This document shows, one piece after another, positions 1 to 64,000 of a stretch of 64,000 bases of DNA. The notes below the pieces were generated by a model. That model was not told the DNA's origin and searched no databases. It saw nothing but the letters and a program-made list of their open reading frames with translations. Numbering within the stretch: position 1 is the first letter of the stretch; each line of letters opens with the position of its first letter. The stretch is from Bacilli bacterium (GTDB lineage: Bacteria; Bacillota; Bacilli; Alicyclobacillales; SLC66). Where the stretch lies: the NCBI GenBank assembly GCA_013044175.1, contig JABEUY010000055.1, positions 30,228 through 94,227 of the forward strand, written 5' to 3'. The position numbers were made by a program, and so were the translations under genes.

Positions 1-498
1 TTATTTCGCGATACGTCACCTGGTCTTGATGCGACCATCACGCGAGAAAGCATTCTTTTGAATTATGTTTTTCCTAATCGATTAGCGATGGTATCGTTAC
101 GAGGTGCAGATATCAAAGCGATGCTTGAGGTGACGGCAAGTTACTTTGAAAAACGTGATAACGGCGACCTGCAAGCTGCGATGATCGGTGACCAATATCG
201 TCTGCGACCTTTTGATTATGATCTATGGGAAGGGATTACCTATACGATCGATGTCGGACAACCCGTCGGGCAACGTGTCATTTCGATTCTTTTTGAAGAT
301 AAGCCGATCGATGTTGAAGCCTATTATACGGTTGCAATGAACAGTTACCGAGCCTCTGGCGGTGCGCATTATCCTTTTTTGGCAGAGGCATCTGTCCTTT
401 TTCAAAGTGATGCCATGATGACCGATCTGATTATTGCTTATTGTAAAGAACACCCTGTCATCATCAGTGAAAATCGTGCCAAAATGCAGATCTGGTGA
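1..498 (+). CDS. 5'-nucleotidase/metallophosphoesterase family protein, C-terminal domain only (N-terminus upstream of window)
   Basis: Frame 1 is open from base 1 into ORF 58..498. 5'-nucleotidase C-terminal-like sequence (ITYTIDVGQPVGQRV, MNSYRASGG). Confidence 0.55.
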   Translation, partial: LFRDTSPGLDATITRESILLNYVFPNRLAMVSLRGADIKAMLEVTASYFEKRDNGDLQAAMIGDQYRLRPFDYDLWEGITYTIDVGQPVGQRVISILFEDKPIDVEAYYTVAMNSYRASGGAHYPFLAEASVLFQSDAMMTDLIIAYCKEHPVIISENRAKMQIW

Positions 499-892
499 TC
501 GTATGGTTATTTTCGGGCATTGAAAGTATGGCTATGTATGGGTCGGGGTAAAAGGGTGCTTGGTTTTTCTGCTGCCGATGTCGGGAAAGCATTGCTTGCT
601 AAAGTACAAAGTGAAGAAATTATGATGACAGCCGTTTTCCATGACATACTCCTCGTCATTAGGACTACCTCCTCATGATGATGTGATGGTTCTCTTTGTT
701 ATGGTTACAGTTTATAAGTAAATACTGTGACACAAATAGATGATGTTGGACTAAGAACGTTCACACATTGTTCCTATTTTTAATAGTCTAAAACCACTAT
801 GAGATAAAAATGAAACGTTGTGATATAGATCACACTTCGTATCATTTTTTTCTGATAAGCTCAAGGGAAGAGTTCGTCATGGGGGATTTGTT

Positions 893-2152
893 ATGAAACG
901 TAGAGAATTTGGTATGTCTACCGTTTTTATATTGACAGCTTGCTTTAATTTCGTCGTTGGTGCGTTTCTTGGCGGGTGGATGGCGAGCATTCCCTCCATG
1001 ATCGGTTCGTTGATTCATCTTCATGCCGAAATTAATCCTTATGGTTTTTTAACGATGATGATTTATGGAATGACCTATGCGGTGATTCAGATGGCAACTG
1101 GCTATCGTCCACCGATAGGATGGATTACTGTGATTCATTATTTGCTAAGTGAAATCGGCGTACTTTTGCTTGTTTTGTATGCGATGCAGGATGCGGGTAC
1201 CTCCGTGTATCTGATCGGGTTAAGTGCACAAGTTGTAGCTTCTTTTGTCTTTTTATTTCAACTCCTCTCTGCCATTATCATCGGGAAGAAAAAAGGCAGA
1301 CAATTTCAAACAGATTTGCTGAAAGAGGATACTTTTTTATCCGCAATGCGTGGGCAAGATGCTTTGAAAGCAACCGATCAGATCGGTCAACGAGGCACGG
1401 ATATCGCATTACTGCTGTATCTTGCAGTCTCTTTATTAATTCTTATACAAACCTTCCTGTCGTTAACCACCTTTTCCTATCTAGGAACGCCTAGCGATCA
1501 ACTTCTGATCGATTTCGGCTGGCTTGGCGGAACAGTGTGGTCTGTTGGGTTACACCTTTATACACGTTTTTTTCCACAGGCAAGATTGAAGGCAAAATGG
1601 CTTTCCCTGTTGCAAATTTTATATTTTAGCTGTGTCATACTTAGCGCAATCCTTTTTAATGTGACAGCAACAAGCTATGAACTTGCCACGCGCGCGTTAG
1701 GTGTTGTTATTCTGTTATTCTCAGCAACATTTTTGTGGTCAATACGAATACAAGGAAGATCAAACGTACAGCGTATCAGTCAAGTGGGTTGGCTCATCGC
1801 GTTCGTTTTTTCAACGGTACTGGGTCTCTTATTATTGATCGGATATGATCCCTTAGCGATTGCTGTACTGCACAGTTTGTTTTTGGGTATGATTACAACG
1901 TTGATCTATGCGATCGGATATACTGTGTTTCCCTCGTTTTTTAAGAAAGGTACACCACCTCCTGTTCTTTGTTGGATTCAGTTAGGTATGGCAACGATCG
2001 GTTGTGCAACGATGATTCTTGCGATGATGATGGCGACGATCAATTTGGGCATGCTCGCAGTCGGAGGGATCCTTGCAGCAACAGCAGCCTTTTTATTTCT
2101 TTTTATCTGGATTATGCTCAACTTAAAAAATTCAAAAAATGTAGTACAATAA
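893..2152 (+). CDS. polytopic integral membrane protein, function unknown
   Basis: 419-aa ORF with about a dozen hydrophobic spans. GGGGGA RBS-like sequence just before ATG 893. Confidence 0.5.
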   Translation: MKRREFGMSTVFILTACFNFVVGAFLGGWMASIPSMIGSLIHLHAEINPYGFLTMMIYGMTYAVIQMATGYRPPIGWITVIHYLLSEIGVLLLVLYAMQDAGTSVYLIGLSAQVVASFVFLFQLLSAIIIGKKKGRQFQTDLLKEDTFLSAMRGQDALKATDQIGQRGTDIALLLYLAVSLLILIQTFLSLTTFSYLGTPSDQLLIDFGWLGGTVWSVGLHLYTRFFPQARLKAKWLSLLQILYFSCVILSAILFNVTATSYELATRALGVVILLFSATFLWSIRIQGRSNVQRISQVGWLIAFVFSTVLGLLLLIGYDPLAIAVLHSLFLGMITTLIYAIGYTVFPSFFKKGTPPPVLCWIQLGMATIGCATMILAMMMATINLGMLAVGGILAATAAFLFLFIWIMLNLKNSKNVVQ

Positions 2153-2192
2153 GGGCATGATTTCGTTGTTGTGATAAGGTGGCCATTCGTGA

Positions 2193-3488
2193 ATGAATGA
2201 TGAACGATTAGATTTACATTTAGGGACTTTTCGCCGTGTCGTGAGAAGTTTGTTGACCAGTGTTGAAATCGCTTTACTTTCTCGAAATCCTGAAGGAAAA
2301 TTGTTAATGCATGTCGGTGTAGAAGCGATGTTCGGCTTTTCGATTGATCAGTTTCGCGCAGATCCTTACTTCTTACATCGTCGAATCGTTTTTGATGAAA
2401 CTTCGCTTAGCGTGGTGAATAAGGATACACCATGGTGGTCTAAGGATCTTCGAGAACCCTTTTATCATGAGGTGCAATATCGGCATGCAAGTGGTGAAGT
2501 GCGCTGGATGCATTATCATGTTTTGCCCGTCTTTGATGTAGATCAACAGCTCATTCGACATGATGCGATTTTTTTTGATATCACAAAGGAAAAAAATGAA
2601 TCAAAACTGCTGTCACAAAGTCAAATTCGCTTTCAAACCTTGGTTGAAGGGTTACCTGATGGCGTCATGCTCGCTCGGGATGGTTACATCACCTACATCA
2701 ATCCGAAAGCTGTTGCACTTTGGCAAGGTAATAGCGCCGATGAATTTTTAGGGCGTAAAGTTGATCATTTATTTTTGCAGCAAAACGTCTTACCCCAAGA
2801 TTCATCCGTTGTTGTGCATACGGAGAATTCGCAATTTTCCTGGTGCTTGCGAAAAGATAAAAGCCAATTTCTCGGCGAAATTATCACCTGTGCGATCGAA
2901 GAGGAGCAAGGCAAGGCTACGATGTTTATCGTTCGCGATTGTACGGAAGAAGTGGAATTAAAAAGACGGCTTCATAAACTCGCGTATGAAGATACAGTAA
3001 CCCAATTAGCGAATCGCCGTCGATTCTTTGAGGCGGTTGGCGAAGCGATTTCACAAGGTGACGTGAATCAGCAACTTGCTGTGGTTTATCTCGATCTCGA
3101 CGGATTCAAAATGATCAACGATCAATTTGGTCATGCGACAGGGGATCGGATCTTGATGCAAGTCGCCGAACGATTAAGGCAAATTTATTATAACAACCCA
3201 TTAATAGCGCGTCTTGGTGGCGATGAATTTGCTTATTTATTCACCTATCAAAAGCAAATGGGAAACGACATTGATAAAAGTATCGACGAAATCTTACAAT
3301 TATTCCAATATCCTTTTACCGTTCGGGAAAACGTCATATCTCTCGTTGCGAGCATTGGTGTTGCGAAATATCCGCAGGATGCGCAAGACCAGGATGAACT
3401 GATCACACATGCTGATCAAGCGATGTATACCGCTAAATTGCAAGGTGGAAATCAAATTGCCTTTTATAAAATTCGTTTGACGGAATGA
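2193..3488 (+). CDS. PAS-domain diguanylate cyclase (GGDEF)
   Basis: C-terminal GGDEF domain with intact RLGGDEFAYLF and DLDGFKMINDQFGH. PAS-like segments lie upstream. Confidence 0.85.
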   Translation: MNDERLDLHLGTFRRVVRSLLTSVEIALLSRNPEGKLLMHVGVEAMFGFSIDQFRADPYFLHRRIVFDETSLSVVNKDTPWWSKDLREPFYHEVQYRHASGEVRWMHYHVLPVFDVDQQLIRHDAIFFDITKEKNESKLLSQSQIRFQTLVEGLPDGVMLARDGYITYINPKAVALWQGNSADEFLGRKVDHLFLQQNVLPQDSSVVVHTENSQFSWCLRKDKSQFLGEIITCAIEEEQGKATMFIVRDCTEEVELKRRLHKLAYEDTVTQLANRRRFFEAVGEAISQGDVNQQLAVVYLDLDGFKMINDQFGHATGDRILMQVAERLRQIYYNNPLIARLGGDEFAYLFTYQKQMGNDIDKSIDEILQLFQYPFTVRENVISLVASIGVAKYPQDAQDQDELITHADQAMYTAKLQGGNQIAFYKIRLTE

Positions 3489-3544
3489 ACGTCGCCTTTT
3501 ACACTGATAACCAAGAAGAATAATGGTTATCAGGTGGGGATTGT

Positions 3545-4309
3545 ATGATTAATATAAGAAAAATTTTGCAGTTGCCCGATTTGCTCGATGCTAAGCGTGT
3601 GCTGTGTATTCAACCACATGCTGACGACAACGAAGTCGGTGCGGGGGGAACGATAAAAGCTTTACGTGACCGCGGAGCGGAGGTCGTTTTTGTCACGGTG
3701 ACAGATGGTCAAGCCGGGAGTGTTGAGCCTGATTATAGCGCGCATGATCTGGTGATTAAACGTAAAATCGAGAAAGAAAATGCTGCAAAATGGTTAGATG
3801 TCTCGTTACAATACGATCTTGATTTCCCAGATGGACACGAGTATTTAATCCACGATGTTGCCGCAGAAATCGTTGAAATTCTTCGTTCTTTTCGTCCTGA
3901 AGTCGTCATGACTGTCGATCCATGGTCGCCGTATGAAGGGCATCCTGATCATCTAAAGACAGGCCATGCTGTTGTAAAGGCATTATTATTTAGTCAGAAC
4001 GCTTCCGTCTTTCCCATTAAGCATCATCCTTTTTATTCCGTACCTCAAGTCGCCTTTTATGCGAGCAGTTATCCGAATACTTATATTGACGTAACACCGC
4101 ATTTTTTAACGAAAATGGCGGCGATCCAGGAGCATGCTAGTCAATTTGATAATGAAGATTGGCCACTCTTGCGAGAATACCTTATCGCTTCTGCCAAAGA
4201 ATTGTACTTGACGAAAATCAATCAGAATCATGAGGAGGGGTACGCCGAAGCATTTAAAGTACTTTCAACACGCCAATTGCATTATTTCCCGATGGCGATG
4301 TATCAGTAA
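3545..4309 (+). CDS. PIG-L/LmbE family deacetylase (BshB-like)
   Basis: Motifs HADDNEVGAGG and EGHPDH; 254 aa. Confidence 0.75.
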   Translation: MINIRKILQLPDLLDAKRVLCIQPHADDNEVGAGGTIKALRDRGAEVVFVTVTDGQAGSVEPDYSAHDLVIKRKIEKENAAKWLDVSLQYDLDFPDGHEYLIHDVAAEIVEILRSFRPEVVMTVDPWSPYEGHPDHLKTGHAVVKALLFSQNASVFPIKHHPFYSVPQVAFYASSYPNTYIDVTPHFLTKMAAIQEHASQFDNEDWPLLREYLIASAKELYLTKINQNHEEGYAEAFKVLSTRQLHYFPMAMYQ

Positions 4310-4330
4310 CGAGGAGGGGTAGGGGGATCA

Positions 4331-5644
4331 ATGAAGGACAAAGAAGGTAACGTATCTTTTGCACGAAAGATTGCTTATAGTTCGAATCAATTTGGCATTA
4401 ATATTTTATGGCAAGCTTTCAACACGATCGCCGTCTTTTATTATGTGACACAAGTTAAAGTTTCGGGAACGGTATTGTCCGATGGGATGATTGTGTATGG
4501 CATTGTCAATGCGTTTTTAAATGTGATGGCAGGTTATTTAAGTGACCGCACGCATACTCGCTTTGGGCGACGGATTCCTTATATCGCATTCATGAGTTTG
4601 CCACTTTGTTTAGCTTTCGTTTTACTTTTCACACCAATGACGACGAATGCTTATTGGGCAACCTTCTATTTCTTCGTTCTCGTTTTTCTTTTTGATTTCT
4701 TTTTTACTTTTGTTGCGCTTAACATGGGCGCGCTGTATCCGGAAATGTACCGTTCTTTGAAAGATCGATCGAACGTTTCAGCTTGGCAACAATTATTTGG
4801 GATCCTTGGCATGATCATCGGTGTTGCTCTTGTGAAATCATTGGGGCAAACTCTCGGCTATCCGATGATGGCGTTAGCTTTTGCAACCATTGGTGGCCTC
4901 ACGTTATATGTGTCGCTTTGGGGGAGTTTTGAGGACAAATCCTATCAGACGAGCCCTTTTGATTGGAAAGATGCTTTTGTCGAAACTTTTTCTAATCGCA
5001 AATTTCTGCGCTTTATCACCGCGAATTTTATGATTCAATTGGCAACGACGATGTTTACAACATTATCTTCCTATTTTACGCAGTATGTCGTGATCATGAA
5101 TGGCATCACAGGTTCTTTATTTTTGGGGAGTATTTTTATCGTAGCGATTCCTATGTCCTTTATCTGGGCAAAAATCGCGCAACGAATCGCTACTTCCGTG
5201 TTGACCATGGTCAGTGCTATTTTATTTGTGATCGATAATCTGTTTTTTCTCGTCGTTCGAACGCCTATGGAAGTAATCATCACAGGGGCGGTTATGGGTA
5301 TTCCTATAGCCGGATTTATGGTCTTATTAAACATTTTACTGGCTGATGTGATCGATGAAGATGAGCGCCATACTCATCGTCGTCGCGAAGGCATGTACTA
5401 CGGAGTAAATGGCTTTTTGGTCCGCTTGGGAATGTCTGTGCAGTACGCGATTATGGCGATCTATTTTTGGTCTAGCGGCTTTAATTCGCATCTTTCTGTT
5501 CAAGGTTCAAGTGCCATCCTAGGTATTCGTCTGATGATGGGTCTTTTACCTATCGTCTTTATGGGTTTTGCAACGTTTGCTTTACTTCGATATCGTTCGG
5601 TTCGAAGTGAGCGTCGTGCTGCTGCTCTGTCGAAATCATCTTAA
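4331..5644 (+). CDS. MFS transporter, glycoside-pentoside-hexuronide (GPH) like
   Basis: 437 aa with about 12 TM segments. GPH-type loop motif YLSDRTHTRFGRRIPY. Confidence 0.65.
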   Translation: MKDKEGNVSFARKIAYSSNQFGINILWQAFNTIAVFYYVTQVKVSGTVLSDGMIVYGIVNAFLNVMAGYLSDRTHTRFGRRIPYIAFMSLPLCLAFVLLFTPMTTNAYWATFYFFVLVFLFDFFFTFVALNMGALYPEMYRSLKDRSNVSAWQQLFGILGMIIGVALVKSLGQTLGYPMMALAFATIGGLTLYVSLWGSFEDKSYQTSPFDWKDAFVETFSNRKFLRFITANFMIQLATTMFTTLSSYFTQYVVIMNGITGSLFLGSIFIVAIPMSFIWAKIAQRIATSVLTMVSAILFVIDNLFFLVVRTPMEVIITGAVMGIPIAGFMVLLNILLADVIDEDERHTHRRREGMYYGVNGFLVRLGMSVQYAIMAIYFWSSGFNSHLSVQGSSAILGIRLMMGLLPIVFMGFATFALLRYRSVRSERRAAALSKSS

Positions 5645-5677
5645 ACGAATAAGAAAATAGTTTGGCTTACTTGGATC

Positions 5678-5706
5678 TTGCTATTTTAATGAATGATGGT
5701 TATAAT
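5678..5706 (+). promoter_or_regulatory. sigma-A type promoter of tRNA-Tyr
   Basis: TTGCTA, 17 nt spacer, TATAAT, ending 15 nt before the tRNA. Confidence 0.5.
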
Positions 5707-5720
5707 AGGAGACAGTGTCT

Positions 5721-5804
5721 GGAGGGGTACCAAAGTGGCCAACTGGGGCGGACTGTAAATCCGTTGCGAAAGCTTCGTAGGTTCGAATCCTACCCCCTCC
5801 ACCA
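5721..5804 (+). tRNA. tRNA-Tyr (GTA), long variable arm, CCA encoded
   Basis: GGAGGGG/CCCCTCC acceptor stem, anticodon loop CTGTAAA, GGTTCGAATCC T-loop, terminal ACCA. Confidence 0.9.
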
Positions 5805-5820
5805 GCGAGTTTTAAGTAGC

Positions 5821-5858
5821 AAACCCTTTGATCGCATTGGTGATCGAAGGGTTTTTTT
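5821..5858 (+). terminator. intrinsic terminator after tRNA-Tyr
   Basis: AAACCCTTTGATCG/CGATCGAAGGGTTT stem followed by a T-run. Confidence 0.6.
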
Positions 5859-5860
5859 AT

Positions 5861-5893
5861 TATAAAAAACACCATCTAAGAATAGATGGTGTT
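5861..5893 (-). terminator. intrinsic terminator of the TagO-like gene
   Basis: AACACCATCT/AGATGGTGTT stem. A T-run follows on the minus strand. Confidence 0.6.
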
Positions 5894-5911
5894 ATGGCGA
5901 TACGATGCTGT

Positions 5912-6967
5912 TTAGTGATTGATAAAGGCGATAGCGAGTGCGATCAAGGAAAAGCCAACAGCAACAAGGTACATAATACTAACCGTTTGAACTTGTGTTA
6001 AGCCAGAAGCCATCAGCCGATAATGGCTATGCGTGCGATCAGCCTTATAGACTGGACGACCTTCAATGGCACGGCGAAGAACGACGTAAATGGCATCGAA
6101 AATCGGTACACCAAGCGCAAGAATCGGAACGAAGATAGAAATCACCGTTGCGGATTTAAAGGCACCCATCACAGATACAGCAGCAAGCACAAAACCGATA
6201 AATGTTGAACCAGCATCACCCATAATAATGCGTGCAGGATAGAAATTAAAGCGTAAGAAAGCCAGGCAACCTCCGATTAATGCTGCTGCAAAAATCGCTG
6301 AGGAAGTATCACCTTTAAGCGTAGATATGATAAGAAGCGTGAGTGCAGAGACGGCAGCAATACCACCTGCAAGGCCGTCTAAACCATCTAAAAAATTAAA
6401 CACATTGACAATTCCGACCACCCAAAGAATGGTTATGATCGAGGAAATCCATGGTGCAAACGTTATAAAATAATCATTATGAATGGGATCTTCGATTCCT
6501 TTGATATCTGCACCCGTATAGACGAGAATCGTAGCAGCTACAATTTGTGCTATAAATTTAGGCCATGCGGGAAAGTCTTTTTTTCTTGTTTTAGCGTAAT
6601 CGTCGATCATACCGACGAGAAACATGATTACGGCACCAACGAGAAGGCCAATAAATTCACGATCCGTCCGAATGACACTATGTAAGAAACCATGTCTTAC
6701 GATGATCGTTGCAACGACGAAGCCGATGATCATAGCGAGACCACCAAGCATGGGTAAAGGATTTTTATGCGCCTTTCTTTCTGTAGGCATATCGACAAAG
6801 CCAGTTTTGATGGCGACGAATCGCATGATTGGAATCAAAGCGTAGACGATCGCAAAGGCGAATAGAAAGGTAATTAAATCGACGAACAATGTTTTGCCTC
6901 CCCGAAGACACTGCGATTCACTAAATGATTCATTCCAATTATAGTGAGTATAGAGCTTTAAGGTCAA
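5912..6967 (-). CDS. glycosyltransferase family 4 polyprenyl-phosphate GlcNAc-1-P transferase (TagO/WecA/MraY family)
   Basis: 351 aa, polytopic. Motifs MIDDYAK, NFLDGLDGLAGG and IIMGDAGSTFIGF. Confidence 0.8.
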   Translation of the reverse strand: MTLKLYTHYNWNESFSESQCLRGGKTLFVDLITFLFAFAIVYALIPIMRFVAIKTGFVDMPTERKAHKNPLPMLGGLAMIIGFVVATIIVRHGFLHSVIRTDREFIGLLVGAVIMFLVGMIDDYAKTRKKDFPAWPKFIAQIVAATILVYTGADIKGIEDPIHNDYFITFAPWISSIITILWVVGIVNVFNFLDGLDGLAGGIAAVSALTLLIISTLKGDTSSAIFAAALIGGCLAFLRFNFYPARIIMGDAGSTFIGFVLAAVSVMGAFKSATVISIFVPILALGVPIFDAIYVVLRRAIEGRPVYKADRTHSHYRLMASGLTQVQTVSIMYLVAVGFSLIALAIAFINH

Positions 6968-7081
6968 TCGTAGAAGTTAACGCGCGGGACAGATAATCGT
7001 TACGATTTCGTTACGGATCGTGAAAAGAACTAAAATTCCTTGGATGGTCGATATTTCCTTTGCAAATCACGATTATATTGC

Positions 7082-7111
7082 TTGACTTTTACTCTCCCAT
7101 CTAGGTATACT
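7082..7111 (+). promoter_or_regulatory. sigma-A type promoter of the tRNA operon
   Basis: TTGACT, 18 nt spacer, TATACT, about 45 nt before tRNA-Trp. Confidence 0.5.
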
Positions 7112-7154
7112 ATCGAAGTGTCATCTGTGGTGCAGGGAATTGAGTAAGATACAC

Positions 7155-7230
7155 AGGGGCGTAGTTCAGCTGGTAGAACGGCGGTCTCCAAAACCGCATG
7201 TCGTGGGTTCGAATCCTGCCGCCCCTGCCA
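7155..7230 (+). tRNA. tRNA-Trp (CCA)
   Basis: AGGGGCG/CGCCCCT acceptor stem, anticodon loop CTCCAAA, GGTTCGAATCC, GCCA end. Confidence 0.9.
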
Positions 7231-7251
7231 GTCGTCTGATTCAATTAATAT

Positions 7252-7328
7252 GGTGGGCGTGGCGAAGTGGTCAACGCACCGGATTGTGGCTCCGGCACTC
7301 GTGGGTTCGAACCCCATCGCTCACCCCA
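7252..7328 (+). tRNA. tRNA-His (GTG) with G-1
   Basis: Extra 5' G pairs with C73. Anticodon loop ATTGTGG; GGTTCGAACCC T-loop. Confidence 0.9.
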
Positions 7329-7333
7329 TATGA

Positions 7334-7408
7334 TGGGGAGTCGCCAAGTGGTAAGGCAACGGACTTTGACTCCGTTATTCGTAGGTTCGATCCCTACCTC
7401 CCCAGCCA
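7334..7408 (+). tRNA. tRNA-Gln (TTG)
   Basis: TGGGGAG/CTCCCCA acceptor stem, anticodon loop CTTTGAC, GCCA end. Confidence 0.9.
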
Positions 7409-7412
7409 CTAT

Positions 7413-7488
7413 GAGCCATTAGCTCAGCTGGTAGAGCACTTGACTTTTAATCAAGGTGTCCCGCGTTCGAGTCGCGGATGGCTCACCA
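7413..7488 (+). tRNA. tRNA-Lys (TTT)
   Basis: GAGCCAT/ATGGCTC acceptor stem, anticodon loop CTTTTAA. Confidence 0.9.
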
Positions 7489-7497
7489 CTAACCTTT

Positions 7498-7580
7498 GCG
7501 GGTGTGGCGGAATTGGCAGACGCACCAGACTTAGGATCTGGCGGGCAACCGTGGGGGTTCGAGTCCCTTCACCCGCACCA
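7498..7580 (+). tRNA. tRNA-Leu (TAG), long variable arm
   Basis: GCGGGTG/CACCCGC acceptor stem, anticodon loop CTTAGGA. Confidence 0.9.
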
Positions 7581-7602
7581 TTTTTGATTAACATAACCCT
7601 AT

Positions 7603-7679
7603 CGGAGTTTAGCGCAGTTTGGTAGCGCGCCTGCCTTGGGAGCAGGAGGTCACAGGTTCGAATCCTGTAACTCCGACCA
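7603..7679 (+). tRNA. tRNA-Pro (TGG)
   Basis: CGGAGTT/AACTCCG acceptor stem, anticodon loop CTTGGGA, GGTTCGAATCC. Confidence 0.9.
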
Positions 7680-7704
7680 ACAAAGCTTGATATAGCAAGG
7701 AAAA

Positions 7705-7745
7705 ATGACCACCCGGTTGGAAGCAAACTGGGTGGTCATTTTTTG
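7705..7745 (+). terminator. intrinsic terminator of the tRNA operon
   Basis: ATGACCACCC/GGGTGGTCAT stem followed by TTTTTT. Confidence 0.75.
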
Positions 7746-7759
7746 TGGTTACGAAAATG

Positions 7760-8941
7760 TCACGAATTATCTCGATGCAGAATGGCGGCTATCTTCTCTG
7801 TGGCTTCCTGTTGCATGTTTTCAGTGACATGGCTGTAGGTGTCTGCGGTCATGGCTATAGACGCATGCCCTAGTCGCTCACTAACGATTTTAAGCGGGAC
7901 GTTGGCTTGCAGGAGCAGTGTGGCATGTGTATGTCTAAGATCATGAAATGATACATGGGGCAGTTTGAGCTTGGTGATTGCAAGCCGCATATCTCTTGCT
8001 AAGGTCATAGGGTCAATTGGTGTACCATCTTTATGAGACATTACGTAGGTAGAGTCAGTGGTGATAAGCTGCCTCTGTCGCCAGTCTTGCAAGCGCGTGA
8101 GCAGTTCTGTATCAACCGGGATAGACCGGATACTTCCCGCAGTTTTTGGATCACCAACAATATCGCCTATTTTTGCCCTTCGTTGTCGTGATCGCACAAC
8201 CCGCAAAATGCCCCGCTCAAAATCCACGTCAGCCCACGTCAGCCCGCAAATTTCACCTCGGCGAAGCCCTGTTTGTAACGCCAGTGTCACGCCAATATAA
8301 GACGCTGGATGCTTGGTTTTTATGTAATCCAGCAGTGCATGGGCTTGCGCTACATCTAATACTGTACGTTTTTCAATGCGACCGTTTGGTGGATCAACAC
8401 GCACCATAGGACTAGTCACTATAGTGCCCCGCTTGACCGCTCGATTTAAGGCGGTTCGCAACACGCGATGTATACGATGGACGCTGGACGGAGCCAGACC
8501 ACGGTCCTGCAATGCGTGATACATAGTCTCGATCTGTTCATGGGTTAGTGCATCCAGATTGATAGCACCAATATAGGGAGTCATCAAATCCGCAGAATAC
8601 TTGTACGTTTCATGCGTTCGAGGCGCAACAGTAGGTTCGATCGCCGTCAGCCATTCAGTCAAGTACGCCTCGATCGTCAGCGGCGGCGTAACCGCTTGAA
8701 CCGCAGTGCTACCCTCCTTGATTGCCGCCAGTGCGCCCATCAACGCGTCTTGCGCATCCGCTTTGAGCGCAAATCCAGACCGTCGAATCTGCGGATAATT
8801 CCCTTTGACTGGATCATAAGGCAGATTGATAATGTAAGACCATTTATCGCCACGCTTGCGAACCGTTCCAGTAGCCAAAAAATCGCCTCCCACAAAATAT
8901 TTTTTTACTTCCTCAAACTTTTTTGTTTCCAGATCATCCAC
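7760..8941 (-). CDS. int: tyrosine site-specific integrase
   Basis: 393 aa. Catalytic-region motifs LRRGEICGL, HDLRHTHATLLL and LGHASIAMTADTYSH. Adjacent to tRNA-Pro. Confidence 0.9.
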   Translation of the reverse strand: MDDLETKKFEEVKKYFVGGDFLATGTVRKRGDKWSYIINLPYDPVKGNYPQIRRSGFALKADAQDALMGALAAIKEGSTAVQAVTPPLTIEAYLTEWLTAIEPTVAPRTHETYKYSADLMTPYIGAINLDALTHEQIETMYHALQDRGLAPSSVHRIHRVLRTALNRAVKRGTIVTSPMVRVDPPNGRIEKRTVLDVAQAHALLDYIKTKHPASYIGVTLALQTGLRRGEICGLTWADVDFERGILRVVRSRQRRAKIGDIVGDPKTAGSIRSIPVDTELLTRLQDWRQRQLITTDSTYVMSHKDGTPIDPMTLARDMRLAITKLKLPHVSFHDLRHTHATLLLQANVPLKIVSERLGHASIAMTADTYSHVTENMQQEATEKIAAILHRDNS

Positions 8942-8989
8942 AAACTGACAGCATTATACCTCTCTATTCGTAGTAAGTCACGCCATATT

Positions 8990-9009
8990 CGTTACGAATA
9001 TTCGTAACG
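8990..9009. promoter_or_regulatory. 20-bp perfect palindrome upstream of int (candidate operator)
   Basis: CGTTACGAATATTCGTAACG, about 50 bp upstream of the int start. Shares the TTACGAA core with the iteron arrays at 58.8 and 60.1 kb. Confidence 0.45.
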
Positions 9010-9267
9010 CTAACTTTTCAACTCATGTAGAGTCAATCCATTCTCTTAGGCGACTAAAAAATATGAGCTCATCTCAACCTATTCTCATCACTTTTTTACA
9101 CTCAAACTGTATCAAAATCTGGTCTGTTTTATATGATACAGAGCTTCCAATTATGAGGGCAAACAGCCCTAAAATGCAGTCGTGACGCGGGTTTAAGGGG
9201 TTGCAAGACTGTGAAACAGGAGGTATGATAAAGGCATAGAGATTGGTACAGAGGGGTGTGGGGGACA

Positions 9268-10380
9268 ATGCAGATAACAGTCGATCAGAAACAGTTTGCG
9301 GCAGCACTAAAAACGGGAGCGGCAACAGTCTCAACAAGATCATTTGAGGGTGCGGACAAGCTAATACGCATAAGTGCATTTTGCGATAACGATGTCTATG
9401 TCTCTAGTTTTGACGGTGTTGTAGGGCTGTCGGTACACATGTCCGCATTAAATACAATAGATGTAGCTGGATCGTTATATGTAGATCCTAAAATAGTTAA
9501 ATTGATCGCGAAAATGAGCGGCGATATACGATTACAAAGCGTGATCGGCGGGCTAGTGGTATCGGATGCGGCGGGCAGTTACACGGTTGCAGCTTATGAA
9601 TACCCTAGCCGCGGACCCACAAACGGTGTGCAGGTTGGTGAGATCAATGCACAAGCACTGGCAATGGTACTGCAAAACGTTCGGTATGCGGTCGCTACAA
9701 GCCCTCTGCGCCGGGCGTTGACAGGCATTCATGTACGAGCACATGCAGGGCTACTGACCGCACAAGCGGCGCAAGCTGGCGCGTTCAGTCAGGCACAGGC
9801 AGAGATTGACATAGCTACAAACCTTGACATGTTGCTGCCCGGCGCGGCAGTCGAAACATTGCTGGACCACCTACCTTCGCAGGGCACTGTAGCGGTCGAA
9901 GTGGTAGACGGTTACGTGATTTTTCGGCTGGCGGCGGTGACTGTCACGGTCACGGTTCGCTTGCTAGATCAAGTCGGATTTCCTGATTTCTCACTTATTC
10001 AAGATAGGATACAAAATAGGAAAGTCCTTGCAACTGTCCCCAAAGCCGCACTACAAGGCGCGTTGACGAGAGTTGGGGCGGTATTGACAAAAACGGCGAT
10101 CCTTCCTGCCGTTGGAATAGCCGTTGGAAGCGAGGCAGTCCGTGTGTCGGCAGACAGTGAGAGTGTCAGTGCAAGCGTTGATCTTCCCGCGCAAGACGCA
10201 CTAGACCTGTTATACAGCCAACATTTCAACGGCGATTTTTTAGGAGGGGCAATCTCCACCATTACTGGGGATTCCGTCACTCTGGAAATAGCTGGTGTAG
10301 ACGATCATCATTTACTAGTCATTGAGGATGAGCATTCGATAAATATTCTGTCCGCACTAGCGGTCATGAGGGGGCTATAA
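9268..10380 (+). CDS. DNA polymerase III beta sliding-clamp-like protein
   Basis: About 370 aa, DnaN length. N-terminus MQITVDQKQFAAALKTGA matches the DnaN pattern, with three repeated domains by eye. ATG 9268 chosen inside ORF 9256. Confidence 0.55.
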   Translation: MQITVDQKQFAAALKTGAATVSTRSFEGADKLIRISAFCDNDVYVSSFDGVVGLSVHMSALNTIDVAGSLYVDPKIVKLIAKMSGDIRLQSVIGGLVVSDAAGSYTVAAYEYPSRGPTNGVQVGEINAQALAMVLQNVRYAVATSPLRRALTGIHVRAHAGLLTAQAAQAGAFSQAQAEIDIATNLDMLLPGAAVETLLDHLPSQGTVAVEVVDGYVIFRLAAVTVTVTVRLLDQVGFPDFSLIQDRIQNRKVLATVPKAALQGALTRVGAVLTKTAILPAVGIAVGSEAVRVSADSESVSASVDLPAQDALDLLYSQHFNGDFLGGAISTITGDSVTLEIAGVDDHHLLVIEDEHSINILSALAVMRGL

Positions 10381-10382
10381 TC

Positions 10383-11222
10383 ATGCAGGACATGCTCAAG
10401 TCGTACCACACAAGCCGTTTATCACTGGTTTCAGCGATTGCATTAAACATAGCAAGTCAGAAACTAGAGGTCGAGAATATTCGAGTGTCTATGCTGTCTA
10501 AAGCCTTGCCCACGTGGTTTGTCGCGTACCAAGATGCAGAATTGGACGTGACGGAGAATGCCCAAAACATGTTGGAGGCTATGAAGACCTTGCCACGTTG
10601 CCAGTTATCAGATGAGCAATGGCAGATCGTCGATGGCATCGAGGCAAGCATGGCGGCAATTGCAGTGCTTAGGCATGATCGGACGTTGTTAAAATCAATG
10701 CTGCACAGTATGAGCTTTAGCATCACCAGAGTCAGCAGCTATGCAGGTTGTATGGTCCCGCATGACATAGAAACCGAGTCTGCATTGCTCACTGTGAGCC
10801 ACTCGAAATATCACCCAATCGACTACATCGAAAAATTAAAAGACGGTTCGGCAGACGTAGCATTCGCGGAGATTTTTGAGGGTACATCACAATCGCAATC
10901 GCCACGTTTGTATCAAGATTTGGTCAATCTAGTGAGTACGACTAAAATGTCTCGTGATGTGCTGTACGTATTCGCAAGGGTGCAAGGTCAGTACACTTAC
11001 CAAGAACTAGCAGATAGCACAGGCGTAACCAAAGAGACAGTAGTAACACTGGTGGAACGCGGGTTGGAAAAATTGAAAAAGTTAGCGGAATCGAAGTACA
11101 GCATTGATGATTTGTTGAGCTTTGACAGCGATTTTGACGCACTAGAGTTATTGCAGAGACAAGCCCCCAACAAGAGATTCGATCCCGCAGCCGAAAGATT
11201 TCATCAGGAGTCATTGTGGTAA
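10383..11222 (+). CDS. protein with C-terminal sigma-70 region-4-like HTH
   Basis: C-terminal MSRDVLYVFARVQGQYTYQELADSTGVTKETVVTLVERGLEKLKKL. No obvious region 2. Confidence 0.4.
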   Translation: MQDMLKSYHTSRLSLVSAIALNIASQKLEVENIRVSMLSKALPTWFVAYQDAELDVTENAQNMLEAMKTLPRCQLSDEQWQIVDGIEASMAAIAVLRHDRTLLKSMLHSMSFSITRVSSYAGCMVPHDIETESALLTVSHSKYHPIDYIEKLKDGSADVAFAEIFEGTSQSQSPRLYQDLVNLVSTTKMSRDVLYVFARVQGQYTYQELADSTGVTKETVVTLVERGLEKLKKLAESKYSIDDLLSFDSDFDALELLQRQAPNKRFDPAAERFHQESLW

Positions 11223-11650
11223 GCCTCTTGATTTTTGACGCTGCACTGGTGGGATCAGTGGCGGTGCATGAACTGGGACATGCAGTAATGGCAACGATTT
11301 TGCGGGTTCCGGTTTCGAGGTTTCGGCTGGGGTTCGGTCCACGCCTCGTCAAGATTGGGGTTCTAGATTTAAGACTAGTACCCATCACAGGCGAGGTGCA
11401 AGCTGCCCCGGCGCATTGGTGGCAAGGCGTACTAATCGCACTAGCGGGTGTAGGCGCACAGTGGGGGGTGATCGCAGGGGCAATGGTTTCCGGTTTGGCA
11501 AGACAGGACGTAGGATTTTGGGCTTGGATGTTGGGCTTGGCGATGGTCGGCACGTTGCAGCTAGTGCCAGTTTTTAATACGGATGGCGCAGTCGCAATCA
11601 GCTGGTGGCGGGACAAAAATAGGGAGGTAGATCACGATGATAACCAATGA
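11216..11650 (+). CDS. small M50 (site-2 protease)-like membrane metallopeptidase
   Basis: HELGHAVMA HExxH motif followed by FRLGFGPRL, as in the RseP N-terminus. Hydrophobic. Overlaps the upstream stop codon. Confidence 0.5.
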   Translation: MVSLLIFDAALVGSVAVHELGHAVMATILRVPVSRFRLGFGPRLVKIGVLDLRLVPITGEVQAAPAHWWQGVLIALAGVGAQWGVIAGAMVSGLARQDVGFWAWMLGLAMVGTLQLVPVFNTDGAVAISWWRDKNREVDHDDNQ

Positions 11651-11846
11651 TTGGCGGCTTAGTCAGGCTCGTAAATTCTTGCTGGAGGCTATACATGCAG
11701 ACCCTACGGTACTTGCTCAACTCACGGACGAGGAACTTATCACAGCGGCTGACACATTGACCGCGAAACGGCTGGGTGGCATCGATCCAGCAGACTGCAC
11801 CGAGACAGAGGCTAGAATCCTTGCCAGTGTTCAGAAATCGAGCTAA
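11637..11846 (+). CDS. hypothetical protein
   Basis: 69-aa ORF whose ATG overlaps the upstream gene end. Confidence 0.4.
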   Translation: MITNDWRLSQARKFLLEAIHADPTVLAQLTDEELITAADTLTAKRLGGIDPADCTETEARILASVQKSS

Positions 11847-11954
11847 AAACTCGCATCTTAGGAATTGTAGTATGAGTATTTGTTGGCTACATGCAAATAC
11901 ATTTGATTTTTAGGAGCCTAGTTACTGACATTACTACAAAAGGAGAGGTTGACC

Positions 11955-12194
11955 ATGAAAGAATACACCAGTTATGTGGAAGTAAGTGCCAGTCTAGGCT
12001 TGGCAGAGGACGAGCAAGGCAATCCCACGGTAGCCTATGTGGAGATCACCACGGAGCACTCTGATGATTTATCACAAGATATCGTAGCCGACATACCACA
12101 GGGGCATCTTAAAATGGTTGCACACACACTTGATTGTGATATAGCGGATTTGACGCAGATATCGAAACAGACCTACCTCGAAAACGCAGAGTAA
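11955..12194 (+). CDS. small acidic hypothetical protein
   Basis: AAAGGAGAGG RBS 6 nt before ATG 11955 (inside ORF 11949). Confidence 0.45.
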   Translation: MKEYTSYVEVSASLGLAEDEQGNPTVAYVEITTEHSDDLSQDIVADIPQGHLKMVAHTLDCDIADLTQISKQTYLENAE

Positions 12195-12200
12195 CACGCG

Positions 12201-12245
12201 AATTTGTCCCACGCACCCTTCTCATTGGAGAGAGGGGTGTTTTTA
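12201..12245 (+). promoter_or_regulatory. ICE intercistronic box-hairpin module, copy 1
   Basis: Box AATTTGTCCCAC; stem CACCCTTCTC/GAGAGGGGTG; TTTTT; ATG 12246. Confidence 0.7.
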
Positions 12246-13943
12246 ATGCCAGTGAATTGTAGGGTATGTCACCGCGTATTGCGTAACCCGGTGTCGATCA
12301 CGCTTGGGGTCGGTCCGGTGTGCGTGAAAAAAGTTCGAGCACAAGCGGCTACACTAATGGCACAGATGCAAGCCGAGCGTCCAAGTGGCACGACTTACGA
12401 GCAGATGTACGGATTGTCTGAACAAGAACTTACACTCTATGCCGAACGCGGCGCAAGGACTGCGTACACCGAACGCGCACGTCACGGCAGGTCGTCCAGA
12501 CCGAGCGCAACCGCAGTCGAGATACCAACCGATCCGACTCGCAGAGGCTCGCAACCGATAGTTGTCGAGTGGATTGACGAAGACACAGCCACCGTTATCT
12601 CATCCGGTAGAGGCTACAACCACATAGCCAGTGCTAATACCTGCAACTGTCGCGAGTTTCGAAGTGCGGTGAGGCATCCAGAGCAATTCCTGCATGGTTG
12701 CCGCCACATGCAAGCGTACCGCCAAGCCTTAGCCATTGTTCAAAACCGCCCAGTTCCTGCACCACAACCAATGGAACCGTTTAACGAGTCCAGACCTGCG
12801 GTTCAGAACAATACGCAAGCAGTCGCTGTCCCAAATTTTACGGCGATTGATGTCACGGATGACATTGCCAGAACACAGATTCTGTCGGTCTGGAAAACGA
12901 ATCGATCATGGGACGGTATTCGAATGACAGAGGATCAAGCCGCCTACGATTCACTGATGTCATCGGCAGAGGCAGAATGGGAATATGTTACAGATGGTTC
13001 GATTTTGGGTGGTACAGGAAATACGTTTGGCGTGGAAATTGAAATGGAGTTTGAGTCTAGTGGTGCTTGGGATCGCGTGGCGAGGGATCTGTACAACGAA
13101 GGGCTGTCACAGTACAGCGAACGCGTGGGCTATCACACCGCTGGCGGTATGTGGATGCCTACACGTGATGGATCGCTGACAAATGGTGGGTTGGAAATTG
13201 TCTCACCAATCTTGCAAGACCGCCCGGAAGATTGGGAGCAGCTACGCAGAGTACTGGAAATCGCGAAGTATCACGGCGCAGTGGTCAACGGCAATACAGG
13301 CTGTCACACAAATATTGGTAGCGGTCCGGTCGATAGTCGAGCTTTCAGTTGGCAGAGATTGGCGAGAGCAGCACTGGGACACGAGGCGGCTTTGTATCGT
13401 ATGGGCGGCGCAGACAGTGAAAAATATCGCAGCGCGGGCACGGCAGGTGTACATCGTGGCACAGGTTACGTGCGCACGCTAGGCGATATCACATTTGGTG
13501 GGAATGCCACAATGGCTGAAATAAAATATCAGATCACAAAAGAGGATCACGCGACTTTGCTGAACGTGATGCACGATGGGCGAGTTGAATTTCGATCACC
13601 AAACGGGACGCTAGATGCGAGGCAGATTCAGGCAAATGTGGTAGTTGCCAACGCCATGATGCACCAAGCTGCAACCATCACAAACAGCAGTCCACTAGAC
13701 AACACGACACCGAAACTGTCAGATTACGCGAATCAGGTCGGCTATACGGCGGTACAAACTGCACGGCTAAAAGATGACTTACAGTGGGCTGCTCGTCACG
13801 GTCAGGATACCAGCACTTTGGAGCAGAATATTGCCAACCGCGAAGCCAAAGCCGAACTAGGATTCAGGCGTTTCTTGGATTTCTTGGGCAACCCGGTGGA
13901 CCGCAAGGCGGCTGCATGGCTTTACAAACGCGGATCAATCTAG
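12246..13943 (+). CDS. DUF6011-like Cys motif + SWIM zinc finger + Amidoligase_2-like (glutamine-synthetase-fold) domain fusion protein
   Basis: N-terminal CRVCHRVLRNPVSITLGVGPVC. SWIM motif CNCREF..GCRHMQAY. Amidoligase-like motifs GVEIEMEF, RDGSLTNGGLEIVSP and GCHTNIG. Confidence 0.6.
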   Translation: MPVNCRVCHRVLRNPVSITLGVGPVCVKKVRAQAATLMAQMQAERPSGTTYEQMYGLSEQELTLYAERGARTAYTERARHGRSSRPSATAVEIPTDPTRRGSQPIVVEWIDEDTATVISSGRGYNHIASANTCNCREFRSAVRHPEQFLHGCRHMQAYRQALAIVQNRPVPAPQPMEPFNESRPAVQNNTQAVAVPNFTAIDVTDDIARTQILSVWKTNRSWDGIRMTEDQAAYDSLMSSAEAEWEYVTDGSILGGTGNTFGVEIEMEFESSGAWDRVARDLYNEGLSQYSERVGYHTAGGMWMPTRDGSLTNGGLEIVSPILQDRPEDWEQLRRVLEIAKYHGAVVNGNTGCHTNIGSGPVDSRAFSWQRLARAALGHEAALYRMGGADSEKYRSAGTAGVHRGTGYVRTLGDITFGGNATMAEIKYQITKEDHATLLNVMHDGRVEFRSPNGTLDARQIQANVVVANAMMHQAATITNSSPLDNTTPKLSDYANQVGYTAVQTARLKDDLQWAARHGQDTSTLEQNIANREAKAELGFRRFLDFLGNPVDRKAAAWLYKRGSI

Positions 13944-13945
13944 TG

Positions 13946-13974
13946 TTGACAGTAATTGAATGAAGTGTTATAGT
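13946..13974 (+). promoter_or_regulatory. sigma-A type promoter
   Basis: TTGACA, 17 nt spacer, TATAGT. The spacer contains AATTGAATGAAGTG. Confidence 0.6.
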
Positions 13975-14012
13975 ATCAGTATTACAACATTTTAAAAATG
14001 GAGGTTGCAGTT

Positions 14013-14708
14013 ATGACAAAGAAGCATGAAACTCAAGAAAACAGGTATCGAGCAGTGGACACGGTTTCAGGCAAACTGCCAAGCATGGATTTCTATTTGG
14101 TGCAGCAGAACGGCGTAACCTTAGAAGCTTGCGATCCGCTGACTTTGTACGTTCAAGCCACCAAGGAGCAAGTGGACGATATGACCTTTAGTGACGTGCT
14201 CACGGTCGGCTTAGAGCAAATGTGGCGCGAGTCGCAACGCTTAGCTATGCTGGGTACGTATTCCAAGGTTTACAGTGCCATTGGGCTGCTCTATGACCCT
14301 GACAGCAGACATTGCACTTGGGAAAACCATGATGATGCGTTGATTTTGGACGCGTTTTCGCCATTCACGGTCTTGCAAAGTTTCATAAAATCTGAAAAAT
14401 ATCGCATCTTCGAAAAGGTTCCGCACCTCACACAACCGAAAGAAAATCTGGTTTTGGGCTGTCAGGGCTGTAAATATCACGAACCAGCAACGAGCACCTG
14501 TTCCCAGTTCCTTGCCAACAACACCAAGAAGAATCCGTGCCTTGGCTGTCAGTTCCGCGTTCCAGATGATGTGACTTACGATGATTATGTCGAGGTCACA
14601 GAAGCGAACATGACCGATCCGAGCGGTTATAAAGAATGGCTTCCATTTGACGAAAGATTGCAGGAATACGAGAACGCCCGCAGAAACTGGACGGATAGCA
14701 AACAATAA
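14013..14708 (+). CDS. Cys-rich hypothetical protein (zinc-ribbon-like)
   Basis: A GGAGG RBS favours ATG 14013. Motif GCQGCKYH..NPCLGCQF. Confidence 0.5.
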   Translation: MTKKHETQENRYRAVDTVSGKLPSMDFYLVQQNGVTLEACDPLTLYVQATKEQVDDMTFSDVLTVGLEQMWRESQRLAMLGTYSKVYSAIGLLYDPDSRHCTWENHDDALILDAFSPFTVLQSFIKSEKYRIFEKVPHLTQPKENLVLGCQGCKYHEPATSTCSQFLANNTKKNPCLGCQFRVPDDVTYDDYVEVTEANMTDPSGYKEWLPFDERLQEYENARRNWTDSKQ

Positions 14709-14771
14709 AAAATTGTCCTACGCGCCCCGCAAGCTGTGTAGGCATTAAAAATTCGAAGGGTTGTGGATTAA
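14709..14771 (+). promoter_or_regulatory. ICE intercistronic box module, copy 2 (degenerate hairpin)
   Basis: AAAATTGTCCTAC directly after the TAA stop. A CCTAC/GTAGG stem uses the box itself. ATG 14772. Confidence 0.5.
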
Positions 14772-15044
14772 ATGAATAAGGAAGAGTTAGTACGCGCAAT
14801 TGCCATTAAGGCTGGAGTCAAGCAAACCGCAGTCGTTCCAGTGCTGGACGCAACGCTTGAGGTCATCATTGAAGCAATCAAATCTGGCGACGAAGTAGGC
14901 TTGGTCGGATTTGGTACATTCGGAACCGTGGCGAAGGTCGCGCGTAAAGGTCGAAACCCGCAGACTGGCGAGGAAATTGACATCCCCGCGCACAAAATGA
15001 TCAAGTTTAAGCCGGGTAAAAATTTGAAGGGTGCAGTCAAGTAG
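14772..15044 (+). CDS. hup: HU family DNA-binding protein
   Basis: 90 aa: MNKEELV..GFGTF..RKGRNPQTGEEI.IPA...KFKPGK. Confidence 0.9.
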   Translation: MNKEELVRAIAIKAGVKQTAVVPVLDATLEVIIEAIKSGDEVGLVGFGTFGTVAKVARKGRNPQTGEEIDIPAHKMIKFKPGKNLKGAVK

Positions 15045-15068
15045 CACCGCATCAAAGGTTTGCTACCA

Positions 15069-15109
15069 ATAATCGCCGTGATGACTACACTTGCGGCGAT
15101 TATTTTTTC
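15069..15109 (+). terminator. intrinsic terminator after hup
   Basis: AATAATCGCCG/CGGCGATTATT stem followed by TTTTT. Confidence 0.7.
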
Positions 15110-15120
15110 TGTCCAATTTG

Positions 15121-15149
15121 TTGACCAAAATTGAATGATGTGCTATATT
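15121..15149 (+). promoter_or_regulatory. sigma-A type promoter
   Basis: TTGACC, 17 nt spacer, TATATT. The spacer contains AATTGAATGATGTG. Confidence 0.6.
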
Positions 15150-15182
15150 AAAGATAGATAAAATTCTTAGGGAGGTTTTTTT

Positions 15183-15332
15183 ATGACGGAGAAAATTGAA
15201 GCTGTACAAGATTTGAATGATCCGCGCAGAGTGCCAACGATGGACGAGATTCTGGCGATATTTGGTGGTGTCCTAGTCAGTCCAGAGGAGCGAGCTGAAT
15301 TGATGGGTCAAGGTGAGCAGGATGGAGTTTAA
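15183..15332 (+). CDS. small hypothetical protein (49 aa)
   Basis: AGGGAGG RBS, ATG 15183, TAA 15330. Below the ORF-track length cutoff. Confidence 0.4.
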   Translation: MTEKIEAVQDLNDPRRVPTMDEILAIFGGVLVSPEERAELMGQGEQDGV

Positions 15333-15894
15333 CGGCACGAAACTTCGCGACTTACGCACAGACCGCCACGCAACGCTCAAGCAGTTGGCAGACCATGCGG
15401 GTTGCACAATATCTTACATTTCTAGCATCGAAAAGGGTCGGATCAAAAGCCCCAACATCACGATATTGACAAAACTTGCAGAATACTTCCAAATCTCGAC
15501 GGATGAATTTGTGGTCTCTGCCAAAGAAATGCCGAAGGAACCCGCTTTGGATATGCAAGCCTTAAGGGACTTGCGCAAAATGAAGCACCTATCCTTAGAA
15601 AAAGCCGCCAAGCTTTCGGGGCTGCACCCAACTACGCTTTCAAAGTTGGAGAATGGGCACAGACGCACCGCAGAGCTTGGCACATTGACAGCGTTAGCGG
15701 GCGTGTACAATGTGGACGTAGCAGACTTGATGCTTCAACGCGAGGCGTATGTAGATTTGTCGGCATTGGTGAGGCAAAGCGACACTGTGATCATCGATGG
15801 ACGCGAGATCAGTGTCAAGGACAAGGCGACGAAAGAGCGTGTCCTGACTGCACTTCGAATAGCGGCGGCGTGGGCAAGTGAGGAGTCCCCCTAA
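15313..15894 (+). CDS. transcriptional regulator with two XRE-family HTH domains
   Basis: Two Cro/C1-type repeats: LRDLRTDRHATLKQLADHAGCTISYISSIEKG and LRDLRKMKHLSLEKAAKLSGLHPTTLSKLENG. Confidence 0.75.
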   Translation: MSRMEFNGTKLRDLRTDRHATLKQLADHAGCTISYISSIEKGRIKSPNITILTKLAEYFQISTDEFVVSAKEMPKEPALDMQALRDLRKMKHLSLEKAAKLSGLHPTTLSKLENGHRRTAELGTLTALAGVYNVDVADLMLQREAYVDLSALVRQSDTVIIDGREISVKDKATKERVLTALRIAAAWASEESP

Positions 15895-15921
15895 ATGGGG
15901 GACTTTTTTATGTTCAGGTGC

Positions 15922-15950
15922 TTGACTATTATGAAGTGAAGAGGTACAGT
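15922..15950 (+). promoter_or_regulatory. sigma-A type promoter
   Basis: TTGACT, 17 nt spacer, TACAGT. A stem-loop with T-run overlaps the preceding stop codon. Confidence 0.5.
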
Positions 15951-15986
15951 ATAGGTACTAGGAATATTTAGAAAGGGGTGGGCTGG

Positions 15987-16790
15987 ATGGATCAGTTGGC
16001 ACTTGTTGAGTCCCAATCTGTACGCAATGAATACATCGGCAGGGTCAGTGTGCTAGATAAGGTCAAGGCACTGGTGCTCTTACCGGATGATCTTCATGCC
16101 ACGGTGGAAATGGTTTCGGAGTTTTATGGGGTTGGGGTTGAGGCAATCGTATGGCATATACGTAACAATCGCGAGGAATTAGAGCAGGATGGCTTGACGG
16201 TTCTGACTGGGGATCGACTCTCTGAGTTCAAAGCAGAGACTGGATTTTCCAGTAGAGCAGGAAGTCTTACAGTCATTCCTCGTCGAGCAATTTTGAGGAT
16301 TGGCATGCTTTTGCGGGACAGTGAAGTGGCAAAACAAGTTCGTACCTATTTGCTGGATGCAGAGCAAGGCAGCAATAAAGTGGATTTAGCAAAAGTGCTA
16401 CGCCTAGTTGAGCAAACAGCCAAAATCAATCGACAGCTTGGACAGTCGAAACCAACTGCATACGCATCTGCGATAAAGTTCGTGCAGGGAAAAACTGGTT
16501 ATGACCTATCTGATTTTGCAGCACCACAAGTGACAATAGAGACACAAAATCTGGTGGCTCACGCACTGGCACATCGAGCGATTTATCTTGACCCGCAAGG
16601 TTCAGTCCCTAAAACAGAGCTTTTTCAGTTTTTGGCGGGTTACGCAGAAATGCACAACTTGCAAAAGTTGTCAGCGGTAATCTTGAAGAGACAGCTTGTA
16701 CAAGTCGTGCCGCATTTACGTGCAAAGCGGCAACGTGATGGTATGAAGAGGTCATATGCTTGGGTAGGCTTGTCACTTGCAGCACAGTAA
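15987..16790 (+). CDS. putative DNA-binding / antirepressor-like protein (paralog of 30530..31402)
   Basis: N-terminal about 130 aa is clearly homologous to 30530..31402 (VKAL..LPD.L..TVEM, IPRRA.LRIGMLLRDSE.AK.VR.YLL). Family not confidently identified. Confidence 0.5.
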   Translation: MDQLALVESQSVRNEYIGRVSVLDKVKALVLLPDDLHATVEMVSEFYGVGVEAIVWHIRNNREELEQDGLTVLTGDRLSEFKAETGFSSRAGSLTVIPRRAILRIGMLLRDSEVAKQVRTYLLDAEQGSNKVDLAKVLRLVEQTAKINRQLGQSKPTAYASAIKFVQGKTGYDLSDFAAPQVTIETQNLVAHALAHRAIYLDPQGSVPKTELFQFLAGYAEMHNLQKLSAVILKRQLVQVVPHLRAKRQRDGMKRSYAWVGLSLAAQ

Positions 16791-16833
16791 TTTGTCCCAC
16801 ACGCCCCACCAAAATTAGAGAGGATGATAAATC
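16789..16833 (+). promoter_or_regulatory. ICE intercistronic box module, copy 3 (weak hairpin)
   Basis: AATTTGTCCCAC overlaps the TAA stop; GAGAGGA SD; ATG 16834. Confidence 0.5.
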
Positions 16834-17472
16834 ATGAAAAAATCAATCATGGCACTTAGCACTATTGCAATGTTGGCAAGCATGGCAGCCCCTGCATTTG
16901 CAGCACAGACAGTCGTTCACGAGGATGGCTTTACGCTGACGAAATCCAGCATTGTCGAAACCAACAAGACCGCGTACACCGCATATACCTTCGCAGCCAA
17001 AGACCCCAATTCTGGCGTAATGACAACGTTTGTACCGATTTATCCCTTGATGCAAGTGCTCAAAGCTGCGAATGTCAGAAATACATGGAATGGTACGACT
17101 TGGCATTTGTTGACAAACTTTAGCGGTCCGATCAACATCCACGGCAAGCACGGTAAGGACGAAATTACTATCGAAAAAGGTATGTACTATCGTACTGGCG
17201 TTATCGAAAGTGGCGTACCGAGTTTTGTGTTGAGAGACCCCAGCACAGGCGTAAAGACTACGTTTTTCGGGCTGTATTATGCCGAACAGGTTTTCGTTGA
17301 GCATGGCATGCCAGCGAGTTGGAATGGCAAAACGCATACGTTTCGAGTAGTAATGCCCGGTAAAGGTTTCCTCGTGATTCCGGGTGGGGATATGCAAAAA
17401 GTGAAGCCGGGGACAGAAGTCTCACATCCAATCACAAGTCAGGTTTTCCAAAAGCCTAACTATTCTCTCTAA
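16834..17472 (+). CDS. secreted protein with two copper-amine-oxidase-N-terminal-like repeats
   Basis: Signal peptide ..APAFA/AQ. Internal repeats DPNSGVMTTFVPIY..WNGTTW and DPSTGVKTTFFGLY..WNGKTH. Confidence 0.5.
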   Translation: MKKSIMALSTIAMLASMAAPAFAAQTVVHEDGFTLTKSSIVETNKTAYTAYTFAAKDPNSGVMTTFVPIYPLMQVLKAANVRNTWNGTTWHLLTNFSGPINIHGKHGKDEITIEKGMYYRTGVIESGVPSFVLRDPSTGVKTTFFGLYYAEQVFVEHGMPASWNGKTHTFRVVMPGKGFLVIPGGDMQKVKPGTEVSHPITSQVFQKPNYSL

Positions 17473-17548
17473 AAGCAATCAGTCAATCATTCAGTCTTAC
17501 CCTTCCAAAAGAAGGGTTTTTATTTGTGTGGAGAGAGGGGTAAAACTC

Positions 17549-20494
17549 ATGAAAAAACGAGTATTGACCAGTATAGCCGCAGTCGCCGTGACGCTTACCA
17601 TGACCACCGCTTTTGCAGCAAGTCCGGTGGTCATGTTTGGCGATAACGCACAACGCACACACGCCAACAGCATTGCAGACGCGTATCCTTGGGCAAAAGA
17701 AGCCGCACTGACCTCCGCAACCGATCCCAAAACAGGGCTGACAGTCAGTAGCTTGGGCAGTAGCAGTACCGCGATTGGCGCGGGGAGCGTCCTGTTTTAT
17801 CCGGTGTCGGCAGGTACAGCCTCGAACAACTTTCAGGGGCAAGGCTATATGATTGCCTATGACACCAGCCATTGGGTAGGTGGAAAGCCTACCGTCATAG
17901 GCATCAATCAGATTCCGAACGTGTCGAACTCATCACCTGTCTATGATCCAAATAACAACGATGCTTATCTAGCGGCGGGCACTAAGTTTTATCGATTCAG
18001 CGTGGCAGGTGGCACGTTGTCGAGTATGGCGGTCAGCATTGGCGGGACAGGAACGCTTAACGGAGGTAAGAATTACAACCAAGTCGTATCATATCCGCTC
18101 TACCTGACAGCCACACAGTCTGGTTTGTCAGTTGACACGGTTTGGATTAGTACGCAGAACGGCTGGCTATACGCAATTGATCCAAACACAATGGCTGTCG
18201 TATATAGTCACAACTTTGGTGTCCGATTTGATGCCTCACCTGCGCTTGTTACTGCCACGAATGGTACACCCTACATTGCGGTAACAGGCGCGTATGATGC
18301 CAACAATGCGAGTTTTGGTGGGCAGTCAGGTACTGGAACGTTGTTTTTGATTGATCCGGTTACAGGTTTGGCGCAGTATGCAGCGAATCCTTATCCCGGA
18401 GTTCCTTCGGTAGCCTCTCCGGTTGCGACATCCAAGGGGCATGTCGCATGGAACGACACCGAGGGGGATGTGCTTCTAGGTACGATTAATCCCGGTGGTA
18501 CTATCTCAATCCTACAGCAGCACGCGAGCATAGGTGACAGTCAAACGTCCGACTTGTCCGAGTCTGGCTATGCAAACGGTCAATACATCGTACCATTTAC
18601 GGACAGGGGCATGATTGGCTACGCAACCGTCGATTTGACAGATGGATTGGTTAATCAATACAAGAGTGCTGGTACTACAGGGCAACTCTACCCAATTGGC
18701 TCACCTGAAATTTCCGCATCCTTAAACATGTATTTGGCAGATCAGGAGGGCGGTATCGACCAGATCGGACCTGACCCATCGAATGGCTATCTTTTCGACG
18801 GTACACACGGCAGTTGGCTTCCAAGTTTCGGCACATCCGGTGGCACACCGCTGTCAACGCCATCCGAACTGAACTTAGGCACTGATTTAGGCACAGTCTT
18901 GCCCACCCTGACCTTAGCAACCAATCAAGGATTGGAACTTTGGGTGAATCAGGGTGAATATTTGACGTTCGGCAGTGACTACACAAGCACGAGTCCGACC
19001 GCATTCAGCACAGGTCTGACGCTCTCAATCGGTGCAAATAACCTGTCGAAAGATGCCGGGAACACTGACAAAATCGACTTCAACATCAATCTCAACGGTG
19101 GCGCGTTTCGGAACGATGTAGGCAGTGTCTCGACCTACAATGCGGCAGGTAATCCGGTAACAGGTGCAATCACGATCCCAACCGGAACGCTGGATACGTG
19201 GTTGACGAACTACAAGACAGCACACCCAACCGCGTGGATCAGCACAGGCATGAACAATGCAGTTGTTGAAGCATATCCACAAAATGGCGATACTGGTAAC
19301 TACGTGTTCCAAGGCAGTACAGCGGCATCAGACGGTTCGAATGCCGAAGTCACAGTGTCATTTCCAGCAGCACCAGCCGCCTTGCCTACGCCGCCATCCG
19401 CGCTTACGGCTGTGAGTGACCCTAGTAGTGTTCTGCCGGGCTATACAGAATGGCGGTTTTTGTCGCCGGGCATGTTTAATGTCAACGAGGGCGTGACATA
19501 TCCGAGCGTTGACACAGCCACGATGCACACGGTTTTGGGCACAGCTTGGAAAGAGCATCCAATCCCTGAACAAGCCATCAATAGCAGCCCCGCAGCCACC
19601 ACAAGCGCGTACTACACCAATCAGCAAAACGGTGGTGGCGTGAGCGACACACAGACTGCGAACTGGTGGAACAATTTCACAATTGAATTCAACGCCACGA
19701 CACGTCCCGCCTCGTTCTCCGTGCAGGGGCAGGTCAAGACAGATGGCGACATGCTTTACCGCAAAACCTACATCGGATCATGGCAACCGCACTGGTACTG
19801 GGTGTCATTCTGGTTTGGTGGTGGGTATTGGAATTGGGACGGCTACACGCCAGTTTATAATACCGAGTATCTTTATCGGAACGTGGGGGTTGTTGAAACA
19901 GAGAGCGCGAGTCTCTCGATCCCACGTGGTGAGACGTACTGGTGGAATCCGAGTACAGTCAATGTGAGTGCAAGCGGCACATTTGGCAACGGCGATACAC
20001 CGATCACTCCTGCAGGTTCAGGTATGAGCTGGACGCAGCCAGTATGGGCAAGTTATGGCGGCTGGATACCGGGCGGCAGTCTTGAGGGTGTGGATTATTC
20101 GCAAGTACCGATCACGACAGGTTTAGGCAACACCAACACGCATGGCTTGACACCAAACAGCATGCTGCCGGGCACGTGGTACAGTGACGCGCCAATGCCA
20201 GCCCCTCCATACGGTGGGGACGATAGCTTGCAAGGCTATCCGACCGTCCATGCGTTCGATGCTGAACACAATGGCGGGGTACTCTTTCAACCGAATGTGA
20301 GCAATTCTGACTATCCACAGTTAGGATCGCCGCAATGGTGGGTACAACCGACATACACCGTCACCAGTGGCAGTGGCACATTCGAGCACCCGCAGATCAA
20401 TACGTGGGTAGACACATGGGCAAAACCGTGGGGCAACAACGGCGGTCAGGGCATCACAAGCACCTCTAAATCGACCGTGACGTGGCATAGCTAG
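17549..20494 (+). CDS. large secreted protein, N-terminal beta-propeller (PQQ/BamB-like repeats)
   Basis: ATG 17549 follows a terminator hairpin and a GAGAGAGGGG RBS. Signal peptide TAFA/ASP. WLYAIDPNTMAVVY-type repeats. About 980 aa. Confidence 0.55.
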   Translation: MKKRVLTSIAAVAVTLTMTTAFAASPVVMFGDNAQRTHANSIADAYPWAKEAALTSATDPKTGLTVSSLGSSSTAIGAGSVLFYPVSAGTASNNFQGQGYMIAYDTSHWVGGKPTVIGINQIPNVSNSSPVYDPNNNDAYLAAGTKFYRFSVAGGTLSSMAVSIGGTGTLNGGKNYNQVVSYPLYLTATQSGLSVDTVWISTQNGWLYAIDPNTMAVVYSHNFGVRFDASPALVTATNGTPYIAVTGAYDANNASFGGQSGTGTLFLIDPVTGLAQYAANPYPGVPSVASPVATSKGHVAWNDTEGDVLLGTINPGGTISILQQHASIGDSQTSDLSESGYANGQYIVPFTDRGMIGYATVDLTDGLVNQYKSAGTTGQLYPIGSPEISASLNMYLADQEGGIDQIGPDPSNGYLFDGTHGSWLPSFGTSGGTPLSTPSELNLGTDLGTVLPTLTLATNQGLELWVNQGEYLTFGSDYTSTSPTAFSTGLTLSIGANNLSKDAGNTDKIDFNINLNGGAFRNDVGSVSTYNAAGNPVTGAITIPTGTLDTWLTNYKTAHPTAWISTGMNNAVVEAYPQNGDTGNYVFQGSTAASDGSNAEVTVSFPAAPAALPTPPSALTAVSDPSSVLPGYTEWRFLSPGMFNVNEGVTYPSVDTATMHTVLGTAWKEHPIPEQAINSSPAATTSAYYTNQQNGGGVSDTQTANWWNNFTIEFNATTRPASFSVQGQVKTDGDMLYRKTYIGSWQPHWYWVSFWFGGGYWNWDGYTPVYNTEYLYRNVGVVETESASLSIPRGETYWWNPSTVNVSASGTFGNGDTPITPAGSGMSWTQPVWASYGGWIPGGSLEGVDYSQVPITTGLGNTNTHGLTPNSMLPGTWYSDAPMPAPPYGGDDSLQGYPTVHAFDAEHNGGVLFQPNVSNSDYPQLGSPQWWVQPTYTVTSGSGTFEHPQINTWVDTWAKPWGNNGGQGITSTSKSTVTWHS

Positions 20495-20498
20495 TGAG

Positions 20499-20564
20499 AA
20501 ATTTGGCATCTTAGGTGTGAGTCGCGGATATTTGTCGATGGCTTGCACCTAAGATGCTAGTTTT
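20499..20564. terminator. long-stem hairpin family, copy b (operon-end punctuation)
   Basis: GCATCTTAGGTG (left arm ends 20517) pairs with CACCTAAGATGC (right arm starts 20546), with a 28-nt loop and A/T-rich flanks. Confidence 0.55.
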
Positions 20565-20588
20565 ATAGCACTGAAAGGGGTTGAGGGC

Positions 20589-21056
20589 ATGGGATTTTTG
20601 ACTTTACCGATTTACTACTTGGGGATGTTCCTATTTTCGTTGGCTGTCATCGTGCAGTTTACGGTTGGTGGCTTGGCGTTCGATCAGATGTGGACGAATA
20701 CAGCATTAAAGAACGCCACGAGTGCGGGCATCACGCAGGTGGTGGGTGGTGGCGGTGGCATTGGATCGGCGCAGGTGATTAACGTTGTTGATGCCGAGAA
20801 TATTGCCAATCAGGAATGGTCGATGCAGAATCAAGCATGGACACCAAGTGGTCAGCCCATTACCGCTACGTTTACACCGGGTGCAGTCAACAGCCTGACA
20901 CCTGCTGGATCGTATGACACTTTGACTGGAACGGCAGTGGTAGCAGTGCAAGAAAATGCCATAAATCATTTGATCGATACGTTTGGTAAGACCGTCAACA
21001 ACGGCGGGACGATTACGGACACGATCTCGTCCAGTCTGCCCGGAACGCTTTCCTAA
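20589..21056 (+). CDS. membrane-anchored hypothetical protein
   Basis: 155 aa with one N-terminal TM. GGGG RBS upstream. Confidence 0.45.
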   Translation: MGFLTLPIYYLGMFLFSLAVIVQFTVGGLAFDQMWTNTALKNATSAGITQVVGGGGGIGSAQVINVVDAENIANQEWSMQNQAWTPSGQPITATFTPGAVNSLTPAGSYDTLTGTAVVAVQENAINHLIDTFGKTVNNGGTITDTISSSLPGTLS

Positions 21057-22380
21057 CCTCCAGCCCCCCCCTCTGCCATCAACGACAGAAGGGGGGGGGG
21101 CTTTTTCTCGTATCTATGTGGCTGGACATGAGTAATCATACACAACCAGCTCAATAGATCCAAGTTTTCCGACCTTCTACCCTCCGAAAACTGGAAACTG
21201 TAGACTAGTCCGTCCTAGTATTTAGGACAGAAAGCTAGTACATGGTTCTATGTTCTACAATCTAGGATATGGGAACTGTAGACTAGTCCGTCCTAGTATT
21301 TAGGATATGTAGGATATGCTTGTCATAGTTACGTCAGGGGTTGAGGGCTTTACGTCACCCTTTGAAATCGCCTCTACGCCAGTAACAGTGCGGGTTGCGG
21401 CGTTTTACGTCACACGTCAGGGATAGCTTTATTCCTATACTACATATATCCCTTCTTTTCTTCTCTCCTCTATAGTAGCAAATAGAAGAGAGAAGGGTGA
21501 CGTATTGACGAAGCCACGTCACTACTGAAAAAATGGTATGACTTAGCCCTGACGTACCCCTGACTTAGAGCCTCTAGCCCTGACGTGCTTCCTAAATACG
21601 AACCTTCTATGGAATTGTATGCCATACTCACCTACCCAAGCCTGACTCACCTACCCCATTCCAACCACACCACATAGCCACATGACCTCACAGGATGCCT
21701 CCAGAACGATTTGAAATGCGCCCGTGATAGTTAGTCGCGGCGGGCGGGTACAAACGTCCTGCGAGGCTGCTAGATGCCTTAAAATCGAAATGGCTGATTT
21801 TTGAGGGTTTATGTGAGAGGGGGTTTGGGGCTGTAGGGGGTTCTAGGTACGCGAGGATGCCCCTAGAACGATCTTAGAAGCACCGGGCAGATGATTGCCT
21901 ATGCCGGGTGCTCGAACGGCTTCAAGGCGATCATGGCGACTTTAAAAATAAACTTTGAGCCAGAAGCTGTCATTTTCCCCAGTACAGGCGTTTTTCGCGA
22001 TATCACAGGGGGTAACGCCATACTCGTATCCTCATCATAATATCGCCGCATGTCAGCGTCAAATGAGTTGTAACTCTTAATAATCAAGTCTAATCACATG
22101 AAAAATCTCAACTCTCCTTAAATCACCCAACTCTCACGAATCAACCGCTAATCGTTGGTAACGAACTCTAATCATCGTAACATCTTCTAATGAGCATAAA
22201 TCAAGCCGTTTTCCTATGTAAAATTCCAGTTATCAAGCGCACCGGAATTGGAAGTTTGTCGCCCACTTTGCAGTGTTGACGCGGGTTGACAGGCTTTTGA
22301 GCATGTTGTAGGCTATGAATGTAGACAAAAACAACTGGGAAAAGAGGGAACGAAGATTGTAGCTATTAAGTTAAAAAGAT
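21057..22380. repeat. noncoding origin-like region A (diverged inverted paralog of 61125..62408)
   Basis: Order of parts: terminator; two 35-mers 78 bp apart (21193..21227, 21271..21305) containing the palindrome GGACTAGTCC; a cluster of at least 9 TGACGT/ACGTCA; an AT-rich dyad; a TTGACA-17-TAGGCT promoter at about 22278. Confidence 0.7.
21064..21105 (+). terminator. intrinsic terminator with C8/G10 homopolymer stem
   Basis: CCCCCCCCTCTGCC..(loop)..GACAGAAGGGGGGGGGG followed by CTTTTT. Confidence 0.6.
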
Positions 22381-22431
22381 CCCATGAGTCCTGCCAGACT
22401 CATGGGATCACCAAGAAGGAGTGAGACAAAA

Positions 22432-24351
22432 ATGAGTGTATCAACTCAAGACGTATTATTGATGCAGTTGCAGTCAAGCGGCATCACAGTTGCCGACAGC
22501 GGCGATATCTTAAAAAATGGAGGTGCTAGGGATGCACGAGATAAGTTTGATCGTCCTACCGTCAAAAGTAATTCGTTGATTTTGCACAGCGTCACAGGCA
22601 ACCAGATAACCTTAGTCTCTAATTTTGGGGATAAGGATTATCTAAAGGAACACCTCAATGCGCAGTTTGATGGCGAGACTAAACGATGGGTAATAGGCAT
22701 CAACTACTTTAAAAAAGCAATTCGACTTTTTAAACATGTTACTGTCAAAGCAAGTGTGCGGGCGACAAAGGAGCAGCAGTTGGCAAAGATAGAACAACAA
22801 GCTGCGGATGAAGCTGCAGAACGTGCGCGATTGGTGTGGGATGGTGTACTACCGCAGGACATGCAAGCCAAGCATGTTGTACTGTATGCTTATCAAAACG
22901 CAGGGGTCAACTTCCTCTTGAAATATAAGACCACCGTTCTAGGGTTTGCGGTCGGTCTAGGCAAAACACCCACCGCAATTGCAGCCGCAAACGTTCTTTT
23001 AGATCAAAAAGAGGTCTCACGTGTTCTGATCATTGCACCGAATTCTGTTAAATTTCAATGGGCATCAGAGATCGCTAAATTCAGTGGCAGAACGGCTGTC
23101 GTTCTGGACAATTCAACCCCTGTCAGACTCAAAAAGGCGTTCGAGGCGGCGCAGATAGCAGACTATGTAATCTTACATTATGAAATGCTACGCAGCGCAA
23201 AATATAAAACGCAGATCACCGCTTTGGCAGTAAATGCTGTGGTCATTGCAGACGAGGCACATAAGGTCAAAAACTATAAAGCCCAGCAAACACAGGCATT
23301 CCAGACGCTTACAAACGATAGAAAATATATGTGGTTACTGACTGCAACACCATTCCCAAACGCGCAACCGCAGGAGACTTACACCATGCTCTCTCACGTG
23401 CATCCGATAGGGTCATGGCTAGACTTTGGACGCAAGTACGTGGTTTTTGAGAGAGGTTACAGAGGCGCACGTGTTCCGGTGCGTTTGAGGAATCATAAGA
23501 GTTTGCGCAACGAAATGCAGGATACTGTGATCTTGCGCCAACATAACAGCCCTGACGTGCAGATCAGCCTACCGAGCACGCGTTATGTCACGCAAGAACT
23601 GTCCATGTCAGCGGAGCAGTGCAAGATTTACGATGCGATGGCAAGCGATTTGATGCACAAATTGGACGCTATGGACTCAACAACCTATCGCCAGAACGCC
23701 GCGAATGTGTTGGCGCAGATGAAACGGTTAGAGCAGATCGCCAACGATGTGGACTTGCTTGAGGATGAGGCGACAGTGGACATGGACAGGCTATCGGTCA
23801 AGGAGGAATGGGCTGTCAACGTGATTTCAGATCATTTAGAAGATGCTGAAAATCGTGGTATTGTCGTATTTGCTGAATCAAAATTGGTGCTACGGAAGAT
23901 CAACAAAGCACTCATCAATCAAGGCTTGGATGCCTCACAGATAGGAACGATAAGTGGTGAGGTAGCACCTGAAAAGCGAACAAAGATTGTCAGTGACTTT
24001 GGTACTGGAGCCATTCGAGTTGTACTGTCTACCAGCGCAGGAGAAGAGGGTATCAACCTACAAACAGGTGGGCACACAATGATCCACATGGATCAACCGT
24101 GGGTTCCCAAATCCATTACCCAGCGCGAAGGTCGTATCTTACGCAGTGGGCAACCAAGTGAATTCACACTCTTTTATAGCCCTCTCATGGCGGGCACAGT
24201 GGAGTTTTACAAACGTTCGAAGATCATGTTCAAGGTCGGGGAAATCGAGAAGTTGCTTGGACAAGGGGCGGCTGGATCGGTGGCAGAAAACATCAATGAG
24301 ACAGGCGCAGCATGGACACTTGACGAGCTTAAAGACATGCTAAGACGATGA
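22432..24351 (+). CDS. SNF2/RAD54 family helicase
   Basis: Motifs GLGKT, ADEAHKVKN, LLTATP, STSAGEEGINLQ and QREGRILRSGQ. AAGGAG RBS before ATG 22432. Confidence 0.85.
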   Translation: MSVSTQDVLLMQLQSSGITVADSGDILKNGGARDARDKFDRPTVKSNSLILHSVTGNQITLVSNFGDKDYLKEHLNAQFDGETKRWVIGINYFKKAIRLFKHVTVKASVRATKEQQLAKIEQQAADEAAERARLVWDGVLPQDMQAKHVVLYAYQNAGVNFLLKYKTTVLGFAVGLGKTPTAIAAANVLLDQKEVSRVLIIAPNSVKFQWASEIAKFSGRTAVVLDNSTPVRLKKAFEAAQIADYVILHYEMLRSAKYKTQITALAVNAVVIADEAHKVKNYKAQQTQAFQTLTNDRKYMWLLTATPFPNAQPQETYTMLSHVHPIGSWLDFGRKYVVFERGYRGARVPVRLRNHKSLRNEMQDTVILRQHNSPDVQISLPSTRYVTQELSMSAEQCKIYDAMASDLMHKLDAMDSTTYRQNAANVLAQMKRLEQIANDVDLLEDEATVDMDRLSVKEEWAVNVISDHLEDAENRGIVVFAESKLVLRKINKALINQGLDASQIGTISGEVAPEKRTKIVSDFGTGAIRVVLSTSAGEEGINLQTGGHTMIHMDQPWVPKSITQREGRILRSGQPSEFTLFYSPLMAGTVEFYKRSKIMFKVGEIEKLLGQGAAGSVAENINETGAAWTLDELKDMLRR

Positions 24352-24425
24352 AATGTCTCCCCGCCTCTTGACTGGTGAGAGGCGGGGAAAGTGTAGGTAT
24401 ATTTAAAATTTGGGGGCGATAGAGG

Positions 24426-24881
24426 ATGGAAGATAAACAGGCACTGAAAAATGCCTTACAGAAATACCATGAGGTTTGTGTACAAAAATCAGAAATAGAG
24501 GATCAGCTTTTTAAACTGCTGGGACGAGAAAAGTCGCCTGACCGCGTAGGGACACCTGACTCTTGCACACAACAGTTGCAAAAGGTAGCCAACAAACTCA
24601 AAATGTTGCCAAATTGCTCGCATTTTGCTGACGCGCTGAATATCGCACTTAATCAACTCTATTCGATGGATCAAGATCCACGCCCGGATGGGTTTGATGC
24701 GGATTTGCAGCTACTTGCCCTTTACCAGAATATATTACCTCTTTTACAGCAACCCAAAACAGAAATAGTAAAAGCAGCTTTACAGTTTCTGTATACACAA
24801 CATCAAATTTTTAGTGATCAGATTGATTATTTATATCTGCAAACTCTGCTCGATGCTATTGGGACCATTGCCAATCACTAA
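24426..24881 (+). CDS. hypothetical protein (paralog of 60633..61124)
   Basis: Shared MExKQAL start and a shared ILPLL..P.T segment with the minus-strand ORF next to region B. Confidence 0.5.
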   Translation: MEDKQALKNALQKYHEVCVQKSEIEDQLFKLLGREKSPDRVGTPDSCTQQLQKVANKLKMLPNCSHFADALNIALNQLYSMDQDPRPDGFDADLQLLALYQNILPLLQQPKTEIVKAALQFLYTQHQIFSDQIDYLYLQTLLDAIGTIANH

Positions 24882-24924
24882 ATAGTCCCACCTGCCCTTC
24901 ACTGATGGAAGGGCAGATGATCAC
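24880..24924 (+). promoter_or_regulatory. ICE intercistronic box-hairpin module, copy 4
   Basis: Box AAATAGTCCCAC; stem CTGCCCTTC/GAAGGGCAG (compensated arms); ATG 24925. Confidence 0.65.
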
Positions 24925-25425
24925 ATGAAGAAGTCACGATTTATCAAGGAACAGAAAGGTGCACTGGGCGGGTTTGTCCCAGACCTGATCGCCGGGATCA
25001 TCGCTGCATACGGACTGGACCTGCTGTTGGGCATCTTTTCAATGTTGCTCAAATCATTCATAGCAACTGTCACAATTGTAAATCTCGCCCATGCGTACAG
25101 CACCACGCTCAACGGCATCGATCCTGCAACGAACGTAGGTTACGCCACCGAGGCAGCCCAAGCATTTGGAAATACGCTACCAGTCGCGAATGCAGGAAGT
25201 GACGTGGTTTCAGTACCACCGACTCTTGGGCAAGAGACTTCGCCCGGCGATCTAGCACTATATCTTGGCGGCGACCCGGGCAACGCAGGCTATGATCAAT
25301 TAACCGTGGATTATGCCTTGGAGCTGCCCATCTCGATTCCCACATGGACTGGCGGCACATGGACATCCGTACAGCCACAGCCGATGCAGTTGTATTACAC
25401 ACTTACATTTTATCAGATCTGGTAA
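24925..25425 (+). CDS. membrane-anchored hypothetical protein
   Basis: 166 aa with an N-terminal hydrophobic segment after a basic leader. Confidence 0.45.
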   Translation: MKKSRFIKEQKGALGGFVPDLIAGIIAAYGLDLLLGIFSMLLKSFIATVTIVNLAHAYSTTLNGIDPATNVGYATEAAQAFGNTLPVANAGSDVVSVPPTLGQETSPGDLALYLGGDPGNAGYDQLTVDYALELPISIPTWTGGTWTSVQPQPMQLYYTLTFYQIW

Positions 25426-25426
25426 C

Positions 25427-25483
25427 GATTTTTGTCCTACCTGCCCCACAAGATGTGAGGCACAATACAAGGAGGTCAGACGC
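25427..25483 (+). promoter_or_regulatory. ICE intercistronic box-hairpin module, copy 5
   Basis: Box GATTTTTGTCCTAC; imperfect stem GCCCCACA/TGTGAGGC; GGAGG; ATG 25484. Confidence 0.55.
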
Positions 25484-25723
25484 ATGACGAATTACACAAT
25501 ATCCGTGGAGGACATAGAAGATCCAGAGAATTACAGCGTAATAGAAACAAAGTATCCAACTCACGAATCCCGCGCAAGAGAGTTGGCGAAGCAACTCGCT
25601 GAAAAGTATAAGGATTCAAACTATCGCCTGACCGTGGAATTTTTTAGGGAATCTGATGGCTACACTGGTTACATCAATCCTGACGAAACCGACGATGGGG
25701 AGTACGCAGAAAACTGGCTTTAA
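25484..25723 (+). CDS. small hypothetical protein, tandem paralog 1
   Basis: MTNYTISVEDIE.., homologous to 25751..25984. Confidence 0.55.
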   Translation: MTNYTISVEDIEDPENYSVIETKYPTHESRARELAKQLAEKYKDSNYRLTVEFFRESDGYTGYINPDETDDGEYAENWL

Positions 25724-25750
25724 GCCACCACAAATACGGAGGTTATACCC

Positions 25751-25984
25751 ATGACGAACTTTACTATCTCTGTTACCGATATTGAATCTGGCGAGGATGT
25801 CTTAATTGAGGAAAAGTACACTAGTAATGAATCCCGCGCCGAAGAAATCGCCCAAGAATTCGTGGAGAAATATGGTAAAACGTATTACGTGATCACCGTA
25901 ACTTGGCATCGAGATCGAGACGGCATGAACGGATATTTAAACCCTAATGGTGCAGATTTCAATCCAGAAGATTGGAACGCATAA
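25751..25984 (+). CDS. small hypothetical protein, tandem paralog 2
   Basis: MTNFTISVTDIE..; ACGGAGG RBS. Confidence 0.55.
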   Translation: MTNFTISVTDIESGEDVLIEEKYTSNESRAEEIAQEFVEKYGKTYYVITVTWHRDRDGMNGYLNPNGADFNPEDWNA

Positions 25985-25990
25985 CCGCAT

Positions 25991-26039
25991 AATTTGTCCT
26001 ACAGCCCCCTTCTCCAATAGAGAAAAGGGGGCTATTTTT
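25991..26039 (+). promoter_or_regulatory. ICE intercistronic box-hairpin module, copy 6
   Basis: Box AATTTGTCCTAC; stem AGCCCCCTTCTC/AGAAAAGGGGGCT; TTTTT; ATG 26040. Confidence 0.7.
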
Positions 26040-28541
26040 ATGCCTAAAACCGATGATTTTTGGGATCAAAGCCGTGACGAATGGGCAGCAATTAATCAAG
26101 TCGATTTGACGGATAATGACTTATTCAAATGGCAAGAAGTGGTATTACGCGAACTTCAAGAAATAACCAACAAGGAGGGCACACAATCGGAGGTAAGCCG
26201 GGCAACTCGCGAAGCGCAGTTATCGACTCTGATCGCCACTCATAAAGACATCCCAATCAAGGTCAGACGCTCAATCGTAGTGTCACTCTTGGATGACATG
26301 TTTAGCTTCGGACCGCTGCAATCGTTGTGGAACGATTCAAAAATATCAGACATGCAGGTTTTCGTACCAACAGACAACCGAGAAACACAGATCATCACGT
26401 ACAGCAGTGCCGCTGGTCGCCGGGTTTACGATGGCGCAGGGTTTAGGGACTATGGGCATGTCATGACATGGTTGAATCGCCATTTGGCGCAGTTTGGACA
26501 GCATTATGACGCTGCGAAAGTGAGCATGGATGCGGTGTTTCCAAATGGTGAGAGAATGCACGTGATCACTGGCGTGTCAGGCTATTCAACATTTCGACGT
26601 GATGCGAACGGTGAAATGTCGTACCATTTTGTGCCCTGCGTGATTATCACCATGCGGAGATTTACCAATGCCTTTACGCTTGGCGACCTGACAGCACGAT
26701 CACCTTCACTGGCAGCCGTACCGCAGTTTTCAGACTTGCGCGAGGTCAAAAAGTCGTACACACGCAAGACGCTGTACACGCAGTATGATGGTCGCAGCCT
26801 TGATCCTGCCACCATCGACTATTTAAAAATCATCGTTCAAATGGCGAAAAACCACGTCATCAGTGGAGGCACAGGCTGCCATGATGCCGATGCACCGATC
26901 TTGATGTTTGACGGATCAACAAAACGTGCTGCTGATGTGCAGTTAGGCGATCAGTTAATGGGATCAGATAGTACACCAAGAACGGTGGTTGACCTGCACC
27001 GTGGCGTGGATCGGATGGTAAGAGTGATACCAAACAAGGGTGAACCGTTCGTTGTGAACGAGGGGCATGTTTTATCACTTAAAACAACGCCTAAAGAGGT
27101 TGGAGACACGCGCAAGACGCGAAGTATAACGATTGCGGAGTATCGCGGGCAGCACAAAAAATTCAAGCATCTGCACAAATTATGGCGTACAGACATCGAA
27201 TTTGCGTCAAAAAACTTACTAATCGAGCCTTACTTTTTAGGTTTATTATTGGGGGACGGTTCGATAGGTAATCACAGGGTCGCTATGTGCAGTCCTGATC
27301 CAGAGATTATTCAACGTGTGTATGACGAAGCAAGAATAAGAGGGTTACATGTAAGGGTAAACGGATATGGCACTAGCCGTGATTACTATATCTGTTCCGA
27401 TGTGAAAGGTGAGTATCACAAGAACAATTTGATCTATGATCTAAAAGCATTAGGGCTTTATGGAACTCACGCAGGAGATAAGTTTATCCCTACCATCTAC
27501 AAAACTGCATCACGACAGCAAAGACTAGAATTGTTGGCAGGGCTTCTAGACACAGACGGTAGTTGGGGTGGCGGCGGGTATGACTACATTACGAAATCGG
27601 AGCAGTTAGCTACAGACATACAGTTTTTGAGCCGTAGTTTAGGCTTTAGTACGAGTATTAGTAAGTGTAACAAGGGGTTTACTAGATCAGATGGCACGAA
27701 GTTTGTCGGACAATATTTTAGATTATGTGTTAGTGGCAATTGTGAACAAATCCCCTGCAAAGTCGCGCGTAAAAAGGGGACTGTGAGGCAGCAGAAAAAA
27801 GATGTGCTAGTGACTGGTTTTACCCTTGAAGATGTAGGCTATGGCAACTATTACGGTTGGGAATTGGACGGAGATCATCTTTATTTAGATGGTCAGTTTA
27901 TCGTTCATCACAATAGTGGAAAATCCAGTCTCGCAAATGCCCTGACCGCAGAAATTCCAGATGGCACACTGCTCATCGTGTTAGAAGAGGCGCCAGAGCT
28001 GCAACCGCAGAACACCGATCACGCGATCCGTATTGTCCAGCGTGAGGGTGTTTTCGATTTGTCTGATGCGATGAAAGCTACGTTGAGAATGTACCCTGAC
28101 CGCATTTTCATTGCAGAACTGCGGGACACACTGGCTTACACGTTCCTTCGCGCCATACAGAGCGGACACAGTGGATCTTCCACGACGGTCCACGCAAACT
28201 CGTGCCGTGATGCCATTGATGTGGTGATCAATTTTGCCGCCAATCATGAATCCCACCCGCCACGTGACATGGTTCGAGATATCCTGTTTCGGCAGGTACA
28301 CACGCTCATCCATGCCGAGGCGGTCAAGAAACCAGATGGCATTGCTCGTATGATTGACGAAGTGGTGCAACTTTTGCCTAATCAGACGCTGCATACGGTC
28401 GCGCAATATCATCAGGTCGGAATCAACGAGGACGGCACAGTGGCTGGGTACTTCGAATTCAATGGTCCTACAGACGCGTTCATTCAGGAAATGTTTGACG
28501 CTGGTATCGAAATACCGAAATCTTGGGGGTGGACCGTATGA
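26040..28541 (+). CDS. cpaF: CpaF/TadA/VirB11-family secretion ATPase interrupted by an intein
   Basis: The exteins join to GGTG|SGKSSLANAL (Walker A). Downstream motifs: IVLEEAPEL, RMYPDRIFIAELRD, QSGHSGSSTTVHAN. Confidence 0.85.
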   Translation: MPKTDDFWDQSRDEWAAINQVDLTDNDLFKWQEVVLRELQEITNKEGTQSEVSRATREAQLSTLIATHKDIPIKVRRSIVVSLLDDMFSFGPLQSLWNDSKISDMQVFVPTDNRETQIITYSSAAGRRVYDGAGFRDYGHVMTWLNRHLAQFGQHYDAAKVSMDAVFPNGERMHVITGVSGYSTFRRDANGEMSYHFVPCVIITMRRFTNAFTLGDLTARSPSLAAVPQFSDLREVKKSYTRKTLYTQYDGRSLDPATIDYLKIIVQMAKNHVISGGTGCHDADAPILMFDGSTKRAADVQLGDQLMGSDSTPRTVVDLHRGVDRMVRVIPNKGEPFVVNEGHVLSLKTTPKEVGDTRKTRSITIAEYRGQHKKFKHLHKLWRTDIEFASKNLLIEPYFLGLLLGDGSIGNHRVAMCSPDPEIIQRVYDEARIRGLHVRVNGYGTSRDYYICSDVKGEYHKNNLIYDLKALGLYGTHAGDKFIPTIYKTASRQQRLELLAGLLDTDGSWGGGGYDYITKSEQLATDIQFLSRSLGFSTSISKCNKGFTRSDGTKFVGQYFRLCVSGNCEQIPCKVARKKGTVRQQKKDVLVTGFTLEDVGYGNYYGWELDGDHLYLDGQFIVHHNSGKSSLANALTAEIPDGTLLIVLEEAPELQPQNTDHAIRIVQREGVFDLSDAMKATLRMYPDRIFIAELRDTLAYTFLRAIQSGHSGSSTTVHANSCRDAIDVVINFAANHESHPPRDMVRDILFRQVHTLIHAEAVKKPDGIARMIDEVVQLLPNQTLHTVAQYHQVGINEDGTVAGYFEFNGPTDAFIQEMFDAGIEIPKSWGWTV
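26877..27914 (+). mobile_element. 346-aa intein with LAGLIDADG homing endonuclease, inserted in the Walker A P-loop
   Basis: Starts with Cys (CHDADAPILMFDGS). Block B is NEGHVLSL. LAGLIDADG motifs are LLGLLLGDGSI and LLAGLLDTDGSW. Ends in VHHN, followed by Ser +1. Confidence 0.85.
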
Positions 28542-29386
28542 TTCAGATGTTATTTATCTTGGTGCCCGCGTTGATGATCGTTGCATATCTGACCTTCGAG
28601 CACTTCAAAACAGCCCCGGTCGCGCGTTTGCAGAAGCGGCTTGGCGTTAAACGCAAGCGAGGCAAGGGTATGCAGTCGCTGCATAACCTGTTCACCGCCA
28701 AGAGGCAGCTGACCTACATCACCATTGGATCGGTTGTCGCCGGGATTTATATTGCAGTCGCCATGCTGCATGCCACACCATTTATTGGAGCAATCGGTGG
28801 CGGTGTTCTTCCGTACCTGATATCTGAAGCGTGGAAAGAACGCTGGCTGGATCGTTACGAGGCTGGCGTGGTACAAGCCTTGGAGTATGGGGCTGGAATT
28901 TTTAAAACTGGCGCAACCGTTGAGCAATGGGTGCGCGAAGTAGGTTCGGAGGTCGAAGGATCAATTGTTACGGTTTTTGAAAGAGGCAAATACCAAGTCG
29001 AGTCTGGACAATTTGGCGTGGTCGATTGGCTTAAATATACAGCCGAGACAACACCAAGCAAATTTTTTAGCTATGTGCTCTACGGTCTAATCGCCAATTA
29101 CGAGCAAGCGTCTAGCCTACAAACGTACATGCAGGAGACCCTCGCGGAGATCAACCATCGAAAAAAATACGAGCGCGTCATGAGGCAGCAGCGCGATGAG
29201 GCGATGAAACTTCTGGTGGCTATATCGCTTGCCCCGGTCGCGTTATACGCCATGTTTGCTGGAGCAATCAATGGCTACCTAGCTACCAATCTCACCCAAA
29301 ACCTGATCTTCGGTGTTGGCTTGCTGGGCTATGTCATCCTCTTGTTGTTCGCGAGAAAAACTGCATCCGCGAAGCCTAAAGTATGA
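28538..29386 (+). CDS. tadB: TadB-like type II secretion system F-domain membrane protein
   Basis: ATGA overlap with the cpaF stop. TM - soluble - TM architecture, positioned after CpaF. Confidence 0.6.
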   Translation: MIQMLFILVPALMIVAYLTFEHFKTAPVARLQKRLGVKRKRGKGMQSLHNLFTAKRQLTYITIGSVVAGIYIAVAMLHATPFIGAIGGGVLPYLISEAWKERWLDRYEAGVVQALEYGAGIFKTGATVEQWVREVGSEVEGSIVTVFERGKYQVESGQFGVVDWLKYTAETTPSKFFSYVLYGLIANYEQASSLQTYMQETLAEINHRKKYERVMRQQRDEAMKLLVAISLAPVALYAMFAGAINGYLATNLTQNLIFGVGLLGYVILLLFARKTASAKPKV

Positions 29387-29799
29387 TCAACATACTCTGG
29401 CTTTCCATGCTTGCTGTCGTTCTGGTCGCCGCCATCACGGATTACAGATGGCAGATCATCCCCAACCGCCTTGTCAGAGCGGGTGTCCTGATTGCCCTTG
29501 TCGAGCATACCGCTTGGCAGGGGCTTTATGGTTTAGGAGTTACGCTTGCAGTCTGGGCATTGTGCCTCATAATCGGCTTTGCCCTCTGGCGTGTTGCCCC
29601 GGTCGGTGCAGGTGACATCAAACTTTTGGCTATGATGGCGGCTTTTGTAGGTGCGGGGAACATGCTCTCGATCCTGATTCTCGCACTCGTATTGCAGCTA
29701 CTGGCGCGAATCATTCGAGCAAGACGCGGGTTTTCAATGGCGTTTGCACCTGCCCTCATGGTCGGTAGCCTGTTAGTATTCTGGTATCTCTTCCCATAG
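29383..29799 (+). CDS. A24-family prepilin peptidase (CpaA/TadV-like)
   Basis: 138 aa, polytopic. Two Asp motifs: AAITDYRWQIIPN and GAGDIKLLAMM. ATGA overlap with the upstream gene. Confidence 0.75.
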   Translation: MINILWLSMLAVVLVAAITDYRWQIIPNRLVRAGVLIALVEHTAWQGLYGLGVTLAVWALCLIIGFALWRVAPVGAGDIKLLAMMAAFVGAGNMLSILILALVLQLLARIIRARRGFSMAFAPALMVGSLLVFWYLFP

Positions 29800-29929
29800 T
29801 CAAACTGGGGCACTCCCCAGTTAGAGGTAGGAAACTAGCAAAGGGTACGCCATTTTACGCGAAAAAGTCGGTCGGAAACAAGTTGTAAAGCAGGTTTTAG
29901 AATCTAAATAGACAAAGGGGAAATTTTCA

Positions 29930-30484
29930 ATGGCTGGTCAAAGGGTTGGATATATCAGGGTTAGTACAGACGAGCAAAATCGAGAAAGGCAGCTTGATGG
30001 TGTGTCACTGGATAAGGTTTTCAGCGAGGCAAAATCTGGTAAGAATACAGATCGTCCGCAGCTTCAAGCCATGTTGCAATACGTCCGCGAAGGGGACACG
30101 GTGACCGTGCATAGCATCGACCGCCTAGCGAGGAATCTGGATGACCTACGCAAGTTGGTGTTTGATCTGACAGGGCGTGGTGTGAGGGTTGAATTTTTGA
30201 AAGAGAATCTGGTTTTTGACACAACCGACTCACCTTGGAAAACGATGTTTCTAACGATGACAGGCATGTTTGCCGAGTTCGAGAGGGCGATAAATCGTGA
30301 ACGTCAACGTGAAGGTATCGAGCTTGCGAAAAAGCGTGGCGCATACAAGGGTCGCAAACGTGTTTTGACCAAGCCACAGGTTCTAACGATAAGGCAAAGA
30401 TTGGCAAATGGCGAGTCGGTCACAGCATTGGCGCAGGAATTAAGAGTCAGCAGAATGACGATTTACAACTACCTGAACGCCTAA
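29930..30484 (+). CDS. serine recombinase (resolvase/invertase family)
   Basis: VGYIRVSTDEQNRERQ catalytic-Ser motif and a C-terminal HTH (SVTALAQELRVSRMTIYNY). 184 aa. Confidence 0.9.
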   Translation: MAGQRVGYIRVSTDEQNRERQLDGVSLDKVFSEAKSGKNTDRPQLQAMLQYVREGDTVTVHSIDRLARNLDDLRKLVFDLTGRGVRVEFLKENLVFDTTDSPWKTMFLTMTGMFAEFERAINRERQREGIELAKKRGAYKGRKRVLTKPQVLTIRQRLANGESVTALAQELRVSRMTIYNYLNA

Positions 30485-30529
30485 ATTTGTCCTACCCGAC
30501 CCCTTTCTAACATAGAGAGGGGTGTTTTT
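30483..30529 (+). promoter_or_regulatory. ICE intercistronic box-hairpin module, copy 7
   Basis: Box AAATTTGTCCTAC overlaps the stop codon; stem ACCCCTTTCT/AGAGAGGGGT; TTTTT; ATG 30530. Confidence 0.7.
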
Positions 30530-31402
30530 ATGCTCAACTTGGTGAACAAGGAACAAGAATTGTTCGAGGATCGTACCATGCGTGATCGGTTGGCGACACA
30601 GGTAGATGTGTTGGAACGCGTGAAAGCCTTAGCCACATTACCTGATGGGTTGAATGTAACGGTTGAAATGGCTGCAAATTATTACGAGGTTGGTAAACAG
30701 GCAATCGTCAGCCTGATTTATGATAACCGCTTGGAGCTTGAAGAGGATAAGTTGAGACTTCTAACAGGTGATGAACTGAATTCCTTTAAGGAAGTGGGTG
30801 TGATTCCCAAAAACACAGCGTCACTCACACTCATTCCCCGCCGTGCTCTCCTACGAATCGGCATGCTCTTACGTGACAGCGAGATTGCCAAAACCGTGCG
30901 TAACTACTTGCTGAACGTTGAAGAAACCGCGAGAGCCGAAGCCCCGCAGGTGATTCAAAAAGCGTTGACGAAAACGAGTCACCGCATGGCTTGGGGTGCT
31001 GTTCGCAATGCCATCAAGCAGAAAACACAGATTGGTATCATGATTGGGCTGACTCCTGCAATGGCTTCACTTATCGCTATGGAGGATACGGAAAAAGAGT
31101 TTGGCACAGACTTGTCCTCATTCAAGCGTCAAATCCGTGAAGAGGGTACGGACACCACCTACACACCCACCGATATTGGCAAGCGACTGGACCCGCCCTT
31201 GTCTGCGGTAAAGGTCAACGCGCTCTTGGAAACGTTGGGCTTTCAGGTGCGGACCGTCGAGAAGGAATGGACGCTGACGGAAAAAGGACAGCCTTACGCA
31301 CGACTCATGCCTGTACAGATCAATCATGCAACACGCGGCGTGGAAACCACCAAATATATGATACGGTGGAAGGAAAGCATCATAAGTCTGTTACGAGCCT
31401 AA
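30530..31402 (+). CDS. putative DNA-binding / antirepressor-like protein (paralog of 15987..16790)
   Basis: See 15987..16790. The N-terminal domain is conserved and the C-terminal half is divergent. Confidence 0.5.
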   Translation: MLNLVNKEQELFEDRTMRDRLATQVDVLERVKALATLPDGLNVTVEMAANYYEVGKQAIVSLIYDNRLELEEDKLRLLTGDELNSFKEVGVIPKNTASLTLIPRRALLRIGMLLRDSEIAKTVRNYLLNVEETARAEAPQVIQKALTKTSHRMAWGAVRNAIKQKTQIGIMIGLTPAMASLIAMEDTEKEFGTDLSSFKRQIREEGTDTTYTPTDIGKRLDPPLSAVKVNALLETLGFQVRTVEKEWTLTEKGQPYARLMPVQINHATRGVETTKYMIRWKESIISLLRA

Positions 31403-31448
31403 ATTGTCCTACCAGCCCCTTCTCTTTCATAAGAGAGGGGGCATTTTA
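31401..31448 (+). promoter_or_regulatory. ICE intercistronic box-hairpin module, copy 8
   Basis: Box AAATTGTCCTAC overlaps the stop codon; stem GCCCCTTCTCT/GAGAGGGGGC; ATG 31449. Confidence 0.7.
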
Positions 31449-32084
31449 ATGAGCAGACGACGACCACACAAAGACACAACTGTAAAAATTGGGCAGGTAG
31501 GTGAGCAGATCGTTGCCGCTTCCATTCGAAGATATTTGCAGAGCGATGCCTTGCGGACGTACAACAACGTCTATTTCCGGGATGAGCGAGGGAATCCGTT
31601 CCAAATTGATCATCTGGCATTGACTCCACAAGGTTTAATTGTCGTTGAGACGAAGCACTGGGCGGGAATGGTTTGGGGTGGCGAGTCAGAGCGCAATTGG
31701 AGTTACCTACCGAATGGCAGATATTGCTACACGCGGCAGTTCTACAGCCCGGTCCTACAAAATCGAACGCATGTCCAGAAGTTGAAACGCGTATTGGACA
31801 ATGACTTAAAAATGGCATCACTAGTCGTTTTTGGTAATCCTACGGTCACGCTGAACCTGAAAGGTGTGGAGGGCGTGTACACGCTGGCGGGGTTCGAAGC
31901 TGCACTGGAATCCATTCAGAAGATGGAGGCTATTTACGATCAAGCGGCACTGGCATTTTGGCACGAGCGGATCATGAGCAGTCGATTTGTAGACTTCGCG
32001 GGCATGTCAGAGCAGCTTGAATATGCCCAGAATGCGAAAAATCTGGGCTGCTATGTCGCACACAAGCAGGGGCTGCGCACATGA
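31449..32084 (+). CDS. NERD (nuclease-related domain) protein
   Basis: GEQIVAASIRRYL..FQIDHLALTPQGLIVVETKHWAG pattern. Confidence 0.65.
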   Translation: MSRRRPHKDTTVKIGQVGEQIVAASIRRYLQSDALRTYNNVYFRDERGNPFQIDHLALTPQGLIVVETKHWAGMVWGGESERNWSYLPNGRYCYTRQFYSPVLQNRTHVQKLKRVLDNDLKMASLVVFGNPTVTLNLKGVEGVYTLAGFEAALESIQKMEAIYDQAALAFWHERIMSSRFVDFAGMSEQLEYAQNAKNLGCYVAHKQGLRT

Positions 32085-32314
32085 AAACCACGCAGAGCAT
32101 ATACAGCTCGTTTTGTCGGCAGTACGAGTTTACAGAGCAGGAAGCAGCCAAGTTTCTGTCAGGGCGAGTCAATCGGACAGTCGTATACGACATGCTGGCG
32201 ACGACAGCGGCGGCTTTAGGACCGTCAGGACTGCAAGAACTAGAGGCTATTCTTGGCGAGTACGACTATTCACTGCCGCCAAGGGGTGTATTGGGAAGGT
32301 GGCACAAACTATGA
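32081..32314 (+). CDS. hypothetical protein
   Basis: 77 aa. ATGA overlaps at both ends suggest translational coupling. Confidence 0.45.
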   Translation: MKTTQSIYSSFCRQYEFTEQEAAKFLSGRVNRTVVYDMLATTAAALGPSGLQELEAILGEYDYSLPPRGVLGRWHKL

Positions 32315-33189
32315 TCTACACACTTTTTCTCTTGTTACCACTACTGGCAGTTTGGCTAGGCTGGCGAGTCGTCGCTCGATTCGATCCGTATGTAGGTGAC
32401 ACGTTTTACCGCGTCAAACTGGCGTATCGGAAGAGCACCGAGAAGTCAGTTTTGAAGCGGATCAAGACGCTGGTTTACAACTACATCGAAGCGGTAATTC
32501 CGAAGGACTGGTTAGTCCCTCTCGAAAGGATTCTCACGTCAGCGGGGCGACCGGGCGGGTTGAACGCCATCGACGTTATCCTCATGCAGTTACTGATCGT
32601 GGCTGGTATGGGAATTTTAGATATGTGGGCGACAAAATCTTCACCTATATTTCTCCTGATTCTGACAATCGCAGTTGTGACCATGCCGTGGCGCAGGTGG
32701 CTGGGGCAAATTCAGACACGGCGGTTGAACGCAGCCGAGCAGATACGCGGTCTAAAGCGGCGGTATGTGTCGCTCTTGCAGCAGGGTACGCCATTCGAGG
32801 AATCGCTGCGGATTATTTCCAGAGAGGCACAGGGCGATTTTGGCGAAGTGTTCCGCAGACGCTTGAAAGAGGGACGCATGCGAGGGCTGTCAGAATCTTT
32901 GTTGGATTTGCAACATGAATTCAGGGTTGCGGAATTGACAAATTTTATCCAAGTTGTGCGGGTTGCAGATCGAAATTCTACGGCAGCATTAGTGGAGCTA
33001 GTGGGGGCGCAAGTCAAGGATGAAACCTCAAAAATGCAAGATTTTGTTGACAAACGTAAGGCTGTGACTGAAAATCGAATGCGTATGTATACGGCTGGCG
33101 CGTTTGTGTACATGTTGGTGTTTGCTGGATATTTTGTATACAGGATCGCAATGGCTTATTTCAGCGTCCACAGCATTTTCGGACTTTAG
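32311..33189 (+). CDS. tadC: TadC-like type II secretion system F-domain membrane protein
   Basis: ATG 32311 (MIYTLFLLLPLL) overlaps the upstream stop codon. TM - soluble - TM architecture with LQQGTPFEESLRIIS. Confidence 0.6.
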   Translation: MIYTLFLLLPLLAVWLGWRVVARFDPYVGDTFYRVKLAYRKSTEKSVLKRIKTLVYNYIEAVIPKDWLVPLERILTSAGRPGGLNAIDVILMQLLIVAGMGILDMWATKSSPIFLLILTIAVVTMPWRRWLGQIQTRRLNAAEQIRGLKRRYVSLLQQGTPFEESLRIISREAQGDFGEVFRRRLKEGRMRGLSESLLDLQHEFRVAELTNFIQVVRVADRNSTAALVELVGAQVKDETSKMQDFVDKRKAVTENRMRMYTAGAFVYMLVFAGYFVYRIAMAYFSVHSIFGL

Positions 33190-33192
33190 AAA

Positions 33193-33260
33193 AAAATTGT
33201 CCCACAAGCCCTCATCACTATAGATGGGGGCTTTTATTTTGACTTGAAAGGGTGGGCGGT
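33193..33260 (+). promoter_or_regulatory. ICE intercistronic box-hairpin module, copy 9
   Basis: Box AAAATTGTCCCAC; stem AAGCCCTCATC/GATGGGGGCTT (compensated arms); T-run; ATG 33261. Confidence 0.65.
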
Positions 33261-33470
33261 ATGTCGAAAAACAACAAAGGTTTGATTTGGGTTGAAGAAG
33301 TCCTGATGGCATGTGTAGTCGTGTTTGGCTTGTGGGGTGCGATTAAGGGCGCATGGATTGCGCTATTGATTGTAGCGGCGGCGGTTGTAGCTATGGTGAG
33401 ACAGTACAAGATTTTGAAATCCTTGGATGTCGAGGATGAGGACGAGGGGGAGGACAACGAAGATGAATAA
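33261..33470 (+). CDS. candidate Flp/type IV prepilin
   Basis: MSKNNKG|LIWVEEV: Gly followed by Glu at +5, then a hydrophobic helix. Acidic C-terminal tail DVEDEDEGEDNEDE. Confidence 0.45.
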   Translation: MSKNNKGLIWVEEVLMACVVVFGLWGAIKGAWIALLIVAAAVVAMVRQYKILKSLDVEDEDEGEDNEDE

Positions 33471-33687
33471 GCTCAATAGGCTGTCCCTGCGCCTCTATGT
33501 ATGGTATTTGACGCGCAGACCGAACAAGACCGTTTTTGGCTGGAATCAGTTGATGGACTTGGGTATCGTCATTGGGCTGCTGTTCGTATTCGTTCAAAAC
33601 AATGCCACATTGGGGACTCTGTTTACTACCATTACTACCGCAGTACAGACAGAACTTACCAAACTCATTACCACGAACACGCTGTAA
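33463..33687 (+). CDS. small membrane protein
   Basis: 74 aa with one TM. Overlaps the upstream gene by 8 nt. Confidence 0.4.
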   Translation: MNKLNRLSLRLYVWYLTRRPNKTVFGWNQLMDLGIVIGLLFVFVQNNATLGTLFTTITTAVQTELTKLITTNTL

Positions 33688-33704
33688 CACGCATTGAGAC
33701 TGAA

Positions 33705-33770
33705 AAATTTACGAGTTTGAGAGTCGCAAACCTATAAATGTCGGTTGCGCAATCTCAAACTCGTAAATTT
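33705..33770. promoter_or_regulatory. 18-bp perfect inverted repeat upstream of the parM-like gene (candidate centromere/operator or terminator)
   Basis: AAATTTACGAGTTTGAGA (33705..33722) pairs with TCTCAAACTCGTAAATTT (33753..33770). The 30-nt spacer contains an inner GCAAACC/GGTTGC stem. Confidence 0.5.
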
Positions 33771-33795
33771 ATGAGCTAAAACAGGAGGTCAGGAC

Positions 33796-34833
33796 ATGAT
33801 TATTGGACTAGATGCTGGATATGGGCACACAAAGTGGACAACAGATGGTGTGACTGTAAAAACAATTCCTTCGGTGGTATCGCCCACGAATCTGCAAGAC
33901 TTTGACAGCGACATGTTCGGCGGCGGTGGTGGGTATCGAGATTTGGCACTGGAGATTGCGGGGGCGCGATATTTGGTGGGTGAGTTTGCGTTGAGAGAAG
34001 ATGCCCAAGCAACACGCGTCATTAGTGCCGAGCGCACAAGTGGCGTGGAGTTTAAGGCGTTGGTGAGCACGGTTTTGCTATCGGAAATGTTGGATAAGGA
34101 CACAGTGGTCTGCACCGGACTGCCTTACAATGCGCCCAAGGAGGCACTGGCAGCCCTCGAATCTGAACTAAAGAATCTTCGATTGTCGGCAAACGGTATC
34201 TCCGGCGTGATAAAAGACAAGTTTTGGAGCGGCACGTTGAAAGATGTACACGTGTACAGACAGGCGCAAGCTGTGATTTTCGATGCCGTCTTCGCCTACC
34301 AAGGCAAAAAGATTGTCCCTGTACGCGATCAGGAACTGTTAGAAGTCGCAGGTACAAGGGTTGCAGTGGTTGATATTGGCTACAAGACAACGGATGTCAT
34401 TGTCTGCGAATTGAATCCAGAATTTAGGGTTATCAAAGAGTTGAGCTTTACAGTCTCACACGCGGTTTCCAGCGTTGGCAAGCACCTGCAAGAGGACTAC
34501 AAACGCATCACCAGAAATGGTGAGAGCGCACTGGACGCGAGGCGTTTGGATCAAGTGATCATTGGTGGCAAAATCCCGGATGCTGGTAAGGTGCTGGACA
34601 TGTCGGTCGAACGTGATCAAGCCACTAAGGTGGTAGGTCGCCAAATTATGAATCAGGTTTTTGAGAAGTGGGGACAAGCCCTTAGCACCATCCAAGTGGT
34701 CTATTTGGGCGGTGGCGGCGGTGAGCTTTTTGGGGATTACCTGACACGCAATCTGCACCCCAATGTTTATAAGATCAAAGATGCACAAGGTGCGAATGCG
34801 CGTGGCTACTTCAAAATGCAGCAATTCATGTAG
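33796..34833 (+). CDS. parM: ParM/StbA-like actin-fold ATPase
   Basis: MIIGLDAGYGHTKW, VAVVDIGYKTTDV and VYLGGGGGELF (actin-fold phosphate and adenosine motifs). Confidence 0.75.
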   Translation: MIIGLDAGYGHTKWTTDGVTVKTIPSVVSPTNLQDFDSDMFGGGGGYRDLALEIAGARYLVGEFALREDAQATRVISAERTSGVEFKALVSTVLLSEMLDKDTVVCTGLPYNAPKEALAALESELKNLRLSANGISGVIKDKFWSGTLKDVHVYRQAQAVIFDAVFAYQGKKIVPVRDQELLEVAGTRVAVVDIGYKTTDVIVCELNPEFRVIKELSFTVSHAVSSVGKHLQEDYKRITRNGESALDARRLDQVIIGGKIPDAGKVLDMSVERDQATKVVGRQIMNQVFEKWGQALSTIQVVYLGGGGGELFGDYLTRNLHPNVYKIKDAQGANARGYFKMQQFM

Positions 34834-34854
34834 GGAGAGGGAGGGGCGGTACGC

Positions 34855-35508
34855 TTGGAATTAGTACCAGTTTTTCAAGAGATCATGGATACGGCGGGTG
34901 GCATCGCCCCAATCGGTTACGAAGCACTAATCAGGGCGCGAGGATCGCTGCGGGTGTTGGAGGCGATGGAGGTCTTTGCGGCTGCATCCGAGTTTGGTGG
35001 GCGGGAAAAGTTGGATCAACAGATACAAGCCATCCAACTCGAACAGGGCTTGCCCCTTCTGCAACCGAACCAAAGACTATTTCTGAATATGCCAAGTTAC
35101 CCAGTACATGAAGAGTATTATGCAGCACTAAGCCCCTACGCTTCAAGGCTGGTGCTGGAAGTCAGCGAGAAGGCAAAGGTCACTGACGCACAGTTTTATT
35201 GGCTTCATGAACTACACAAGACTGGTGCAGAGATCGCGATTGATGACTTTGGGGTAGGCAGTCATAACCTCGCGACACTCACTAAGCTGCAACCGGATGG
35301 GATTAAGCTGGACATGTCATTTGTCCACAATCAAGACTATGAGACCATCCGCAAGGTGCGTCGATTCGCAGAAGATTGGAACGCAAGCCTGATCGTTGAG
35401 GGTATCGAGACCGAACAAGAAGCCGCCGCTGTGATGGATGCAGGTGTGCGATATATACAGGGATTTTTTTACAGTCGCCCACAAGAAGCTTGGTATTACT
35501 GGCTTTGA
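34855..35508 (+). CDS. stand-alone EAL-domain c-di-GMP phosphodiesterase
   Basis: Motifs YEALIRA, DDFGVGSHNL, IKLDMSF, IVEGIETEQE and IQGFFYSRP appear intact. Confidence 0.8.
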   Translation: MELVPVFQEIMDTAGGIAPIGYEALIRARGSLRVLEAMEVFAAASEFGGREKLDQQIQAIQLEQGLPLLQPNQRLFLNMPSYPVHEEYYAALSPYASRLVLEVSEKAKVTDAQFYWLHELHKTGAEIAIDDFGVGSHNLATLTKLQPDGIKLDMSFVHNQDYETIRKVRRFAEDWNASLIVEGIETEQEAAAVMDAGVRYIQGFFYSRPQEAWYYWL

Positions 35509-35552
35509 AATTGTCCCACATCCTCCTTTCTTCTTAGAAGGGAGGATTTTTT
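35507..35552 (+). promoter_or_regulatory. ICE intercistronic box-hairpin module, copy 10
   Basis: Box GAAATTGTCCCAC; stem ATCCTCCTTTCTTC/GAAGGGAGGAT (compensated arms); TTTTT; ATG 35553. Confidence 0.7.
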
Positions 35553-35855
35553 ATGACTATTGATCAGGATATCAAGATGTTTGAACAAGCTCACGAAAAT
35601 GCCGTTCATGCCATGCTAGACGCAGAACGGCATTTAGAACGTCTGTACACGGAACGGCATCTAGCAGACGCGATGTACCGGAAATTGGGAGAAGATGGGG
35701 TTGCTTATGATATCGAAGTTGACCCACAGAGCGACAAGATTTTGGTCCGCTTACGCAAAAACAACGTGTCCGTAACGTGCGCGGCGAAGTCGTTGTCTAC
35801 CGCTTTGATGGGTGCGCGGGCTGCTTTGATGGGGGATGCCCACTATGCTTTCTAA
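35553..35855 (+). CDS. hypothetical protein
   Basis: 100-aa helical protein. Confidence 0.45.
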   Translation: MTIDQDIKMFEQAHENAVHAMLDAERHLERLYTERHLADAMYRKLGEDGVAYDIEVDPQSDKILVRLRKNNVSVTCAAKSLSTALMGARAALMGDAHYAF

Positions 35856-36438
35856 GACTCACCAAGCGTTTGGGCTATCTGCCGTGGCTTACGTATTGGT
35901 CAATTACACGCATACACCGATCCTGTCCGTTGCTGGAATTGGAGCACTGGCAGTATCGTTGGCGACATCCATCATACCGGATTGTGATTTGGCAGGTAGC
36001 ATGCCATCCAAAGCCTTTTTTCCCTACACGTGGGTATTGGAAGTCTTGCGGCTGGACGATCATAGGGGCTTTACGCATAGCATCCTAGCCGCCGCGCCTT
36101 GGTGGGTGCTGGCATACTTTTCACAGCCGTGGCGGGTTACGATTGGACCGATTCATTTCTCATTTTTTCCAATTGTTGTGGGCGCGGCAGTGGGTTATTC
36201 ATCACACATTGTCATTGACCTTCTGAACAAAAAAGGTGAGCAGTTGTTTTTCCCGCTCAAACCGAGGTTTGCACTACATTTTTGCAGTGCAGAGGGATTC
36301 TGGAATCGCGCGTTTGAATATCTGTCATTGATCGCGTTTTTCGGATTGGCGTTGTGGAGCATTGGGCTTACGTTTCCACCTGCGCATGGGGTGTTCGTCG
36401 CGTTGATGAATTTGTCCCACACCGCCCTCAAACATTAG
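35836..36438 (+). CDS. membrane-bound metal-dependent hydrolase (DUF457/YdjM-like)
   Basis: Polytopic protein with an HRGFTHSIL motif and a later SSHIVIDLLN. Confidence 0.55.
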   Translation: MPTMLSKTHQAFGLSAVAYVLVNYTHTPILSVAGIGALAVSLATSIIPDCDLAGSMPSKAFFPYTWVLEVLRLDDHRGFTHSILAAAPWWVLAYFSQPWRVTIGPIHFSFFPIVVGAAVGYSSHIVIDLLNKKGEQLFFPLKPRFALHFCSAEGFWNRAFEYLSLIAFFGLALWSIGLTFPPAHGVFVALMNLSHTALKH

Positions 36439-36453
36439 AAAGGAGGAATTTTT
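36408..36453 (+). promoter_or_regulatory. ICE intercistronic box module, copy 11 (box inside the upstream CDS 3' end)
   Basis: Box GAATTTGTCCCAC; stop TAG at 36436; AAAGGAGGA SD; TTTTT; ATG 36454. Confidence 0.5.
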
Positions 36454-36834
36454 ATGAATCTTAAGACTGGGTTCAAAACGGTGACACTGGCGGCTACCAC
36501 GTTTATTACAAGTACGTTGCCCGCTTTTGCTGCGGTCGCTGCCCCACCCCCGGTCACTGGTGTTGCGGCTGATGGGGTGAGTGGGATCGCAGGTCAGGCA
36601 CAGTTGGTGTATCAGGAGTTGCAGACCAGTGCTCACCTCGCGACGATTCAGGGCGTTTTGGTGGTTGTGCTGGTATTTCTTGTAATTCACAAAGCGACCA
36701 AAGCTGCCCACGAACAGGCTACTACCAAGATTTGGCAGACAATCGCCTTTGGGTTGGTTGGTCTGATCTTGATCATCGACCCGCTAATCTTGATCAACCT
36801 TGCATTGTGGGCTGGCAGCTTTGTTGGGGCGTAG
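36454..36834 (+). CDS. small secreted 2-TM protein with VirB2/TrbC-like topology (candidate)
   Basis: Signal peptide ..LPAFA/AVA followed by two hydrophobic helices. Sits upstream of the VirB3/VirB4 analogs. Confidence 0.35.
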   Translation: MNLKTGFKTVTLAATTFITSTLPAFAAVAAPPPVTGVAADGVSGIAGQAQLVYQELQTSAHLATIQGVLVVVLVFLVIHKATKAAHEQATTKIWQTIAFGLVGLILIIDPLILINLALWAGSFVGA

Positions 36835-36881
36835 GATGAAGGGAGGATAGGCGCAGGGGCGATTGCTCTTGCGCCATTTTC

Positions 36882-37466
36882 ATGTACAGGACATACAGGG
36901 AGCTTTATCAAGTCAAGACTGAAATTACGAAAATCGGCACAGGGGCAGGAGCTTTAAAGATCGGCAAATACTTGTCTGTTGGTCTGGACATAGTGGGCTT
37001 GGGCGTGATCGGTGCGATTTTTCCGGGCATATTCGTTGCGGCAATCCTTCATGCAGTCTATCATCCAATCTCGCGCATTGTGTGGATGGTGGCTATCGGT
37101 GTCATGATAGGTTGGGCAGCGAAGCAATTCGACCCTAAAGGCAAGAGCGTACTGGCTTACGCTGGTGATGTGATTGCATATCTTCGCCGTAAGAGAATGA
37201 GTGACGGCTTTAAGCCTGTAGCCTTACTCAAAAATCCAAGTGTGCCCCGCTTCGCGTTCTATGCTGTAGACCAAGGCACTGCACAGGCGACACCGATCAC
37301 TGGAAAAGGCGCATTCACACTGCTAAAGCCGATGGGTGTACGAGTCATGAAAGATGGCACATGGCTCATCAAGCGTTCTAGTCACCCGCTACCGGTTGGA
37401 AAATATAGGATAGTGAACGGTCAGGTCAAGCCTGTCTCACCAATGCCAATTTTACAGCAAGAATAG
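36882..37466 (+). CDS. TcpE/VirB3-like small membrane protein (candidate)
   Basis: Two TM helices. Lies immediately upstream of VirB4, as in Tn916/pCW3-type loci. Confidence 0.4.
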   Translation: MYRTYRELYQVKTEITKIGTGAGALKIGKYLSVGLDIVGLGVIGAIFPGIFVAAILHAVYHPISRIVWMVAIGVMIGWAAKQFDPKGKSVLAYAGDVIAYLRRKRMSDGFKPVALLKNPSVPRFAFYAVDQGTAQATPITGKGAFTLLKPMGVRVMKDGTWLIKRSSHPLPVGKYRIVNGQVKPVSPMPILQQE

Positions 37467-37505
37467 TCCCACAGCCCCTTCTCTCTAATGAGAGGGGGTT
37501 TTTTC
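37461..37505 (+). promoter_or_regulatory. ICE intercistronic box-hairpin module, copy 12
   Basis: Box GAATAGTCCCAC contains the TAG stop; stem CCCCTTCTCTC/GAGAGGGGG; TTTTTT; ATG 37506. Confidence 0.7.
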
Positions 37506-39911
37506 ATGGCACAACCAGTCATTTATGCAGAAAATGGAATTGTGATAGATAATCGAGCGCGAGGTTATGCCGTTTATGTTGTTGACGCAGACCTGCGACC
37601 GTTGACGAGTGCAGGGGCGCAGAATCAAGCAATATCAGCACTCGCCAAAGGCATGAAGGAGGTACTAGGCGAATGGCACGTGTACAGCCTTGCGATTGGT
37701 GTACCGCCTAATACTTGGAAGGAACGATTCTTGAAAACCGAGCACCCATTGAGTGTCGATCATGTGGCTGCGGGCTTGAAAAAGTCGGCTGGTGTGTTGT
37801 TTGAGAGGCGCGTTTACATCGTCGTGCCAATCAGTAACAAACTGACAATCCAGCTTAAAGATAATGGTAAAGAATTCCTGCAAGCTGCCAAGCGGACACT
37901 AACACACTCGGTCAAACGCGCATTAAGACTCGAAAATTTTCATGTCCAGCTCTTGGAACAGTTCGAAGAAGAGAGGCGTGTCTGGCACAGGAAATTCAGG
38001 GCATTCCTAAAGCTGCACCCGGCATCACAAGTCGAATTGGAAACGTGGCTACGTCACGGATTTTATCGTGGAGGTGTAGCCCCGGACAGCCGTTTCCCAA
38101 AAAACCTACCAGCTTTCGTGAGTTCGGATGGCGTGATTCACCCACAGCACCATCTTGGCATTTGGACACATGATGGAGTCCTGAAGGAGTCATTCTACAA
38201 CCTCAAAGTCATTCAGCCGACCAAAAACGAGTCCTATCAAACGTTCTACAACGTGCTAAGAGTGCCCAACGAAATCGACGAATCGGACGCAAGCGGCTAT
38301 GACTGGGTTCACCAAGTCGAATACATGGATATCCCGGTAGACGTAGCCATGCACATCCGTGTTGAGGATCCGATTGCAGCACGCAAAAACCTGCGGAAGA
38401 AGCGGCTTCGCGCCGAAAGTCAGTGGAAGGAATACGCAGAGGGCGGCGAAACACCACCGCTGGAATTAGAAGTGGATATCGAGCACACAGCCGAGCTGGA
38501 ACAGAAACTTCGGATGCGTGATCCGCTCGTTCATGTAAAAACGGTCATTGGTTTTGGTGCGGAGAGTTCGGATCGCTTGGCAGAGTACCGTAATCTGGTG
38601 CAAAGCAACCTAGCACTAACCGATCTAGTGCAGCCTCCAGCCGACCAACTAAGACTCTGGCAGTCATTCTATCCTTGGGGGCGTGGCATTTCCCAAGGCT
38701 ATGAAATCCCAATGGATGCGGGAGTTTTTGCGGCAGGGCTACCGTTTTCGACGTTGGACTTTGGCGACTCGCGGGGCTTTTATTTGGGCAAGACGCTAAA
38801 CGAGCGGTCAGTTTTTATGGACCCACGCCGCCCGGCACAGGAATTAAACATGCAGCCGTCTATTCTGCTTTGCGGTGGGTTGGGATCAGGGAAAACGAAC
38901 ACAGCCGAGTATATCGCCGCAACGTTGTACTCATGGGGCGCGAAAGGTTTCATTCAAGACCCAAAAGGTCACGACTACGATAATTTTTACAAAACTGGCG
39001 CGAGAGTCAACATGATTCGCTTGCGGGAAGAGGGAGCAGCACTCAATCCGTTCAGGTTGGGCGTGGAGGGTGTAGAGCGGGACTTACTGGATATAGTGTT
39101 TAATAATGTCACGCATGATGACAACACGCGAGATATCCGCAGTGCCTTGATCGGTCAGGCTTTAACGGCTGTCAAAGCACAGGAAGTTCAGGATATGCAC
39201 ACGTTCGGTAATGCTTTGGCGGCTCTAAGACAAGCCGAGACACGCGAAGTCTATGTCCTACAGCTTGACCTGCTCTTGGGCATGATGGGCGATTTACTTA
39301 GTAATCCTCTTGGGCGCGTCCTGTTCGGCAAGGATTCGCAAGGACAGACACCACAAGACTACGATGTTACGATTGTGGATACAAGCGGGTTGACGATCCC
39401 CAATGGCACACCCAAAACATTGAATGAGCGTTTGAGCGTTGCCCTCTATTACGCGGTGGCAGGAATGGGTATGGGGTACTTCTCGAACCTGCCACAATCA
39501 GTTCTAAAGTTCATGATCTTGGACGAGGCTTGGACGTTGCGAAAGTTCTCACAAGGCGTGGATTTGGTGGACAATCTCTTGCGCAAGTCTCGATCCCTGA
39601 ACATTGTGCCCTTGATGCTCATGCAGAATGCTACGGACTTCGCGAACTGGGGCGAGAGCATTGATGGACTGTTCGCTTGGCGGTTTGTCATGCGTCAGAA
39701 TTCGCAAGTCGAGACTGCCGCAGCCCTCAAATTGGCGGGGTTGGATCACGAGGACGCGCAATATTGGTATAAGGTATTCGCGAGTTTCAGACCCGGTGAA
39801 GGGTTGGTGGTGGATGCACTGGGGCGCGTTCAGCAAATGCAAGTCGAAATGTTGCCACACAAGCTGCTGGCGTGGTTCGATACAACGCCAAAAGCCGATG
39901 ATGGCTGGTAA
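37506..39911 (+). CDS. virB4: VirB4-family T4SS ATPase (ConE/TcpF/Orf16-like)
   Basis: About 800 aa. Walker A is CGGLGSGKTN and Walker B is FMILDEAW. Followed by a VirB6-like gene and a hydrolase. Confidence 0.8.
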   Translation: MAQPVIYAENGIVIDNRARGYAVYVVDADLRPLTSAGAQNQAISALAKGMKEVLGEWHVYSLAIGVPPNTWKERFLKTEHPLSVDHVAAGLKKSAGVLFERRVYIVVPISNKLTIQLKDNGKEFLQAAKRTLTHSVKRALRLENFHVQLLEQFEEERRVWHRKFRAFLKLHPASQVELETWLRHGFYRGGVAPDSRFPKNLPAFVSSDGVIHPQHHLGIWTHDGVLKESFYNLKVIQPTKNESYQTFYNVLRVPNEIDESDASGYDWVHQVEYMDIPVDVAMHIRVEDPIAARKNLRKKRLRAESQWKEYAEGGETPPLELEVDIEHTAELEQKLRMRDPLVHVKTVIGFGAESSDRLAEYRNLVQSNLALTDLVQPPADQLRLWQSFYPWGRGISQGYEIPMDAGVFAAGLPFSTLDFGDSRGFYLGKTLNERSVFMDPRRPAQELNMQPSILLCGGLGSGKTNTAEYIAATLYSWGAKGFIQDPKGHDYDNFYKTGARVNMIRLREEGAALNPFRLGVEGVERDLLDIVFNNVTHDDNTRDIRSALIGQALTAVKAQEVQDMHTFGNALAALRQAETREVYVLQLDLLLGMMGDLLSNPLGRVLFGKDSQGQTPQDYDVTIVDTSGLTIPNGTPKTLNERLSVALYYAVAGMGMGYFSNLPQSVLKFMILDEAWTLRKFSQGVDLVDNLLRKSRSLNIVPLMLMQNATDFANWGESIDGLFAWRFVMRQNSQVETAAALKLAGLDHEDAQYWYKVFASFRPGEGLVVDALGRVQQMQVEMLPHKLLAWFDTTPKADDGW

Positions 39912-39954
39912 AATTGTCCCATTCACCCCTTCTCAATCGAGAGGGGGTTTTTTC
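39910..39954 (+). promoter_or_regulatory. ICE intercistronic box-hairpin module, copy 13
   Basis: Box AAAATTGTCCCAT; stem ACCCCTTCTC/GAGAGGGGGT; TTTTTT; TTG 39955. Confidence 0.7.
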
Positions 39955-42201
39955 TTGCGTAAAATGATCGCGATAGTTTTAGGTGCTGCTACAATGCTGG
40001 CGGTAACGGCCTTACCTGCATTTGCTGCAACCGCAGTCGTTCATGTTGCGGCTGCGAGCACGAATGGGCTGGTGTCTGGGGTGAATTTATTCAGTGGTGG
40101 CAACGTTCCAATCGTCAGTGATTACGTGTTTGACAGTGACGGATGGCTGGGGAATTTCAATGCGATCTACTGGATTGCGAACCTATTGTTTTCCATTTCC
40201 GTTACCTCGATGTTCGCGGCTATCGAGTTTTTCCGGCTTGGGAGTTCGGCTGGCGGGTTGTCTGCGCTCATAAATATGGTGTTGGCTATCTTGCACCATG
40301 CGTACACAGTTCTGGGAACCGTGATCCCGCTGGCGGTGCTGACTTTTGTCGGCATATTTTTCTGGTTTGGCGTAGTCAAGCAGGATGTCCATGCTGTCTG
40401 GGGGCGCGTGATCAAATTTGGGTTGGTGCTGGGCATGTTCGCGATTTTAGTAAGCCCAAGCTTCACCAACTCACAAGTTTTACAAAATGTGAGTGAGTTT
40501 CCGGTTACGATAGGCAGCACGATGGCTGATGCGATAAGCGGGCTGTTCAGCGCAGCAAGCGGCAGCGGCAGTCCTTCGAAGGTCGCTGGGGCAGATATCT
40601 CCAGTCAAATATGGGACACGTTGGTGATCCCTGAATGGATAGCGGGCGAAGAAGGGCAAAACTGGAACGTGCAGGGAACGGCTGTCGTGCCCCTTTTTGG
40701 CGGTAAAGGCACGTCAGCATGGCGGTACATCTTGGGACTACCGCTTCAAAACTCGTCAAGAAATGCAGTAGTGGGGCGGCTGCAAGCGACACAGGGCGGG
40801 GCGACCGCGTTCAGTTTTGGTAATCGGATTGACGTGGCATTCATGGCATCTATTGGGAATATCGGACCGGATATTTACTACCTACTGATGGGCTTAGTGA
40901 TGATTCTTGCAAGGATCGCGTTCTTAATCCTTGTGGCGGCAGGGGCTATTATTCTGCCATTAGAATTGTTTCCAGCCACGAGGTCTTTGACCGCATCCAT
41001 CAAGTGGTTCCAATATATGACAATGACGCTGGCAGTATTGTTTCTTGTGACCATCTACAGTGCCATCGTTAATGGGTTAGTGTTATTGACAAGCACGGCA
41101 CTCGCTGGAACCGTATTCCAAGCTGCAAGCAACTCGGCTTCCAAAGGCACGGCTACTACGGTGAGCTTTGTAGGGGACTTCGTGTTTATTGGTAACGGAT
41201 TGGCGTACTTGGCGGCTATCTTGATCGCCTACTATTTGTATAAAAAGTTAAAGCCGATGCAACGGATTAAGTCACTCACCAATGGCGCAGTCGCTCATAG
41301 TCGTGAGGCGAGAGATCAACGCACAGAAGCTGCCAAGCAGTCGCAGATGTTGCAGGTCAACGAGAAGAAGCGGCGCAATAATCCGAGCACTGGCAAGCGA
41401 GAGCAGAACGTGACGGACGGCGAAGCGGGTGCGCCATTGGCAAGTGCCCGGTATCGCAATGCTTCGCGGGATAGCAGTACAGATACCACATCCTCTGATC
41501 TTGACGATGATGAGAGAGATTACAGCAGTTACGGTAGTCGCAATCCTACTGCCGAGGCAATGACAAAACCTGTGACACCGCATGATCCATTTTTCAATAA
41601 GCAATCGACAGACAAAGGTACGTCTACGCATGTCAACGTTGGTGATACCGGGGCAGACAGCGAGACAGACAAGGCAGTGAAAACCGTCGAATCAGCAGTG
41701 GCGAAGGGCAAATCGGCTGTTATGAAGGGCAAGAAGATTGCAGGGCAACTCGCAAGACCGGATCAAGGCGTTGACTTGCTGGTGGACGCTACGCTGGGCA
41801 AGGCGACTAGCTACATGAAGAAAGTGGCTAAAAATCGCGTAGTCAAAGTCGTTCGAACGGTTGCGGCTGGGAGAGCGGAGCGCAAGGCGGCTGCATCAAG
41901 CCCCATGACTGCCAAGGCTGCACCGGGCACCAAGGCTACACCGAGCACCACGGCTGTACCGGGCACTAAAGCTGCACCGATTGCCAAAGCTGCCAAGGCG
42001 ACCAAGCCTACACCAGTCACACCTAGCACACCAATCACCAAGCCTACACCGACAACACCAGTCACCAAGCCTACAGCAACTAAGCCAATTTTCACGTTGC
42101 GGCACAAGAATGTAGCGCAGATTCGCAAGCCTCGCACTGCGGTTCGTGCCTCCGCAAGACCGCCGATCCGCAGGAATTGGATTCGTGGTGTTAAGTCGTG
42201 A
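39955..42201 (+). CDS. VirB6-like polytopic membrane protein with long K/P/T/A-rich C-terminal tail
   Basis: Signal-like N-terminus and at least 6 TM segments. The C-terminal ~300 aa is low complexity (TKPTPVTPSTPITKPTPTTPVTKPT). Start inferred from module spacing. Confidence 0.55.
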   Translation: MRKMIAIVLGAATMLAVTALPAFAATAVVHVAAASTNGLVSGVNLFSGGNVPIVSDYVFDSDGWLGNFNAIYWIANLLFSISVTSMFAAIEFFRLGSSAGGLSALINMVLAILHHAYTVLGTVIPLAVLTFVGIFFWFGVVKQDVHAVWGRVIKFGLVLGMFAILVSPSFTNSQVLQNVSEFPVTIGSTMADAISGLFSAASGSGSPSKVAGADISSQIWDTLVIPEWIAGEEGQNWNVQGTAVVPLFGGKGTSAWRYILGLPLQNSSRNAVVGRLQATQGGATAFSFGNRIDVAFMASIGNIGPDIYYLLMGLVMILARIAFLILVAAGAIILPLELFPATRSLTASIKWFQYMTMTLAVLFLVTIYSAIVNGLVLLTSTALAGTVFQAASNSASKGTATTVSFVGDFVFIGNGLAYLAAILIAYYLYKKLKPMQRIKSLTNGAVAHSREARDQRTEAAKQSQMLQVNEKKRRNNPSTGKREQNVTDGEAGAPLASARYRNASRDSSTDTTSSDLDDDERDYSSYGSRNPTAEAMTKPVTPHDPFFNKQSTDKGTSTHVNVGDTGADSETDKAVKTVESAVAKGKSAVMKGKKIAGQLARPDQGVDLLVDATLGKATSYMKKVAKNRVVKVVRTVAAGRAERKAAASSPMTAKAAPGTKATPSTTAVPGTKAAPIAKAAKATKPTPVTPSTPITKPTPTTPVTKPTATKPIFTLRHKNVAQIRKPRTAVRASARPPIRRNWIRGVKS

Positions 42202-43532
42202 ACATAAACATGAAGGATAAGCTGTTACAAAGAGGCAAGGAAAAGGTAAAGCAGAAAATTGTAGATCACGCCAAAGATGGCATGTCAGAGGAAGTCCAAG
42301 AAACTGTTGATAAGTTTGCTGAAAAGATCGGTGACGCGATTGATGCTGCCAAAATCGCGTCACAAGCCGCGACCGGAAACGTTGTCGGTGCGGTAGTCAC
42401 AACATTAAAAAACAAGCGGTTCCGCAAGGTATTGCTAGTCCTGCTGGCTGTCGCGGTTGCCGTATGGTTGCTGTCGATGGTGTTAATGATGAGCATAATC
42501 ATGGGTGCTGTGGGTTTATTCCAGCACCCCATGATGTCGTTCGGAACGAGTCAGAGCATTACCGAGGTGGAGCCGAATGGTCAGCGCATCAACATATCCT
42601 TTATATCACTTGCCAACGCGTGGACTAAGACGATCCGCTGGGATGGTCACACCGGGTTGACAGCCGCAGAGATTGCACAGGTCACCAGTCAACAACTCAA
42701 TTTGTCTTATGGGTTGCTCGAAACGTTCTATGAGATCGGTGTCCGTCAAGGTGCGGCGAATCCGGTTAAGTCACTGGGCTACGTGGTTCAGCAGCTAGAG
42801 CCTAGTGAGATCAGCTTTGTACCAGTGCAGCTACGCAAAGTCGGTTATTCAAAGGGCAAAAAGTTTTACTACTACGTCACCGAGCAGGTTTTGAAGGATA
42901 TCACAAGATACAATGGTCACTGGGTTACGCACTACCAGATCATCACCGAGTCAAATGGTTCACAAATTGTCTCATCCCAGCCGCCCACGCTACAACGCAA
43001 GGACTATCAGCCTTTGTATCGAGCGGAACAGGCGTTCGACATCCATCAAGACTTGCTGGATCAGCAAACATTTTTCGGACAGGCACTGGTGTTAGACCCC
43101 AACTTCTACGATCCCAACGCATTACCGGCTTTACAAATGCTGGAAGGTGGCAGCACGAGCAGTTCTGGCAGCAGTACCCCGCCGAGTTCTGGCGTACCGA
43201 TGCCGAAACCGCAGATAATCGCGGTCCTGCAGGAAGCCATTGTCATTGATCGCGTACCACAGTCATGGCTACCGTATCTCGAAATCATCGTTGGGCATGA
43301 GGATGGTTCAGGCAATCCAGACGCAGTCGATCCGATCTTGGTGGACGGTGAGAACGCGAGTGGACTCATGCAGATGCTGCCGAGCACCTTTTGGAGTGAT
43401 CATGTTTCAGGCTACAACGACATTTGGAATCCGTTAGACAATGCGGTATCAGCCATCAACCATATCAAGGGTGCATGGGGTAGTCCTACAAATATCCCCG
43501 GCGTGGTCAGTGGAACGTATACAGGCTACTAA
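42198..43532 (+). CDS. membrane-anchored cell-wall hydrolase with C-terminal lytic transglycosylase (SLT) domain (VirB1 analog)
   Basis: GHEDGSGNPDAV .. ASGLMQMLPSTF motif. One TM near the N-terminus. Confidence 0.7.
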   Translation: MNINMKDKLLQRGKEKVKQKIVDHAKDGMSEEVQETVDKFAEKIGDAIDAAKIASQAATGNVVGAVVTTLKNKRFRKVLLVLLAVAVAVWLLSMVLMMSIIMGAVGLFQHPMMSFGTSQSITEVEPNGQRINISFISLANAWTKTIRWDGHTGLTAAEIAQVTSQQLNLSYGLLETFYEIGVRQGAANPVKSLGYVVQQLEPSEISFVPVQLRKVGYSKGKKFYYYVTEQVLKDITRYNGHWVTHYQIITESNGSQIVSSQPPTLQRKDYQPLYRAEQAFDIHQDLLDQQTFFGQALVLDPNFYDPNALPALQMLEGGSTSSSGSSTPPSSGVPMPKPQIIAVLQEAIVIDRVPQSWLPYLEIIVGHEDGSGNPDAVDPILVDGENASGLMQMLPSTFWSDHVSGYNDIWNPLDNAVSAINHIKGAWGSPTNIPGVVSGTYTGY

Positions 43533-43536
43533 AAAA

Positions 43537-43614
43537 GGTCAAAAAACTAGCATCTATGCTGGATGGGGGTGAGTATTCGTTGGTTGGTGAACCTAAGATG
43601 CGAGTTTTTTGACC
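43537..43614. terminator. long-stem hairpin family, copy c (operon-end punctuation)
   Basis: GGTCAAAAAACTAGCATCT pairs with AGATGCGAGTTTTTTGACC (19 bp, 1 mismatch), with a 40-nt loop. Confidence 0.6.
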
Positions 43615-43637
43615 CCTTGAAGCCACATAGCAGCAAC

Positions 43638-43681
43638 AAAATTGTCATACCACCCCTTCTCAATCGAGAGGGGGTTCTTTC
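43638..43681 (+). promoter_or_regulatory. ICE intercistronic box-hairpin module, copy 14
   Basis: Box AAAATTGTCATAC; the stem is identical to copy 13 (ACCCCTTCTC/GAGAGGGGGT); GTG 43682. Confidence 0.65.
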
Positions 43682-43984
43682 GTGGCAAAGATCGCGTTTC
43701 TGTGTGTGGATGAAAGCATGGCGACATGGATCATAAATGAGTCAAAATCCTTTACCTTTACCGCGCAAATCGGTAATGACAAGTCAGCCGATGCTTATAT
43801 TGCGATGGCTATGCACGATGAAGATATTGACAAATACCTGCCTATCGTACAAGACCAGATGTTTGCATGGTTCGGCGTATCTAACGATGTCGTAAAAGCT
43901 CTTAAGCCGTTCGAGTTTGCGACTTGGGATGAAATATCAGATGGCGATGCAGTTTTACAGTGCGCCGAACGCATGAGTCAGTAG
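43682..43984 (+). CDS. hypothetical protein
   Basis: 100 aa. Start inferred from module spacing. Confidence 0.45.
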   Translation: MAKIAFLCVDESMATWIINESKSFTFTAQIGNDKSADAYIAMAMHDEDIDKYLPIVQDQMFAWFGVSNDVVKALKPFEFATWDEISDGDAVLQCAERMSQ

Positions 43985-44044
43985 ATCGATGCGGCACGTG
44001 CAGCTGCCAAGCCATCTAAAACGATCAAGGTTCCAAAATTACGT

Positions 44045-44677
44045 GTGTCCAAGCGGGATGAAATCGCAGACGAAGATAGCGGCGAGATTGAAATCATTGA
44101 GGACGCAGAGCCAATGCCATCCTACGCAATCGCCGTTGCAGGGTTGCCGGGAGCTGGAACCAGTTTTGTTGCATGGAATTTGGCAGTAGTTATGGGTTTG
44201 ACACTGCTCGAAGGAGTCAAGACCGGATCATTGTCAACTTGGACAGGCGACTCAACAACTGTCCAACAAGCCTTGGACGAGACTTTACCGCTGGGCACGG
44301 TAGTGGATGACGATTACAGTATTGACAGCATCATGGCAAGGCGCGTGATCGTGGACTGCGGGGCAGATCGGCTGCATTCGATATTTGTACGAGCCAAAAC
44401 GAGAATCTGGGTGACTCGACTCGATCCGGTGCAACCGCCGATTCCTGCGCGGGCGTTGGTAGTGGTAAATCGCGTACCGCAGAATCTGCCGTTTGACGTG
44501 CGAGAAGTCGTCAAAACCAAGATCGCACTGACCATACCGGATGGCGGTTTAGACGTGGTCTTGTCAATGTTTACCCACCGGGCTTGGATCACCAGTCAAG
44601 ATCGAGAGATACAGGAAAAATGGAAATCTTTAGTCAGCACGAAGGGAGATGGGGATAAATGGGACAGTATTGGCTAG
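44045..44677 (+). CDS. degenerate ParA/CpaE-like protein (P-loop lysine absent)
   Basis: AVAGLPGAGTSFVAWNLAVV resembles the deviant Walker A of CpaE/MinD but lacks the KGG..GK(T/S) residues. Confidence 0.4.
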   Translation: MSKRDEIADEDSGEIEIIEDAEPMPSYAIAVAGLPGAGTSFVAWNLAVVMGLTLLEGVKTGSLSTWTGDSTTVQQALDETLPLGTVVDDDYSIDSIMARRVIVDCGADRLHSIFVRAKTRIWVTRLDPVQPPIPARALVVVNRVPQNLPFDVREVVKTKIALTIPDGGLDVVLSMFTHRAWITSQDREIQEKWKSLVSTKGDGDKWDSIG

Positions 44678-45954
44678 TCGTGCCAAATGACGAATACCCT
44701 GATTTAGCGGTCAATTTTGAGGTTCTAGGTGACGTACAAATCGCAAGGATAGCAGACGAGATCAAGGGTGTCGTGAGCACATACGGACTACCGGGTGCAA
44801 TCGTACTAGGTGTGCCAGTGGCTGGGCTGGACAAGCGTGTGGCATGGTTTCGTCATAATTTGCCAGATGCTAGGCTGTACTTGGCAGGTACAATATCACC
44901 GTTTGCCTTGGCTGGATTGGATATTTCAGGTGTTCTGACCGTTCCGTTGCCCGCTGAATTTGTGAAAGCCGAGAGATCAGGCGAACCGGAGCACGCAGTT
45001 GCACTGCGCATTCAAACGCCAGTCACCACCACCGAACCTGCACCATTGTTGGAACCGACAGGCAAGGATCAGATAATTATGGTCTTTAGCGGTAAGGGCG
45101 GCGAAGGTAAAACCACCGTAGCGGCACAGCTTGGGGTGCTGCTTGCCAAACGCGGCATATCCACACTCATCATTGATGCGGACTACAAGGGTAATCAAGC
45201 CGAGTGGTTCCGAGGCAATGGGCAACCGCCAATACACAGCATTTTGGATTTTCGCGGACGTGGTGACTACAGCGATCGCGCCACGATTGAGAGCTTTTTG
45301 ATTGTGAGAGATGGACTAAAAATTTTACCGTGTCCTCAAACCGAGTCTGGACCAGTGCCATCCGAGGTCTTGGACCGTGCAATTCGAGCGTACAAGCCGT
45401 ATTACTCGATCATCATACTGGACATGCACCAAGGGCTTTCACCGGAACTGCTCACGGCTGCCAAATACGCCAACAAATACGTGGCAGTGACCTTACCGAG
45501 TGACCGCAGATTGTTGTCCTTCGCGACAACCTTGAACCAATTACTTACCCATAAAATTTCCAAGAAGAACCTGCATATCGTGGTCAACCGCGCACATCAT
45601 GGCGAGGCAGACAGCAAAAAAGTTCGTGCTGGGCTGCATGACATTTTGGGCGATGGTTATTCGATGAATTACCACGTATTACCTTATTGTGAGGATTTGA
45701 GTGTCGATGATGATCCTGACTTTGTACCTATTGTGGATATGCGCGGTTCGGAGGCGTATCCTGCCGCATTTATCAAGTTCGCGGAGGCGTTGACCGGGCT
45801 TAAACTGCGCAGCGGTAAAGGCAAGTCGCCTGATAAGCCGGGCGGTAAACCGAGTGGTAAAGCCAAGCCAAGCGGGTTTTTAAGCGGACTGTTCGGCGGT
45901 GGCAAAAAGAAACCTGCCAAGAAAGCAACTAAAGGAGGTAAGGCACGTGGCTAA
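44659..45954 (+). CDS. cpaE: CpaE/TadZ-like ParA/MinD-family ATPase
   Basis: VFSGKGGEGKTTVAAQLG deviant Walker A and LIIDAD. Receiver-like N-terminal domain and a basic K/G-rich tail. Confidence 0.7.
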   Translation: MGQYWLVVPNDEYPDLAVNFEVLGDVQIARIADEIKGVVSTYGLPGAIVLGVPVAGLDKRVAWFRHNLPDARLYLAGTISPFALAGLDISGVLTVPLPAEFVKAERSGEPEHAVALRIQTPVTTTEPAPLLEPTGKDQIIMVFSGKGGEGKTTVAAQLGVLLAKRGISTLIIDADYKGNQAEWFRGNGQPPIHSILDFRGRGDYSDRATIESFLIVRDGLKILPCPQTESGPVPSEVLDRAIRAYKPYYSIIILDMHQGLSPELLTAAKYANKYVAVTLPSDRRLLSFATTLNQLLTHKISKKNLHIVVNRAHHGEADSKKVRAGLHDILGDGYSMNYHVLPYCEDLSVDDDPDFVPIVDMRGSEAYPAAFIKFAEALTGLKLRSGKGKSPDKPGGKPSGKAKPSGFLSGLFGGGKKKPAKKATKGGKARG

Positions 45955-46708
45955 ACGAAAAATCTTGAAGGATCGTCCGGGCGTTGTCTGGTTGCTGGGA
46001 CTCGCGGCTATCGGTCTTGCCACGGCGTATGTGGCAATATCCTCCATTCATGGAGCCGAAAAAATGGTGGTGGTACTTACGGCTGCCAGTACGATACCTG
46101 CGGATACCGTGATCACCAGTGCCGAGGTCACGAGCACGAGCATTTCCGCGTCCGTGGTCCCGCCAAACGCAGTGCAAAACTCACAAGCCATTGTCGGCAA
46201 ATATGCAGATGCCACCATTGCACAGGGAGAGCCGATCTTACAATCAGTTGTTGCACCCGCCACCACCGTTCGCCAGTTGGTGCGCACGTATGGAATGAAT
46301 TTTGTAGGCGCAACGGTGCAACTTGATCCCGCCGACTTGCCGATTACAGATGTGAATCCGGGCGATTTGGTGGATTTGATTGGCGTATATGGCACTCAAA
46401 ACCAGCAGGTCTATACACAGTGGATTGCGCAAGGTGTTCCGGTTCTTGCTATCGACACCACCAATACCAAGATCGTACTTGCCATTCCGCAAGCCGATGC
46501 ACTAGCGTTGGTCAGGGATTTAACGACAGGCAAGGTGCGCGTCATGCTAGACCCGCAGCCGTTTAACGCTGCGAACATGTTTAGGACACAGACGAGTACG
46601 AGCAATGCGTTGCCGAGTGTTAAGGCGGTAAAGGCGGTCAAGGCAGTAAAAACGGTCAAATCTGTGCAGAGTGTTAAGGTGGTCAAGGCAGTCAAGACTA
46701 AAAAATAG
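45947..46708 (+). CDS. cpaB: CpaB/RcpC-like Flp pilus assembly protein (SAF domain)
   Basis: GTG 45947 lies 8 nt after an AAAGGAGG RBS. N-terminal TM, then a SAF-like segment (IPADTVITSAEV..GKYADATIAQGEPIL). C-terminal (VKA)n repeat. Confidence 0.65.
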   Translation: MAKRKILKDRPGVVWLLGLAAIGLATAYVAISSIHGAEKMVVVLTAASTIPADTVITSAEVTSTSISASVVPPNAVQNSQAIVGKYADATIAQGEPILQSVVAPATTVRQLVRTYGMNFVGATVQLDPADLPITDVNPGDLVDLIGVYGTQNQQVYTQWIAQGVPVLAIDTTNTKIVLAIPQADALALVRDLTTGKVRVMLDPQPFNAANMFRTQTSTSNALPSVKAVKAVKAVKTVKSVQSVKVVKAVKTKK

Positions 46709-46749
46709 TCCCCCAAGCCCTTCTCTAGTACACAGAGAGGGGCTTTTTT
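46702..46749 (+). promoter_or_regulatory. ICE intercistronic box-hairpin module, copy 15
   Basis: Box AAAATAGTCCCCC contains the TAG stop; stem AAGCCCTTCTCT/AGAGAGGGGCTT; TTTT; ATG 46750. Confidence 0.7.
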
Positions 46750-46917
46750 ATGTCTGATATTCCGTATTTCTTCAAATCGCCAGATGAGCCGCAGCTAAAG
46801 GCTATTTTGTCATTCTACGAGCAGGACAAGTTGCACGAGGTATTTACAGCCAGCCGCGACGAGTGCCGGGAATGGAGCGACGAGTTTCTAGCGGCGAGAC
46901 AGGAACAGGAGGAATGA
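46750..46917 (+). CDS. small hypothetical protein (55 aa)
   Basis: Starts at the module-defined ATG. Its TGA overlaps the next ATG (ATGA). Below the ORF-track length cutoff. Confidence 0.45.
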   Translation: MSDIPYFFKSPDEPQLKAILSFYEQDKLHEVFTASRDECREWSDEFLAARQEQEE

Positions 46918-47432
46918 TAGCCGTGTTTTTGAAGGAACTGGAAGCCGTAATATTGCCGTGGTGGTTGTTGGCGGTATTGCTCACTGGGGATGCAGGGGCG
47001 TGGCACTACCCGCTACTAATCGCCGCGCTCTACATCGTATTCACAGAAATTCGCTACCGTATGGCAGTACAGGAAAGCCGATCCACAGGCTTTCAACGCA
47101 TGATGCGTATGCCGATTGCACCTTGGCTTTTACGCGCTGTCTTGTGGCGGCGAATGACAATCCCGCGTGGGATGAAGTGCTACACGATTCATGTGCATGG
47201 TGCGCCTGAATCAGCTAAGGGCTTTGTCCGGGAACTTCGAGCGGATATGGCAGTAGCCAATCGTGAGCAAGCCGTTTATGTCGGCAACACGTTTTACGAT
47301 CTAGGCGAGTGGGCTGTACGGCAGTTGGGGCAGGAGCGAGTGCAGATCACAGATGGGGCGTTGTTTGGGCGATGGTTGCAGACTTGGAAAGCACCTGATG
47401 AACTTTGGAGAATCATAATAATAAACACATAG
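46914..47432 (+). CDS. membrane hypothetical protein
   Basis: MIAVFLKELEAVILPWWLLAVLL. Coupled start inside ORF 46863. Confidence 0.45.
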   Translation: MIAVFLKELEAVILPWWLLAVLLTGDAGAWHYPLLIAALYIVFTEIRYRMAVQESRSTGFQRMMRMPIAPWLLRAVLWRRMTIPRGMKCYTIHVHGAPESAKGFVRELRADMAVANREQAVYVGNTFYDLGEWAVRQLGQERVQITDGALFGRWLQTWKAPDELWRIIIINT

Positions 47433-47444
47433 CCGGATGAGTAA

Positions 47445-47765
47445 GTGCGCGGACATATTGTATGGTGTAGTGTTAATGCGCGGCGGCATGGGCGTTTTCT
47501 ATACGGTGAAAGTCCAGAATGGTGAAGGTAGCAGTAGCAATGAGTTTAAGCCGAGGGTGTCCATCGTGAGGTGGAATCTGAAGCAAGGTGACAGTTCAAG
47601 ATCAATAAACAACGTCAGTTTCTGGATAGTATGATTAGCACAGTAACAGTTTCATATTGAGATTAGCAGCGTAAACTGGCCCATGCGTGGCTACGGTGGG
47701 TAAGGGGCAGCATGGTACTGCGAAACCAGTGGAAGGTTTTGGACCGCAGAAAACATTGCAAGAGT
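47445..47765 (+). mobile_element. group II intron 5' fragment (domain I only, no RT ORF)
   Basis: Begins GTGCGC. Contains GGTGAAAGTCC..GGTGAAGG..CCGAGGGTGTCCATCGTGAGGTGGAATCTGAAGCAAG, which is typical of bacterial group II intron domain I. It ends where the GC content drops. Confidence 0.6.
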
Positions 47766-48103
47766 TAAAAGACATATTTGTGCTGTATGTTATTCGCTTT
47801 TATGGAAGCTTGCCATATTGGGAAAAACCCTGTATTGGCGGGCTTTTTTCTTCGTTTGAGTTCGTTTGAAATCCTCTGAAATATTCCGTATTTCAATCTG
47901 TTCGCACATATTTCCGCACACAAAAACTTTCCGCAAGAACATAAATATGATTCTATTGCGAAAACTCCTTGTGTGAAATATGGTGTAAGTCACTGAGCAC
48001 ATACTGAATAATTATCATCAACTATTTTTTTGTAGAAGAATCATTGTATTTGTTCGCCCCGTAGAATATAATAAAGTGTATTATAATTCTGGGGTGATTT
48101 CAA

Positions 48104-48286
48104 ATGGGATATATGACCGCTAGTCAAGCCGCAGAAAAATGGAATTTATCTCAAAGGCGGGTACAGGTACTTTGCTCACAAGATAGGATTCATGGAGTAT
48201 TTAAGCTTGGTGATAATTGGGCTATACCGGATGATGCAGAAAAACCTCAACACAATAGCAAAAAGAAGGAATTAGCAGAAAAATGA
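48104..48286 (+). CDS. small HTH DNA-binding protein (possible controller of the R-M cassette)
   Basis: 60 aa: SQAAEKWNLSQRRVQVLCSQDRI. Its end overlaps the methylase start. Confidence 0.5.
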   Translation: MGYMTASQAAEKWNLSQRRVQVLCSQDRIHGVFKLGDNWAIPDDAEKPQHNSKKKELAEK

Positions 48287-49383
48287 TAAGTAAGAAATTC
48301 ACTGTAATAGATTTGTTTTGTGGTTGTGGAGGCTTTTCTAAGGGATTTGAGCAAGCCGGCTTCAACGTGAAATTGGGGATTGATTCATGGATGGATGCAA
48401 TTGTTACCTACCAAAATAATTTTCCTGCAGCTAAAACTATTAATGAGGATATTTCTCAAATTAGTGGTCAACAAATTCTAAATTCACTCAATATGGAAGC
48501 GGGTGAAATCGATGTTGTCATTGGTGGTCCGCCGTGTCAGGGGTTTTCTGTCTCAGGAAAACGAATGATTGATGATCCAAGAAATAAACTATATAAAACA
48601 TTCGTAGATATTGTAAGTTATATTAAACCCAAAATGTTTGTGATGGAAAATGTACCAGGACTTATGCGATTGTTTGGGGGAGCAGTAAAAGACAGTGTGC
48701 TGCAAGATTTTTCGAGTTTAGGTTATTCTGTTGAACTAAAATTATTATCAGCTGATAATTATGGAGTTCCGCAACATCGAAACCGCATATTTTTTGTGGG
48801 AATCAATAAGGATAAAATATTTCAAACGAGCAGATTTATTTTTCCCATACCTTCGTTTGGTGAAGATGAACGTCTGCAGCCATTTGTCACCTGTAAGGAC
48901 GCAATTTCCGACTTGGATTTTATATCTGATTCAGTGTTAGGTGAAGATTGTATTGATTATCAGATCTCACCACAAAACGATTTTCAGTTAAAAATGCGTA
49001 ATGACAGTTGCAACTTGTATAATCATGTAACAACTATTCATACAGAGCAAACCAAAAGAATTATTGCGATGGTCCCTGATGGAGGGAATTATAAAAGCTT
49101 ACCAAAAGAACTTTGGAATACTAGGAAGGTTAATATCGCTTGGACAAGAATGAATAGTCAAAGACCTTCTTTTACAATTGACACTGGGCATAATCATCAT
49201 TTTCATTATCTCGCCAACAGAGTTCCAACAGTAAGAGAATCCGCAAGAATTCAATCATTCCCAGATACATTTAAGTTTATTGGTATTAAAACAAGCCAAC
49301 TTAAACAAGTTGGAAATGCCGTTCCTCCTTTGCTTGCCGAAGCCATTGCTACTGAAGTATTTAAAACATTAGAAAGGGGTTAG
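48283..49383 (+). CDS. DNA (cytosine-5) methyltransferase
   Basis: Motifs FCGCGG, GGPPCQGFS, ENV, QHRNRIFFVG and GNAVPP. Confidence 0.9.
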   Translation: MISKKFTVIDLFCGCGGFSKGFEQAGFNVKLGIDSWMDAIVTYQNNFPAAKTINEDISQISGQQILNSLNMEAGEIDVVIGGPPCQGFSVSGKRMIDDPRNKLYKTFVDIVSYIKPKMFVMENVPGLMRLFGGAVKDSVLQDFSSLGYSVELKLLSADNYGVPQHRNRIFFVGINKDKIFQTSRFIFPIPSFGEDERLQPFVTCKDAISDLDFISDSVLGEDCIDYQISPQNDFQLKMRNDSCNLYNHVTTIHTEQTKRIIAMVPDGGNYKSLPKELWNTRKVNIAWTRMNSQRPSFTIDTGHNHHFHYLANRVPTVRESARIQSFPDTFKFIGIKTSQLKQVGNAVPPLLAEAIATEVFKTLERG

Positions 49384-49388
49384 CTTAT

Positions 49389-50801
49389 ATGTTTGACCAT
49401 ACTAAGCAATTTCGTTGTGATATTGTACGTGGAAAAACGCTAAAAGAGATTGATAATATTTTACCTGCATATGCAAAGATCATAAACGATACCTGTCCTT
49501 GCACAGAAAAAGAGTTTAATGATAAATTCAATGAGGCCCTAAAAGCATATTTGCCTACAAACATAAGTCCGACCTTAAAGACTTTAAATAATCATCGTAG
49601 TGAAATAGCTGGAAAGCTTTTTGGCATGTACTACAAAGAGCCGAGCCTAGATGATGGAGATGTATATGTCCATATATCCGAAAGGACATTAAAGTTTATA
49701 GAAGATAATGATCAACCGGCATTTTTTAAAGATGTTTGCTTCAGAATGCAGTTTCCAAATGGGATGACCAAATTGCAAAAACTTAAAGAAAGAATTGAAA
49801 TGGAAATTAATGTACGCCCTAATTCGTATGTTCTCAAAGTATTATCCTGTGCAAAGGACAAAAATGTAATTATAACAAATACCGACATTGGATATTATGT
49901 ATTAAATGCTCTTGAAGTTTTACAATCTAAAGCTGATCCAATGGAGATTGTTAATGAAATAATAAACGACAAAGATAAAAGAATAATTCGAAAAATCTGC
50001 ACTAAAAAGAAAGCTTCTTCGTGGAATATGCAACATATAAATGAACAACTGAACTACTTAGAATTATCAAATCTAATTACTGTAAATTCTGACGGAATAA
50101 TAGAATTAAATCCTCATGAAGCTAAAGTGATCAAACTATTTGCTGATTTATGGAATCAAAAACCTGAATTCGATGTTTATTCATATCAGCTTACTACAAA
50201 AGCTGAGCGTAAGAAATTTTTTTATGATTGGGATAAGTATTTTTCTCACATTAGTAGCAAATCAGTTGAGCTTGCCACGACAATTTCTTCGTTAGGCATA
50301 CACATGATTGAAAAGTCATCTGTTACAGAACCAAAAGGCAACTCAGTTGAGTTCGGTGATGAGGGCGAGATGTACGTCTATCAGTATGAGAAAGAACGTG
50401 TGCGTTCTTTTGATACTCGTCTTGCAAATAAGGTTGTTCATTTAGGCAAAACAAGAGGTTTGGGGTATGATATTCAATCTGTTATTGCTGAAAAAGGTAA
50501 TATGGCTGAATTTGTTAAATATATAGAGGTTAAATCTACGAAGCGTGTAACTGAGCCAGATATTCAAGATAGCGCATGGATAGATACACTGAATATCACA
50601 CGAAATGAATGGATTGCTGCTCAACAGCACAAGGATTTTTACTCAATTTATAGAGTTTATTTTATTCGTGGAAATATCATAATGTACGTTATAAAAAATG
50701 TTTGTCAGAAAGAAAAGGATGGTCTTTTAAAAGTAGTTCCTATGACGTATAGAGTAGACTTTGGCAATTCAGCAATAGATTACGCTTTGCCACAGAAATA
50801 G
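49389..50801 (+). CDS. candidate restriction endonuclease (C-terminal DUF3883-like PD-(D/E)xK domain)
   Basis: Sandwiched between two m5C methylases. C-terminal GDEGEMYVYQYEKERV..GYDIQS..YIEVKST..ITRNEW..YSIYRVY pattern. Confidence 0.5.
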   Translation: MFDHTKQFRCDIVRGKTLKEIDNILPAYAKIINDTCPCTEKEFNDKFNEALKAYLPTNISPTLKTLNNHRSEIAGKLFGMYYKEPSLDDGDVYVHISERTLKFIEDNDQPAFFKDVCFRMQFPNGMTKLQKLKERIEMEINVRPNSYVLKVLSCAKDKNVIITNTDIGYYVLNALEVLQSKADPMEIVNEIINDKDKRIIRKICTKKKASSWNMQHINEQLNYLELSNLITVNSDGIIELNPHEAKVIKLFADLWNQKPEFDVYSYQLTTKAERKKFFYDWDKYFSHISSKSVELATTISSLGIHMIEKSSVTEPKGNSVEFGDEGEMYVYQYEKERVRSFDTRLANKVVHLGKTRGLGYDIQSVIAEKGNMAEFVKYIEVKSTKRVTEPDIQDSAWIDTLNITRNEWIAAQQHKDFYSIYRVYFIRGNIIMYVIKNVCQKEKDGLLKVVPMTYRVDFGNSAIDYALPQK

Positions 50802-50813
50802 TAGGAGGCTAAT

Positions 50814-51785
50814 ATGTTTAAAGTAGTTTCGTTATTTTCAGGTTGTGGAGGAGCAGATCAGGGCATTTTAGGGAATTTTAGGTTTAATAGTAAAAGATAC
50901 ACTAAATTGCCTTTTGAATTAGTCTATGCATTAGATATAGATGAAAAAGCATTAAATACTCACAAGAAGAATTTTCGTTGCAAAAATGTGGTGTGTGGTG
51001 ACATATGCGACATACCATCAGATGATATTCCCAATCATGATGTATTGGTTGGTGGATTTCCTTGCCAATCTTTTAGTACTGTGAATCCTACTAAAAATCC
51101 TTTTGATGATAGGGCAGATCTGTATAAGCAAATGGTGAGAATTGCACAGGATAAACAACCAAAGATATTTATTGCCGAAAATGTAAAGGGGTTTATGACT
51201 TTATATGGAGGTAAAATATTTCATAATGTTATTTCCGATTTTGAAAATGCTGGGTACAAAACATATCCCATGTTAATTAATGCTGCTGATTACGGTGTTC
51301 CTCAAAAAAGAGAAAGAGTTATTATCATTGGAGTTAGAAATGATATCCATCATGAATTTTGTTTTCCGATCAAACCGTTTCTGGATAACTGGGTGCCATT
51401 ATCTGTCGCTGTATCTCAGCTTGCAATAGAAGAAGAAAAGTATTATTTTTCAAAACGTGCTGTAGAAGGAATGAAGAGAGCAAAAACCAATATGAAGCGA
51501 GGGTTAGCACAAAAACTAAATGAACCATGCCTCACAGTCACAAGCCATTTGGCAAAAGTAAGCTTAAATTCTCGTGATCCAGTCTTATTGGTTGATCCTG
51601 ATAAAGAACTTTATAGGCGTTTTACGCCACGAGAAGCAGCACGTATTCAATCATTCCCAGATAGTTTTGAGTTTGTAGGATCAGAAGCAGACGCTTACAG
51701 ACAAATTGGAAACGCCATTCCTCCTGTTATGTTTTGGCACGTTGCTAAAGCTGTGGCTGAATTATTAAATAAAGTCACAATCTAA
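50814..51785 (+). CDS. DNA (cytosine-5) methyltransferase (second)
   Basis: Motifs FSGCGG, GGFPCQSFS, ENVKG, QKRERVIIIG and GNAIPP. Confidence 0.9.
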   Translation: MFKVVSLFSGCGGADQGILGNFRFNSKRYTKLPFELVYALDIDEKALNTHKKNFRCKNVVCGDICDIPSDDIPNHDVLVGGFPCQSFSTVNPTKNPFDDRADLYKQMVRIAQDKQPKIFIAENVKGFMTLYGGKIFHNVISDFENAGYKTYPMLINAADYGVPQKRERVIIIGVRNDIHHEFCFPIKPFLDNWVPLSVAVSQLAIEEEKYYFSKRAVEGMKRAKTNMKRGLAQKLNEPCLTVTSHLAKVSLNSRDPVLLVDPDKELYRRFTPREAARIQSFPDSFEFVGSEADAYRQIGNAIPPVMFWHVAKAVAELLNKVTI

Positions 51786-51903
51786 CTCTACAAAAGGGAT
51801 TGTAAAAATCTGAAAATCGGTAAGCATCAAACTCGCCACACCTAGCCACTAGCTCACCCACCTGAGATAATCTCCTCATAAGTTATGGAGGAGGCATAGA
51901 GTC

Positions 51904-52047
51904 ATGACGCAACAAGAACTGCGAAAACAATGGGAGACACGTGTCCGCGATTTTCGTGCGAGTGGTCAAAGTGCTGTTTCGTGGTGTGCGGATCACCAAC
52001 TAAAAACGCATCAATTAGTGTACTGGATTAAACAATGTGACAATTAA
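51904..52047 (+). CDS. IS66-family accessory TnpA-like HTH ORF (remnant)
   Basis: 47 aa: RVRDFRASGQSAVSWCADHQLKTHQLVYW, the pattern of IS66 orf1 proteins. Confidence 0.45.
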   Translation: MTQQELRKQWETRVRDFRASGQSAVSWCADHQLKTHQLVYWIKQCDN

Positions 52048-52084
52048 GTTCGCGCGAATATAATCGAAAATGTTGGCTATTTCA

Positions 52085-52235
52085 AATACTCCGCGGGGTT
52101 CGAAAGCCAGCACGATCACGTATAGTATCGTAGAGACCGCCAAGGAAAACGGGTCAGATTCGCTCACATACCGCGGATGTCGTACTCCCTCCACGCCGAT
52201 AACCCTCACCCAATCTACAGTATAAATGGCACTCA
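52085..52235 (+). pseudogene. IS66-family transposase C-terminal remnant
   Basis: Translates to TPRGSKASTITYSIVETAKENG, matching the conserved IS66 Tnp C-terminus. The rest of the gene is absent. Confidence 0.5.
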
Positions 52236-52583
52236 CTAAGAACGATAGGTGGGTGCTATTTGACGCTTACTGATCACGATGATCTACATGATCGGAGCCA
52301 AACTGGCCCTATAAAAAAAACACAACCGGTATAGGAAGCGCCACCGATCACCTGTCCGACTGTGCTCCTGTCCAATGCTTCTTTCATAGTCTTACACAAA
52401 TGCAGAATGAATAGCTAGTCCGCCGATCATTGTAGATGGCGAGGAGCCAATATTCGCCATTCCAATCACACTTGCTGTTCTAAAGGGATAGTCACATCAA
52501 AAAATTGGTTGATATCGGTAGAATTAAGTGCTATTTTATTACTTGTCAGTAAAAATCACGAATCGAAGAAAGGGTGTTTTACT

Positions 52584-53543
52584 TTGAAAGGATTTCGAGT
52601 AGTAGCAGGAACGACCTTGATATCATTAGTACTTACCACTGTATTTGTCGCACCATCTTTTGCTAAGTCTGTCGCTCATCCATATAATGCGGTGCGAGCG
52701 ACTTTGGTGAAGAATGTGAATGTTTCTGGCACGACAATGGTTGAAGCATCGGATGGAACGATGTACGTTGAGACTTTGCAAGGCAACGTTGTTAAATTGA
52801 CTGCAGATGGTGGTATTGAGGGGATTGCTCAAACTGGATTCTTATCTAATAGCGGTCTTCAGTTGTCGTCCGATGGGCAAACATTGTCTGCATCGGGAAA
52901 GGGGCAATTCGGAGAATTCACAATGTATCTTGGGTCGAGAAGTTACCAAGAATCTATAGGTACTGATACTATCAATACAGCATCTATGTCTGTAACAAAT
53001 AGTATCGATCGTGGTTTGTATGATATAACGTCACCAGACGGAAACACAGGCTATTCTTTAGACACTTTTGACAGTAGTGGTACTGTTACAGAAGAGGCAA
53101 TTAACAATAACGGTACTTCTGGTAGTTACAGTTCTTCGTTACTATTGAATACCGGGAATAATTACGATATGCAAATCTCTCCAGACGATAGTACGCTGTA
53201 CATTGACAACAATGATGATGTACTTAATTACAATATTGTAGAATTTAATACAGTTGCCGATACATTTCAATCGGAGAATGTGGTGGGTGGGTATGAAGGC
53301 ATGATCTTATCCTCAGATGGCTCCACGCTCTATCTCACGAATTGGGGTAGTCACCCTAAAATTCTTACGTTCTCTACAGCCAGCAAAAGTGTAACCGGAA
53401 ATCCCATTACTGGGTACTACCTTCCTAAAAATGATCCTGCAGATGCTAATAGTTTGGATCTCGGTGGTTCTTTATTATATGCATCTGGGAACATTAATGG
53501 TCAACAATCAGTGGCTGTTGTTAATATGTCACAAAAAAGGTAG
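52584..53543 (+). CDS. secreted beta-propeller-like protein (low GC cargo)
   Basis: TTG 52584 follows an AAAGGGTG RBS. Signal peptide ..APSFA/KS. Repeated S.DG.TLY motifs. Confidence 0.5.
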   Translation: MKGFRVVAGTTLISLVLTTVFVAPSFAKSVAHPYNAVRATLVKNVNVSGTTMVEASDGTMYVETLQGNVVKLTADGGIEGIAQTGFLSNSGLQLSSDGQTLSASGKGQFGEFTMYLGSRSYQESIGTDTINTASMSVTNSIDRGLYDITSPDGNTGYSLDTFDSSGTVTEEAINNNGTSGSYSSSLLLNTGNNYDMQISPDDSTLYIDNNDDVLNYNIVEFNTVADTFQSENVVGGYEGMILSSDGSTLYLTNWGSHPKILTFSTASKSVTGNPITGYYLPKNDPADANSLDLGGSLLYASGNINGQQSVAVVNMSQKR

Positions 53544-53551
53544 AAGGAGCT

Positions 53552-54112
53552 GTGATAAACAAGAATTTCAAACATATTGATGCGATTGATGTCTCCAATA
53601 ATGGTTCGAGGTTGGATGTGCTCACGGATAATGGCTTATACATATACAACGTTTCGTTCGCGACACCTGTAATCCACTCCTATTCCCCTAGAATGCAGAA
53701 GGCAGTGATTTCGCTCAATGGTCAAATCATCTCACGACCCTATCGCACGGTCATAAACGGGGCTAACTATCTACCAATTTCATCAGTAGAAAGCTTATTG
53801 CATAGGATTGGAATTACTGCGGTGTGGAATGGTAGTACAAAAGTGTGGTCTATGACCATATCAGCCAAACCTAGCGGTTCACTATCGATAGATGGGAAGA
53901 CAGGCTCAGCGGCGATTCGTGTAAATGGGCAAACGGTCGAAAATCATGTGCCTATCACTGTGTTAAAAGATCCATCAACAGGAGTAGAAAGCGTATATAT
54001 GCCAGTTTGGTTTATTCAGCAAACGCTCAATAATATCGGATTTAAGCCCAGTACTGACATATGGATTAGTGGTTCTTCGACACCAATATGGACATTATAT
54101 TGGTCTAAATAA
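53552..54112 (+). CDS. copper-amine-oxidase-N-terminal-like domain protein
   Basis: GAAGGAG RBS. YLPISSVESLLHRIGITAVWNGSTKVWS and DPSTGVESVYMPVWF repeats, related to 16834..17472. Confidence 0.5.
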   Translation: MINKNFKHIDAIDVSNNGSRLDVLTDNGLYIYNVSFATPVIHSYSPRMQKAVISLNGQIISRPYRTVINGANYLPISSVESLLHRIGITAVWNGSTKVWSMTISAKPSGSLSIDGKTGSAAIRVNGQTVENHVPITVLKDPSTGVESVYMPVWFIQQTLNNIGFKPSTDIWISGSSTPIWTLYWSK

Positions 54113-54144
54113 ACAAATGGTCGAACGTTTGTTTGAAACTGTTT

Positions 54145-54201
54145 GTGCGCTTGGCATGGGCGTTTTCTATACGGTGAAAGTCCAGAATGGTGAAGGTAGC
54201 A
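54145..54201 (+). mobile_element. second group II intron 5' fragment (57 nt)
   Basis: GTGCGC followed by 49 nt identical to 47485..47533 (GGCATGGGCGTTTTCTATACGGTGAAAGTCCAGAATGGTGAAGGTAGCA). Confidence 0.6.
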
Positions 54202-54309
54202 TCAGTCATTAGCTTAACTTACAGTACCAACTTGGACACTTACCAGTAAATCCGGGAATTAAATGTTACATCGCATACAGTTATTAACACTGATAAAGGG
54301 GTTAATCAG

Positions 54310-55059
54310 GTGAAAAGGTTACCTACCATCTTAGCCACACTACTATTACTCACAAGTGTTTCAGTTTCTCCATCAATAGCCGCGGCTGCAACGGCAAAGA
54401 GTAGTTTACCTACTGAATTAAAAAAAGAATATTATAAGGAAACCATGAACATCATTCACGAATATGGAATCTATTCTGGTCGTGCTCCAATTCCTTCATA
54501 CGCTGGAATATCAGGGCTTGCTTATGCTAATCTAGTGAAATTTAAAGGCGTGAAGAATAGTGTATTGCTGCTGCTGTACATCAGCAGGCAAAGCGAATTT
54601 GCATATGATTTGTGGGACGGTGATAAGCAGTTGGTTAATGGCTGGCTTCCGCTAGGTAGCGGCATCGTTTCGTATGGCAGTGCAAATTTAGATCGATTGC
54701 GTGATGGCATGTTGTACGTTCATGTAATAAATGGAGGTCAAGGTGGTGGAACTGGTGTCCAAGAAGATGATTTCTACACGATTTCCAGATTAAAATGGGT
54801 AGAAGTGGCTGCTTTAATTGATAAATGGTCGCAAAACAACGCCACAGACACGATCAATGTGTATGATGTAATTAAGAATAAGAAGTTAAGACCTGTTTCA
54901 GCATCAGTGTACAAAGACATCTTCAAGAGGTATGCAGAGGGTAAAAATACAAAGTTATTCAGTGATTCTTGGGGATACAATTATTTTGCGTCTCACACAA
55001 GTAGAAATAGACTGCGCGATGGTGAAATTTATGAATTCTTGGCGCGTCTTAGAAAATAA
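54310..55059 (+). CDS. secreted hypothetical protein (low GC cargo)
   Basis: GTG start after an AAAGGGG RBS. Signal peptide ..SPSIAAAA. Confidence 0.5.
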   Translation: MKRLPTILATLLLLTSVSVSPSIAAAATAKSSLPTELKKEYYKETMNIIHEYGIYSGRAPIPSYAGISGLAYANLVKFKGVKNSVLLLLYISRQSEFAYDLWDGDKQLVNGWLPLGSGIVSYGSANLDRLRDGMLYVHVINGGQGGGTGVQEDDFYTISRLKWVEVAALIDKWSQNNATDTINVYDVIKNKKLRPVSASVYKDIFKRYAEGKNTKLFSDSWGYNYFASHTSRNRLRDGEIYEFLARLRK

Positions 55060-55060
55060 T

Positions 55061-55106
55061 CAATTTGTCCCCCACGTCCCTTCTCTAAATGAGAGGGGGT
55101 TTTTTC
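55061..55106 (+). promoter_or_regulatory. ICE intercistronic box-hairpin module, copy 16
   Basis: Box CAATTTGTCCCCCAC; stem CCCTTCTC/GAGAGGGGG; TTTTTT; ATG 55107. Confidence 0.7.
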
Positions 55107-57710
55107 ATGTCCGAAAAATGGGAATTTGGGAAGATCAAGACCATTCCAGACTGGATGCAGCGGTTGAAAGATCGACCTAGCAAGTCGAATACCGCAGACA
55201 CAAACGTTTCATGGGTACGCATCATTCCGTTTGCTGGACAAAAGCATGATGCCGACAAGTTGCCATCAAAACTTGGTGGCTTGGGTGGCGAGGTCCATTG
55301 GCGATTCTGCAAAGATGGTGCGGGCAAGATCAGTGTGTATGCAGGGTATCAGTCTGCCGATGCGCTGCGTAGGGCACTAGAACAACGTTTAACCGATGCC
55401 GACCTTCAAGCCACCAATGAGCCGCCGACCTACGAAGAGAAATTCGTCAACCGGGTTGGTGAGCTTGGCGGCGTTTTGAATGATAAGGCAAAACTAGAAT
55501 CGATTCTGGACGCGCTCGAAAATGACACGTATTTGGACATCGTTTTCGAACAACGCCCGGACCACGAATTCAAAAACGCACTCAAAAATCGCGGCGGTAC
55601 TGCAAAAAGCGACAAGTCTCACATGAGTGACGCGGCAGACGCTTGGAAGGAACTGTTATTTATGGACGGTAAGACCAAGCCTAAGACAGCCGCCAAGGGG
55701 CAAGCACCTGCGGAGTCAAACCCTGTCGATAAGGATCGAGCCAAGCAGATCAATGACCTGCTGGCTGAAAGCACCAACTATTTCCGTGTGTCGATCAAGC
55801 TTGGGGCAGCGCACTCCAAGCACATTCAGACGATTTTTACCGAACTTAACAGTCAATTTAAGCATCGTCACCGCCTTAGTCTGTCCGACGAGGCAAAGAG
55901 CACACTTTGGAAAAAAGGTAGCGCGGAAGGGCTGTGGCGTGAAGCAGAGTTGGCGGTTTTGGTCGCGCTGCCTGACATGACCCACACGCAGATGGCGCGA
56001 TCCGTCACGCACATGAAGCCGGGCGAACAGACATTGAATGACGATCAGTTGACAGATGGCATTGCCGTTGGTCGATTGATCCATCCAGTCAAGTCGCCGC
56101 GACTCGTCAAGATACCAACCAAACAATTTTTGCGCCATTTTTTCATGGGTGGCAAAAACGGTTCCGGGAAGTCCAGTACCGCAGTGCAAATGATTCAATC
56201 CTTGTTGGACGAATGGGGTGAGAATCCTGATTTAGCACCGGGCTTTACGTACATTGACCCGGCAGGATCGACACTCACTATTGTCCTCAATCGGTTGTTA
56301 AAGCTGGAACAGCAGGGTGTCCGTATTCCATGGGAAAAGGTGCATTACATCGACATGACACCCACATCACAGTACCCGGTGGGCTTGAATCTGCTTTACC
56401 ATGAACAAGGCGAGGGTGTGTCTGCCGTGGCATCCGGTGCGCTAGACGTGATCAAATCAGCCTTTGGCGGGGATGCCATTTTTACTGAACGCCTAATGGA
56501 AAACGGCATGATGACCCTGCTGTACGACACACATCCGCACACGATCTTAGGCTTGACCAGTATTTTACAGTACCCTGCCATGCGTGAGCACATTGACATC
56601 TTGGACCCGCTGGTGCAAGAGTTTTGGGAGACAACTGGGAATGACCTGAAACCGAAAGACCTCGATCCGCTGCTGAATCGGTTGCGCCCGTTACTGATGA
56701 ATCCTGCAATGCGCCGCATTTTTGGGCAGCAGGACTGGACACTAGACATCCTCAAATGGATGGACGAAGGACACATCGTTTTGGTCAACGTGTTAAACCT
56801 CGAACCAAAAAACATGGGGCTGGTTGGTGGTCAATTCTTGATGCGATATCACGCCACCGCCAAAACGCGTGAACCGGACATTTCCAAGCCTCACATCCTG
56901 ATGATTGACGAGGCACATAATGTCCGGGTTCCAATTCTCGAAAAGGTGATTGCCGAAGATCGCAAGTTTGGGTTGAGCCTTGGACTGATCACGCAATTCC
57001 CGGAACAGTTTGATGGATTGCTGCTAAAGTCGATATCGGAGAATATGGGCACATTTTTGACTTGCACGGTAGGTCCGAGTTCCGCATCCGTCATGTCCAA
57101 AATGATGAATGGCGCATTTGCAGGTGGCATACTTCAAGGTTTGCCGACGAGCCGTGTAGCGGTTTACACGAGCATCGATGGAGAGCCGCTGTCATTCACC
57201 GTCAAGTCTGACCCGCCTGTGATTTATCGTCCTACTGGTGAGCTTGCCCGGTACGAAGATGCAGCCGCGATGCGGGACGCGCAGGGCTGGGCAAAGGCAA
57301 AAGCGGAGGCATTGTCTAGTCGTGATGGCAAGAGCAGCGAGGCTGTGGACCAAGAGATCGCTGCATATTTCGAGTGGTTGAAGCAGTTTAAGGATGTAGA
57401 CGAAGATGAGGACAAGCCAAACGGTAAGCCCTCGAAAGAGGTCAAGGTCTACAAGCCAACCGCCGATGAGCAAGTGGTTTTGGAAGGGCTATGCGCTCTC
57501 GTTGGTGATCGCGGTGGTTGGGAAGGGCGAACCAGTGAGTTGTTGACAGCGTTAGAGGACGTGCTGGACGCGGCGGTTTTGGAGGATTGGACAGCTAAAG
57601 TTCTAGGCGTGTTGTTGTCCAAAGCCGTGACATACCTCGCGGTGCATGGAATACAGGCAAACAGTGTGCGCAAAGAGAAGGGTACATTCTGGTCTTTCCA
57701 AAGTTCGTAA
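55107..57710 (+). CDS. T4SS coupling-protein-like P-loop ATPase (VirD4/TraD/TraG-like) without N-terminal TM
   Basis: Walker A is GGKNGSGKSST and Walker B is ILMIDEAHN, plus GLSLGLITQFPEQF. The C-terminal 87 aa is shared with the next gene. Confidence 0.6.
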   Translation: MSEKWEFGKIKTIPDWMQRLKDRPSKSNTADTNVSWVRIIPFAGQKHDADKLPSKLGGLGGEVHWRFCKDGAGKISVYAGYQSADALRRALEQRLTDADLQATNEPPTYEEKFVNRVGELGGVLNDKAKLESILDALENDTYLDIVFEQRPDHEFKNALKNRGGTAKSDKSHMSDAADAWKELLFMDGKTKPKTAAKGQAPAESNPVDKDRAKQINDLLAESTNYFRVSIKLGAAHSKHIQTIFTELNSQFKHRHRLSLSDEAKSTLWKKGSAEGLWREAELAVLVALPDMTHTQMARSVTHMKPGEQTLNDDQLTDGIAVGRLIHPVKSPRLVKIPTKQFLRHFFMGGKNGSGKSSTAVQMIQSLLDEWGENPDLAPGFTYIDPAGSTLTIVLNRLLKLEQQGVRIPWEKVHYIDMTPTSQYPVGLNLLYHEQGEGVSAVASGALDVIKSAFGGDAIFTERLMENGMMTLLYDTHPHTILGLTSILQYPAMREHIDILDPLVQEFWETTGNDLKPKDLDPLLNRLRPLLMNPAMRRIFGQQDWTLDILKWMDEGHIVLVNVLNLEPKNMGLVGGQFLMRYHATAKTREPDISKPHILMIDEAHNVRVPILEKVIAEDRKFGLSLGLITQFPEQFDGLLLKSISENMGTFLTCTVGPSSASVMSKMMNGAFAGGILQGLPTSRVAVYTSIDGEPLSFTVKSDPPVIYRPTGELARYEDAAAMRDAQGWAKAKAEALSSRDGKSSEAVDQEIAAYFEWLKQFKDVDEDEDKPNGKPSKEVKVYKPTADEQVVLEGLCALVGDRGGWEGRTSELLTALEDVLDAAVLEDWTAKVLGVLLSKAVTYLAVHGIQANSVRKEKGTFWSFQSS

Positions 57711-57754
57711 ATTGTCCCACAACCCCTTCTCTTAATGAGAGGGGGCTGTTTTAT
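57709..57754 (+). promoter_or_regulatory. ICE intercistronic box-hairpin module, copy 17
   Basis: Box AAATTGTCCCAC overlaps the stop codon; stem CCCCTTCTC/GAGAGGGGG; TTG 57755 (or ATG 57764). Confidence 0.7.
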
Positions 57755-58561
57755 TTGCTCGAAATGAAACAGCAGTTGTGGAGTTGCCTACGTCAAAAAT
57801 GGGTAAGTGGGACGCTAGAGGAATGGGTACGACAGGATTATGTTCTGGTATTGGTCAATGAGTACGGCTATGCGTTAGAACAGATGGCAGAAGAGTTTGT
57901 CGTGAACGGTGCAGGTGCTGGACAGGCAAGGGCTGATCTGATCGTTTGGTCATCCGTAGAGGATAAACAGCAGGGCAACAGACCACTGTTTATCATTGAG
58001 TGTAAAGGCACTGATGATGAGATTGAGCCTTCTACATTTCAGCAAGGTATGCGTTATGCACGGTTCGTCAATGCCCCTTACTTTGTAGCTAGAAACCTGT
58101 TTGAGACACGGTTTTTTGAGATCGACCACAGCAAAATGTATCCAGAGTACGAGGAAATCGGAAGACTGGAAAACACGGCGAATCCCGACTACTCTAATTA
58201 TTTCGCGATGCACAAAGCATTAAGTCGCGTAGCTTACACAGAAAATCCACCGATACCTGCTGGGTTTAGTTGTGATAGACCCAGAATGAGCGATAAGATT
58301 TATCGACCGACTAAAAATGAACTCGTTATGCTTGAAGCAGTCTGTACTCTAGTAGAGAGCCAAGCAGGTTGGGAAGGGCGCACGAGCGCGTTGTTGACCG
58401 CATTAGAGGACGTGCTGGATGCGGAAGTGCTGGAAGATTGGACAGCCAAGAATTTAGGTGTGCTGCTGGCTAAAGTCGTGACATACCTTGCAACACGCGG
58501 TATTCAGGCGCAAAACACACGAGCAAGGATGGGCAATGTTTGGTCTTTCCGTCAAATTTAA
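57755..58561 (+). CDS. HsdR-N-terminal-like PD-(D/E)xK nuclease domain protein carrying the coupling-protein C-terminal module
   Basis: ARADLIVWSS..PLFIIECKGT..QQGMRYA pattern. The C-terminal 87 aa is 64 percent identical (56/87, hand count) to 57447..57707. Confidence 0.55.
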   Translation: MLEMKQQLWSCLRQKWVSGTLEEWVRQDYVLVLVNEYGYALEQMAEEFVVNGAGAGQARADLIVWSSVEDKQQGNRPLFIIECKGTDDEIEPSTFQQGMRYARFVNAPYFVARNLFETRFFEIDHSKMYPEYEEIGRLENTANPDYSNYFAMHKALSRVAYTENPPIPAGFSCDRPRMSDKIYRPTKNELVMLEAVCTLVESQAGWEGRTSALLTALEDVLDAEVLEDWTAKNLGVLLAKVVTYLATRGIQAQNTRARMGNVWSFRQI

Positions 58562-58776
58562 TTTCCAGTTTTGCTACCTTTCAAAATTGCAAGAGTTAGT
58601 AGCAAAAGGCAAGGTGCAAACCTTTGTCCTCATTGCAAACTTGCAAACTTGCAATAGCTTTTACCGAATCGCCTATCACCCCCAAAACACCGGATCATCT
58701 TAGCGGATTTTCTGAAAAGTGAGTCCATGTGGTCATCAAAAACTGGAAAAAATCTCGAGATTTTAGCAACCAAGAG

Positions 58777-59160
58777 TACGAATCTGTACGAGTTTAGGAC
58801 AAAATGCCGAAGCCTCGCATCCATTCTAGGCTTGCGGACGATTTTTAAGGCAAAAAACTCGCATCTATGGTTCAGGGTATGTATGATTCTCGGCTACCCT
58901 GACCTAAGATGCGAGTTTTTTGATGTTGTATGTCGTGTCATGACTGAAAGAACAGAGGATTGTACGAAACTGAACGCATTGAGGACAAGGCGTTTTGGGG
59001 CTATTACGAAACTGTCCGCATTCAGGACACAAAAATGCTGTATGGCGTGTCACGGCTGAACGTTTGGGAATCTGTACGAGACTGAACGCGTTTAGGACAC
59101 GAAGATGCTGTACGCTGGGTCATGCCTGGAAGAGCGGAGGTCTGTACGAGCTTAGGAAAG
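58777..59160 (+). repeat. iteron-like array 1 (degenerate, about 5-6 units)
   Basis: Units of the form (G/T)TACGA(A/G)..(GAAC/GTCC)GC..TT.AGGACA. Two adjacent units are 42 bp apart (58961, 59003). Confidence 0.6.
58850..58921. terminator. long-stem hairpin family, copy d (operon-end punctuation)
   Basis: CAAAAAACTCGCATCT pairs with AGATGCGAGTTTTTTG (16 bp perfect), with a 40-nt loop containing an inner CAGGGTA/TACCCTG stem. Confidence 0.6.
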
Positions 59161-59221
59161 GTATAGGAACCTTAGCGGATAAGATGCTGGGATTATGAAG
59201 CTGCCCACATCTAGGCATAGA

Positions 59222-59267
59222 GGCAGAATAGCGGCAACCTGAATCACATGGTTGCCGCTATTCTGCC
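59222..59267. terminator. 18-bp perfect hairpin downstream of the minus-strand cassette
   Basis: GGCAGAATAGCGGCAACC, 10-nt loop, GGTTGCCGCTATTCTGCC. Lies 8 nt from the stop of 59275..59721. Confidence 0.6.
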
Positions 59268-59274
59268 GTTAAAG

Positions 59275-59721
59275 CTATTCTCGAACGCCTTGCCTAAGTG
59301 CTTGCATCCACGCAGGTGTATCCTGTTCTGCCTCCGGTTCCGGTTCCGGTTTGGCTGCTGCCTCCGGTGCTGCGGGCGGGATCATATCTGCTATGGATGC
59401 CTTGACAGCGGCTATGATCTTGGTTTCTACTGCGGTTAGTTTGTCCTCTATTGATCTATCAATTGTCAAGTCAAGAGTTTCTAAAATCGGATCCAACTCA
59501 TCGTGTATCAATCGTTTTACCTCATCTACACTCATGCCCTCGCTACCACGATTGCCCGCCTGTGCGTCATATTGTAGCTGTCTTAGCAGTAGCCCTCGCG
59601 CCCATTGTGAGGTCGAACCTGCTGGAATGGCGGCGATAAAATCCGTGTCCGTGTCATAGATTGGAATGTGGATCAAGCGAATACGTTTAGGTCGATCCGG
59701 TTTCTGCTTCGCGGTGCTCAT
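59275..59721 (-). CDS. hypothetical protein (Pro/Ala/Glu-rich C-terminus)
   Basis: 148 aa. Its start overlaps the stop of the upstream ASCH-like gene. Confidence 0.5.
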   Translation of the reverse strand: MSTAKQKPDRPKRIRLIHIPIYDTDTDFIAAIPAGSTSQWARGLLLRQLQYDAQAGNRGSEGMSVDEVKRLIHDELDPILETLDLTIDRSIEDKLTAVETKIIAAVKASIADMIPPAAPEAAAKPEPEPEAEQDTPAWMQALRQGVRE

Positions 59722-59981
59722 TAGTGTACGTCCTCCTCTAGTGGTGCGATTGACAAGGCTACATAGCCATCTGGTACATACGGTGCGCCTTGCAGGATGT
59801 GTGTTATCTCGCGGTAAACCTTGCGTCCGGTGTATGGCGATCTCTTGTGCGCATCGAATTCTTCCAAAACCAGCACATCACCGACTCGATACGGTTTGTC
59901 TGCGATTCGAATTTCGACTCGTTTACGGTCCTGTAAGACAGCCTCGAAATATTCTGTGGATAGTTTTAGTTTGCGAATCAT
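59721..59981 (-). CDS. ASCH/DUF3850-like domain protein
   Basis: MIRKLKLSTEYFEAVLQDRKRVEIRIADKPYRVGDVLVLEEF. Start set by GAAGGAGG and the minus-strand box module. Confidence 0.55.
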   Translation of the reverse strand: MIRKLKLSTEYFEAVLQDRKRVEIRIADKPYRVGDVLVLEEFDAHKRSPYTGRKVYREITHILQGAPYVPDGYVALSIAPLEEDVH

Positions 59982-60026
59982 GGGTGTGCCTCCTTCTATA
60001 TTCTGTGGGGGCTGTAGGACAATTTT
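59982..60026 (-). promoter_or_regulatory. ICE intercistronic box module, copy 18 (minus strand)
   Basis: The reverse complement reads AAAATTGTCCTACAGCCCCCACAGAATATAGAAGGAGGCACACCC followed by ATG. Confidence 0.55.
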
Positions 60027-60066
60027 TATGAATTTGAACATGTTACGGACTTAATATTTTGATCGG

Positions 60067-60356
60067 ATTACGAATTTGAACGAATTGCGGACATGGCTTT
60101 TGGGGGTGATTACGAATTCGAACACATTTAGGACATGGGTTTTTGCCTCGATTACGAATTTGAACGAGTTTAGGACATGGCGTTTTGGGGTTATTACGAA
60201 TTAGTCCGCATTATGGACATGGCATTTTGGGGTGATTACGAATTAGTCCCTAATGCGGACTAGCTCAAAACGTAAAAATGGACTAAATTACGAAAGTGTA
60301 CGAGTTACATACACGTCGATTTAGTCCGTTACGAAAATGTCCACATTCAGGACAGA
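60067..60356 (+). repeat. iteron array 2: five phased 42-bp units plus two degenerate units
   Basis: ATTACGAAtt.GAAC...TT..GGACATGG..TTTTGGGG units start at 60067, 60109, 60151, 60193 and 60235, with degenerate units at 60287 and about 60328. Confidence 0.75.
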
Positions 60357-60363
60357 TTGGTGA

Positions 60364-60567
60364 TTATTGCAGCTTGCGCAGGGCTTGCGAGTACACTGCC
60401 CGGATCGTTGCGGGTGTCTCTTGCGACTCTTCGATGGCTTTTGCGATTTCGCGCCAGTCTTGGTTCTTGAAACGGCGAAACAGGACTTCCCTTTCGAGCG
60501 ACGATAAGGAACGGAACGCAGGATTTAACGTTGGATTTTCGAGCATATGAGGCAGCATATAGATCAA
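60364..60567 (-). CDS. small sigma-70 region-4 / LuxR-like HTH protein
   Basis: LSSLEREVLFRRFKNQDWREIAKAIEESQETPATIRAVYSQALRKL. Confidence 0.55.
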   Translation of the reverse strand: MIYMLPHMLENPTLNPAFRSLSSLEREVLFRRFKNQDWREIAKAIEESQETPATIRAVYSQALRKLQ

Positions 60568-60632
60568 TCTCCTTTTGGAGGTTCCCGCAAGTCATGTCAA
60601 ACCTGCGGGGACCTCTTATTGTTATTGCGAGG

Positions 60633-61124
60633 TCATACGAGCACTTCGTGCCATTCGAAAATCTCATCGATACGATACAATTCTTGGCGTAACTCGTGTT
60701 CAAAAATTCCTAGTACCTGCTCTGCTTCGACAGTCTGTGGGGCGCGAAGCAGTGGCAGGATATACTTGTAATGATCCAAAATATCTTGCACTAGTGAACT
60801 ATCTATTTCGTTCAAAACCCAGTTTATTTCCGTTAGGCGAGCTGTGTAGGCGATGAGCGGAGCACCAAAAGCAGCATATTGCGCGGGTGCATCAGCGGTC
60901 AGGCTTGCCACCAAGGATTCCATTTTGTGCAGTACGCGTACTACACGTTCAGCGTCATCCTCGTTCTCGTCCTCGTCCATGTCCTCGTCTGGTAACTGTT
61001 CTTGCTGTAGCTGTGCGAAGATTGCAAACCTCGTTTTTACGTGCCTACTCATCTGGTTTTGCAATCTTACTGTCTGCTTTTCATAAGCTGTGAGCAAATC
61101 ACCCAGTGCCTGTTTCTCTTCCAT
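60633..61124 (-). CDS. hypothetical protein (paralog of 24426..24881)
   Basis: MEEKQALGDLL.. start with an acidic DEDMDEDENEDD insert. First gene downstream of the region B promoter. Confidence 0.5.
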   Translation of the reverse strand: MEEKQALGDLLTAYEKQTVRLQNQMSRHVKTRFAIFAQLQQEQLPDEDMDEDENEDDAERVVRVLHKMESLVASLTADAPAQYAAFGAPLIAYTARLTEINWVLNEIDSSLVQDILDHYKYILPLLRAPQTVEAEQVLGIFEHELRQELYRIDEIFEWHEVLV

Positions 61125-62408
61125 CGTTCATAGCCCCCTGATTTCCATTTATTTTTGTCTACAAACCTATCCTACTGCATAGCAAAACCCCTGTCAACCC
61201 GCGCCAGCACTGCAAACAGGGCGACAAGTTTCCAATTATCAAGCGCACCGAAACTGGAAGTTTTCAAAGGATATGACCCAATCTTTGAAGTGTTTCAACG
61301 TTTGACGATGATTCTTTGAAAGTTTCAAGGATTACGAGGTTTTTGTTGAAATGAATCTGTGTGGTATGCTGTCCATGAGCATAGGTACTGGAAATAATGA
61401 TAGCCCCAGACTCAAAAATAAATTTTTTGGGCAGCCTGAATGCCTCTTGCGACTCTCCGCCTTCAAAGCGGAGACTGTATTTTCCAGTAGAGCAGGAAGT
61501 CCCTACTGCCTCAATGCCTCCGAATCGGTTCGAGCACCCGGCTTGGGCAATCATCTGCCGCCCACGCCCGCAACGCTTCTAGGGGCATCCTCGCGCACGA
61601 GGGATGCCCTACAGCCCCAAACCCGCATTCTTATAAACGCTCAAAAATCAGCCATTTCGATTTTAAGGCATCTAGCAGCCTCGTAGAACGTTTTGACCTT
61701 CGTTCTGCGACTAACTATCACGGGCTTGTTTCAAATCGTTCTGGAGGCATCCTGTGAGGTCATGGGGGTATGCGGTGAGGTCAGGATGGGGGTGACGTGG
61801 TTGGCTTGGGAAGGTATCGATGGCATAGAATCCCATAGAAGGTTCATATTTAGGGTGTAGGTCCAGCCTTAACGCCAAAGTCCAGAGTACGTCCAGGTTT
61901 TTCCCGACCATTTTGTCAGTGCTGACGCGGCTTCACCCATACGTCCAATATATATTCAATTTGCTACTATGAAAGAAGAAAGAGAAGAGTGGTATTATAG
62001 TATAGGAATTAGGCATCGTTGGACGCAGGACGTAAAACCCTTCAACCCGCGCCACTATTGCGAGGAGACCCTTTTCAGTCTTGGACGTAAGCCCTCAACC
62101 TTGGACGTAAACATGGCAAGTCTGCACTACAGATTCCAAATGCTAGGACGGACTAGTATACAGTTTCCATCTACTAGATTGTAGGGTATGGAACCATGTA
62201 CTGGCTTTCTATCCTAAATATTATGACGGACTAGTATACAGTTTCCATATCCTAGATTGTAGGCTATGTAACTAAAGCTGTCCTACTAATACCAAATGCT
62301 AGGACGGACTAGTCTACAGTTTCCAGTTTTCAGAGGTGTTATGTACGAGATTTAGGCATGAAAAAGCCCCTTCTGCACCGGGCAGAGGGGGTGGGGGCGG
62401 GGAGGTAG
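61125..62408. repeat. noncoding origin-like region B (diverged inverted paralog of 21057..22380)
   Basis: On the reverse complement the order of parts matches region A: terminator; three 33-35-mers exactly 78 bp apart (62136..62168, 62212..62246, 62292..62324); a GGACGT/ACGTCC cluster; an AT-rich dyad; a TTGACA-17-TAGGAT promoter. Confidence 0.7.
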
Positions 62409-63932
62409 TTAGGAAATAGCTGTGATGGAATAAGGATAGGGGCGATCCTTCTTTTGCTTGTAATATTCCATCATGTTAAGTTTTACTACCTTTATCTCAT
62501 CTTTCGAAGCACTATTCTCTTTCACTATTTCCTTTGTCTGACACAAGGCAAGACCTGTATCGGTGATGCCCACGCCACACCAAACGTGTTCGCGGTCCGA
62601 GCCAGTCCCCGGACGTTTTTCCGACACTGCACCCTTTGTCAAATCCTTTAATTTAGCTGTAATTTTTACGGTAGAGATGGGTTTTCTACCTTCTTGTTCT
62701 GCGTATAGGTTCAAAACTTCCTGAAAAAACCATTTAGGGATGCTAAGGTCGGAATCACCGAGGCTGAAAATCTGATCCGCTAGAGCCTGCGACAACAGAT
62801 CGTTTTGCCCTTGATAAGTTGCAGTCAGCTGCTTCATTTCCTCACTTGGCTTGATTGCTTTACCAGCTAGAACCCAATACGTACTTATCGCCAAATATGC
62901 AAGATACGACAGCGCGGCAGGGGTGGTCAGTTTTTGCAGCAGTGACGTGTCCCTTTCTTCCTCGGATATAATTTGCATAAATGGAAATATCAACATACGA
63001 CGATAGAAGCCATGCGTATTGTCCGCTGTGCTTGGTAATTCGTTCACCGAAAACCACATTTTTACCTTTGTGGAAACAAGCTCACGAGCCTTGAATTTTT
63101 GCTCAATTTCGATGTTATCACCACCAGAGACAGCCTTCAAAATGTCAGTTGTGGTAAGGCGTTCTGCACTCATATCTCCAACAATGTTGACCGCCGATTT
63201 GACCAACGACGAAGCGGCGAAGCGGTTGGTCGCGAGGCTTGACAGACTAACAGAACTGGCATATCCTTCAAACAGTTTGTGCAGGACTTGCAAGAATACC
63301 GATTTGCCGTTAGAGCCGAAACCATATAATAGAGCCACGTGTTGGTCTGAACGGTCAGCCCTTGCTAATGAGTGCCCAAGGTATTGTAGCAGTACCGTAA
63401 GTGTGTCCGTGTCAGGGACTACACGAGTTAAAAACTTTTTGACCTCTATTTTTGCTTCCTCCGCATCTTCGAGACTGGGTGTACCTGCCGCCCAGTCGTG
63501 CCATTGGGCGTTCACACCCCAGTCACAAGATATGCGCCTATAATGTGGACCGAGCACATGCTCGTCGAGATTCAGAACACCATTTTGAAAGGGTATTAGT
63601 GGGTCGCTGTTCCACTCTCCATCCTTGGCAGACTTCGGTCTGACCTGAATAAGCAGGATTGCATAAGCATCCTCGATATTTTTGAGCGTAGCCTTGCGCA
63701 TGAAAGCCAAAGTCTGCCTGATGAAATCTTTAAGTTTATCCTCTGCGTCAACAAAATAGCGACCATCAAAGGCGTAAATCGTGTCGAATCTTAACTGCAA
63801 GGAGTGTGAGCAAACGACTACCGTAACATATGCCGCAAGATCAAATTTCGGATTACCTGCATCATCTGGTAAGAGACACTCGCTTTTCCACATTTTCACC
63901 CATTCTAATGGAGTGACCATGCCAAAAGGCAA
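62409..63932 (-). CDS. P4-family phage/plasmid primase C-terminal / D5-like SF3 helicase
   Basis: LLYGFGSNGKSVFLQVL Walker A preceded by a D5_N-like region. 507 aa. Confidence 0.75.
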   Translation of the reverse strand: MPFGMVTPLEWVKMWKSECLLPDDAGNPKFDLAAYVTVVVCSHSLQLRFDTIYAFDGRYFVDAEDKLKDFIRQTLAFMRKATLKNIEDAYAILLIQVRPKSAKDGEWNSDPLIPFQNGVLNLDEHVLGPHYRRISCDWGVNAQWHDWAAGTPSLEDAEEAKIEVKKFLTRVVPDTDTLTVLLQYLGHSLARADRSDQHVALLYGFGSNGKSVFLQVLHKLFEGYASSVSLSSLATNRFAASSLVKSAVNIVGDMSAERLTTTDILKAVSGGDNIEIEQKFKARELVSTKVKMWFSVNELPSTADNTHGFYRRMLIFPFMQIISEEERDTSLLQKLTTPAALSYLAYLAISTYWVLAGKAIKPSEEMKQLTATYQGQNDLLSQALADQIFSLGDSDLSIPKWFFQEVLNLYAEQEGRKPISTVKITAKLKDLTKGAVSEKRPGTGSDREHVWCGVGITDTGLALCQTKEIVKENSASKDEIKVVKLNMMEYYKQKKDRPYPYSITAIS

Positions 63933-64000
63933 ACGTACAACCTCATATGTGTATATTATTCCGTGATTTTCCTCGTCTTGTGTCTCCGTACATGGTATAA

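Follow-up and report, generated by a model that had tools for sequence, protein, structure and literature searches.

Many gene boundaries of the integrated conjugative element in the 64-kb window (the whole stretch of DNA analysed) carry the same unit of about 45 nt, a TTGTCC-type box usually followed by a hairpin, which raises the question of what such a module does between one gene and the next. We read each module as a two-part gene-boundary switch, the hairpin part of which is well supported and the box part of which we infer. Modules are present at about one third of the gene boundaries in the element and its relatives. Exact matches to TTGTCCYAC numbered 12 in the window (11 on the plus and one on the minus strand) against 0.95 expected, a count attained in none of 100 shuffles, which bears out the recurrence of the motif noted in the original prediction. 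Allowing one mismatch or a CC insertion gave 18 modules (Table 1), 17 on the gene strand and one, with its box at 60022, on the minus strand; their positions agree with those first listed to 1-4 nt. All 18 are confined to the element; the host flank (1-7.7 kb), the low-GC island and the right flank have none. The unit is real and element-specific, as had been proposed. The conserved box is 12 nt long (AAWTTGTCCYAC), and no conservation was found farther 5' of it.

Table 1. Modules and associated features in the window. Boxes, hairpins and start codons are given by position; SD, Shine-Dalgarno sequence.
Feature	Span	Strand	Box	Hairpin	T-run or SD	Start	Remarks
Near-consensus sigma-70-type promoter	9203..9231	+					TTGCAA-17-TATGAT; read directly from sequence
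Candidate box reader 1	10383..11222	+					279 aa; sigma-70 region 4/GerE-type HTH at residues about 190-235
Module 1	12201..12248	+	12204 (12201-12212)	12213-12240 (-18.7 kcal/mol)	T-run	ATG 12246	closes early operon; amidoligase-like gene downstream
Module 2	14710..14774	+	14713-14721	weak only	separate SD	ATG 14772	HU-like gene; box-to-start distance 50 nt
Module 3	16789..16836	+	16792-16800, perfect	none	SD GAGAGGA	ATG 16834	box-to-start distance 33 nt
Box-less hairpin	17499..17530	+	none	ACCCTTC/GAAGGGT	T-run	GTG 17528	precedes 988-aa gene
Module 4	24880..24927	+	24883-24891, TAGTCCCAC	24892-24916, CTGCCCTTC/GAAGGGCAG	no T-run	ATG 24925	
Module 5	25429..25486	+	25432-25440	25442-25462	no T-run; separate SD AAGGAGG	ATG 25484	
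Module 6	25991..26042	+	25994-26002	26003-26033	T-run	ATG 26040	T2SSE-type ATPase with intein downstream
Module 7	30484..30532	+	30487-30495	30499-30523	T-run	ATG 30530	
Module 8	31401..31451	+	31404-31412	31415-31442 (-22.7 kcal/mol)		ATG 31449	NERD-domain gene
Module 9	33194..33263	+	33197-33205	33206-33233, terminator-like	T-run; separate SD	ATG 33261	layout repeated at orthologous junction of L003, L134, L137
Module 10	35508..35555	+	35511-35519	35520-35547, ATCCTCCTTTCT/AGAAGGGAGGAT	T6	ATG 35553	
Module 11	36409..36456	+	36412-36420, perfect	none	SD AAAGGAGG	ATG 36454	box within 3' end of YdjM-like ORF (stop 36436-36438)
Module 12	37461..37508	+	37464-37472, TAGTCCCAC	37474-37499	T6	ATG 37506	TAG is stop codon of TcpE-like gene; VirB4-like ATPase downstream
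Module 13	39911..39957	+	39914-39922, TTGTCCCAT	39925-39948	T6	TTG 39955	
Module 14	43639..43684	+	43642-43650, TTGTCATAC	43652-43675		GTG 43682	box variant and hairpin kept at orthologous junction in L001, L002, L003, L006
Module 15	46703..46752	+	46706-46716, variant TAGTCCCCCAA	46717-46743	T6	ATG 46750	
Module 16	55062..55109	+	55065-55075, variant TTGTCCCCCAC	55077-55099	T6	ATG 55107	HerA/FtsK-like ATPase downstream, probably the coupling protein
Module 17	57709..57757	+	57712-57720	57723-57745	T-run	TTG 57755	
Module 18	59979..60025	-	60022-60014	no real hairpin	SD GAAGGAGG	ATG 59981	heads two-gene unit (first gene ASCH/DUF3850); comes after 42-bp iteron array
Candidate box reader 2	60364..60567	-					67-aa basic stand-alone sigma-region-4-like HTH protein

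The uniform architecture of box plus hairpin that had been described stood only in part. Strong hairpins (-14 to -23 kcal/mol) occur in 13 modules, where they begin 0-3 nt past the box and are followed by a T-run and then the start codon, but a real hairpin is absent at 16792, 36412 and 60022(-), that at 14713 is weak, and those at 24883 and 25432 lack a T-run. Two sites originally taken for degenerate relatives fared differently: that at 24351 has the hairpin but is poor in box, and that at 9258-9269(-) is merely the reverse complement of the first gene's G-rich SD (ATG 9269). The true starts after modules 12 and 16 are likely 37506 and 55107, not the called ORF starts 37488 and 55089, which are in-frame ATGs within the hairpin loops.

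About ten related Tad/Tcp-type conjugative elements share the module architecture; such relatives are rare, and their hosts are heat- and acid-loving Bacilli. The box variant differs element by element (TCCCAC, TCCTGC, TCCACC), with TCCYRC as the family-wide core. A covariance model built almost wholly from the relatives' copies identified 59 copies in 251 kb (window plus relatives), all on the gene strand. The family-wide spread, the between-element box variation and the fixed distance from box to SD and start were not visible to the first reading.

The hairpin is well supported as a structure selected at the RNA level, as sense-strand RNA. In the 59-copy alignment, paired cells reached 95.8% (80.5% in shuffles) and double-change cells 101 (37 in shuffles), neither value being attained in any of 500 shuffles, and the arm covariation noticed earlier is thus formally confirmed. 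The stems show many C-G to U-A double changes, and G·U accounts for 11.5% of stem pairs. The proposed likeness to an intrinsic terminator is supported by T-tracts, with at least 4 T within 7 nt 3' of the stem in 46 of 51 hairpins (90%), and by the top rank of module hairpins among terminator-like sites in 24-44 kb; almost no sigma-70-type promoters were found on the gene strand of these 20 kb. No Rfam family matches the module, which had not been recognised as a described RNA element at first. The 3' arm of the hairpin is usually the SD of the next gene, and the predicted SD sequestration holds for most copies, which contain that gene's only SD, but not for 25432, 14713 and 33197, where a separate SD is present. 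A transcript from the upstream gene would fold the GC-rich stem and U-tract in the manner of an intrinsic terminator, and read-through RNA would have a masked ribosome-binding site (RBS) because the purine 3' arm is the next gene's SD. The boundary would therefore be a default stop for both transcription and translation.

The box keeps its own distance to the downstream gene. Among 64 copies, the purine run starts at +16 or +17 from the box end in 49, the start codon lies 30-34 nt from the box end in 45, and the hairpin loop is centred at +14.6 (sd 1.3). At the hairpin-less perfect boxes (16792, 36412 and 60022(-)), the start codon is still 32-33 nt away. The box after the YdjM-like gene sits inside the upstream ORF in the window and in two relatives (L137 and L133), whose orthologous junctions are hairpin-less and each carry their own element's variant. 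Boxes also head transcription units lacking a detectable sigma-70-type promoter (60022(-) in the window and 1842 in L136), and four in pAACI02 lie directly 3' of a canonical terminator and 5' of the next gene. From these positions we infer that the box is a sequence-specific licence site of the downstream gene, not part of the hairpin.

Candidate readers of the box are encoded by the element. The promoter at 9203-9231 precedes an early operon that ends at module 1 and comprises genes for a DnaN-like clamp (ATG 9269), the sigma-region-4-like candidate reader 1 and an M50/site-2-protease-like protein, together with two small ORFs. Candidate reader 1 has no other recognisable domain; the M50-like protease gene follows it, and pAACI02 has the same gene pair. 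The gene for candidate reader 2 is directly upstream of the iteron array, which carries repeats of ATGTCC(T) and has module 18 at its end.

We tentatively favour a box-directed restart of transcription inside the hairpin, similar to that of T4 late genes, a mechanism that the sequence evidence makes possible rather than probable. A specificity factor encoded by the element would recognise the box as DNA; candidates are the sigma-region-4-type HTH proteins, made from the host-promoter-driven early operon along with the sliding-clamp homologue. RNA polymerase would then re-start within the module between box and SD, at a predicted +12 to +16 past the box in the A/T-rich loop. Transcripts begun there would be without the 5' arm and therefore subject neither to termination nor to SD masking. 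What speaks for this reading is that boxes are retained where the hairpin is missing, where a transcription unit begins and, in a relative, right after ordinary terminators. However, no known promoter geometry fits, and taking the box for a -35 element with a 17-bp spacer puts the start past the SD. Positions +4 to +12 past the box are almost purely C/T and G+C-rich, which suits a sigma-70-type holoenzyme badly as a -10 or melting region. Only region-4-like domains were found in the window, with no region-2 sigma and, by Pfam, no element-encoded RNA polymerase. The fixed distances may also be inherited, as all copies could derive from one ancestral cassette.

The tight box-to-hairpin spacing (0-4 nt) counts against restart as well, being equally expected if a box-bound factor governs hairpin folding. 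A serious rival is nut/ops-like antitermination with factor-dependent read-through. In favour of restart, neither RNA-binding nor N-like proteins turned up. Stoperator-like repression and a ribosome tether are further rivals. The promoter reading fails in its original form, with TTGTCC as -35 and the loop as -10, in which the start would fall in or past the SD and leave an SD-less leader of 4-8 nt, unlike the element's other genes, which use canonical SDs; it survives when modified to a restart between box and SD. Melting of the 5' arm by a ribosome, also suggested at first, is at odds with the geometry. The first paired base comes 7-18 nt (median about 13) after the end of the stop codon, and a ribosome at the stop would, from its footprint size, cover the box and spare the stem except at two or three junctions. 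For the processing or stabiliser reading, no specific support for processing was found.

Box-directed restart inside the hairpin would have a known counterpart in the phage T4 late genes e, soc and I-TevI, whose late promoter lies within an RBS-sequestering hairpin. In T4, the position of the late promoters leaves the sequestering arm out of late transcripts (PMC2988022). Compared with T4, the element would use this restart logic at about 18 boundaries and would combine it with the terminator that closes the unit before.

The window carries an integrative conjugative element of roughly 54 kb that adjoins a tRNA cluster ending in tRNA-Pro, and nearly all of its genes, from 9.2 to 59 kb, lie on the plus strand. 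A promoter of host type, close to consensus, precedes its early operon, whose end coincides with the first module, that is, with the first of the gene-boundary units of about 45 nt that consist of a box, a hairpin, a T-run and a start codon. Searches of Pfam and of PDB sequences assigned to this early block a DnaN-like clamp, a 279-aa protein in which sigma-70 region 4 is the only recognisable domain, and an M50/site-2-protease-like protein. The genes beyond it encode HU, a double-HTH protein and an SNF2 helicase (Pfam), together with a Tad-pilus set (a T2SSE ATPase with an intein, T2SSF-like genes, a prepilin peptidase, and TadZ-like and CpaB-like proteins; Pfam and PDB sequence search) and a Tcp-type transfer set (TcpE, a VirB4/AAA_10 ATPase, an SLT hydrolase and a HerA/FtsK-like ATPase; Pfam and PDB sequence search). 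No att direct repeat was found between the end of tRNA-Pro and the right end.

Features of the window and boxes of related elements (L-numbers are loci of related conjugative elements; pAACI02 is a plasmid of Alicyclobacillus acidocaldarius)
Feature	Position	Strand	Sequence or basis
tRNA-Pro	7603-7679		
TTCGTAA(C/T) motif	7748-7761; 8985-9009; within 60.0-60.3 kb iterons		
Tyrosine integrase	7760-8941	-	Pfam
Early promoter	9203-9231		TTGCAA-17-TATGAT
Early operon genes	9256-11650		
ORF-free stretch	21056-22384		
G10/C8 hairpin	21062-21102		
22-bp motif, 78-bp spacing	21192-21309	+	GTA(G/T)ACTAGTCCGTCCTAG(T/C)AT
22-bp motif, 78-bp spacing	62136-62325	-	GTA(G/T)ACTAGTCCGTCCTAG(T/C)AT
Perfect 13-bp inverted repeat	22378-22409		
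79-aa ORF	25484-25723		MTNYTISVEDIE...
77-aa ORF	25751-25984		MTNFTISVTDIE...
T2SSE/VirB11-type ATPase	25947-28541	+	
Intein insertion	~26880-27914		
Low-GC island	48283-51785		35% G+C
Iteron array	60066-60244, degenerate copies to about 60340		ATGTCCTAAATTCGTTCAAATTCGTAATCACCCCAAAAAGCC (minus-strand unit)
Box of L002-L004, L137			(A)ATTTCCCAC
Box of L134			TCCCACC
Box of L131			TCCACC
Box of L133, two of its copies			TGTCCTAC / TGTCCTGC
Box of pAACI02, L006, L007			(T/C)GTCCTGC(AAC)
Box of L136			TTTCACAC-N-CCTGA

The early operon holds the sliding clamp, the sigma-region-4-like protein and a truncated M50/site-2-protease-like protein together, and the pairing of the last two genes is also kept in pAACI02. 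In L136 the M50-like gene is present, and the gene preceding it has no detectable similarity to the sigma-like protein of the window. A search of 5.8 billion proteins with this 279-aa sequence recovered only itself, and its single-sequence AlphaFold model was unusable (pLDDT 38). The intein of the T2SSE/VirB11-type ATPase comprises Hint and LAGLIDADG domains, and the pAACI02 homologue aligns in two blocks either side of a roughly 1-kb insertion. The low-GC island is a restriction-modification cassette with a BpuJI-like endonuclease between two C5 cytosine methylases. The adjacent 79-aa and 77-aa ORFs, both small and acidic, are clear paralogues; the pair is a tandem duplication in which only the first ORF is preceded by module 5. 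The ORF-free stretch of 1.3 kb is dense in repeats, including at least eight copies of ACGTCAGGG/CCCTGACGT in both orientations, the G10/C8 hairpin and the inverted repeat over the SNF2 start, and is a candidate oriT or replication origin. Two copies of the 22-bp motif fall in this stretch and three near the right end, and these repeats could be integrase arm-type sites or origin-related sites. The TTCGTAA(C/T) motif recurs, one occurrence being the palindrome ATTCGTTACGAAT about 200 bp upstream of the early promoter; it is probably the operator of the main repressor of the element, and it differs from the box.

The box core TTGTCCYAC occurs 12 times against 0.95 expected, a count reached by no shuffle, and all 18 modules listed in the original prediction were recovered at their positions when one mismatch or a CC insertion was allowed. 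Conservation extends over 12 nt (AAWTTGTCCYAC) and no further upstream. The boxes had been described as joined to hairpins, which holds for 13 copies, where a strong hairpin begins 0-3 nt after the box and is followed by a T-run and the start codon; at 16792, 36412 and 60022 (minus strand) a perfect box stands without one. Modules occupy about a third of all gene boundaries of the element and, as had been noticed, none was found in the low-GC island. A check for a generic host repeat of the REP/BIME type found no copies in roughly 10 kb of host flank, with one weak covariance-model match there that has no box (E = 0.047), and the copies in relatives all lie within homologous elements. Within coding sequence, the 6-mer core shows no depletion. 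Integron attC-like cassettes were ruled out, the modules lying between conserved core genes at orthologous junctions. An antisense or small RNA of the element complementary to the box was likewise rejected; the only plus-strand complements are the minus-strand module itself and the Shine-Dalgarno sequence (SD) of the first gene.

Relatives were traced through the VirB4-like protein in annotated plasmids, by genome and metagenome scans, and by profile search with contig look-ups. The annotated plasmids yielded pAACI02 (46% identity), and VirB4 scans of genomes and metagenomes returned just 5 loci, so the element family is rare. Among viral contigs, a pattern scan gave at least 120 single scattered matches, which is chance level, and a protein scan found none. 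About ten distinct elements with a common gene order and VirB4 identities of 43-84% are represented, coming from uncultured Bacilli or Alicyclobacillus-like sequences (pAACI02 and two metagenome contigs of 60% G+C). The module is common to these relatives and the box is specific to each element; at orthologous junctions the arms change and the module stays, for example before the gene starting GTGGCAAAGATCGC (window 43682). Ten copies, of which relatives supplied nine, served as seed for a covariance model. It recovered 12 window modules at E <= 0.003, all on the plus strand and all within the element, and 59 copies in the 251 kb of window and relatives, on the gene strand in every case. Two contigs of MAG JA4.bin15 (L003 and L004) carry different elements whose VirB4 proteins are 82% identical and which have the box variant TTTCCCAC in common. 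A shared or host-level reader fits this better than mutually exclusive immunity-type specificities, and the binning may be wrong.

We found that the module hairpins look like intrinsic terminators: of 64 modules, 51 reach a folding energy of <= -9 kcal/mol, their stems being 8-15 bp long and their loops 3-8 nt, and 46 of these 51 hairpins have at least four T in the next 7 nt (window exceptions, 24883 and 25432). The window hairpins are the top terminator-like sites in 24-44 kb, where the gene strand is almost devoid of sigma-70-type promoters. The 5' arm is C/U-rich and looks like the 3' tail of 16S rRNA, and the 3' arm reads GAGAGGGGG or GGAGG and lies 5-9 nt from the start codon. Given that module-less genes in these elements carry an ordinary GGAGG at an unchanged distance from the start, the 3' arm is identified as the SD. 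Sequestration of the SD, as proposed in the original prediction, applies to about 12 of the 18 window modules, in which the 3' arm is the only SD, and fails at 25432, 14713 and 33197, where a separate, unsequestered SD is present.

The proposed covariation of the arms was borne out. In the covariance-model alignment, standard pairs filled 95.8% of cells as compared with 80.5% after partner shuffling, changes on both sides numbered 101 cells versus 37 in shuffles, and none of 500 shuffles reached the pairing or double-change value; that alignment was itself fitted to the model, and the per-sequence folds, which provide an independent count, agree with it. The covariation score dropped from 0.63 to <= 0.17 when the partner was slid by 1-3 columns. 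In the per-sequence folds, C-G and U-A alternate at most stem positions, G·U makes up 11.5% of pairs (mismatches if read from the other strand), and modules folded with their own arms have a mean of -15.9 kcal/mol versus -11.5 for chimeric arms. The covariance-model alignment was used instead of a MAFFT alignment of the modules because the latter was out of structural register, so that RNAalifold fails on it. Consistent with the earlier statement that no described RNA element was recognised, only tRNAs reached the Rfam gathering threshold in the whole window, and a permissive search of 30-44 kb gave chance-level matches only (E >= 0.07). We conclude that, in transcripts arriving from upstream, the structure has the appearance of a terminator and, besides, masks the ribosome-binding site that follows. 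The hairpin is probably an RNA stop and SD mask, with the box as the licence site for the next gene.

The position of the box is tied to the gene that follows it. Hairpin-less boxes are conserved as well as the others, and 31-33 nt separate them from the start codon. At the boundary that follows the YdjM-like gene, the upstream ORF contains the box, and the stop codon of that ORF falls at the would-be loop position; the window, L137 and L133 all show this hairpin-less box, and in each it is the variant of its own element. Counted from the box end in the 64 copies, a C-run occupies +5 to +7, purines are nearly absent as far as +12, and the purine run begins at +17 in 38 copies and at +16 in 11 more, with the loop centre at +14.6 (sd 1.3). 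The start codon lies 30-34 nt from the box in 45 of the 64 copies, total length being held constant because longer stems pair with shorter loops. At most junctions the upstream stop codon is 0-9 nt before the box. Two boxes, at 60022 (minus strand) and at L136 1842, head transcription units in which a simple scan gave no sigma-70-type promoter, the latter being preceded by a 570-nt divergent spacer. Four boxes of pAACI02 start within the T-run of an ordinary strong terminator and are followed by a weaker hairpin, which sequesters the SD or start codon, with the gene coming next. Because of the hairpin-less boxes, the ORF-internal box, the fixed distances, the boxes at unit heads and those after terminators, we assign the box to the downstream gene and not to the hairpin.

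The reading that we tentatively favour, as a possibility short of a probability, is that transcription restarts inside the hairpin. RNA polymerase would start anew between the box and the SD, and restart transcripts would carry no 5' arm and would be the only ones translated, which would give the SD mask a purpose. Since the early operon ends at the first module, all genes past that point need a way past about 14 strong hairpins. A restart fits each of these five observations on the box, and the clamp homologue beside the sigma-like protein in the early operon offers, by analogy, a lead to T4 late transcription. As -35-like hexamers, the boxes TTGTCC, TTTCCC, TTCACA and TTTCCA match TTGACA at 3-5 of 6 positions. 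No TAnnnT-type -10 was found 16-18 bp downstream, where T(G/A)AGAG or CGAAAG represents the loop end and the first bases of the SD; neither A2 nor T6 is conserved at this distance, and a generic scan called no module a promoter. The original prediction had suggested, as one option, promoters in which TTGTCC resembles a -35 element and the AT-rich loop lies 16-18 nt downstream, and this fails as written, because with the box as -35 the standard sigma-70 geometry sets the start about 26-28 nt beyond the end of the box, where the SD has already been passed and 4-8 nt are left to the start codon. Standard geometry does leave a usable leader in the long versions at L001 39600, L136 1842 and window 25432. 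A weakness of the restart reading is that the sequence from box to loop is C-rich and hard to melt. No sigma with region 2 was found in the window; pAACI02 has one of ECF type.

Other ways of starting transcription were tried and rejected. No RNA-polymerase domain was found that would point to an element-encoded polymerase; the 873-aa protein is the HerA/FtsK-like ATPase, and the 988-aa protein is homologous to a pAACI02 gene labelled 'pyrrolo-quinoline quinone' by RefSeq. The GG-N10-GC spacing of a sigma-54-type -24/-12 promoter is absent, as is an activator. A sigma-70 -10 built from the stop codon and its A/T flank (TAAATT) is not conserved, and relatives have T-runs there.

The main rival to restart, which we consider unlikely, is that long operons are punctuated by terminators and that the box is a loading or tether site before each hairpin for a factor of the element, acting either as RNA (lambda nut-like) or as non-template DNA (RfaH ops-like). 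A factor at the box would block the hairpin and allow read-through, and the SD would open too if the factor remained on the RNA. The box does lie 0-4 nt 5' of the stem in all 51 hairpin copies, and box and hairpin remain adjacent despite a separate SD at window 25432 and 33197, L003 2447, L134 5590 and L137 5805. About 14 strong terminators in series require some override, and at 12 nt the box has the size of the ops site. Conjugation operons of Gram-positive bacteria in which processive antitermination carries transcription through more than 20 terminators within the operon are established (PMC8191782, PMC8955417). However, no candidate factor emerged: about 55 ORFs scanned gave 0 matches to PF17362 (ConAn1), no NusG/KOW protein or arginine-rich small protein was found, and, as regards a large conAn2 RNA at the operon start, there was no Rfam match. 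As for a lambda-type nut/N system, the loops are not conserved and the early small proteins are all acidic. Boxes are also kept without a hairpin to act on, one of them in a translated ORF, and the four pAACI02 boxes come after terminators, not before them. Antitermination does not require the fixed distances from box to SD and start codon, and a factor acting on DNA or polymerase alone would leave the SD masked.

We regard it as distinctly improbable that the box is an asymmetric DNA site at which a monomeric repressor of the element, for instance an HTH of the sigma-region-4 type, blocks elongating polymerase. Such a repressor would act in an orientation-dependent manner at many boundaries and keep the integrated element silent, as the L5-type repressor does in Cluster A mycobacteriophages. 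The box sequence varies among related elements, and the sigma-region-4-like and metalloprotease-like gene pair recalls ImmR/ImmA, a repressor with its anti-repressor protease. An ATGTCC(T) repeat array beside a sigma-region-4-like gene hints that TGTCC may be a DNA-binding site. About 18 copies of an asymmetric motif lie in short intergenic spaces, often at the stop codon and always co-oriented with transcription, and these are defining properties of stoperators (PMC9283540). Against this, no box lies over the early promoter, the place expected for an operator, and the repeat near there is TTCGTAA. A roadblock next to a strong terminator would be redundant, the constant spacing to SD and start codon stays unexplained, and no route past the terminators upon induction is provided. 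The repeat array itself comprises 4.3 copies of a 42-bp tandem unit with an ATGTCC submotif every 42 bp and sits between the 67-aa sigma-region-4-like gene and the minus-strand box; TAGTCC/GGACTA palindromes are found just upstream of it.

It seems highly doubtful that the single-stranded box, about 16 nt upstream of the SD, is a standby or tether that holds a 30S subunit or a just-terminated ribosome until the SD opens. A tether could pair with 16S rRNA directly, so no factor of the element would be needed, and an element-encoded reader was not found; it would also suit the nearby upstream stop codons and the rigid distances to SD and start codon, which are independent of the hairpin. The box sequence UGUCCCAC is exactly complementary to GUGGGACA, which belongs to the 3' strand of helix 44 in the 16S rRNA of Planococcus and Priestia (L139 and L141, 16S-bearing plasmid sequences), the complementarity reaches 11 nt with one G·U pair for modules reading AAUUUGUCCCAC, and most box variants (C to U, A to G) would keep pairing by wobble. 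Pairing of the box with this particular strand (GGUGGGACA in Bacillaceae/Planococcaceae), at a fixed 16 nt from the masked SD, is more doubtful still; if true, it would provide a bacterial counterpart of calicivirus TURBS, coupling translation across terminator hairpins in a conjugative element. However, the 16S sequences compared may not be those of the host, Paenibacillus differs at the site (GGGGUA), and the probability of meeting an 8-9 nt match at some place in rRNA by chance is a few percent. The rRNA segment is helical and distant from the mRNA channel, experiments refuted the older 'downstream box' pairing with adjacent 16S nucleotides, and a tether gives no account of transcription past the terminators. 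The helix 44 complement of the box adjoins the old 'anti-downstream-box' region. In the original prediction, a terminating ribosome might have melted the stem, and this does not agree with the distances, which are mostly too long (stops end 7-18 nt before the stem).

RNA processing, with an endonuclease cut in or near the box and a near-5' hairpin that would protect the downstream RNA and give each cistron its own half-life, is very improbable: the 0-4 nt gap between box and stem would suit 5'-end protection, for which a Bacillus stem-loop must sit very near the RNA end, and element-specific box variants would suit an element-encoded nuclease, but no conserved nuclease candidate is common to the window and pAACI02 (a NERD-domain gene is present in L131 and L137 and absent from the compared 42-kb stretch of pAACI02), a stabiliser hairpin would leave the SD masked, hairpin-less boxes exist and the terminators are not dealt with.

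If transcription restarts at the modules, the transfer genes would be expressed as about 18 mutually insulated mini-units, in each of which a single stretch of 45 nt would combine the roles of terminator, translational mask, promoter and ribosome-binding site. The driver would be an element-specific factor unlike a complete sigma, representing a new promoter class, and the module would supply Firmicutes synthetic biology with a compact and portable insulator-plus-restart part. If antitermination is true, a recognition box would for the first time be known to accompany every terminator, as opposed to one loading site per operon. Under either reading, the module offers a simple signature for poorly annotated Tad/Tcp-type elements and a tractable case of how mobile elements silence 50 kb of genes and then activate them. 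It also corrects gene starts, as in-frame ATGs in hairpin loops get called. The VirB4-like and HerA-like ORFs have their first in-frame ATG inside the module hairpin loop (CTAATGAG and TAAATGAG), owing to which the automatic calls are 18 nt too early (37488 and 55089 versus 37506 and 55107).

The individual parts of the module are known, namely the intrinsic terminator, the SD-sequestering hairpin, terminators in conjugation operons, embedded promoters of the T4 type, stoperators and SAS/ESAS (PMC3203893). Their combination, a fixed-distance box with a terminator stem that serves as the SD, found family-wide, is not described as far as we found. Late transcription in T4 uses a minimal sigma and a sliding clamp, and T4 and the element alike encode their own sigma-like factor and sliding clamp. 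The T4 late genes e, soc, I-TevI and segB have a ribosome-binding-site-sequestering hairpin with an embedded late promoter (PMC2988022), and their SD, like that of the modules, is masked by the hairpin in transcripts from upstream (PMC2988022). As in the restart proposed here, a short element-specific promoter gives them transcripts of their own that lack the 5' arm and are translatable. Unlike those of T4, the module hairpins are terminator-like, with a U-tract, and recur at about 18 boundaries as well as throughout a family of conjugative elements. The box does not resemble TATAAATA and has a C-rich stretch downstream, the element yielded no recognisable gp55-like or gp33-like protein, and its restart sites are proposed from sequence.

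The conjugation operon of pLS20 combines internal terminators with processive antitermination by conAn (PMC8191782, PMC8955417). Both pLS20 and the element have a long co-directional Gram-positive conjugation array with many intrinsic terminators, for which the proposed role is insulation from spurious transcription. Whereas conAn is loaded once at the operon start and is indifferent to terminator sequence, the element has a conserved box with each terminator; its terminator stem is also the SD of the next gene, and no ConAn1 (PF17362) was found. Lambda nut (boxA and the boxB hairpin), RfaH ops and Mu Com at mom all place a short linear sequence near a hairpin for a specific factor. Like the proposed reader of the box, the nut and ops factors let polymerase pass terminators, and Com opens the SD-sequestering hairpin at mom. 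These sites occur once or twice per operon, whereas the boxes are repeated at boundaries; in nut the loop of the hairpin is conserved and the terminator is a separate structure, and no N-like, NusG-like or Com-like protein was found in the element.

Cluster A stoperators (L5 gp71 type) are asymmetric motifs of 12-13 bp in about 20-30 copies (PMC9283540). They resemble the boxes in occupying short intergenic spaces, often at stop codons, and in being strictly co-oriented with transcription and different in sequence between relatives. In contrast to the boxes, they lack a neighbouring hairpin and lie at no set distance from the start codon that follows, their motif is also the operator at the early promoter, and their repressor fold (HTH plus stoperator domain) was not detected in the element. 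The SAS/ESAS repeats of Cluster K mycobacteriophages occur in 11-19 copies in one orientation, are tied to translation starts and contain the SD (PMC3203893); half have an upstream inverted repeat at a variable spacer, they are absent from the host genome, and their function is so far without explanation (PMC3203893). SAS/ESAS and modules are alike as element-specific, single-orientation repeats at gene starts. In SAS the conserved part is the SD region and the inverted repeat lies upstream of the SD, whereas in the modules 16 nt separate the conserved box from the downstream SD, which is itself part of the inverted repeat, and a U-tract comes next.

What the first reader, a model, noticed from the sequence alone, without database searches (positions are those of the whole stretch)
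26040..47432. A complete Tad/Flp pilus gene set interleaved with a Gram-positive-type T4SS core in one gene train
The following genes lie on one strand and share the same punctuation motif.

Tad set:
- CpaF/TadA ATPase (26040..28541)
- TadB (28538..29386)
- A24 prepilin peptidase (29383..29799)
- TadC (32311..33189)
- Flp-like prepilin (33261..33470)
- a degenerate and an intact CpaE/TadZ (44045..44677, 44659..45954)
- CpaB/RcpC (45947..46708)

T4SS core, placed among them:
- VirB2-like 2-TM protein (36454..36834)
- TcpE/VirB3-like protein (36882..37466)
- VirB4 (37506..39911)
- VirB6-like protein (39955..42201)
- SLT hydrolase (42198..43532)
- coupling-protein-like ATPase (55107..57710), after a cargo insertion

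The characterised Gram-positive conjugation machines (Tn916, ICEBs1, pCF10, pIP501 and pCW3 types) use adhesins and have no pilus. Type IVb pili are known mating aids only in Gram-negative systems such as R64 and PAPI-1. A Tad pilus genetically fused into a monoderm-type T4SS operon would therefore be an unusual mating-pair-formation architecture.
Basis: partly seen in the sequence, partly recalled or inferred. Interest (0 to 1): 0.7.

Follow-up and report, generated by a model that had tools for sequence, protein, structure and literature searches.

The report
Tad pilus genes wired into Gram-positive conjugation operon
A mobile element in an acid-loving Bacillus relative carries pilus-building (Tad) genes and a minimal DNA-transfer (type IV secretion) machine in one gene train, and the two sets have been inherited together across several Bacillales families, which suggests an untested, pilus-assisted form of Gram-positive gene transfer.

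Summary
On the + strand between about 20.6 and 57.7 kb lie a Tad-type set and a monoderm T4SS core.

- **Tad set:** a CpaF/TadA ATPase, TadB, an A24 peptidase, TadC, a CpaE/TadZ pair and CpaB/RcpC.
- **T4SS core:** a small 2-TM protein, TcpE/VirB3, VirB4, a VirB6-like protein, an SLT hydrolase and a distal VirD4/HerA-like ATPase.

- The CpaF gene is long because a 347-aa LAGLIDADG intein sits in its Walker A motif.
- The ORF called "Flp prepilin" has no Flp signature. The next ORF is a better but unproven pilin candidate.
- The "degenerate CpaE" is also split by an in-frame TAG.
- No relaxase or VirB8-like protein is recognisable.

The pairing is not an accident of this window. It recurs in Sulfoacidibacillus thermotolerans, Alicyclobacillus acidocaldarius plasmid pAACI02, Paenibacillus sp. 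HGH0039, and very probably Brevibacillus (both genes on one contig), plus metagenomic contigs. Tad and VirB4 identities track each other (r 0.91–0.99). The interleaved order here is a derived rearrangement of a "T4SS then contiguous Tad" order.

Annotation-level precedents exist (Sulfobacillus pY0017/pL15, Cutibacterium acnes plasmids). I found no functional test of a Tad role in Gram-positive conjugation. Verdict: a new variant of a known kind, of moderate to high interest.

The parts
7603..7679 (+). tRNA-Pro, last gene of a six-tRNA cluster (7155-7679). It is followed by a terminator and is the probable integration site of the element.
   Evidence: ARAGORN; Rfam; GC rises from 42% to about 49% here.
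7760..8941 (-). Tyrosine integrase at the left end of the element.
   Evidence: Pfam Phage_integrase E 3.6e-31 plus Arm-DNA-bind_4 and SAM-like domains. A 59%-identical integrase lies near the HerA-like gene in L020.
17528..20494 (+). 988-aa secreted Gly/Ser/Thr/Asn-rich protein, probably beta-propeller-like. It is a candidate surface or adhesin protein conserved in the family.
   Evidence: Signal peptide visible in the sequence. 30% identical to the 990-aa 'pyrrolo-quinoline quinone' repeat protein of pAACI02. No Pfam hit.
20589..21056 (+). 155-aa protein with an N-terminal hydrophobic segment. TadE/TadG-like pseudopilin candidate.
   Evidence: Lies just upstream of cpaF in L006 and L010. N-terminus resembles the PF13400 'Tad' protein of the Paenibacillus relative. 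No HMM hit in the window.
24925..25425 (+). 166-aa protein with an N-terminal transmembrane segment that always accompanies the tad genes. Minor-pilin candidate.
   Evidence: Homologues lie next to the pilin-like ORFs or cpaF in L006, L008, L010, L013, L014 and pAACI02.
26040..28541 (+). CpaF/TadA-type secretion ATPase, interrupted by an intein at nt 26877-27917 in the Walker A motif.
   Evidence: Pfam T2SSE + Hom_end_hint + LAGLIDADG_3. The spliced extein best matches Caulobacter CpaF structures, E 1.8e-29, against VirB11 at 3.5e-21. An intein-free orthologue occurs in L006.
28538..29386 (+). TadB-like platform protein (T2SSF family).
29383..29799 (+). TadV-type A24 prepilin peptidase (138 aa).
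   Evidence: Pfam Peptidase_A24 E 6.8e-12. 35% identical to the A24 peptidases of the second Tad sets in pAACI02 and L019.
29930..32084 (+). Inserted cassette of a serine resolvase, a 290-aa protein (paralogue of 15978-16790) and a NERD nuclease. Not part of the machine.
   Evidence: Pfam. Absent from L006 and L013 between tadB and tadC; a NERD gene occupies the same place in L010.
32311..33189 (+). TadC-like platform protein (T2SSF family).
33261..33470 (+). 69-aa 2-TM protein with an acidic tail. It is conserved in the family but is not Flp-like.
   Evidence: No Flp hit. Gly at -1 is not conserved. Homologues occur in pAACI02 and Paenibacillus.
33463..33687 (+). 74-aa protein with a basic leader, G|WNQLMD, a hydrophobic helix and a short polar tail. 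The best pilin candidate in the window.
   Evidence: Alignment: the -1 residue is G or A in the window's closest relatives and R in loci that carry a separate KDRRG|FGHF-type Flp-like ORF. No HMM hit.
33796..34833 (+). ParM/Alp-type actin-like protein.
   Evidence: Pfam ALP_N + MreB-like_C. Conserved in L008, L013 and pAACI02.
34885..35508 (+). Stand-alone EAL domain protein (c-di-GMP phosphodiesterase type). Catalytic motifs are present.
   Evidence: Pfam EAL E 3.8e-36. Sequence motifs. Conserved with the tad genes as far as Paenibacillus and pAACI02.
35553..36438 (+). 100-aa protein and a YdjM-family membrane hydrolase that open the T4SS block.
   Evidence: Pfam YdjM E 2e-22. YdjM lies upstream of TcpE-VirB4 in many family loci where the flank is available, including several of the distant Paenibacillus and metagenomic relatives.
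36454..36834 (+). 126-aa protein with a signal peptide and a 2-TM hairpin (TcpD/VirB2-like by topology and position).
   Evidence: Sequences. No HMM hit.
36882..37466 (+). TcpE (VirB3-like) membrane protein.
   Evidence: Pfam TcpE above the gathering score.
37506..39911 (+). VirB4-family ATPase.
   Evidence: Pfam AAA_10 E 2e-29. Named 'conjugal transfer protein TraC' in nr.
39955..42201 (+). Polytopic VirB6-like membrane protein with a long low-complexity tail.
   Evidence: Pfam TrbL weak. NCBIfam CD3337/EF1877 family E 2.3e-9. Position conserved after VirB4 in nearly all family loci that extend past VirB4.
42198..43532 (+). Membrane-anchored SLT-type cell-wall hydrolase (VirB1-like).
   Evidence: Pfam SLT 22.1 bits against a cutoff of 21.3. 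61-63% identical orthologues in L006, L011 and L014.
43682..44677 (+). CpaE'/TadZ-like paralogue without the P-loop lysine. Here it is split by an in-frame TAG at 43982-43984.
   Evidence: Orthologues form single ORFs of 339-357 aa.
44659..45954 (+). CpaE/TadZ ParA/MinD-type ATPase.
   Evidence: Pfam CbiA, ParA and AAA_31. NCBIfam MinD and CpaE_hom_Actino.
45947..46708 (+). CpaB/RcpC (SAF domain) protein.
   Evidence: Pfam SAF and RcpC. TIGR03177 E 6.8e-15.
46863..47432 (+). 189-aa membrane protein conserved at the end of the tad genes.
   Evidence: tblastn 36-60% identity in L006, L008 and pAACI02.
47600..55060 (+). Low-GC cargo, not part of the machine: two C5 DNA methylases and a BpuJI-like endonuclease (48283-51785), then three secreted proteins.
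55107..57710 (+). 867-aa soluble ATPase of the HerA/VirB4/VirD4 superfamily. Candidate coupling protein.
   Evidence: NCBIfam CedD (VirD4-like) E 7e-11, partial match. Family members hit TraG-D_C in 9 of 15 and TrwB_AAD_bind in 5 of 15. AF2 model pLDDT 83.9 matches TrwK/VirB4, HerA, TrwB (target TM 0.58) and Cag-beta. For the 39,838- and 36,750-base contigs, VirB4 and this ATPase report identical longest-contig lengths; the 36,750 contig is confirmed (L008/L019).

Best explanation
**What it is**
The window holds most of a roughly 53-57 kb or larger integrative element of an acidophilic Bacillales bacterium. It is inserted beside a tRNA cluster. Its backbone is a composite DNA-transfer apparatus with two modules.

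1. A Tad-type (type IVc) pilus machine:
   - CpaF motor, which needs intein splicing;
   - TadB/TadC platform;
   - TadV peptidase;
   - TadZ/CpaE pair;
   - CpaB;
   - small pilin-like and pseudopilin-like proteins.
2. A minimal monoderm T4SS:
   - 2-TM TcpD/VirB2-like protein;
   - TcpE/VirB3;
   - VirB4;
   - VirB6-like channel protein;
   - SLT wall hydrolase;
   - a VirD4/HerA-like ATPase.

**How it most likely works (inferred)**
- The Tad machine extends a thin filament through the thick wall and retracts it. This captures a recipient cell and pulls it close.
- The role is the one the R64 thin pilus, the PAPI-1 pilus, or the Ups pili ahead of Ced transport play elsewhere.
- The T4SS channel then moves the DNA.
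- The co-conserved EAL protein probably ties pilus activity to c-di-GMP.

**Shown and inferred**
- Shown: gene identities, co-orientation, conservation and co-divergence of the two modules, and presence on both a plasmid and integrated elements.
- Inferred: filament production, its role in mating, and conjugative transfer itself.
For: **Gene identities:**

**Mobile-element context**
- An integrase lies beside the tRNA cluster.
- The same backbone sits on the circular plasmid pAACI02.
- One MAG carries three copies.

**Conservation of the pairing**
- L006/L012, L010, L008+L019 and L013 (S. thermotolerans Y002) keep the window's order.
- pAACI02, L028 and L029 have T4SS followed directly by CpaE'-CpaE-CpaB-CpaF-TadB-TadC-pilins-EAL.
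- Paenibacillus HGH0039 has the same Tad block about 11 kb downstream of the T4SS block on the same strand.
- VirB4 and the clade-specific CpaF report the same longest-contig length for at least 8 VirB4 clusters, so they probably share a contig.

**Clade specificity**
- CpaF homologues of 38% identity or more come only from this element family. The next best are generic CpaF at 28-30% or less.

**Co-divergence**
- Pairwise identity of VirB4 against TadC gives r = 0.98 (21 pairs). TadB gives 0.99, CpaE 0.95 and CpaB 0.91.

**Functional analogues**
- Type IV pili are needed for or aid transfer in R64 and PAPI-1.
- Ups pili together with Ced (VirB2/VirB6/VirB4/VirD4-like) mediate archaeal DNA exchange.

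**Recurrence elsewhere**
- Unrelated Gram-positive replicons show the same pairing: pY0017 and C. acnes plasmids.
Against: - No relaxase, oriT or VirB8-like protein is recognisable in the window or in relatives.
- MOB-suite types pAACI02 as non-mobilizable.
- No ORF matches the Flp or TadE models, and the candidate pilin's cleavage site is not conserved across the family.
- This copy shows wear: an in-frame stop in cpaE', an intein in cpaF, and insertions inside the tad genes.
- The element also encodes a large secreted protein that could act as a conventional adhesin.
- Tad loci on plasmids are usually read as adhesion or colonisation factors.
- The identity correlations use non-independent pairs.
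- No experiment anywhere links Tad to Gram-positive conjugation.
Confidence: 0.55

Rival explanations
1. The Tad genes are adaptive cargo. They would make an adhesion or biofilm pilus that helps the host colonise surfaces (for example minerals in acid environments), and would play no part in DNA transfer. The T4SS alone would do the mating, with surface proteins as adhesins.
For: - Plasmid-borne tad loci are generally interpreted as colonisation factors, for example in C. acnes.
- CpaF-bearing plasmids are common in rhizobia.
- The element encodes a large secreted repeat protein and other secreted proteins.
- In Paenibacillus the Tad block lies about 11 kb from the T4SS block.
Against: - Cargo modules normally vary between related elements. 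Here the Tad set is present in every family member with enough sequence.
- It diverges in step with VirB4.
- It forms a CpaF clade not seen elsewhere.
- It stays in the same gene train through at least three rearrangements.
- True cargo in the window (restriction-modification genes, the resolvase/NERD cassette) is variable and differs in GC.
Confidence: 0.2
2. The apparatus is not a relaxase-driven conjugation system. It would be a different DNA-exchange or uptake machine, comparable to the archaeal Ups/Ced pair or to Tad-dependent transformation in Micrococcus, or else a protein-secretion device. The element would simply carry it.
For: - No relaxase is recognisable in about 53 kb of element or in the closed 87-kb pAACI02, which MOB-suite types as 'non-mobilizable'.
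- The best NCBIfam match of the distal ATPase is CedD, the VirD4-like ATPase of the archaeal DNA-import system.
- Tad genes are required for transformation in Micrococcus luteus, as cited.
Against: - The machine sits on an integrase-bearing element and on a plasmid, and occurs in multiple copies per genome. This fits self-transfer.
- Its nearest T4SS relatives (TcpE-VirB4-VirB6-hydrolase of Bacillus and Paenibacillus plasmids) sit beside relaxase and coupling-protein genes.
- Relaxases of Firmicutes are diverse and easily missed. My recollection, not checked here, is that pCW3 uses the atypical relaxase TcpM.
Confidence: 0.15
3. The T2SSE ATPase is simply the VirB11-type third ATPase of the T4SS, and the neighbouring genes do not build a pilus. 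At most, a Tad-derived platform would form a short pseudopilus or piston inside the wall as an integral part of the channel.
For: - NCBIfam ranks VirB11 (E 8e-28) slightly above a TadA subfamily for the intein-containing protein.
- VirB11-like ATPases occur in Gram-positive T4SS regions such as pAW63.
- No Flp-type pilin is detected.
Against: - The extein matches solved CpaF structures better than VirB11, 106 against 79 bits.
- It is followed by two T2SSF platform proteins and accompanied by an A24 peptidase, TadZ/CpaE and CpaB. None of these belongs to any VirB11-containing T4SS.
Confidence: 0.1

Closest known systems
Sulfobacillus thermotolerans plasmids pY0017 / pL15 (conjugation backbone with 'T4SS and T2SS' homologues)
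   Same: Both are Gram-positive acidophile replicons. Both have one co-directional train with a T2SSE ATPase, T2SSF proteins, small ORFs, ParM/StbA, a VirB6/TrbL-like protein, VirB4, an SLT hydrolase and an M50 peptidase.
   Different: - It is a different lineage: VirB4 about 23% identical (E 0.003) and CpaF 24%.
- pY0017 has a recognisable MOBP relaxase, a CD1115-type VirD4 and ArdC, and is typed as conjugative.
- The window family has none of these recognisable features, and it has CpaE'/CpaE/CpaB and TcpE instead.
- Neither system has been tested functionally.
Cutibacterium acnes linear plasmids (p15.1.R1, pIMPLE-HL096PA1, pTZC1 type)
   Same: A Gram-positive plasmid with a tad locus directly downstream of conjugation-type genes (VirB4, TcpC-like, FtsK-like). 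A pilin was detected at the surface, and the authors raised a possible link to DNA transfer.
   Different: The host is an actinobacterium and the plasmid is linear. The tad locus is read mainly as an adhesin. There is no evidence of relatedness to this family, and no intein, EAL or CpaE' features were described.
R64 (IncI) thin pilus and PAPI-1 pilus-dependent transfer
   Same: In both, a type IV filament machine encoded in the transfer region of a mobile element brings donor and recipient together. It is auxiliary in R64 and essential in PAPI-1.
   Different: Those hosts are diderm. The pili are type IVb (PilQ/R/S/V-type), not Tad. The T4SS classes are MPF_I/G, with relaxases and coupling proteins well defined.
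Sulfolobales Ups pili plus Ced DNA-transport system
   Same: The division of labour is the same: a type IV pilus aggregates cells, and a VirB2/VirB6/VirB4/VirD4-like set moves the DNA. No relaxase is known. Both live in acidophile habitats. The distal ATPase here has CedD as its best NCBIfam hit.
   Different: Ups and Ced are archaeal and chromosomal. Their genes are dispersed, induced by UV, and import DNA for repair. The similarity to CedD is partial and far below the family cutoff.
TcpE-VirB4-VirB6-hydrolase T4SS of Bacillus cereus-group and Paenibacillus plasmids (pCW3/Tcp-like monoderm T4SS)
   Same: The core order is the same: small TM protein, TcpE, VirB4, large polytopic protein, wall hydrolase. 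VirB4 is about 25% identical.
   Different: Those loci include a TcpC/VirB8-like protein, a replication-relaxation family protein and a TraM-recognition T4CP. They have no tad genes in the T4SS train; a lone SAF-domain gene lies on the opposite strand at the edge of the P. urinalis stretch. The window family lacks the first two and adds YdjM and the Tad set.

Membership tests
Tad (type IVc) pilus system | TadA/CpaF-clade secretion ATPase | tested here: met
   Pfam T2SSE. The extein best matches Caulobacter CpaF structures, 106 bits against 79 for VirB11. nr names it TadA. The NCBIfam ranking is ambiguous, with VirB11 slightly ahead.
Tad (type IVc) pilus system | Two paralogous T2SSF platform proteins (TadB, TadC) after the ATPase | tested here: met
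   Weak T2SSF hits in the window. 14 of 17 family members hit T2SSF, best E 2e-10. TadB and TadC profiles are homologous, E 3e-6.
Tad (type IVc) pilus system | TadZ/CpaE ParA/MinD-like ATPase | tested here: met
   CbiA/ParA/AAA_31 hits, an intact deviant Walker A, and CpaE_hom_Actino at E 1.3e-9. A P-loop-less paralogue also exists and is split by a stop codon here.
Tad (type IVc) pilus system | Dedicated A24 prepilin peptidase (TadV/CpaA) | tested here: met
   Peptidase_A24 E 6.8e-12, 138 aa.
Tad (type IVc) pilus system | Flp-type major pilin with a G/XXXXEY processing motif | tested here: not met
   No Flp_Fap or other pilin hit for 33261-33470 or 33463-33687, even at E <= 10. The -1 Gly is not conserved. 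Only a by-eye resemblance exists for 33463-33687. A KDRRG|FGHF-type ORF is present in relatives but absent from the window.
Tad (type IVc) pilus system | CpaB/RcpC | tested here: met
   SAF + RcpC. TIGR03177 E 6.8e-15, below its cutoff.
Tad (type IVc) pilus system | TadE/TadF/TadG-type pseudopilins | tested here: inconclusive
   There is no HMM hit in the window. The candidates 20589-21056 and 24925-25425 are syntenic with the tad genes. A PF13400 'Tad' protein occurs in the Paenibacillus relative.
Tad (type IVc) pilus system | Production of a filament | not testable with these tools
   Needs electron microscopy or labelling in a cultured carrier.
Monoderm conjugative T4SS (MPF_FA / MPF_FATA) | VirB4 ATPase | tested here: met
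   AAA_10 E 2e-29.
Monoderm conjugative T4SS (MPF_FA / MPF_FATA) | VirB3/TcpE-like and VirB6-like membrane proteins and a wall hydrolase next to VirB4 | tested here: met
   TcpE is above its cutoff. TrbL and the CD3337/EF1877 family hits are weak. SLT is at its cutoff. The order is conserved in nearly all loci that include these flanks.
Monoderm conjugative T4SS (MPF_FA / MPF_FATA) | VirB8-like (TcpC/NTF2-fold) component | tested here: not met
   No Pfam hit. TcpC-type proteins of pE33L466 and the P. urinalis plasmid give no tblastn match. Folds of the unknown ORFs were not examined.
Monoderm conjugative T4SS (MPF_FA / MPF_FATA) | Type IV coupling protein (VirD4 or TcpA) | tested here: inconclusive
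   The 55107-57710 ATPase belongs to the HerA/VirB4/VirD4 superfamily. Support comes from TraG-D_C and TrwB_AAD_bind hits in relatives, fold matches to TrwK, HerA, TrwB and Cag-beta, and the absence of an N-terminal TM segment.
Monoderm conjugative T4SS (MPF_FA / MPF_FATA) | Relaxase and oriT | tested here: not met
   None was found by Pfam or NCBIfam among the larger ORFs scanned (several short ORFs were not), nor by tblastn with replication-relaxation proteins. pAACI02 has no MOB type. The right end of the element may lie outside the window.
Monoderm conjugative T4SS (MPF_FA / MPF_FATA) | Assignment to an MPF class with CONJscan profiles or a VirB4 phylogeny | not testable with these tools
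   CONJscan/TXSScan profiles are not available here.
Integrative and conjugative element | Integrase at a boundary next to a tRNA gene, with a composition shift | tested here: met
Integrative and conjugative element | Flanking direct repeats (attL/attR) | tested here: inconclusive
   Only a 14-bp repeat, GTTACGAAAATGTC, at 7748 and 60328. About 0.15 such matches are expected by chance (my own estimate, 2,200 x 18,000 / 4^14, applied to the search).
pY0017/pL15-type Tad+T4SS backbone | Sequence relatedness of the core proteins | tested here: not met
   VirB4 23% (E 0.003), CpaF 24%, ParM 22%. The architecture is analogous, but the window is not a member of that family.

The most novel reading that the evidence does not exclude
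The Tad machine is an obligatory, co-evolved part of a Gram-positive DNA-transfer apparatus. This would be the first pilus-dependent conjugation system in monoderm bacteria. The pilus would either reel in recipients or act as a wall-spanning (pseudo)pilus coupled to a VirB4/VirB6 channel. Transfer would start with a relaxase of an unrecognised type, or with none. The result would be a bacterial counterpart of the archaeal Ups/Ced exchange system carried on plasmids and ICEs that current tools score as non-mobilizable.
Probability: 0.3. Interest if true: 0.8.

Novelty: new variant of a known kind. Interest (0 to 1): 0.6.

Why it matters
- **Textbook view.** Gram-positive conjugation is thought to rely on surface adhesins and to lack pili. 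Here a whole family of Bacillales plasmids and ICEs has kept a Tad pilus machine and a minimal T4SS together through deep divergence. That predicts pilus-assisted mating, or a Tad/T4SS chimeric conduit, in monoderms.
- **It can be tested.** Cultured carriers exist: Alicyclobacillus acidocaldarius DSM 446 (pAACI02), Sulfoacidibacillus thermotolerans Y002 and Paenibacillus sp. HGH0039.
- **A blind spot in typing tools.** These elements have no recognisable relaxase, and the one closed plasmid of the family (pAACI02) is typed 'non-mobilizable'. Gene flow in acidophilic and soil or gut Bacillales may therefore be underestimated.
- **Recurrence.** The same pairing appears in unrelated Gram-positive replicons (Sulfobacillus, Cutibacterium). 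This suggests a general solution that has been overlooked in T4SS classifications.

Tried and rejected
- **Plasmid DNA search.** Megablast of the 21.5-kb region against the plasmid collection gave no match. Protein-level search was needed.
- **Exact-protein look-ups.** These failed for the long VirB4 start, for P0010 and for P0028.
- **Apparent absence of Tad genes.** I first thought that distant VirB4 relatives (29-36% identity) lack Tad genes, because none lay within 10 kb. I rejected this after the CpaF search showed clade-specific CpaF apparently on the same contigs (same reported contig length), with the Tad block lying further downstream.
- **L014.** It has a T4SS core without tad genes within range. 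I considered it a natural Tad-less member. It carries a TnpB insertion and runs into unrelated genes at a contig end, so it is probably decayed or rearranged and is not decisive.
- **Metagenome scan.** It returned only three short loci, two of them informative.
- **Relaxase, VirB8 and T4CP searches.** I used proteins from pE33L466, the P. urinalis plasmid and pY0017. The only result was a weak T4CP match to the distal ATPase.
- **att site search.** It gave only a 14-bp repeat of doubtful significance.
- **Rfam.** No riboswitch was found (for example c-di-GMP), only tRNAs.
- **Pilin models.** Pfam at E <= 10 gave no Flp, TadE or VirB2 hit for any small ORF.
- **Structure prediction.** It was not attempted for the small pilin-like proteins. 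Homologues from loci cannot be submitted, and single-helix models give meaningless fold matches.

Full report
**Observation**

The + strand of the window carries a long co-directional gene train. The hits are listed in full under the observation check; here I note only the main scores.
- T2SSE-family ATPase (26040-28541).
- Two T2SSF-family proteins (28538-29386 and 32311-33189).
- A24 prepilin peptidase (29383-29799, E 7e-12).
- ParA/MinD-type CpaE (44659-45954).
- SAF/RcpC CpaB (45947-46708; TIGR03177 E 7e-15).
- TcpE (36882-37466, above Pfam's cutoff).
- VirB4/AAA_10 (37506-39911, E 2e-29).
- A polytopic protein with weak TrbL and CD3337/EF1877 hits (39955-42201).
- SLT hydrolase (42198-43532).

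The T2SSF hits are weak in the window, but 14 of 17 orthologues and paralogues from related loci hit T2SSF, best E 2e-10. The TadB and TadC profiles are homologous to each other, hhalign E 3e-6.

After the intein is removed, the ATPase matches solved Caulobacter CpaF structures (E 1.8e-29, 106 bits). That is better than Brucella VirB11 (3.5e-21, 79 bits). NCBIfam ranks VirB11 and a TadA subfamily almost equally.

**Corrections**

1. The cpaF gene is 833 codons long because a 347-aa intein (nt 26877-27917) splits the Walker A motif.
   - The junctions read GGTG|CHDAD...VHHN|SGKS.
   - It carries a Hint domain and two LAGLIDADG motifs.
   - The L006 orthologue reads GSTGVGKT with no insert.
2. 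A resolvase, a 290-aa protein and a NERD nuclease (29930-32084) are inserted between the peptidase and tadC.
   - Its apparent G|LIWVE site is not conserved in orthologues.
   - It is a conserved 2-TM protein with an acidic tail, also found in pAACI02 and Paenibacillus.
4. The overlapping next ORF (33463-33687) looks more like a Flp pilin by eye.
   - It has a basic leader, G|WNQLMD, a hydrophobic helix and a short polar tail.
   - It has no model support.
   - Its -1 residue is G or A only in the window's closest relatives. It is R in loci that carry a separate KDRRG|FGHF-type ORF, which the window lacks.
5. The "degenerate CpaE" lacks the P-loop lysine throughout the family. In the window it is also cut by an in-frame TAG at 43982-43984.
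6. The small 2-TM protein before TcpE has only topology and position in its favour.
7. The distal ATPase (55107-57710) is a soluble member of the HerA/VirB4/VirD4 superfamily.
   - Its best NCBIfam hit is CedD, a partial match (E 7e-11).
   - Relatives hit TraG-D_C (9 of 15) and TrwB_AAD_bind (5 of 15).
   - An AlphaFold model (pLDDT 83.9) matches TrwK/VirB4, HerA, TrwB (target TM 0.58) and Cag-beta.
   - "Coupling-protein-like" is therefore reasonable but not established.

It gives 10 hits on the + strand, none on the - strand, and 0.2 in shuffles.

**Context**

A six-tRNA cluster (7155-7679), a terminator and a tyrosine integrase (7760-8941, minus strand) mark the left end. GC rises there from 42% to about 49%. 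A 14-bp repeat at 7748 and 60328 could be the att core but is weak.

The exact VirB4 protein is on record from a Logan assembly and is named as coming from a "Bacilli bacterium". No relaxase or VirB8-like protein is recognisable in the window.

**Comparative evidence**

The VirB4 has only 16 clusters of relatives in the large protein collection. Loci with VirB4 at 61-80% identity keep the window's arrangement: cpaF-tadB-tadC-small ORFs-(ParM)-EAL, then YdjM-2TM-TcpE-VirB4-VirB6-like-(SLT), then cpaE'-cpaE-cpaB. These loci are:
- two copies in MAG JA4.bin15;
- an ENA contig;
- the cultured Sulfoacidibacillus thermotolerans Y002.

I first thought that more distant relatives in Paenibacillus and Brevibacillus (29-36%) lacked tad genes. 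A search with the CpaF extein then showed that homologues of 38% identity or more exist only in these same organisms. Beyond them, identity drops to 28-30% or less for generic CpaF.

Three gene orders occur.
- **Paenibacillus sp. HGH0039.** A contiguous M50-cpaE'-cpaE-cpaB-cpaF-tadB-tadC-...-EAL block lies about 11 kb downstream of the T4SS block on the same strand.
- **A. acidocaldarius DSM 446 plasmid pAACI02** (87 kb, circular). The T4SS block runs directly into cpaE'-cpaE-cpaB-cpaF-tadB-tadC-pilin-like ORFs-ParM-EAL. Two metagenomic contigs have the same order.
- **The window and its closest relatives.** The T4SS block sits between the cpaF...EAL block and the cpaE'...cpaB block. This interleaving is therefore a derived rearrangement of a "T4SS then Tad" train.

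Across 5-7 elements, pairwise identities of TadC, TadB, CpaE and CpaB track those of VirB4, with r = 0.98, 0.99, 0.95 and 0.91. The pairs are not independent. The result is what co-inheritance without module swapping predicts.

Some members (pAACI02 and L008+L019) carry a second, more divergent Tad-like set with its own A24 peptidase.

**Mechanism**

The best-supported reading is a composite transfer apparatus. A Tad-type machine would make the extracellular contact, and possibly retract. A minimal monoderm T4SS would be the DNA channel. The co-conserved EAL protein suggests c-di-GMP control.

This is inferred from three things:
- gene identity;
- the backbone-like behaviour of the tad genes, which are always present, co-diverge with VirB4 and form a clade of their own;
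- characterised analogues, namely the R64 thin pilus, PAPI-1 and Ups pili with the Ced system in Sulfolobales.

Nothing here shows a filament, excision or transfer.

The rivals are:
- tad as adhesion cargo;
- a non-conjugative DNA-exchange or uptake machine, supported by the absence of any relaxase and by MOB-suite typing pAACI02 as non-mobilizable;
- a VirB11-like or pseudopilus role for the ATPase.

**What is known**

A 2025 review of T4SS diversity lists pilus hybrids only for Gram-negative systems, and a T7SS hybrid for mycobacteria. The MPF classification papers do not mention Tad. The survey of type IV filament systems does not note a T4SS association.

Precedents do exist at annotation level.
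- **Sulfobacillus thermotolerans plasmids pL15/pY0017.** They were described as having a conjugation backbone with homologues of both T4SS and T2SS: a CpaF-like protein, TadB/C-like proteins, a MinD-like protein, StbA, VirB4 and a transglycosylase. The pY0017 record shows that train. Its proteins are only about 23% identical to those here, so it is a separate lineage. It has a MOBP relaxase and a VirD4.
- **Cutibacterium acnes linear plasmids.** They carry a tad locus next to VirB4, TcpC-like and FtsK-like genes.

I found no experiment that tests Tad in Gram-positive conjugation.

**Verdict**

Two claims are overstated: the completeness of both gene sets, and the lack of any precedent. I rate it a new variant of a known, poorly studied kind, with interest 0.6. 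Cultured carriers make the central question directly testable.

Noticed in passing
window 26877-27917: A full-length intein (347 aa; C1, terminal HN, +1 Ser, two LAGLIDADG motifs) is inserted in the Walker A motif of the CpaF/TadA ATPase. Some orthologues also carry a Hint domain (P0037, P0040 from S. thermotolerans, P0041). Others (L006, pAACI02, Paenibacillus) are intein-free.
   Followed up: partly
window 12217, 30501, 31418, 37477, 39928, 43655, 46719, 55079, 57725 (+ strand): A repeated hairpin CCCCTTCTC-loop-GAGAGGGGG is followed by a T-run and, 6-9 nt later, in eight of the nine listed copies, a start codon. The 3' arm doubles as the Shine-Dalgarno sequence, so the ribosome-binding site is sequestered in a terminator-like stem. 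There are no copies on the minus strand, and 0.2 are expected by chance. A stricter version of the pattern is absent from all related loci except L001 (the same contig) and L010.
   Followed up: partly
window 29930-32084 and 15978-16790: A serine resolvase, a 290-aa protein and a NERD nuclease are inserted inside the tad genes. The 290-aa protein is a 41%-identical paralogue of the 270-aa ORF at 15978-16790. In L010 a resolvase and a NERD gene sit at other positions of the same operon.
   Followed up: partly
window 43982-43984: An in-frame TAG splits the cpaE' (P-loop-less TadZ paralogue) gene, which is a single ORF of 339-357 aa in all relatives. It may be a pseudogene, a split gene or a sequencing error.
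   Followed up: yes
window 48283-51785: A low-GC (about 34%) cassette with two C5 cytosine methyltransferases flanking a BpuJI-like restriction endonuclease. It is followed by three secreted proteins (52509-55059) at about 41% GC. This is clearly later cargo between the tad/T4SS train and the distal ATPase.
   Followed up: no
window 9256-14708: A conserved accessory set: a DnaN-like clamp protein, a sigma-70 region-4 protein, a small M50 (site-2 protease-like) protein, and a DUF6011 + Amidoligase_2 protein. The amidoligase and M50 genes accompany VirB4 even in the distant Paenibacillus and Brevibacillus elements, there together with GGACT cyclotransferase genes.
   Followed up: partly
window 17528-20494: A 988-aa secreted repeat protein, probably a beta-propeller, conserved in pAACI02 (annotated as a PQQ repeat protein). 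A 975-aa ORF lies at a comparable position in L019, but its similarity was not detected. It may be a conventional adhesin, which bears on whether the pilus is needed for contact.
   Followed up: partly
window 60328-63932: A 14-bp repeat of the sequence at 7748 lies at 60328. Beyond it, a D5_N/DUF5906 primase-helicase is encoded on the minus strand (62409-63932). The element may end near 60.3 kb, with a second island following.
   Followed up: partly
L008+L019 (one ENA contig) and pAACI02 80.2-87.3 kb (L027): Some family members carry a second, divergent Tad-like set: CpaE, a SAF protein, a T2SSE ATPase, T2SSF proteins, an A24 peptidase and TadG-like proteins. The window's A24 peptidase is most similar to the peptidases of these second sets.
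   Followed up: partly
L010, L012, L014 (MAG JA4.bin15): One metagenome-assembled genome holds three diverged copies of the T4SS core (VirB4 75-80% identical to the window). One copy (L014) has a TnpB insertion and no tad genes within reach.
   Followed up: partly
window 57755-58561; L019 12560-12808; L020 3124-3411: The C-terminal part of the HSDR_N_2 protein downstream of the distal ATPase is 37% identical to the C-terminal domain of the longer (911-941 aa) ATPase orthologues. This suggests a domain duplication, fission or fusion at this junction.
   Followed up: no

Follow-up and report, generated by a model that had tools for sequence, protein, structure and literature searches.

The window analysed, meaning the whole 64,000-nucleotide stretch of DNA, contains an ATPase gene of the T2SSE superfamily whose Walker A motif is split by an intein, with genes for Tad-type pilus proteins following downstream. 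The features of this gene and its neighbours are as follows.

26040-28541, + strand: host gene, a CpaF/TadA-like T2SSE-superfamily ATPase (Pfam T2SSE, PF00437)
26040-26876, + strand: N-extein, 279 aa from the probable start, ending in ...KNHVISGGTG, the first half of Walker A
26877-27914, + strand: whole intein, 346 aa and 38.8 kDa, from Cys1 to His345-Asn346, with Ser+1 next
26877-27218, + strand: N-terminal splicing (Hint) part, ~aa 1-114, with block A CHDADAPILMFDG and block B N61-E-G-H64 (nt 27057-27068)
27219-27800, + strand: LAGLIDADG homing-endonuclease domain, ~aa 115-308, supported by LAGLIDADG_3 and the PI-SceI alignment
27234-27266, + strand: LAGLIDADG motif 1, FLGLLLGDGSI, aa 120-130, carrying Asp127
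27474-27491, + strand: GDKFIP of the endonuclease domain, carrying Lys202
27531-27566, + strand: LAGLIDADG motif 2, LLAGLLDTDGSW, aa 219-230, carrying Asp227 (LLAGLLDTD227G)
27801-27914, + strand: C-terminal splicing part, ~aa 309-346, with block F YYGWELDGDHLYL (nt 27849-27887) and block G FIVHHN
27915-28541, + strand: C-extein, 208 aa plus stop, beginning with the +1 Ser of SGKS, the second half of Walker A
28523-29386, + strand: TadB-like T2SSF platform protein, downstream in the same operon
29383-29799, + strand: A24 prepilin peptidase, downstream in the same operon
32017-33189, + strand: TadC-like T2SSF platform protein, beyond a resolvase/NERD cassette

The host gene is accompanied by TadB-like, TadC-like, prepilin-peptidase, CpaE-like and CpaB-like genes, with the resolvase/NERD cassette parting the TadC-like gene from the TadB-like and peptidase genes, and the enclosing element also has a tyrosine integrase, TcpE, a VirB4-like ATPase, an SLT hydrolase and a D5-like primase-helicase. 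This is a Tad-type pilus cluster carried on an integrative conjugative element (ICE). The host probably starts at ATG 26040, which has AAGGGGG 8 nt upstream and agrees with the 833-aa database gene call P0002, and the upstream ATG at 25947 given by the ORF tool is probably not used.

The best PDB relative of the host is Caulobacter crescentus CpaF, both by sequence (E 2e-32) and by predicted fold. A motif-by-motif alignment made with the intein-less orthologue P0006 showed that Walker A, Asp box, Walker B and His box all align with CpaF, as does the N-domain, and the C-extein contains the last three of these as an Asp-box-like IVLEEAPELQ, Walker B PDRIFIAELRD and His box SGHSGSSTTVHAN. With PF00437 above its cut-off and all four motifs present, the host belongs to the T2SSE / PilT-VirB11 superfamily. 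It is below every NCBIfam equivalog cut-off, with orthologue P0006 reaching 122.7 bits for TIGR03819 (cut-off 373) and 123.8 bits for TIGR02788 (cut-off 250), and "CpaF" is therefore a functional analogy here and not a curated membership. The host is a divergent family of its own, presumably working like a CpaF.

Translation of 26877-27914 (+) gives an intein that begins with CHDADAPILMFDGS and ends in FIVHHN, with ...KNHVISGGTG before it and SGKSSLANAL after it. The sequence-only reading had placed an insert at these positions, splitting Walker A between GGTG and SGKS, and both the exact 346-residue translation and the empty-site orthologues confirmed this. Six intein-less orthologues, together with the Alicyclobacillus acidocaldarius pAACI02 homologue, display an unbroken G[GAES]TG-[SVA][GA]K[ST] exactly at 26876/27915. 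Because these empty sites are contiguous, the boundaries of the intein are proved, and alignment with the six orthologues, which had been suggested as a check, placed the gap exactly there and excluded a different residue register. The further claim that excision restores Walker A was also borne out, as joining the flanks in silico gave GGTGSGKS and the Pfam T2SSE match improved from 53 bits to 76 (cut-off 24.9); with that score and four motifs aligning with CpaF, the host would be functional once spliced.

A comparison with intein profiles, likewise proposed earlier, was positive, with Pfam Hom_end_hint matching the insert at E 1e-15 and 58.8 bits (cut-off 32.1) over intein aa 1-82, and LAGLIDADG_3 at 30 bits (cut-off 22.5). 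TIGR01445 and PF14890 give no match to this intein because of its VMA-type divergence. The top PDB match of the insert by sequence is PI-SceI (E 2.4e-10), which is also the top match of its predicted fold (Foldseek E 9e-20, TM 0.62 on target). The intein part of the predicted structure has a pLDDT of ~90 and also resembles the Prp8 and TliVMA inteins. Of the hallmarks listed in the sequence-only reading, Cys1, NEGH (aa 61-64), two LAGLIDADG motifs and a terminal HN followed by Ser+1 are all there, but motif 1 had been misspelt and reads FLGLLLGDGSI, not LLGLLLGDGSI. The sequence features of a class 1 (canonical) intein are thus complete (Cys1, His64 in N61-E-G-H64, His345-Asn346 and Ser+1), and the endonuclease has the two helices of a LAGLIDADG homing enzyme, each ending in a catalytic acidic residue. 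C1, N61, H64 and N346 do not vary among 12 relatives, of which at least 90% retain H345; in the endonuclease D127 and K202 likewise do not vary and at least 90% of relatives retain D227, these three residues aligning with D218, K301 and D326 of PI-SceI, respectively.

Two other mechanistic classes were considered. Class 2 inteins have Ala1, with no N-terminal nucleophile, and use direct attack by Cys+1, while class 3 inteins have a non-nucleophilic residue 1 and a Trp-Cys-Thr triplet with a block F Cys (PMC2807308). A class 2 (KlbA-type) identity was ruled out by Cys1 and Ser+1, and a class 3 identity by Cys1 and by Gly at block F position 4 (YYGWEL).

We give practically no credence to the idea that the insert is not an intein at all, being instead an assembly chimera or a free-standing LAGLIDADG gene fused in frame and retained in the mature protein. 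The genome is a 156-contig draft, which would leave room for a chimera, but identical junctions and the same architecture recur in JA4.bin15, an ENA metagenome and S. thermotolerans Y002, which were assembled independently, and the endonuclease lies between Hint blocks A, B, F and G in exactly the PI-SceI arrangement. Furthermore, a 346-aa insert retained within GxxGxGK[ST] is incompatible with nucleotide binding.

PI-SceI (the Saccharomyces cerevisiae VMA1 intein; PDB 1vde, 1ef0, 1lws) and the Thermococcus litoralis VMA intein (7qsu) consist of the same Hint domain interrupted by a two-motif LAGLIDADG endonuclease. In common with PI-SceI, the present intein has a Hom_end_hint N-terminus, block B N-x-x-H, Gly at block F position 4, the catalytic Asp/Asp/Lys residues and a terminal His-Asn. 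However, identity is only ~20%, the length is 346 aa compared with 454 aa, Ser+1 stands here in place of Cys+1, and the host is a bacterial secretion-type ATPase and not a V-ATPase. A shared insertion site with the yeast VMA1 intein was considered and dropped, since that site follows the Walker A of the V-ATPase by ~20 residues.

We infer splicing, endonuclease activity and homing of this intein from its sequence, and propose the following mechanism. The 93.6-kDa precursor would be unable to bind ATP because its P-loop is split. Cys1 would undergo an N-S acyl shift assisted by block B Asn61/His64, the thioester would be attacked by the Ser+1 hydroxyl, Ser+1 being the actual serine of the P-loop, and Asn346 would cyclise with assistance from His345. 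An O-N shift would then produce a 54.8-kDa ATPase with an intact GGTGSGKS, in which the junction peptide would be NHVISGGTGSGK, and a free 38.8-kDa endonuclease. The latter would cut the Walker-A-coding DNA of intein-less alleles, with repair copying the intein in (homing). As Walker A is split by 346 residues, pilus function would depend on this predicted splicing.

Were the intein a splicing-dead relic, the ATPase gene would effectively be a pseudogene and the Tad-like pilus would be non-functional or use another ATPase. In favour of such a relic, Block B has Asn where Thr is commoner, the Asp present in block F of most inteins is Gly here, and the genome of this window has no second copy of the ATPase that could show a purifying need. 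However, PI-SceI, when aligned here, has the same Asn and Gly variants, and PI-SceI splices efficiently. Across the relatives there is little or no variation in any nucleophile or assisting residue, and the frame is open across 833 codons. Comparison with the JA4.bin15 orthologue gave pN values of 0.20 for Hint-N, 0.22 for the endonuclease and 0.13 for Hint-C with pS at ~0.84, and 0.14 for the C-extein; for the endonuclease part pS is 0.85. Since dS is saturated and dN/dS cannot be computed, this says only that pN is far below pS. None-the-less, non-synonymous change is low in both the splicing and the endonuclease parts, and in both exteins and intein pN is far below pS. Constrained exteins count against a relic because a dead intein in an essential motif would free them from constraint, and we therefore regard a relic as very improbable. 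We consider it highly likely that the insert is a genuine, and very probably active, class 1 PI-SceI-type intein in Walker A of the CpaF/TadA-like ATPase of an ICE-borne Tad-type pilus cluster in Alicyclobacillales.

Allele states were then compared across 64 genomes of the order, which include two with the full intein, one with a mini-intein and four with empty sites (7 gene copies). The full intein is at the same site in two orthologues, and the orthologue of Sulfoacidibacillus thermotolerans Y002 (WP_109431574.1) has a 144-aa mini-intein (P0005), from which the limit of the N-terminal Hint part was taken; the endonuclease part is exactly what this mini-intein has lost. The presence of full, mini and empty alleles side by side, with the low pN of the endonuclease part, lends indirect support to a predicted site-specific cleavage of intein-less alleles. 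Related loci were retrieved with an alignment query, a single-protein query of the same search having given no match. The metagenome-assembled genome JA4.bin15 has one intein-plus copy alongside two empty copies; the endonuclease must either have rather low activity or fail to cleave these diverged sites. No co-conversion tract or conserved homing site was found in the DNA flanks, where most synonymous positions differ, and the 60-nt reconstituted site matches an intein-less paralogue at 47/60 positions and an intein-plus orthologue at 40/60. As regards annotation, none of these proteins is flagged as containing an intein, and the one named record reads "ATPase, T2SS/T4P/T4SS family".

These alleles also bear on whether the intein has been domesticated as a conditional switch, with splicing gated by temperature, pH, redox or metal via the Cys1 thiol and so controlling piliation and transfer. 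Such a switch is compatible with an active class 1 intein, to which it adds a function. In its favour, the insertion position would make ATPase activity strictly dependent on splicing, and the S. thermotolerans allele keeps a putatively splicing-competent mini-intein without an endonuclease, as expected if splicing and not homing were retained. Conditional splicing is also described for the mycobacterial DnaB P-loop intein (PMC6195587). However, mini-inteins are also a normal decay stage of the homing cycle, and the full-length alleles retain an endonuclease under selection, as a selfish homing element would be expected to do. The intein is dispensable, since orthologues without it are common and seem to be under the same constraint. 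Furthermore, the intein has cysteines at aa 1, 138, 173, 264, 284, 289 and 294, and no extein or intein cysteine adjoins Cys1 in sequence. A domesticated switch is on this evidence improbable.

Returning to the class 1 intein itself, its nearest relatives are inteins of genuine TrbB conjugation ATPases (NCBIfam TrbB_P 365–415 bits; cut-off 304.55), which occupy the same Walker A spot and are 55–57% identical to it, whereas the exteins of these hosts are only ~30–38% identical to the present host over the ATPase core. All belong to a large PI-SceI-like clade in which every member with the junction read is inserted between xTG and [S/T/C]GK, counting for locus junctions only rows with a clean junction of xTG followed by CH... 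at the intein start. Its hosts are SF2 helicases, DnaB-like, VirB4, AAA+ and TrbB ATPases, a PilT/DotB-like ATPase and this CpaF-like ATPase, and the VirB4 member, P0035, has its intein between GPTG and SGKS. The intein tree places the three CpaF-like inteins within the TrbB-hosted group (support 100/99). A TrbB-only clade, a group that was named after the tree was seen, was rejected by an AU test (p 0.002). Intein GC3 is lower than extein GC3 in 4/4 hosts examined. Three intein models detected no further intein in this genome or in 20 relatives. The negative results of TIGR01445 and PF14890 for other inteins in the genome still hold, and PF05203 and the intein itself served as additional queries to make up for their limited sensitivity. 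The low GC3, the lack of other inteins, the likeness to TrbB inteins despite distant exteins, and the tree all point to a foreign origin.

The intein was thus very probably acquired horizontally, and it belongs to a lineage specialised for the xTG-[S/T/C]GK site of P-loops. With even odds for and against, we suggest that the clade is a Walker-A specialist whose endonuclease tolerates any DNA coding for xTG-[S/T/C]GK and which hops between non-orthologous P-loop NTPases, with conjugative elements as one vehicle. The copy here would have moved by ectopic homing out of the TrbB of a P-type conjugation system, and its new host, the Tad-like ATPase of a Gram-positive-type ICE, would be unrelated to TrbB and belong to an order otherwise without inteins. 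The inteins of Anaeramoeba cluster 1 form one clade found only in P-loops of non-homologous proteins, which has been read as P-loop-to-P-loop transfer (Gallot-Lavallee et al. 2023, PMC10710043). The present clade shows the same P-loop-only behaviour, but the Anaeramoeba case is eukaryotic and intragenomic while the present clade is spread over prokaryotic phyla and mobile elements.

P-loop NTPases are strongly favoured intein hosts, as seen with mycobacteriophage TerL1-a, DnaB-b, MCM-a and RFC-a (PMC5050341, PMC4760082). These classic inteins are also within Walker A, and ATP binding needs their splicing. Their site as described by Kelley et al. is between the invariant Lys and Thr, GK and T (PMC5050341), whereas the present intein cuts two residues earlier, between G and SGK, and its +1 nucleophile precedes the second Gly. 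The sequence-only reading had called an intein in a secretion/pilus ATPase of a conjugative element less familiar, which is fair but overstated, as archaeal VirB11/CpaF and bacterial VirB4 inteins are tabulated (PMC4760082) and sister inteins occur in true TrbB ATPases. In archaea 21 cases are listed for VirB11 (COG0630) and 5 for CpaF (COG4962) (Novikova et al. 2016, Table 3, PMC4760082). These inteins, including the class 2 KlbA inteins of Methanocaldococcus and Pyrococcus, are in hosts of the same PilT/VirB11/CpaF P-loop superfamily, but the present one is bacterial and on a conjugative element. KlbA inteins are mini-inteins with Ala1 and no penultimate His that use the class 2 mechanism (PMC2807308), unlike this intein with its Cys1, His345 and endonuclease. 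In bacteria 5 VirB4 inteins are known from Firmicutes and Proteobacteria (PMC4760082), and a class 3 intein, with a WCT triplet and no N-terminal nucleophile, is present in IcmO of Burkholderia vietnamiensis (PMC2807308). Those inteins are likewise in conjugation/secretion motor ATPases on mobile elements, although their hosts are VirB4 or a coupling protein and not of the VirB11/CpaF type. The Novikova survey was the sole find of literature searches on inteins in bacterial CpaF, TrbB, VirB11 or PilT.

The kind of intein described here is therefore already catalogued, through VirB11/CpaF in archaea and VirB4/IcmO in bacteria, and this one is a fairly ordinary further example. It adds a bacterial conjugative-element case to the secretion/pilus ATPases dependent on predicted splicing, which have hitherto been mainly archaeal. 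Within a single small order of bacteria the full, mini (in cultured S. thermotolerans Y002) and empty alleles make up a compact series of natural homing-cycle stages, including intein-plus and empty copies within one genome. Finally, one intein lineage is found at the same Walker A sub-position in at least six unrelated ATPase families, which bears on whether the P-loop bias of inteins reflects selection for regulation or target promiscuity of the endonuclease.

The intein lies within a plus-strand frame of 864 codons (25947-28541), where translation of 26877-27914 gave 346 residues, from CHDADAPILMFDGS to FIVHHN, preceded by ...MAKNHVISGGTG and followed by SGKSSLANAL, which bears out the insert described in the sequence-only reading. 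All of the motifs quoted there were present, although its first LAGLIDADG motif was one letter off and actually reads FLGLLLGDGSI. The ATPase probably starts at ATG 26040, as this codon follows a strong Shine-Dalgarno sequence (AAGGGGG) and is where the database gene call begins (P0002, the window ATPase; 833 aa). ATG 25947, used by the ORF tool, adds 31 codons (25947-26039) and would make the frame run over the end of a small ORF upstream.

Using Pfam, residues 1-82 of the insert matched the intein profile Hom_end_hint well above its cut-off (E 1e-15; 58.8 versus 32.1 bits). LAGLIDADG_3 was detected further into the insert (30 bits, against a cut-off of 22.5), and the C-terminal flank matched T2SSE. 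When the two flanks were fused in silico, GGTGSGKS was formed and T2SSE scored 76 bits instead of 53, with the match now spanning the junction, in agreement with the earlier proposal that excision restores Walker A. The best solved relative by sequence comparison was PI-SceI (E 2.4e-10), whose catalytic D218, K301 and D326 align with insert residues D127, K202 and D227, and whose C-terminal ...VVVHN aligns with ...FIVHHN. When the full precursor was modelled with AlphaFold2, pLDDT was ~90 across the insert, and Foldseek ranked PI-SceI first (E 9e-20; TM 0.62 on target) and the T. litoralis VMA intein next, while both flanks of the predicted model together matched TadA/CpaF (8rkd, E 1.7e-15) and VirB11. 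Very probably, the insert is a working class 1 intein whose PI-SceI-type homing endonuclease is active or was so until recently. The analysis establishes the anatomy, ends, distribution, selection and phylogeny of the insert, and predicts splicing, cleavage and homing. The precursor would be an inactive ATPase because its Walker A is split, and splicing would employ Cys1, Asn61/His64 and His345-Asn346, with the P-loop Ser acting as +1 nucleophile, yielding a 54.8-kDa motor and a 38.8-kDa endonuclease. That this would additionally serve as a conditional switch seems unlikely.

Database searches identified the full intein in two orthologues (P0003 and P0004), a 144-aa mini-intein in one (P0005 from Sulfoacidibacillus thermotolerans, a record named merely 'ATPase, T2SS/T4P/T4SS family') and six orthologues without any insert. 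On alignment the empty alleles were contiguous at Walker A (...GGTG-SGKS..., with variants GATG, GSTG-VGKT, GETG and GGTG-SAKT) and their gap coincided exactly with 26877-27914, which upholds the proposed insert ends. The position was also exact at the DNA level, including in the homologue on Alicyclobacillus acidocaldarius plasmid pAACI02 (GGTG-AGKS). The mini-intein is without precisely the endonuclease part (~aa 115-308) and retains Cys1, NEGH, HHN and Ser+1. An artefact is scarcely credible.

The ATPase family was present in 6/64 genomes of the same order. Two genomes carried the full intein, that of the window and the MAG JA4.bin15, where it occupies one of three paralogues, and within the order the mini-intein was that of S. 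thermotolerans; empty sites were seen in the other two JA4.bin15 copies, HSP1.bin31, two A. acidocaldarius copies and two copies in another genome. The three paralogues of Bacillota bacterium JA4.bin15 are on three contigs (L003, L005 and L006) and are 62-69% identical to that of the window; most synonymous positions differ between the occupied site and the empty ones, and together these copies offer a natural test of endonuclease target range. Searching with the intein itself and with three intein models detected no further intein in the window genome or 20 relatives.

In the window, GC3 of the intein was 0.42, compared with 0.53 and 0.55 for the exteins, and intein GC3 was below extein GC3 in every host examined, including L003, the L004 locus and a 64%-GC TrbB locus, so the intein looks like an import carried along with mobile-element genes. 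Between the window and JA4.bin15 alleles synonymous sites were saturated (pS ~0.84), and selection is thus presented as pN versus pS only, with no ratio given. Non-synonymous differences were 0.20 in Hint-N, 0.22 in the endonuclease and 0.13 in Hint-C, with 0.14 in the C-extein. This low non-synonymous change against saturated synonymous change indicates that splicing and endonuclease functions have both been conserved, and a splicing-dead relic is highly improbable.

The sequence-only reading described the host as a CpaF/VirB11-family ATPase. Across its two domains, the intein-less orthologue aligned best with CpaF of C. crescentus (E 2e-32), with ISGGTGSGK identical and the Asp box, Walker B and His box also matching; however, it scored under every NCBIfam equivalog cut-off (VirB11, 124/250 bits; TadA-family, 123/373 bits), which indicates a divergent family, outside the curated ones, that works like CpaF/TadA. 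Its neighbours are Tad-type (TadB-like, A24 prepilin peptidase, TadC-like, CpaE/ParA-like ATPase and CpaB-like SAF protein), with TcpE, a VirB4-like AAA_10 ATPase and an SLT hydrolase as nearby transfer genes, and ParM-like and EAL proteins are also encoded. The element ends are marked by:

7760-8941, minus strand, tyrosine integrase
62409-63932, minus strand, D5-like primase-helicase

As the sequence-only reading had proposed a conjugative element, these genes around the ATPase identify a Gram-positive-type integrative conjugative element that includes a Tad-like pilus module. The element is partly syntenic with pAACI02 (A. acidocaldarius DSM 446, NC_013207.1; L001), which PLSDB/MOB-suite types as non-mobilizable despite a block syntenic with the window transfer and Tad-like genes (~800-aa 'ATP-binding protein', P-loop NTPase, SAF-domain protein, T2SS/T4P/T4SS ATPase and EAL protein); a second CpaE/SAF pair is also on this plasmid.

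Within the window element, a cassette at 29930-32314 (serine recombinase with Resolvase and HTH_7, a 290-aa protein without a family and a NERD nuclease-domain protein) splits the Tad-like operon, with TadB/prepilin peptidase on one side and TadC on the other. A low-GC island at 48283-51785 (0.35-0.36, against ~0.50 around it) carries two C-5 cytosine methyltransferases either side of a BpuJI-N/NOV_C restriction endonuclease, and resembles a restriction-modification module that was gained in an acquisition of its own. Three large ORFs (17528-20494, 39628-42201 and 55089-57710; 988, 857 and 873 aa) had no Pfam match at E 0.001.

Besides the orthologues, the nearest inteins (55-57% identity, full length) reside in P-type TrbB ATPases, which score 365-415 bits with NCBIfam TrbB_P (cut-off 304.55) with the intein still in place, and one more close intein is hosted by a DotB/PilT-like ATPase. 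Exteins of these relatives share 30-38% identity with those of the window, over the ATPase core only, and one intein-bearing TrbB locus adjoins a MOB-P relaxase and Toprim primase. A maximum-likelihood tree built from 30 inteins placed the three of CpaF-like hosts in one clade (support 100/99) nested within the TrbB-hosted inteins (support 100/99), and a grouping of TrbB inteins without them, a group named post hoc, was rejected by the AU test (p 0.002). The TrbB intein closest to that of the window (L018; GCA_021810885.1, JAJZQP010000144.1) has an accession prefix resembling those of two Bacillota MAGs with ATPase orthologues (JAJZCW and JAJZAS), which hints at one sampled community.

More distant members of the same intein clade, at 40-46% identity, reside in many SF2/RadD-type helicases, one DnaB-like helicase and one VirB4. 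Scanning species-representative genomes revealed at least 549 loci with clade members, across Verrucomicrobiota, Planctomycetota, Proteobacteria, Bacillota, Bacteroidota, Actinomycetota and Thaumarchaeota, and wherever the junction was cleanly readable insertion was at xTG|C...N|[S/T/C]GK[S/T], including the thaumarchaeal GPVG|...|SGKT. Four loci from Thaumarchaeota/Nitrososphaerales MAGs (L030, L034, L035 and L036) carry inteins of 41-42% identity at GP[VI]G|C...THN|SGKTMLAKKL, in a P-loop context that is AAA+-like in look. Two metagenomic SF2 helicases (P0019 and P0022) contain, downstream of the P-loop intein, a second, unrelated Hint-type insert (PF07591/PF14890/PF01079) with a further ...VHN|C junction.

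Tabulated inteins include archaeal VirB11 (21), archaeal CpaF (5) and bacterial VirB4 (5), with a stressed P-loop bias, and bacterial CpaF and VirB11 are absent from that table (Novikova et al. 2016, PMC4760082). Our literature searches found no described inteins in bacterial CpaF, TrbB or PilT proteins. Unlike the archaeal KlbA (VirB11-like) inteins, which have Ala1 and belong to class 2, and the class 3 B. vietnamiensis IcmO intein (PMC2807308), the window intein is class 1, and its site is G|SGK rather than the 'classic' GK|T (Kelley et al. 2016, PMC5050341). In Anaeramoeba, one intein clade has been proposed to move among P-loops of non-homologous proteins (PMC10710043). This kind of intein is therefore already known, and the bacterial conjugative-element setting adds modest interest; further interest comes from the natural series of full, mini and empty alleles, and from evidence that a single lineage of inteins, specialised for Walker A, has passed between TrbB and a Tad-like ATPase.
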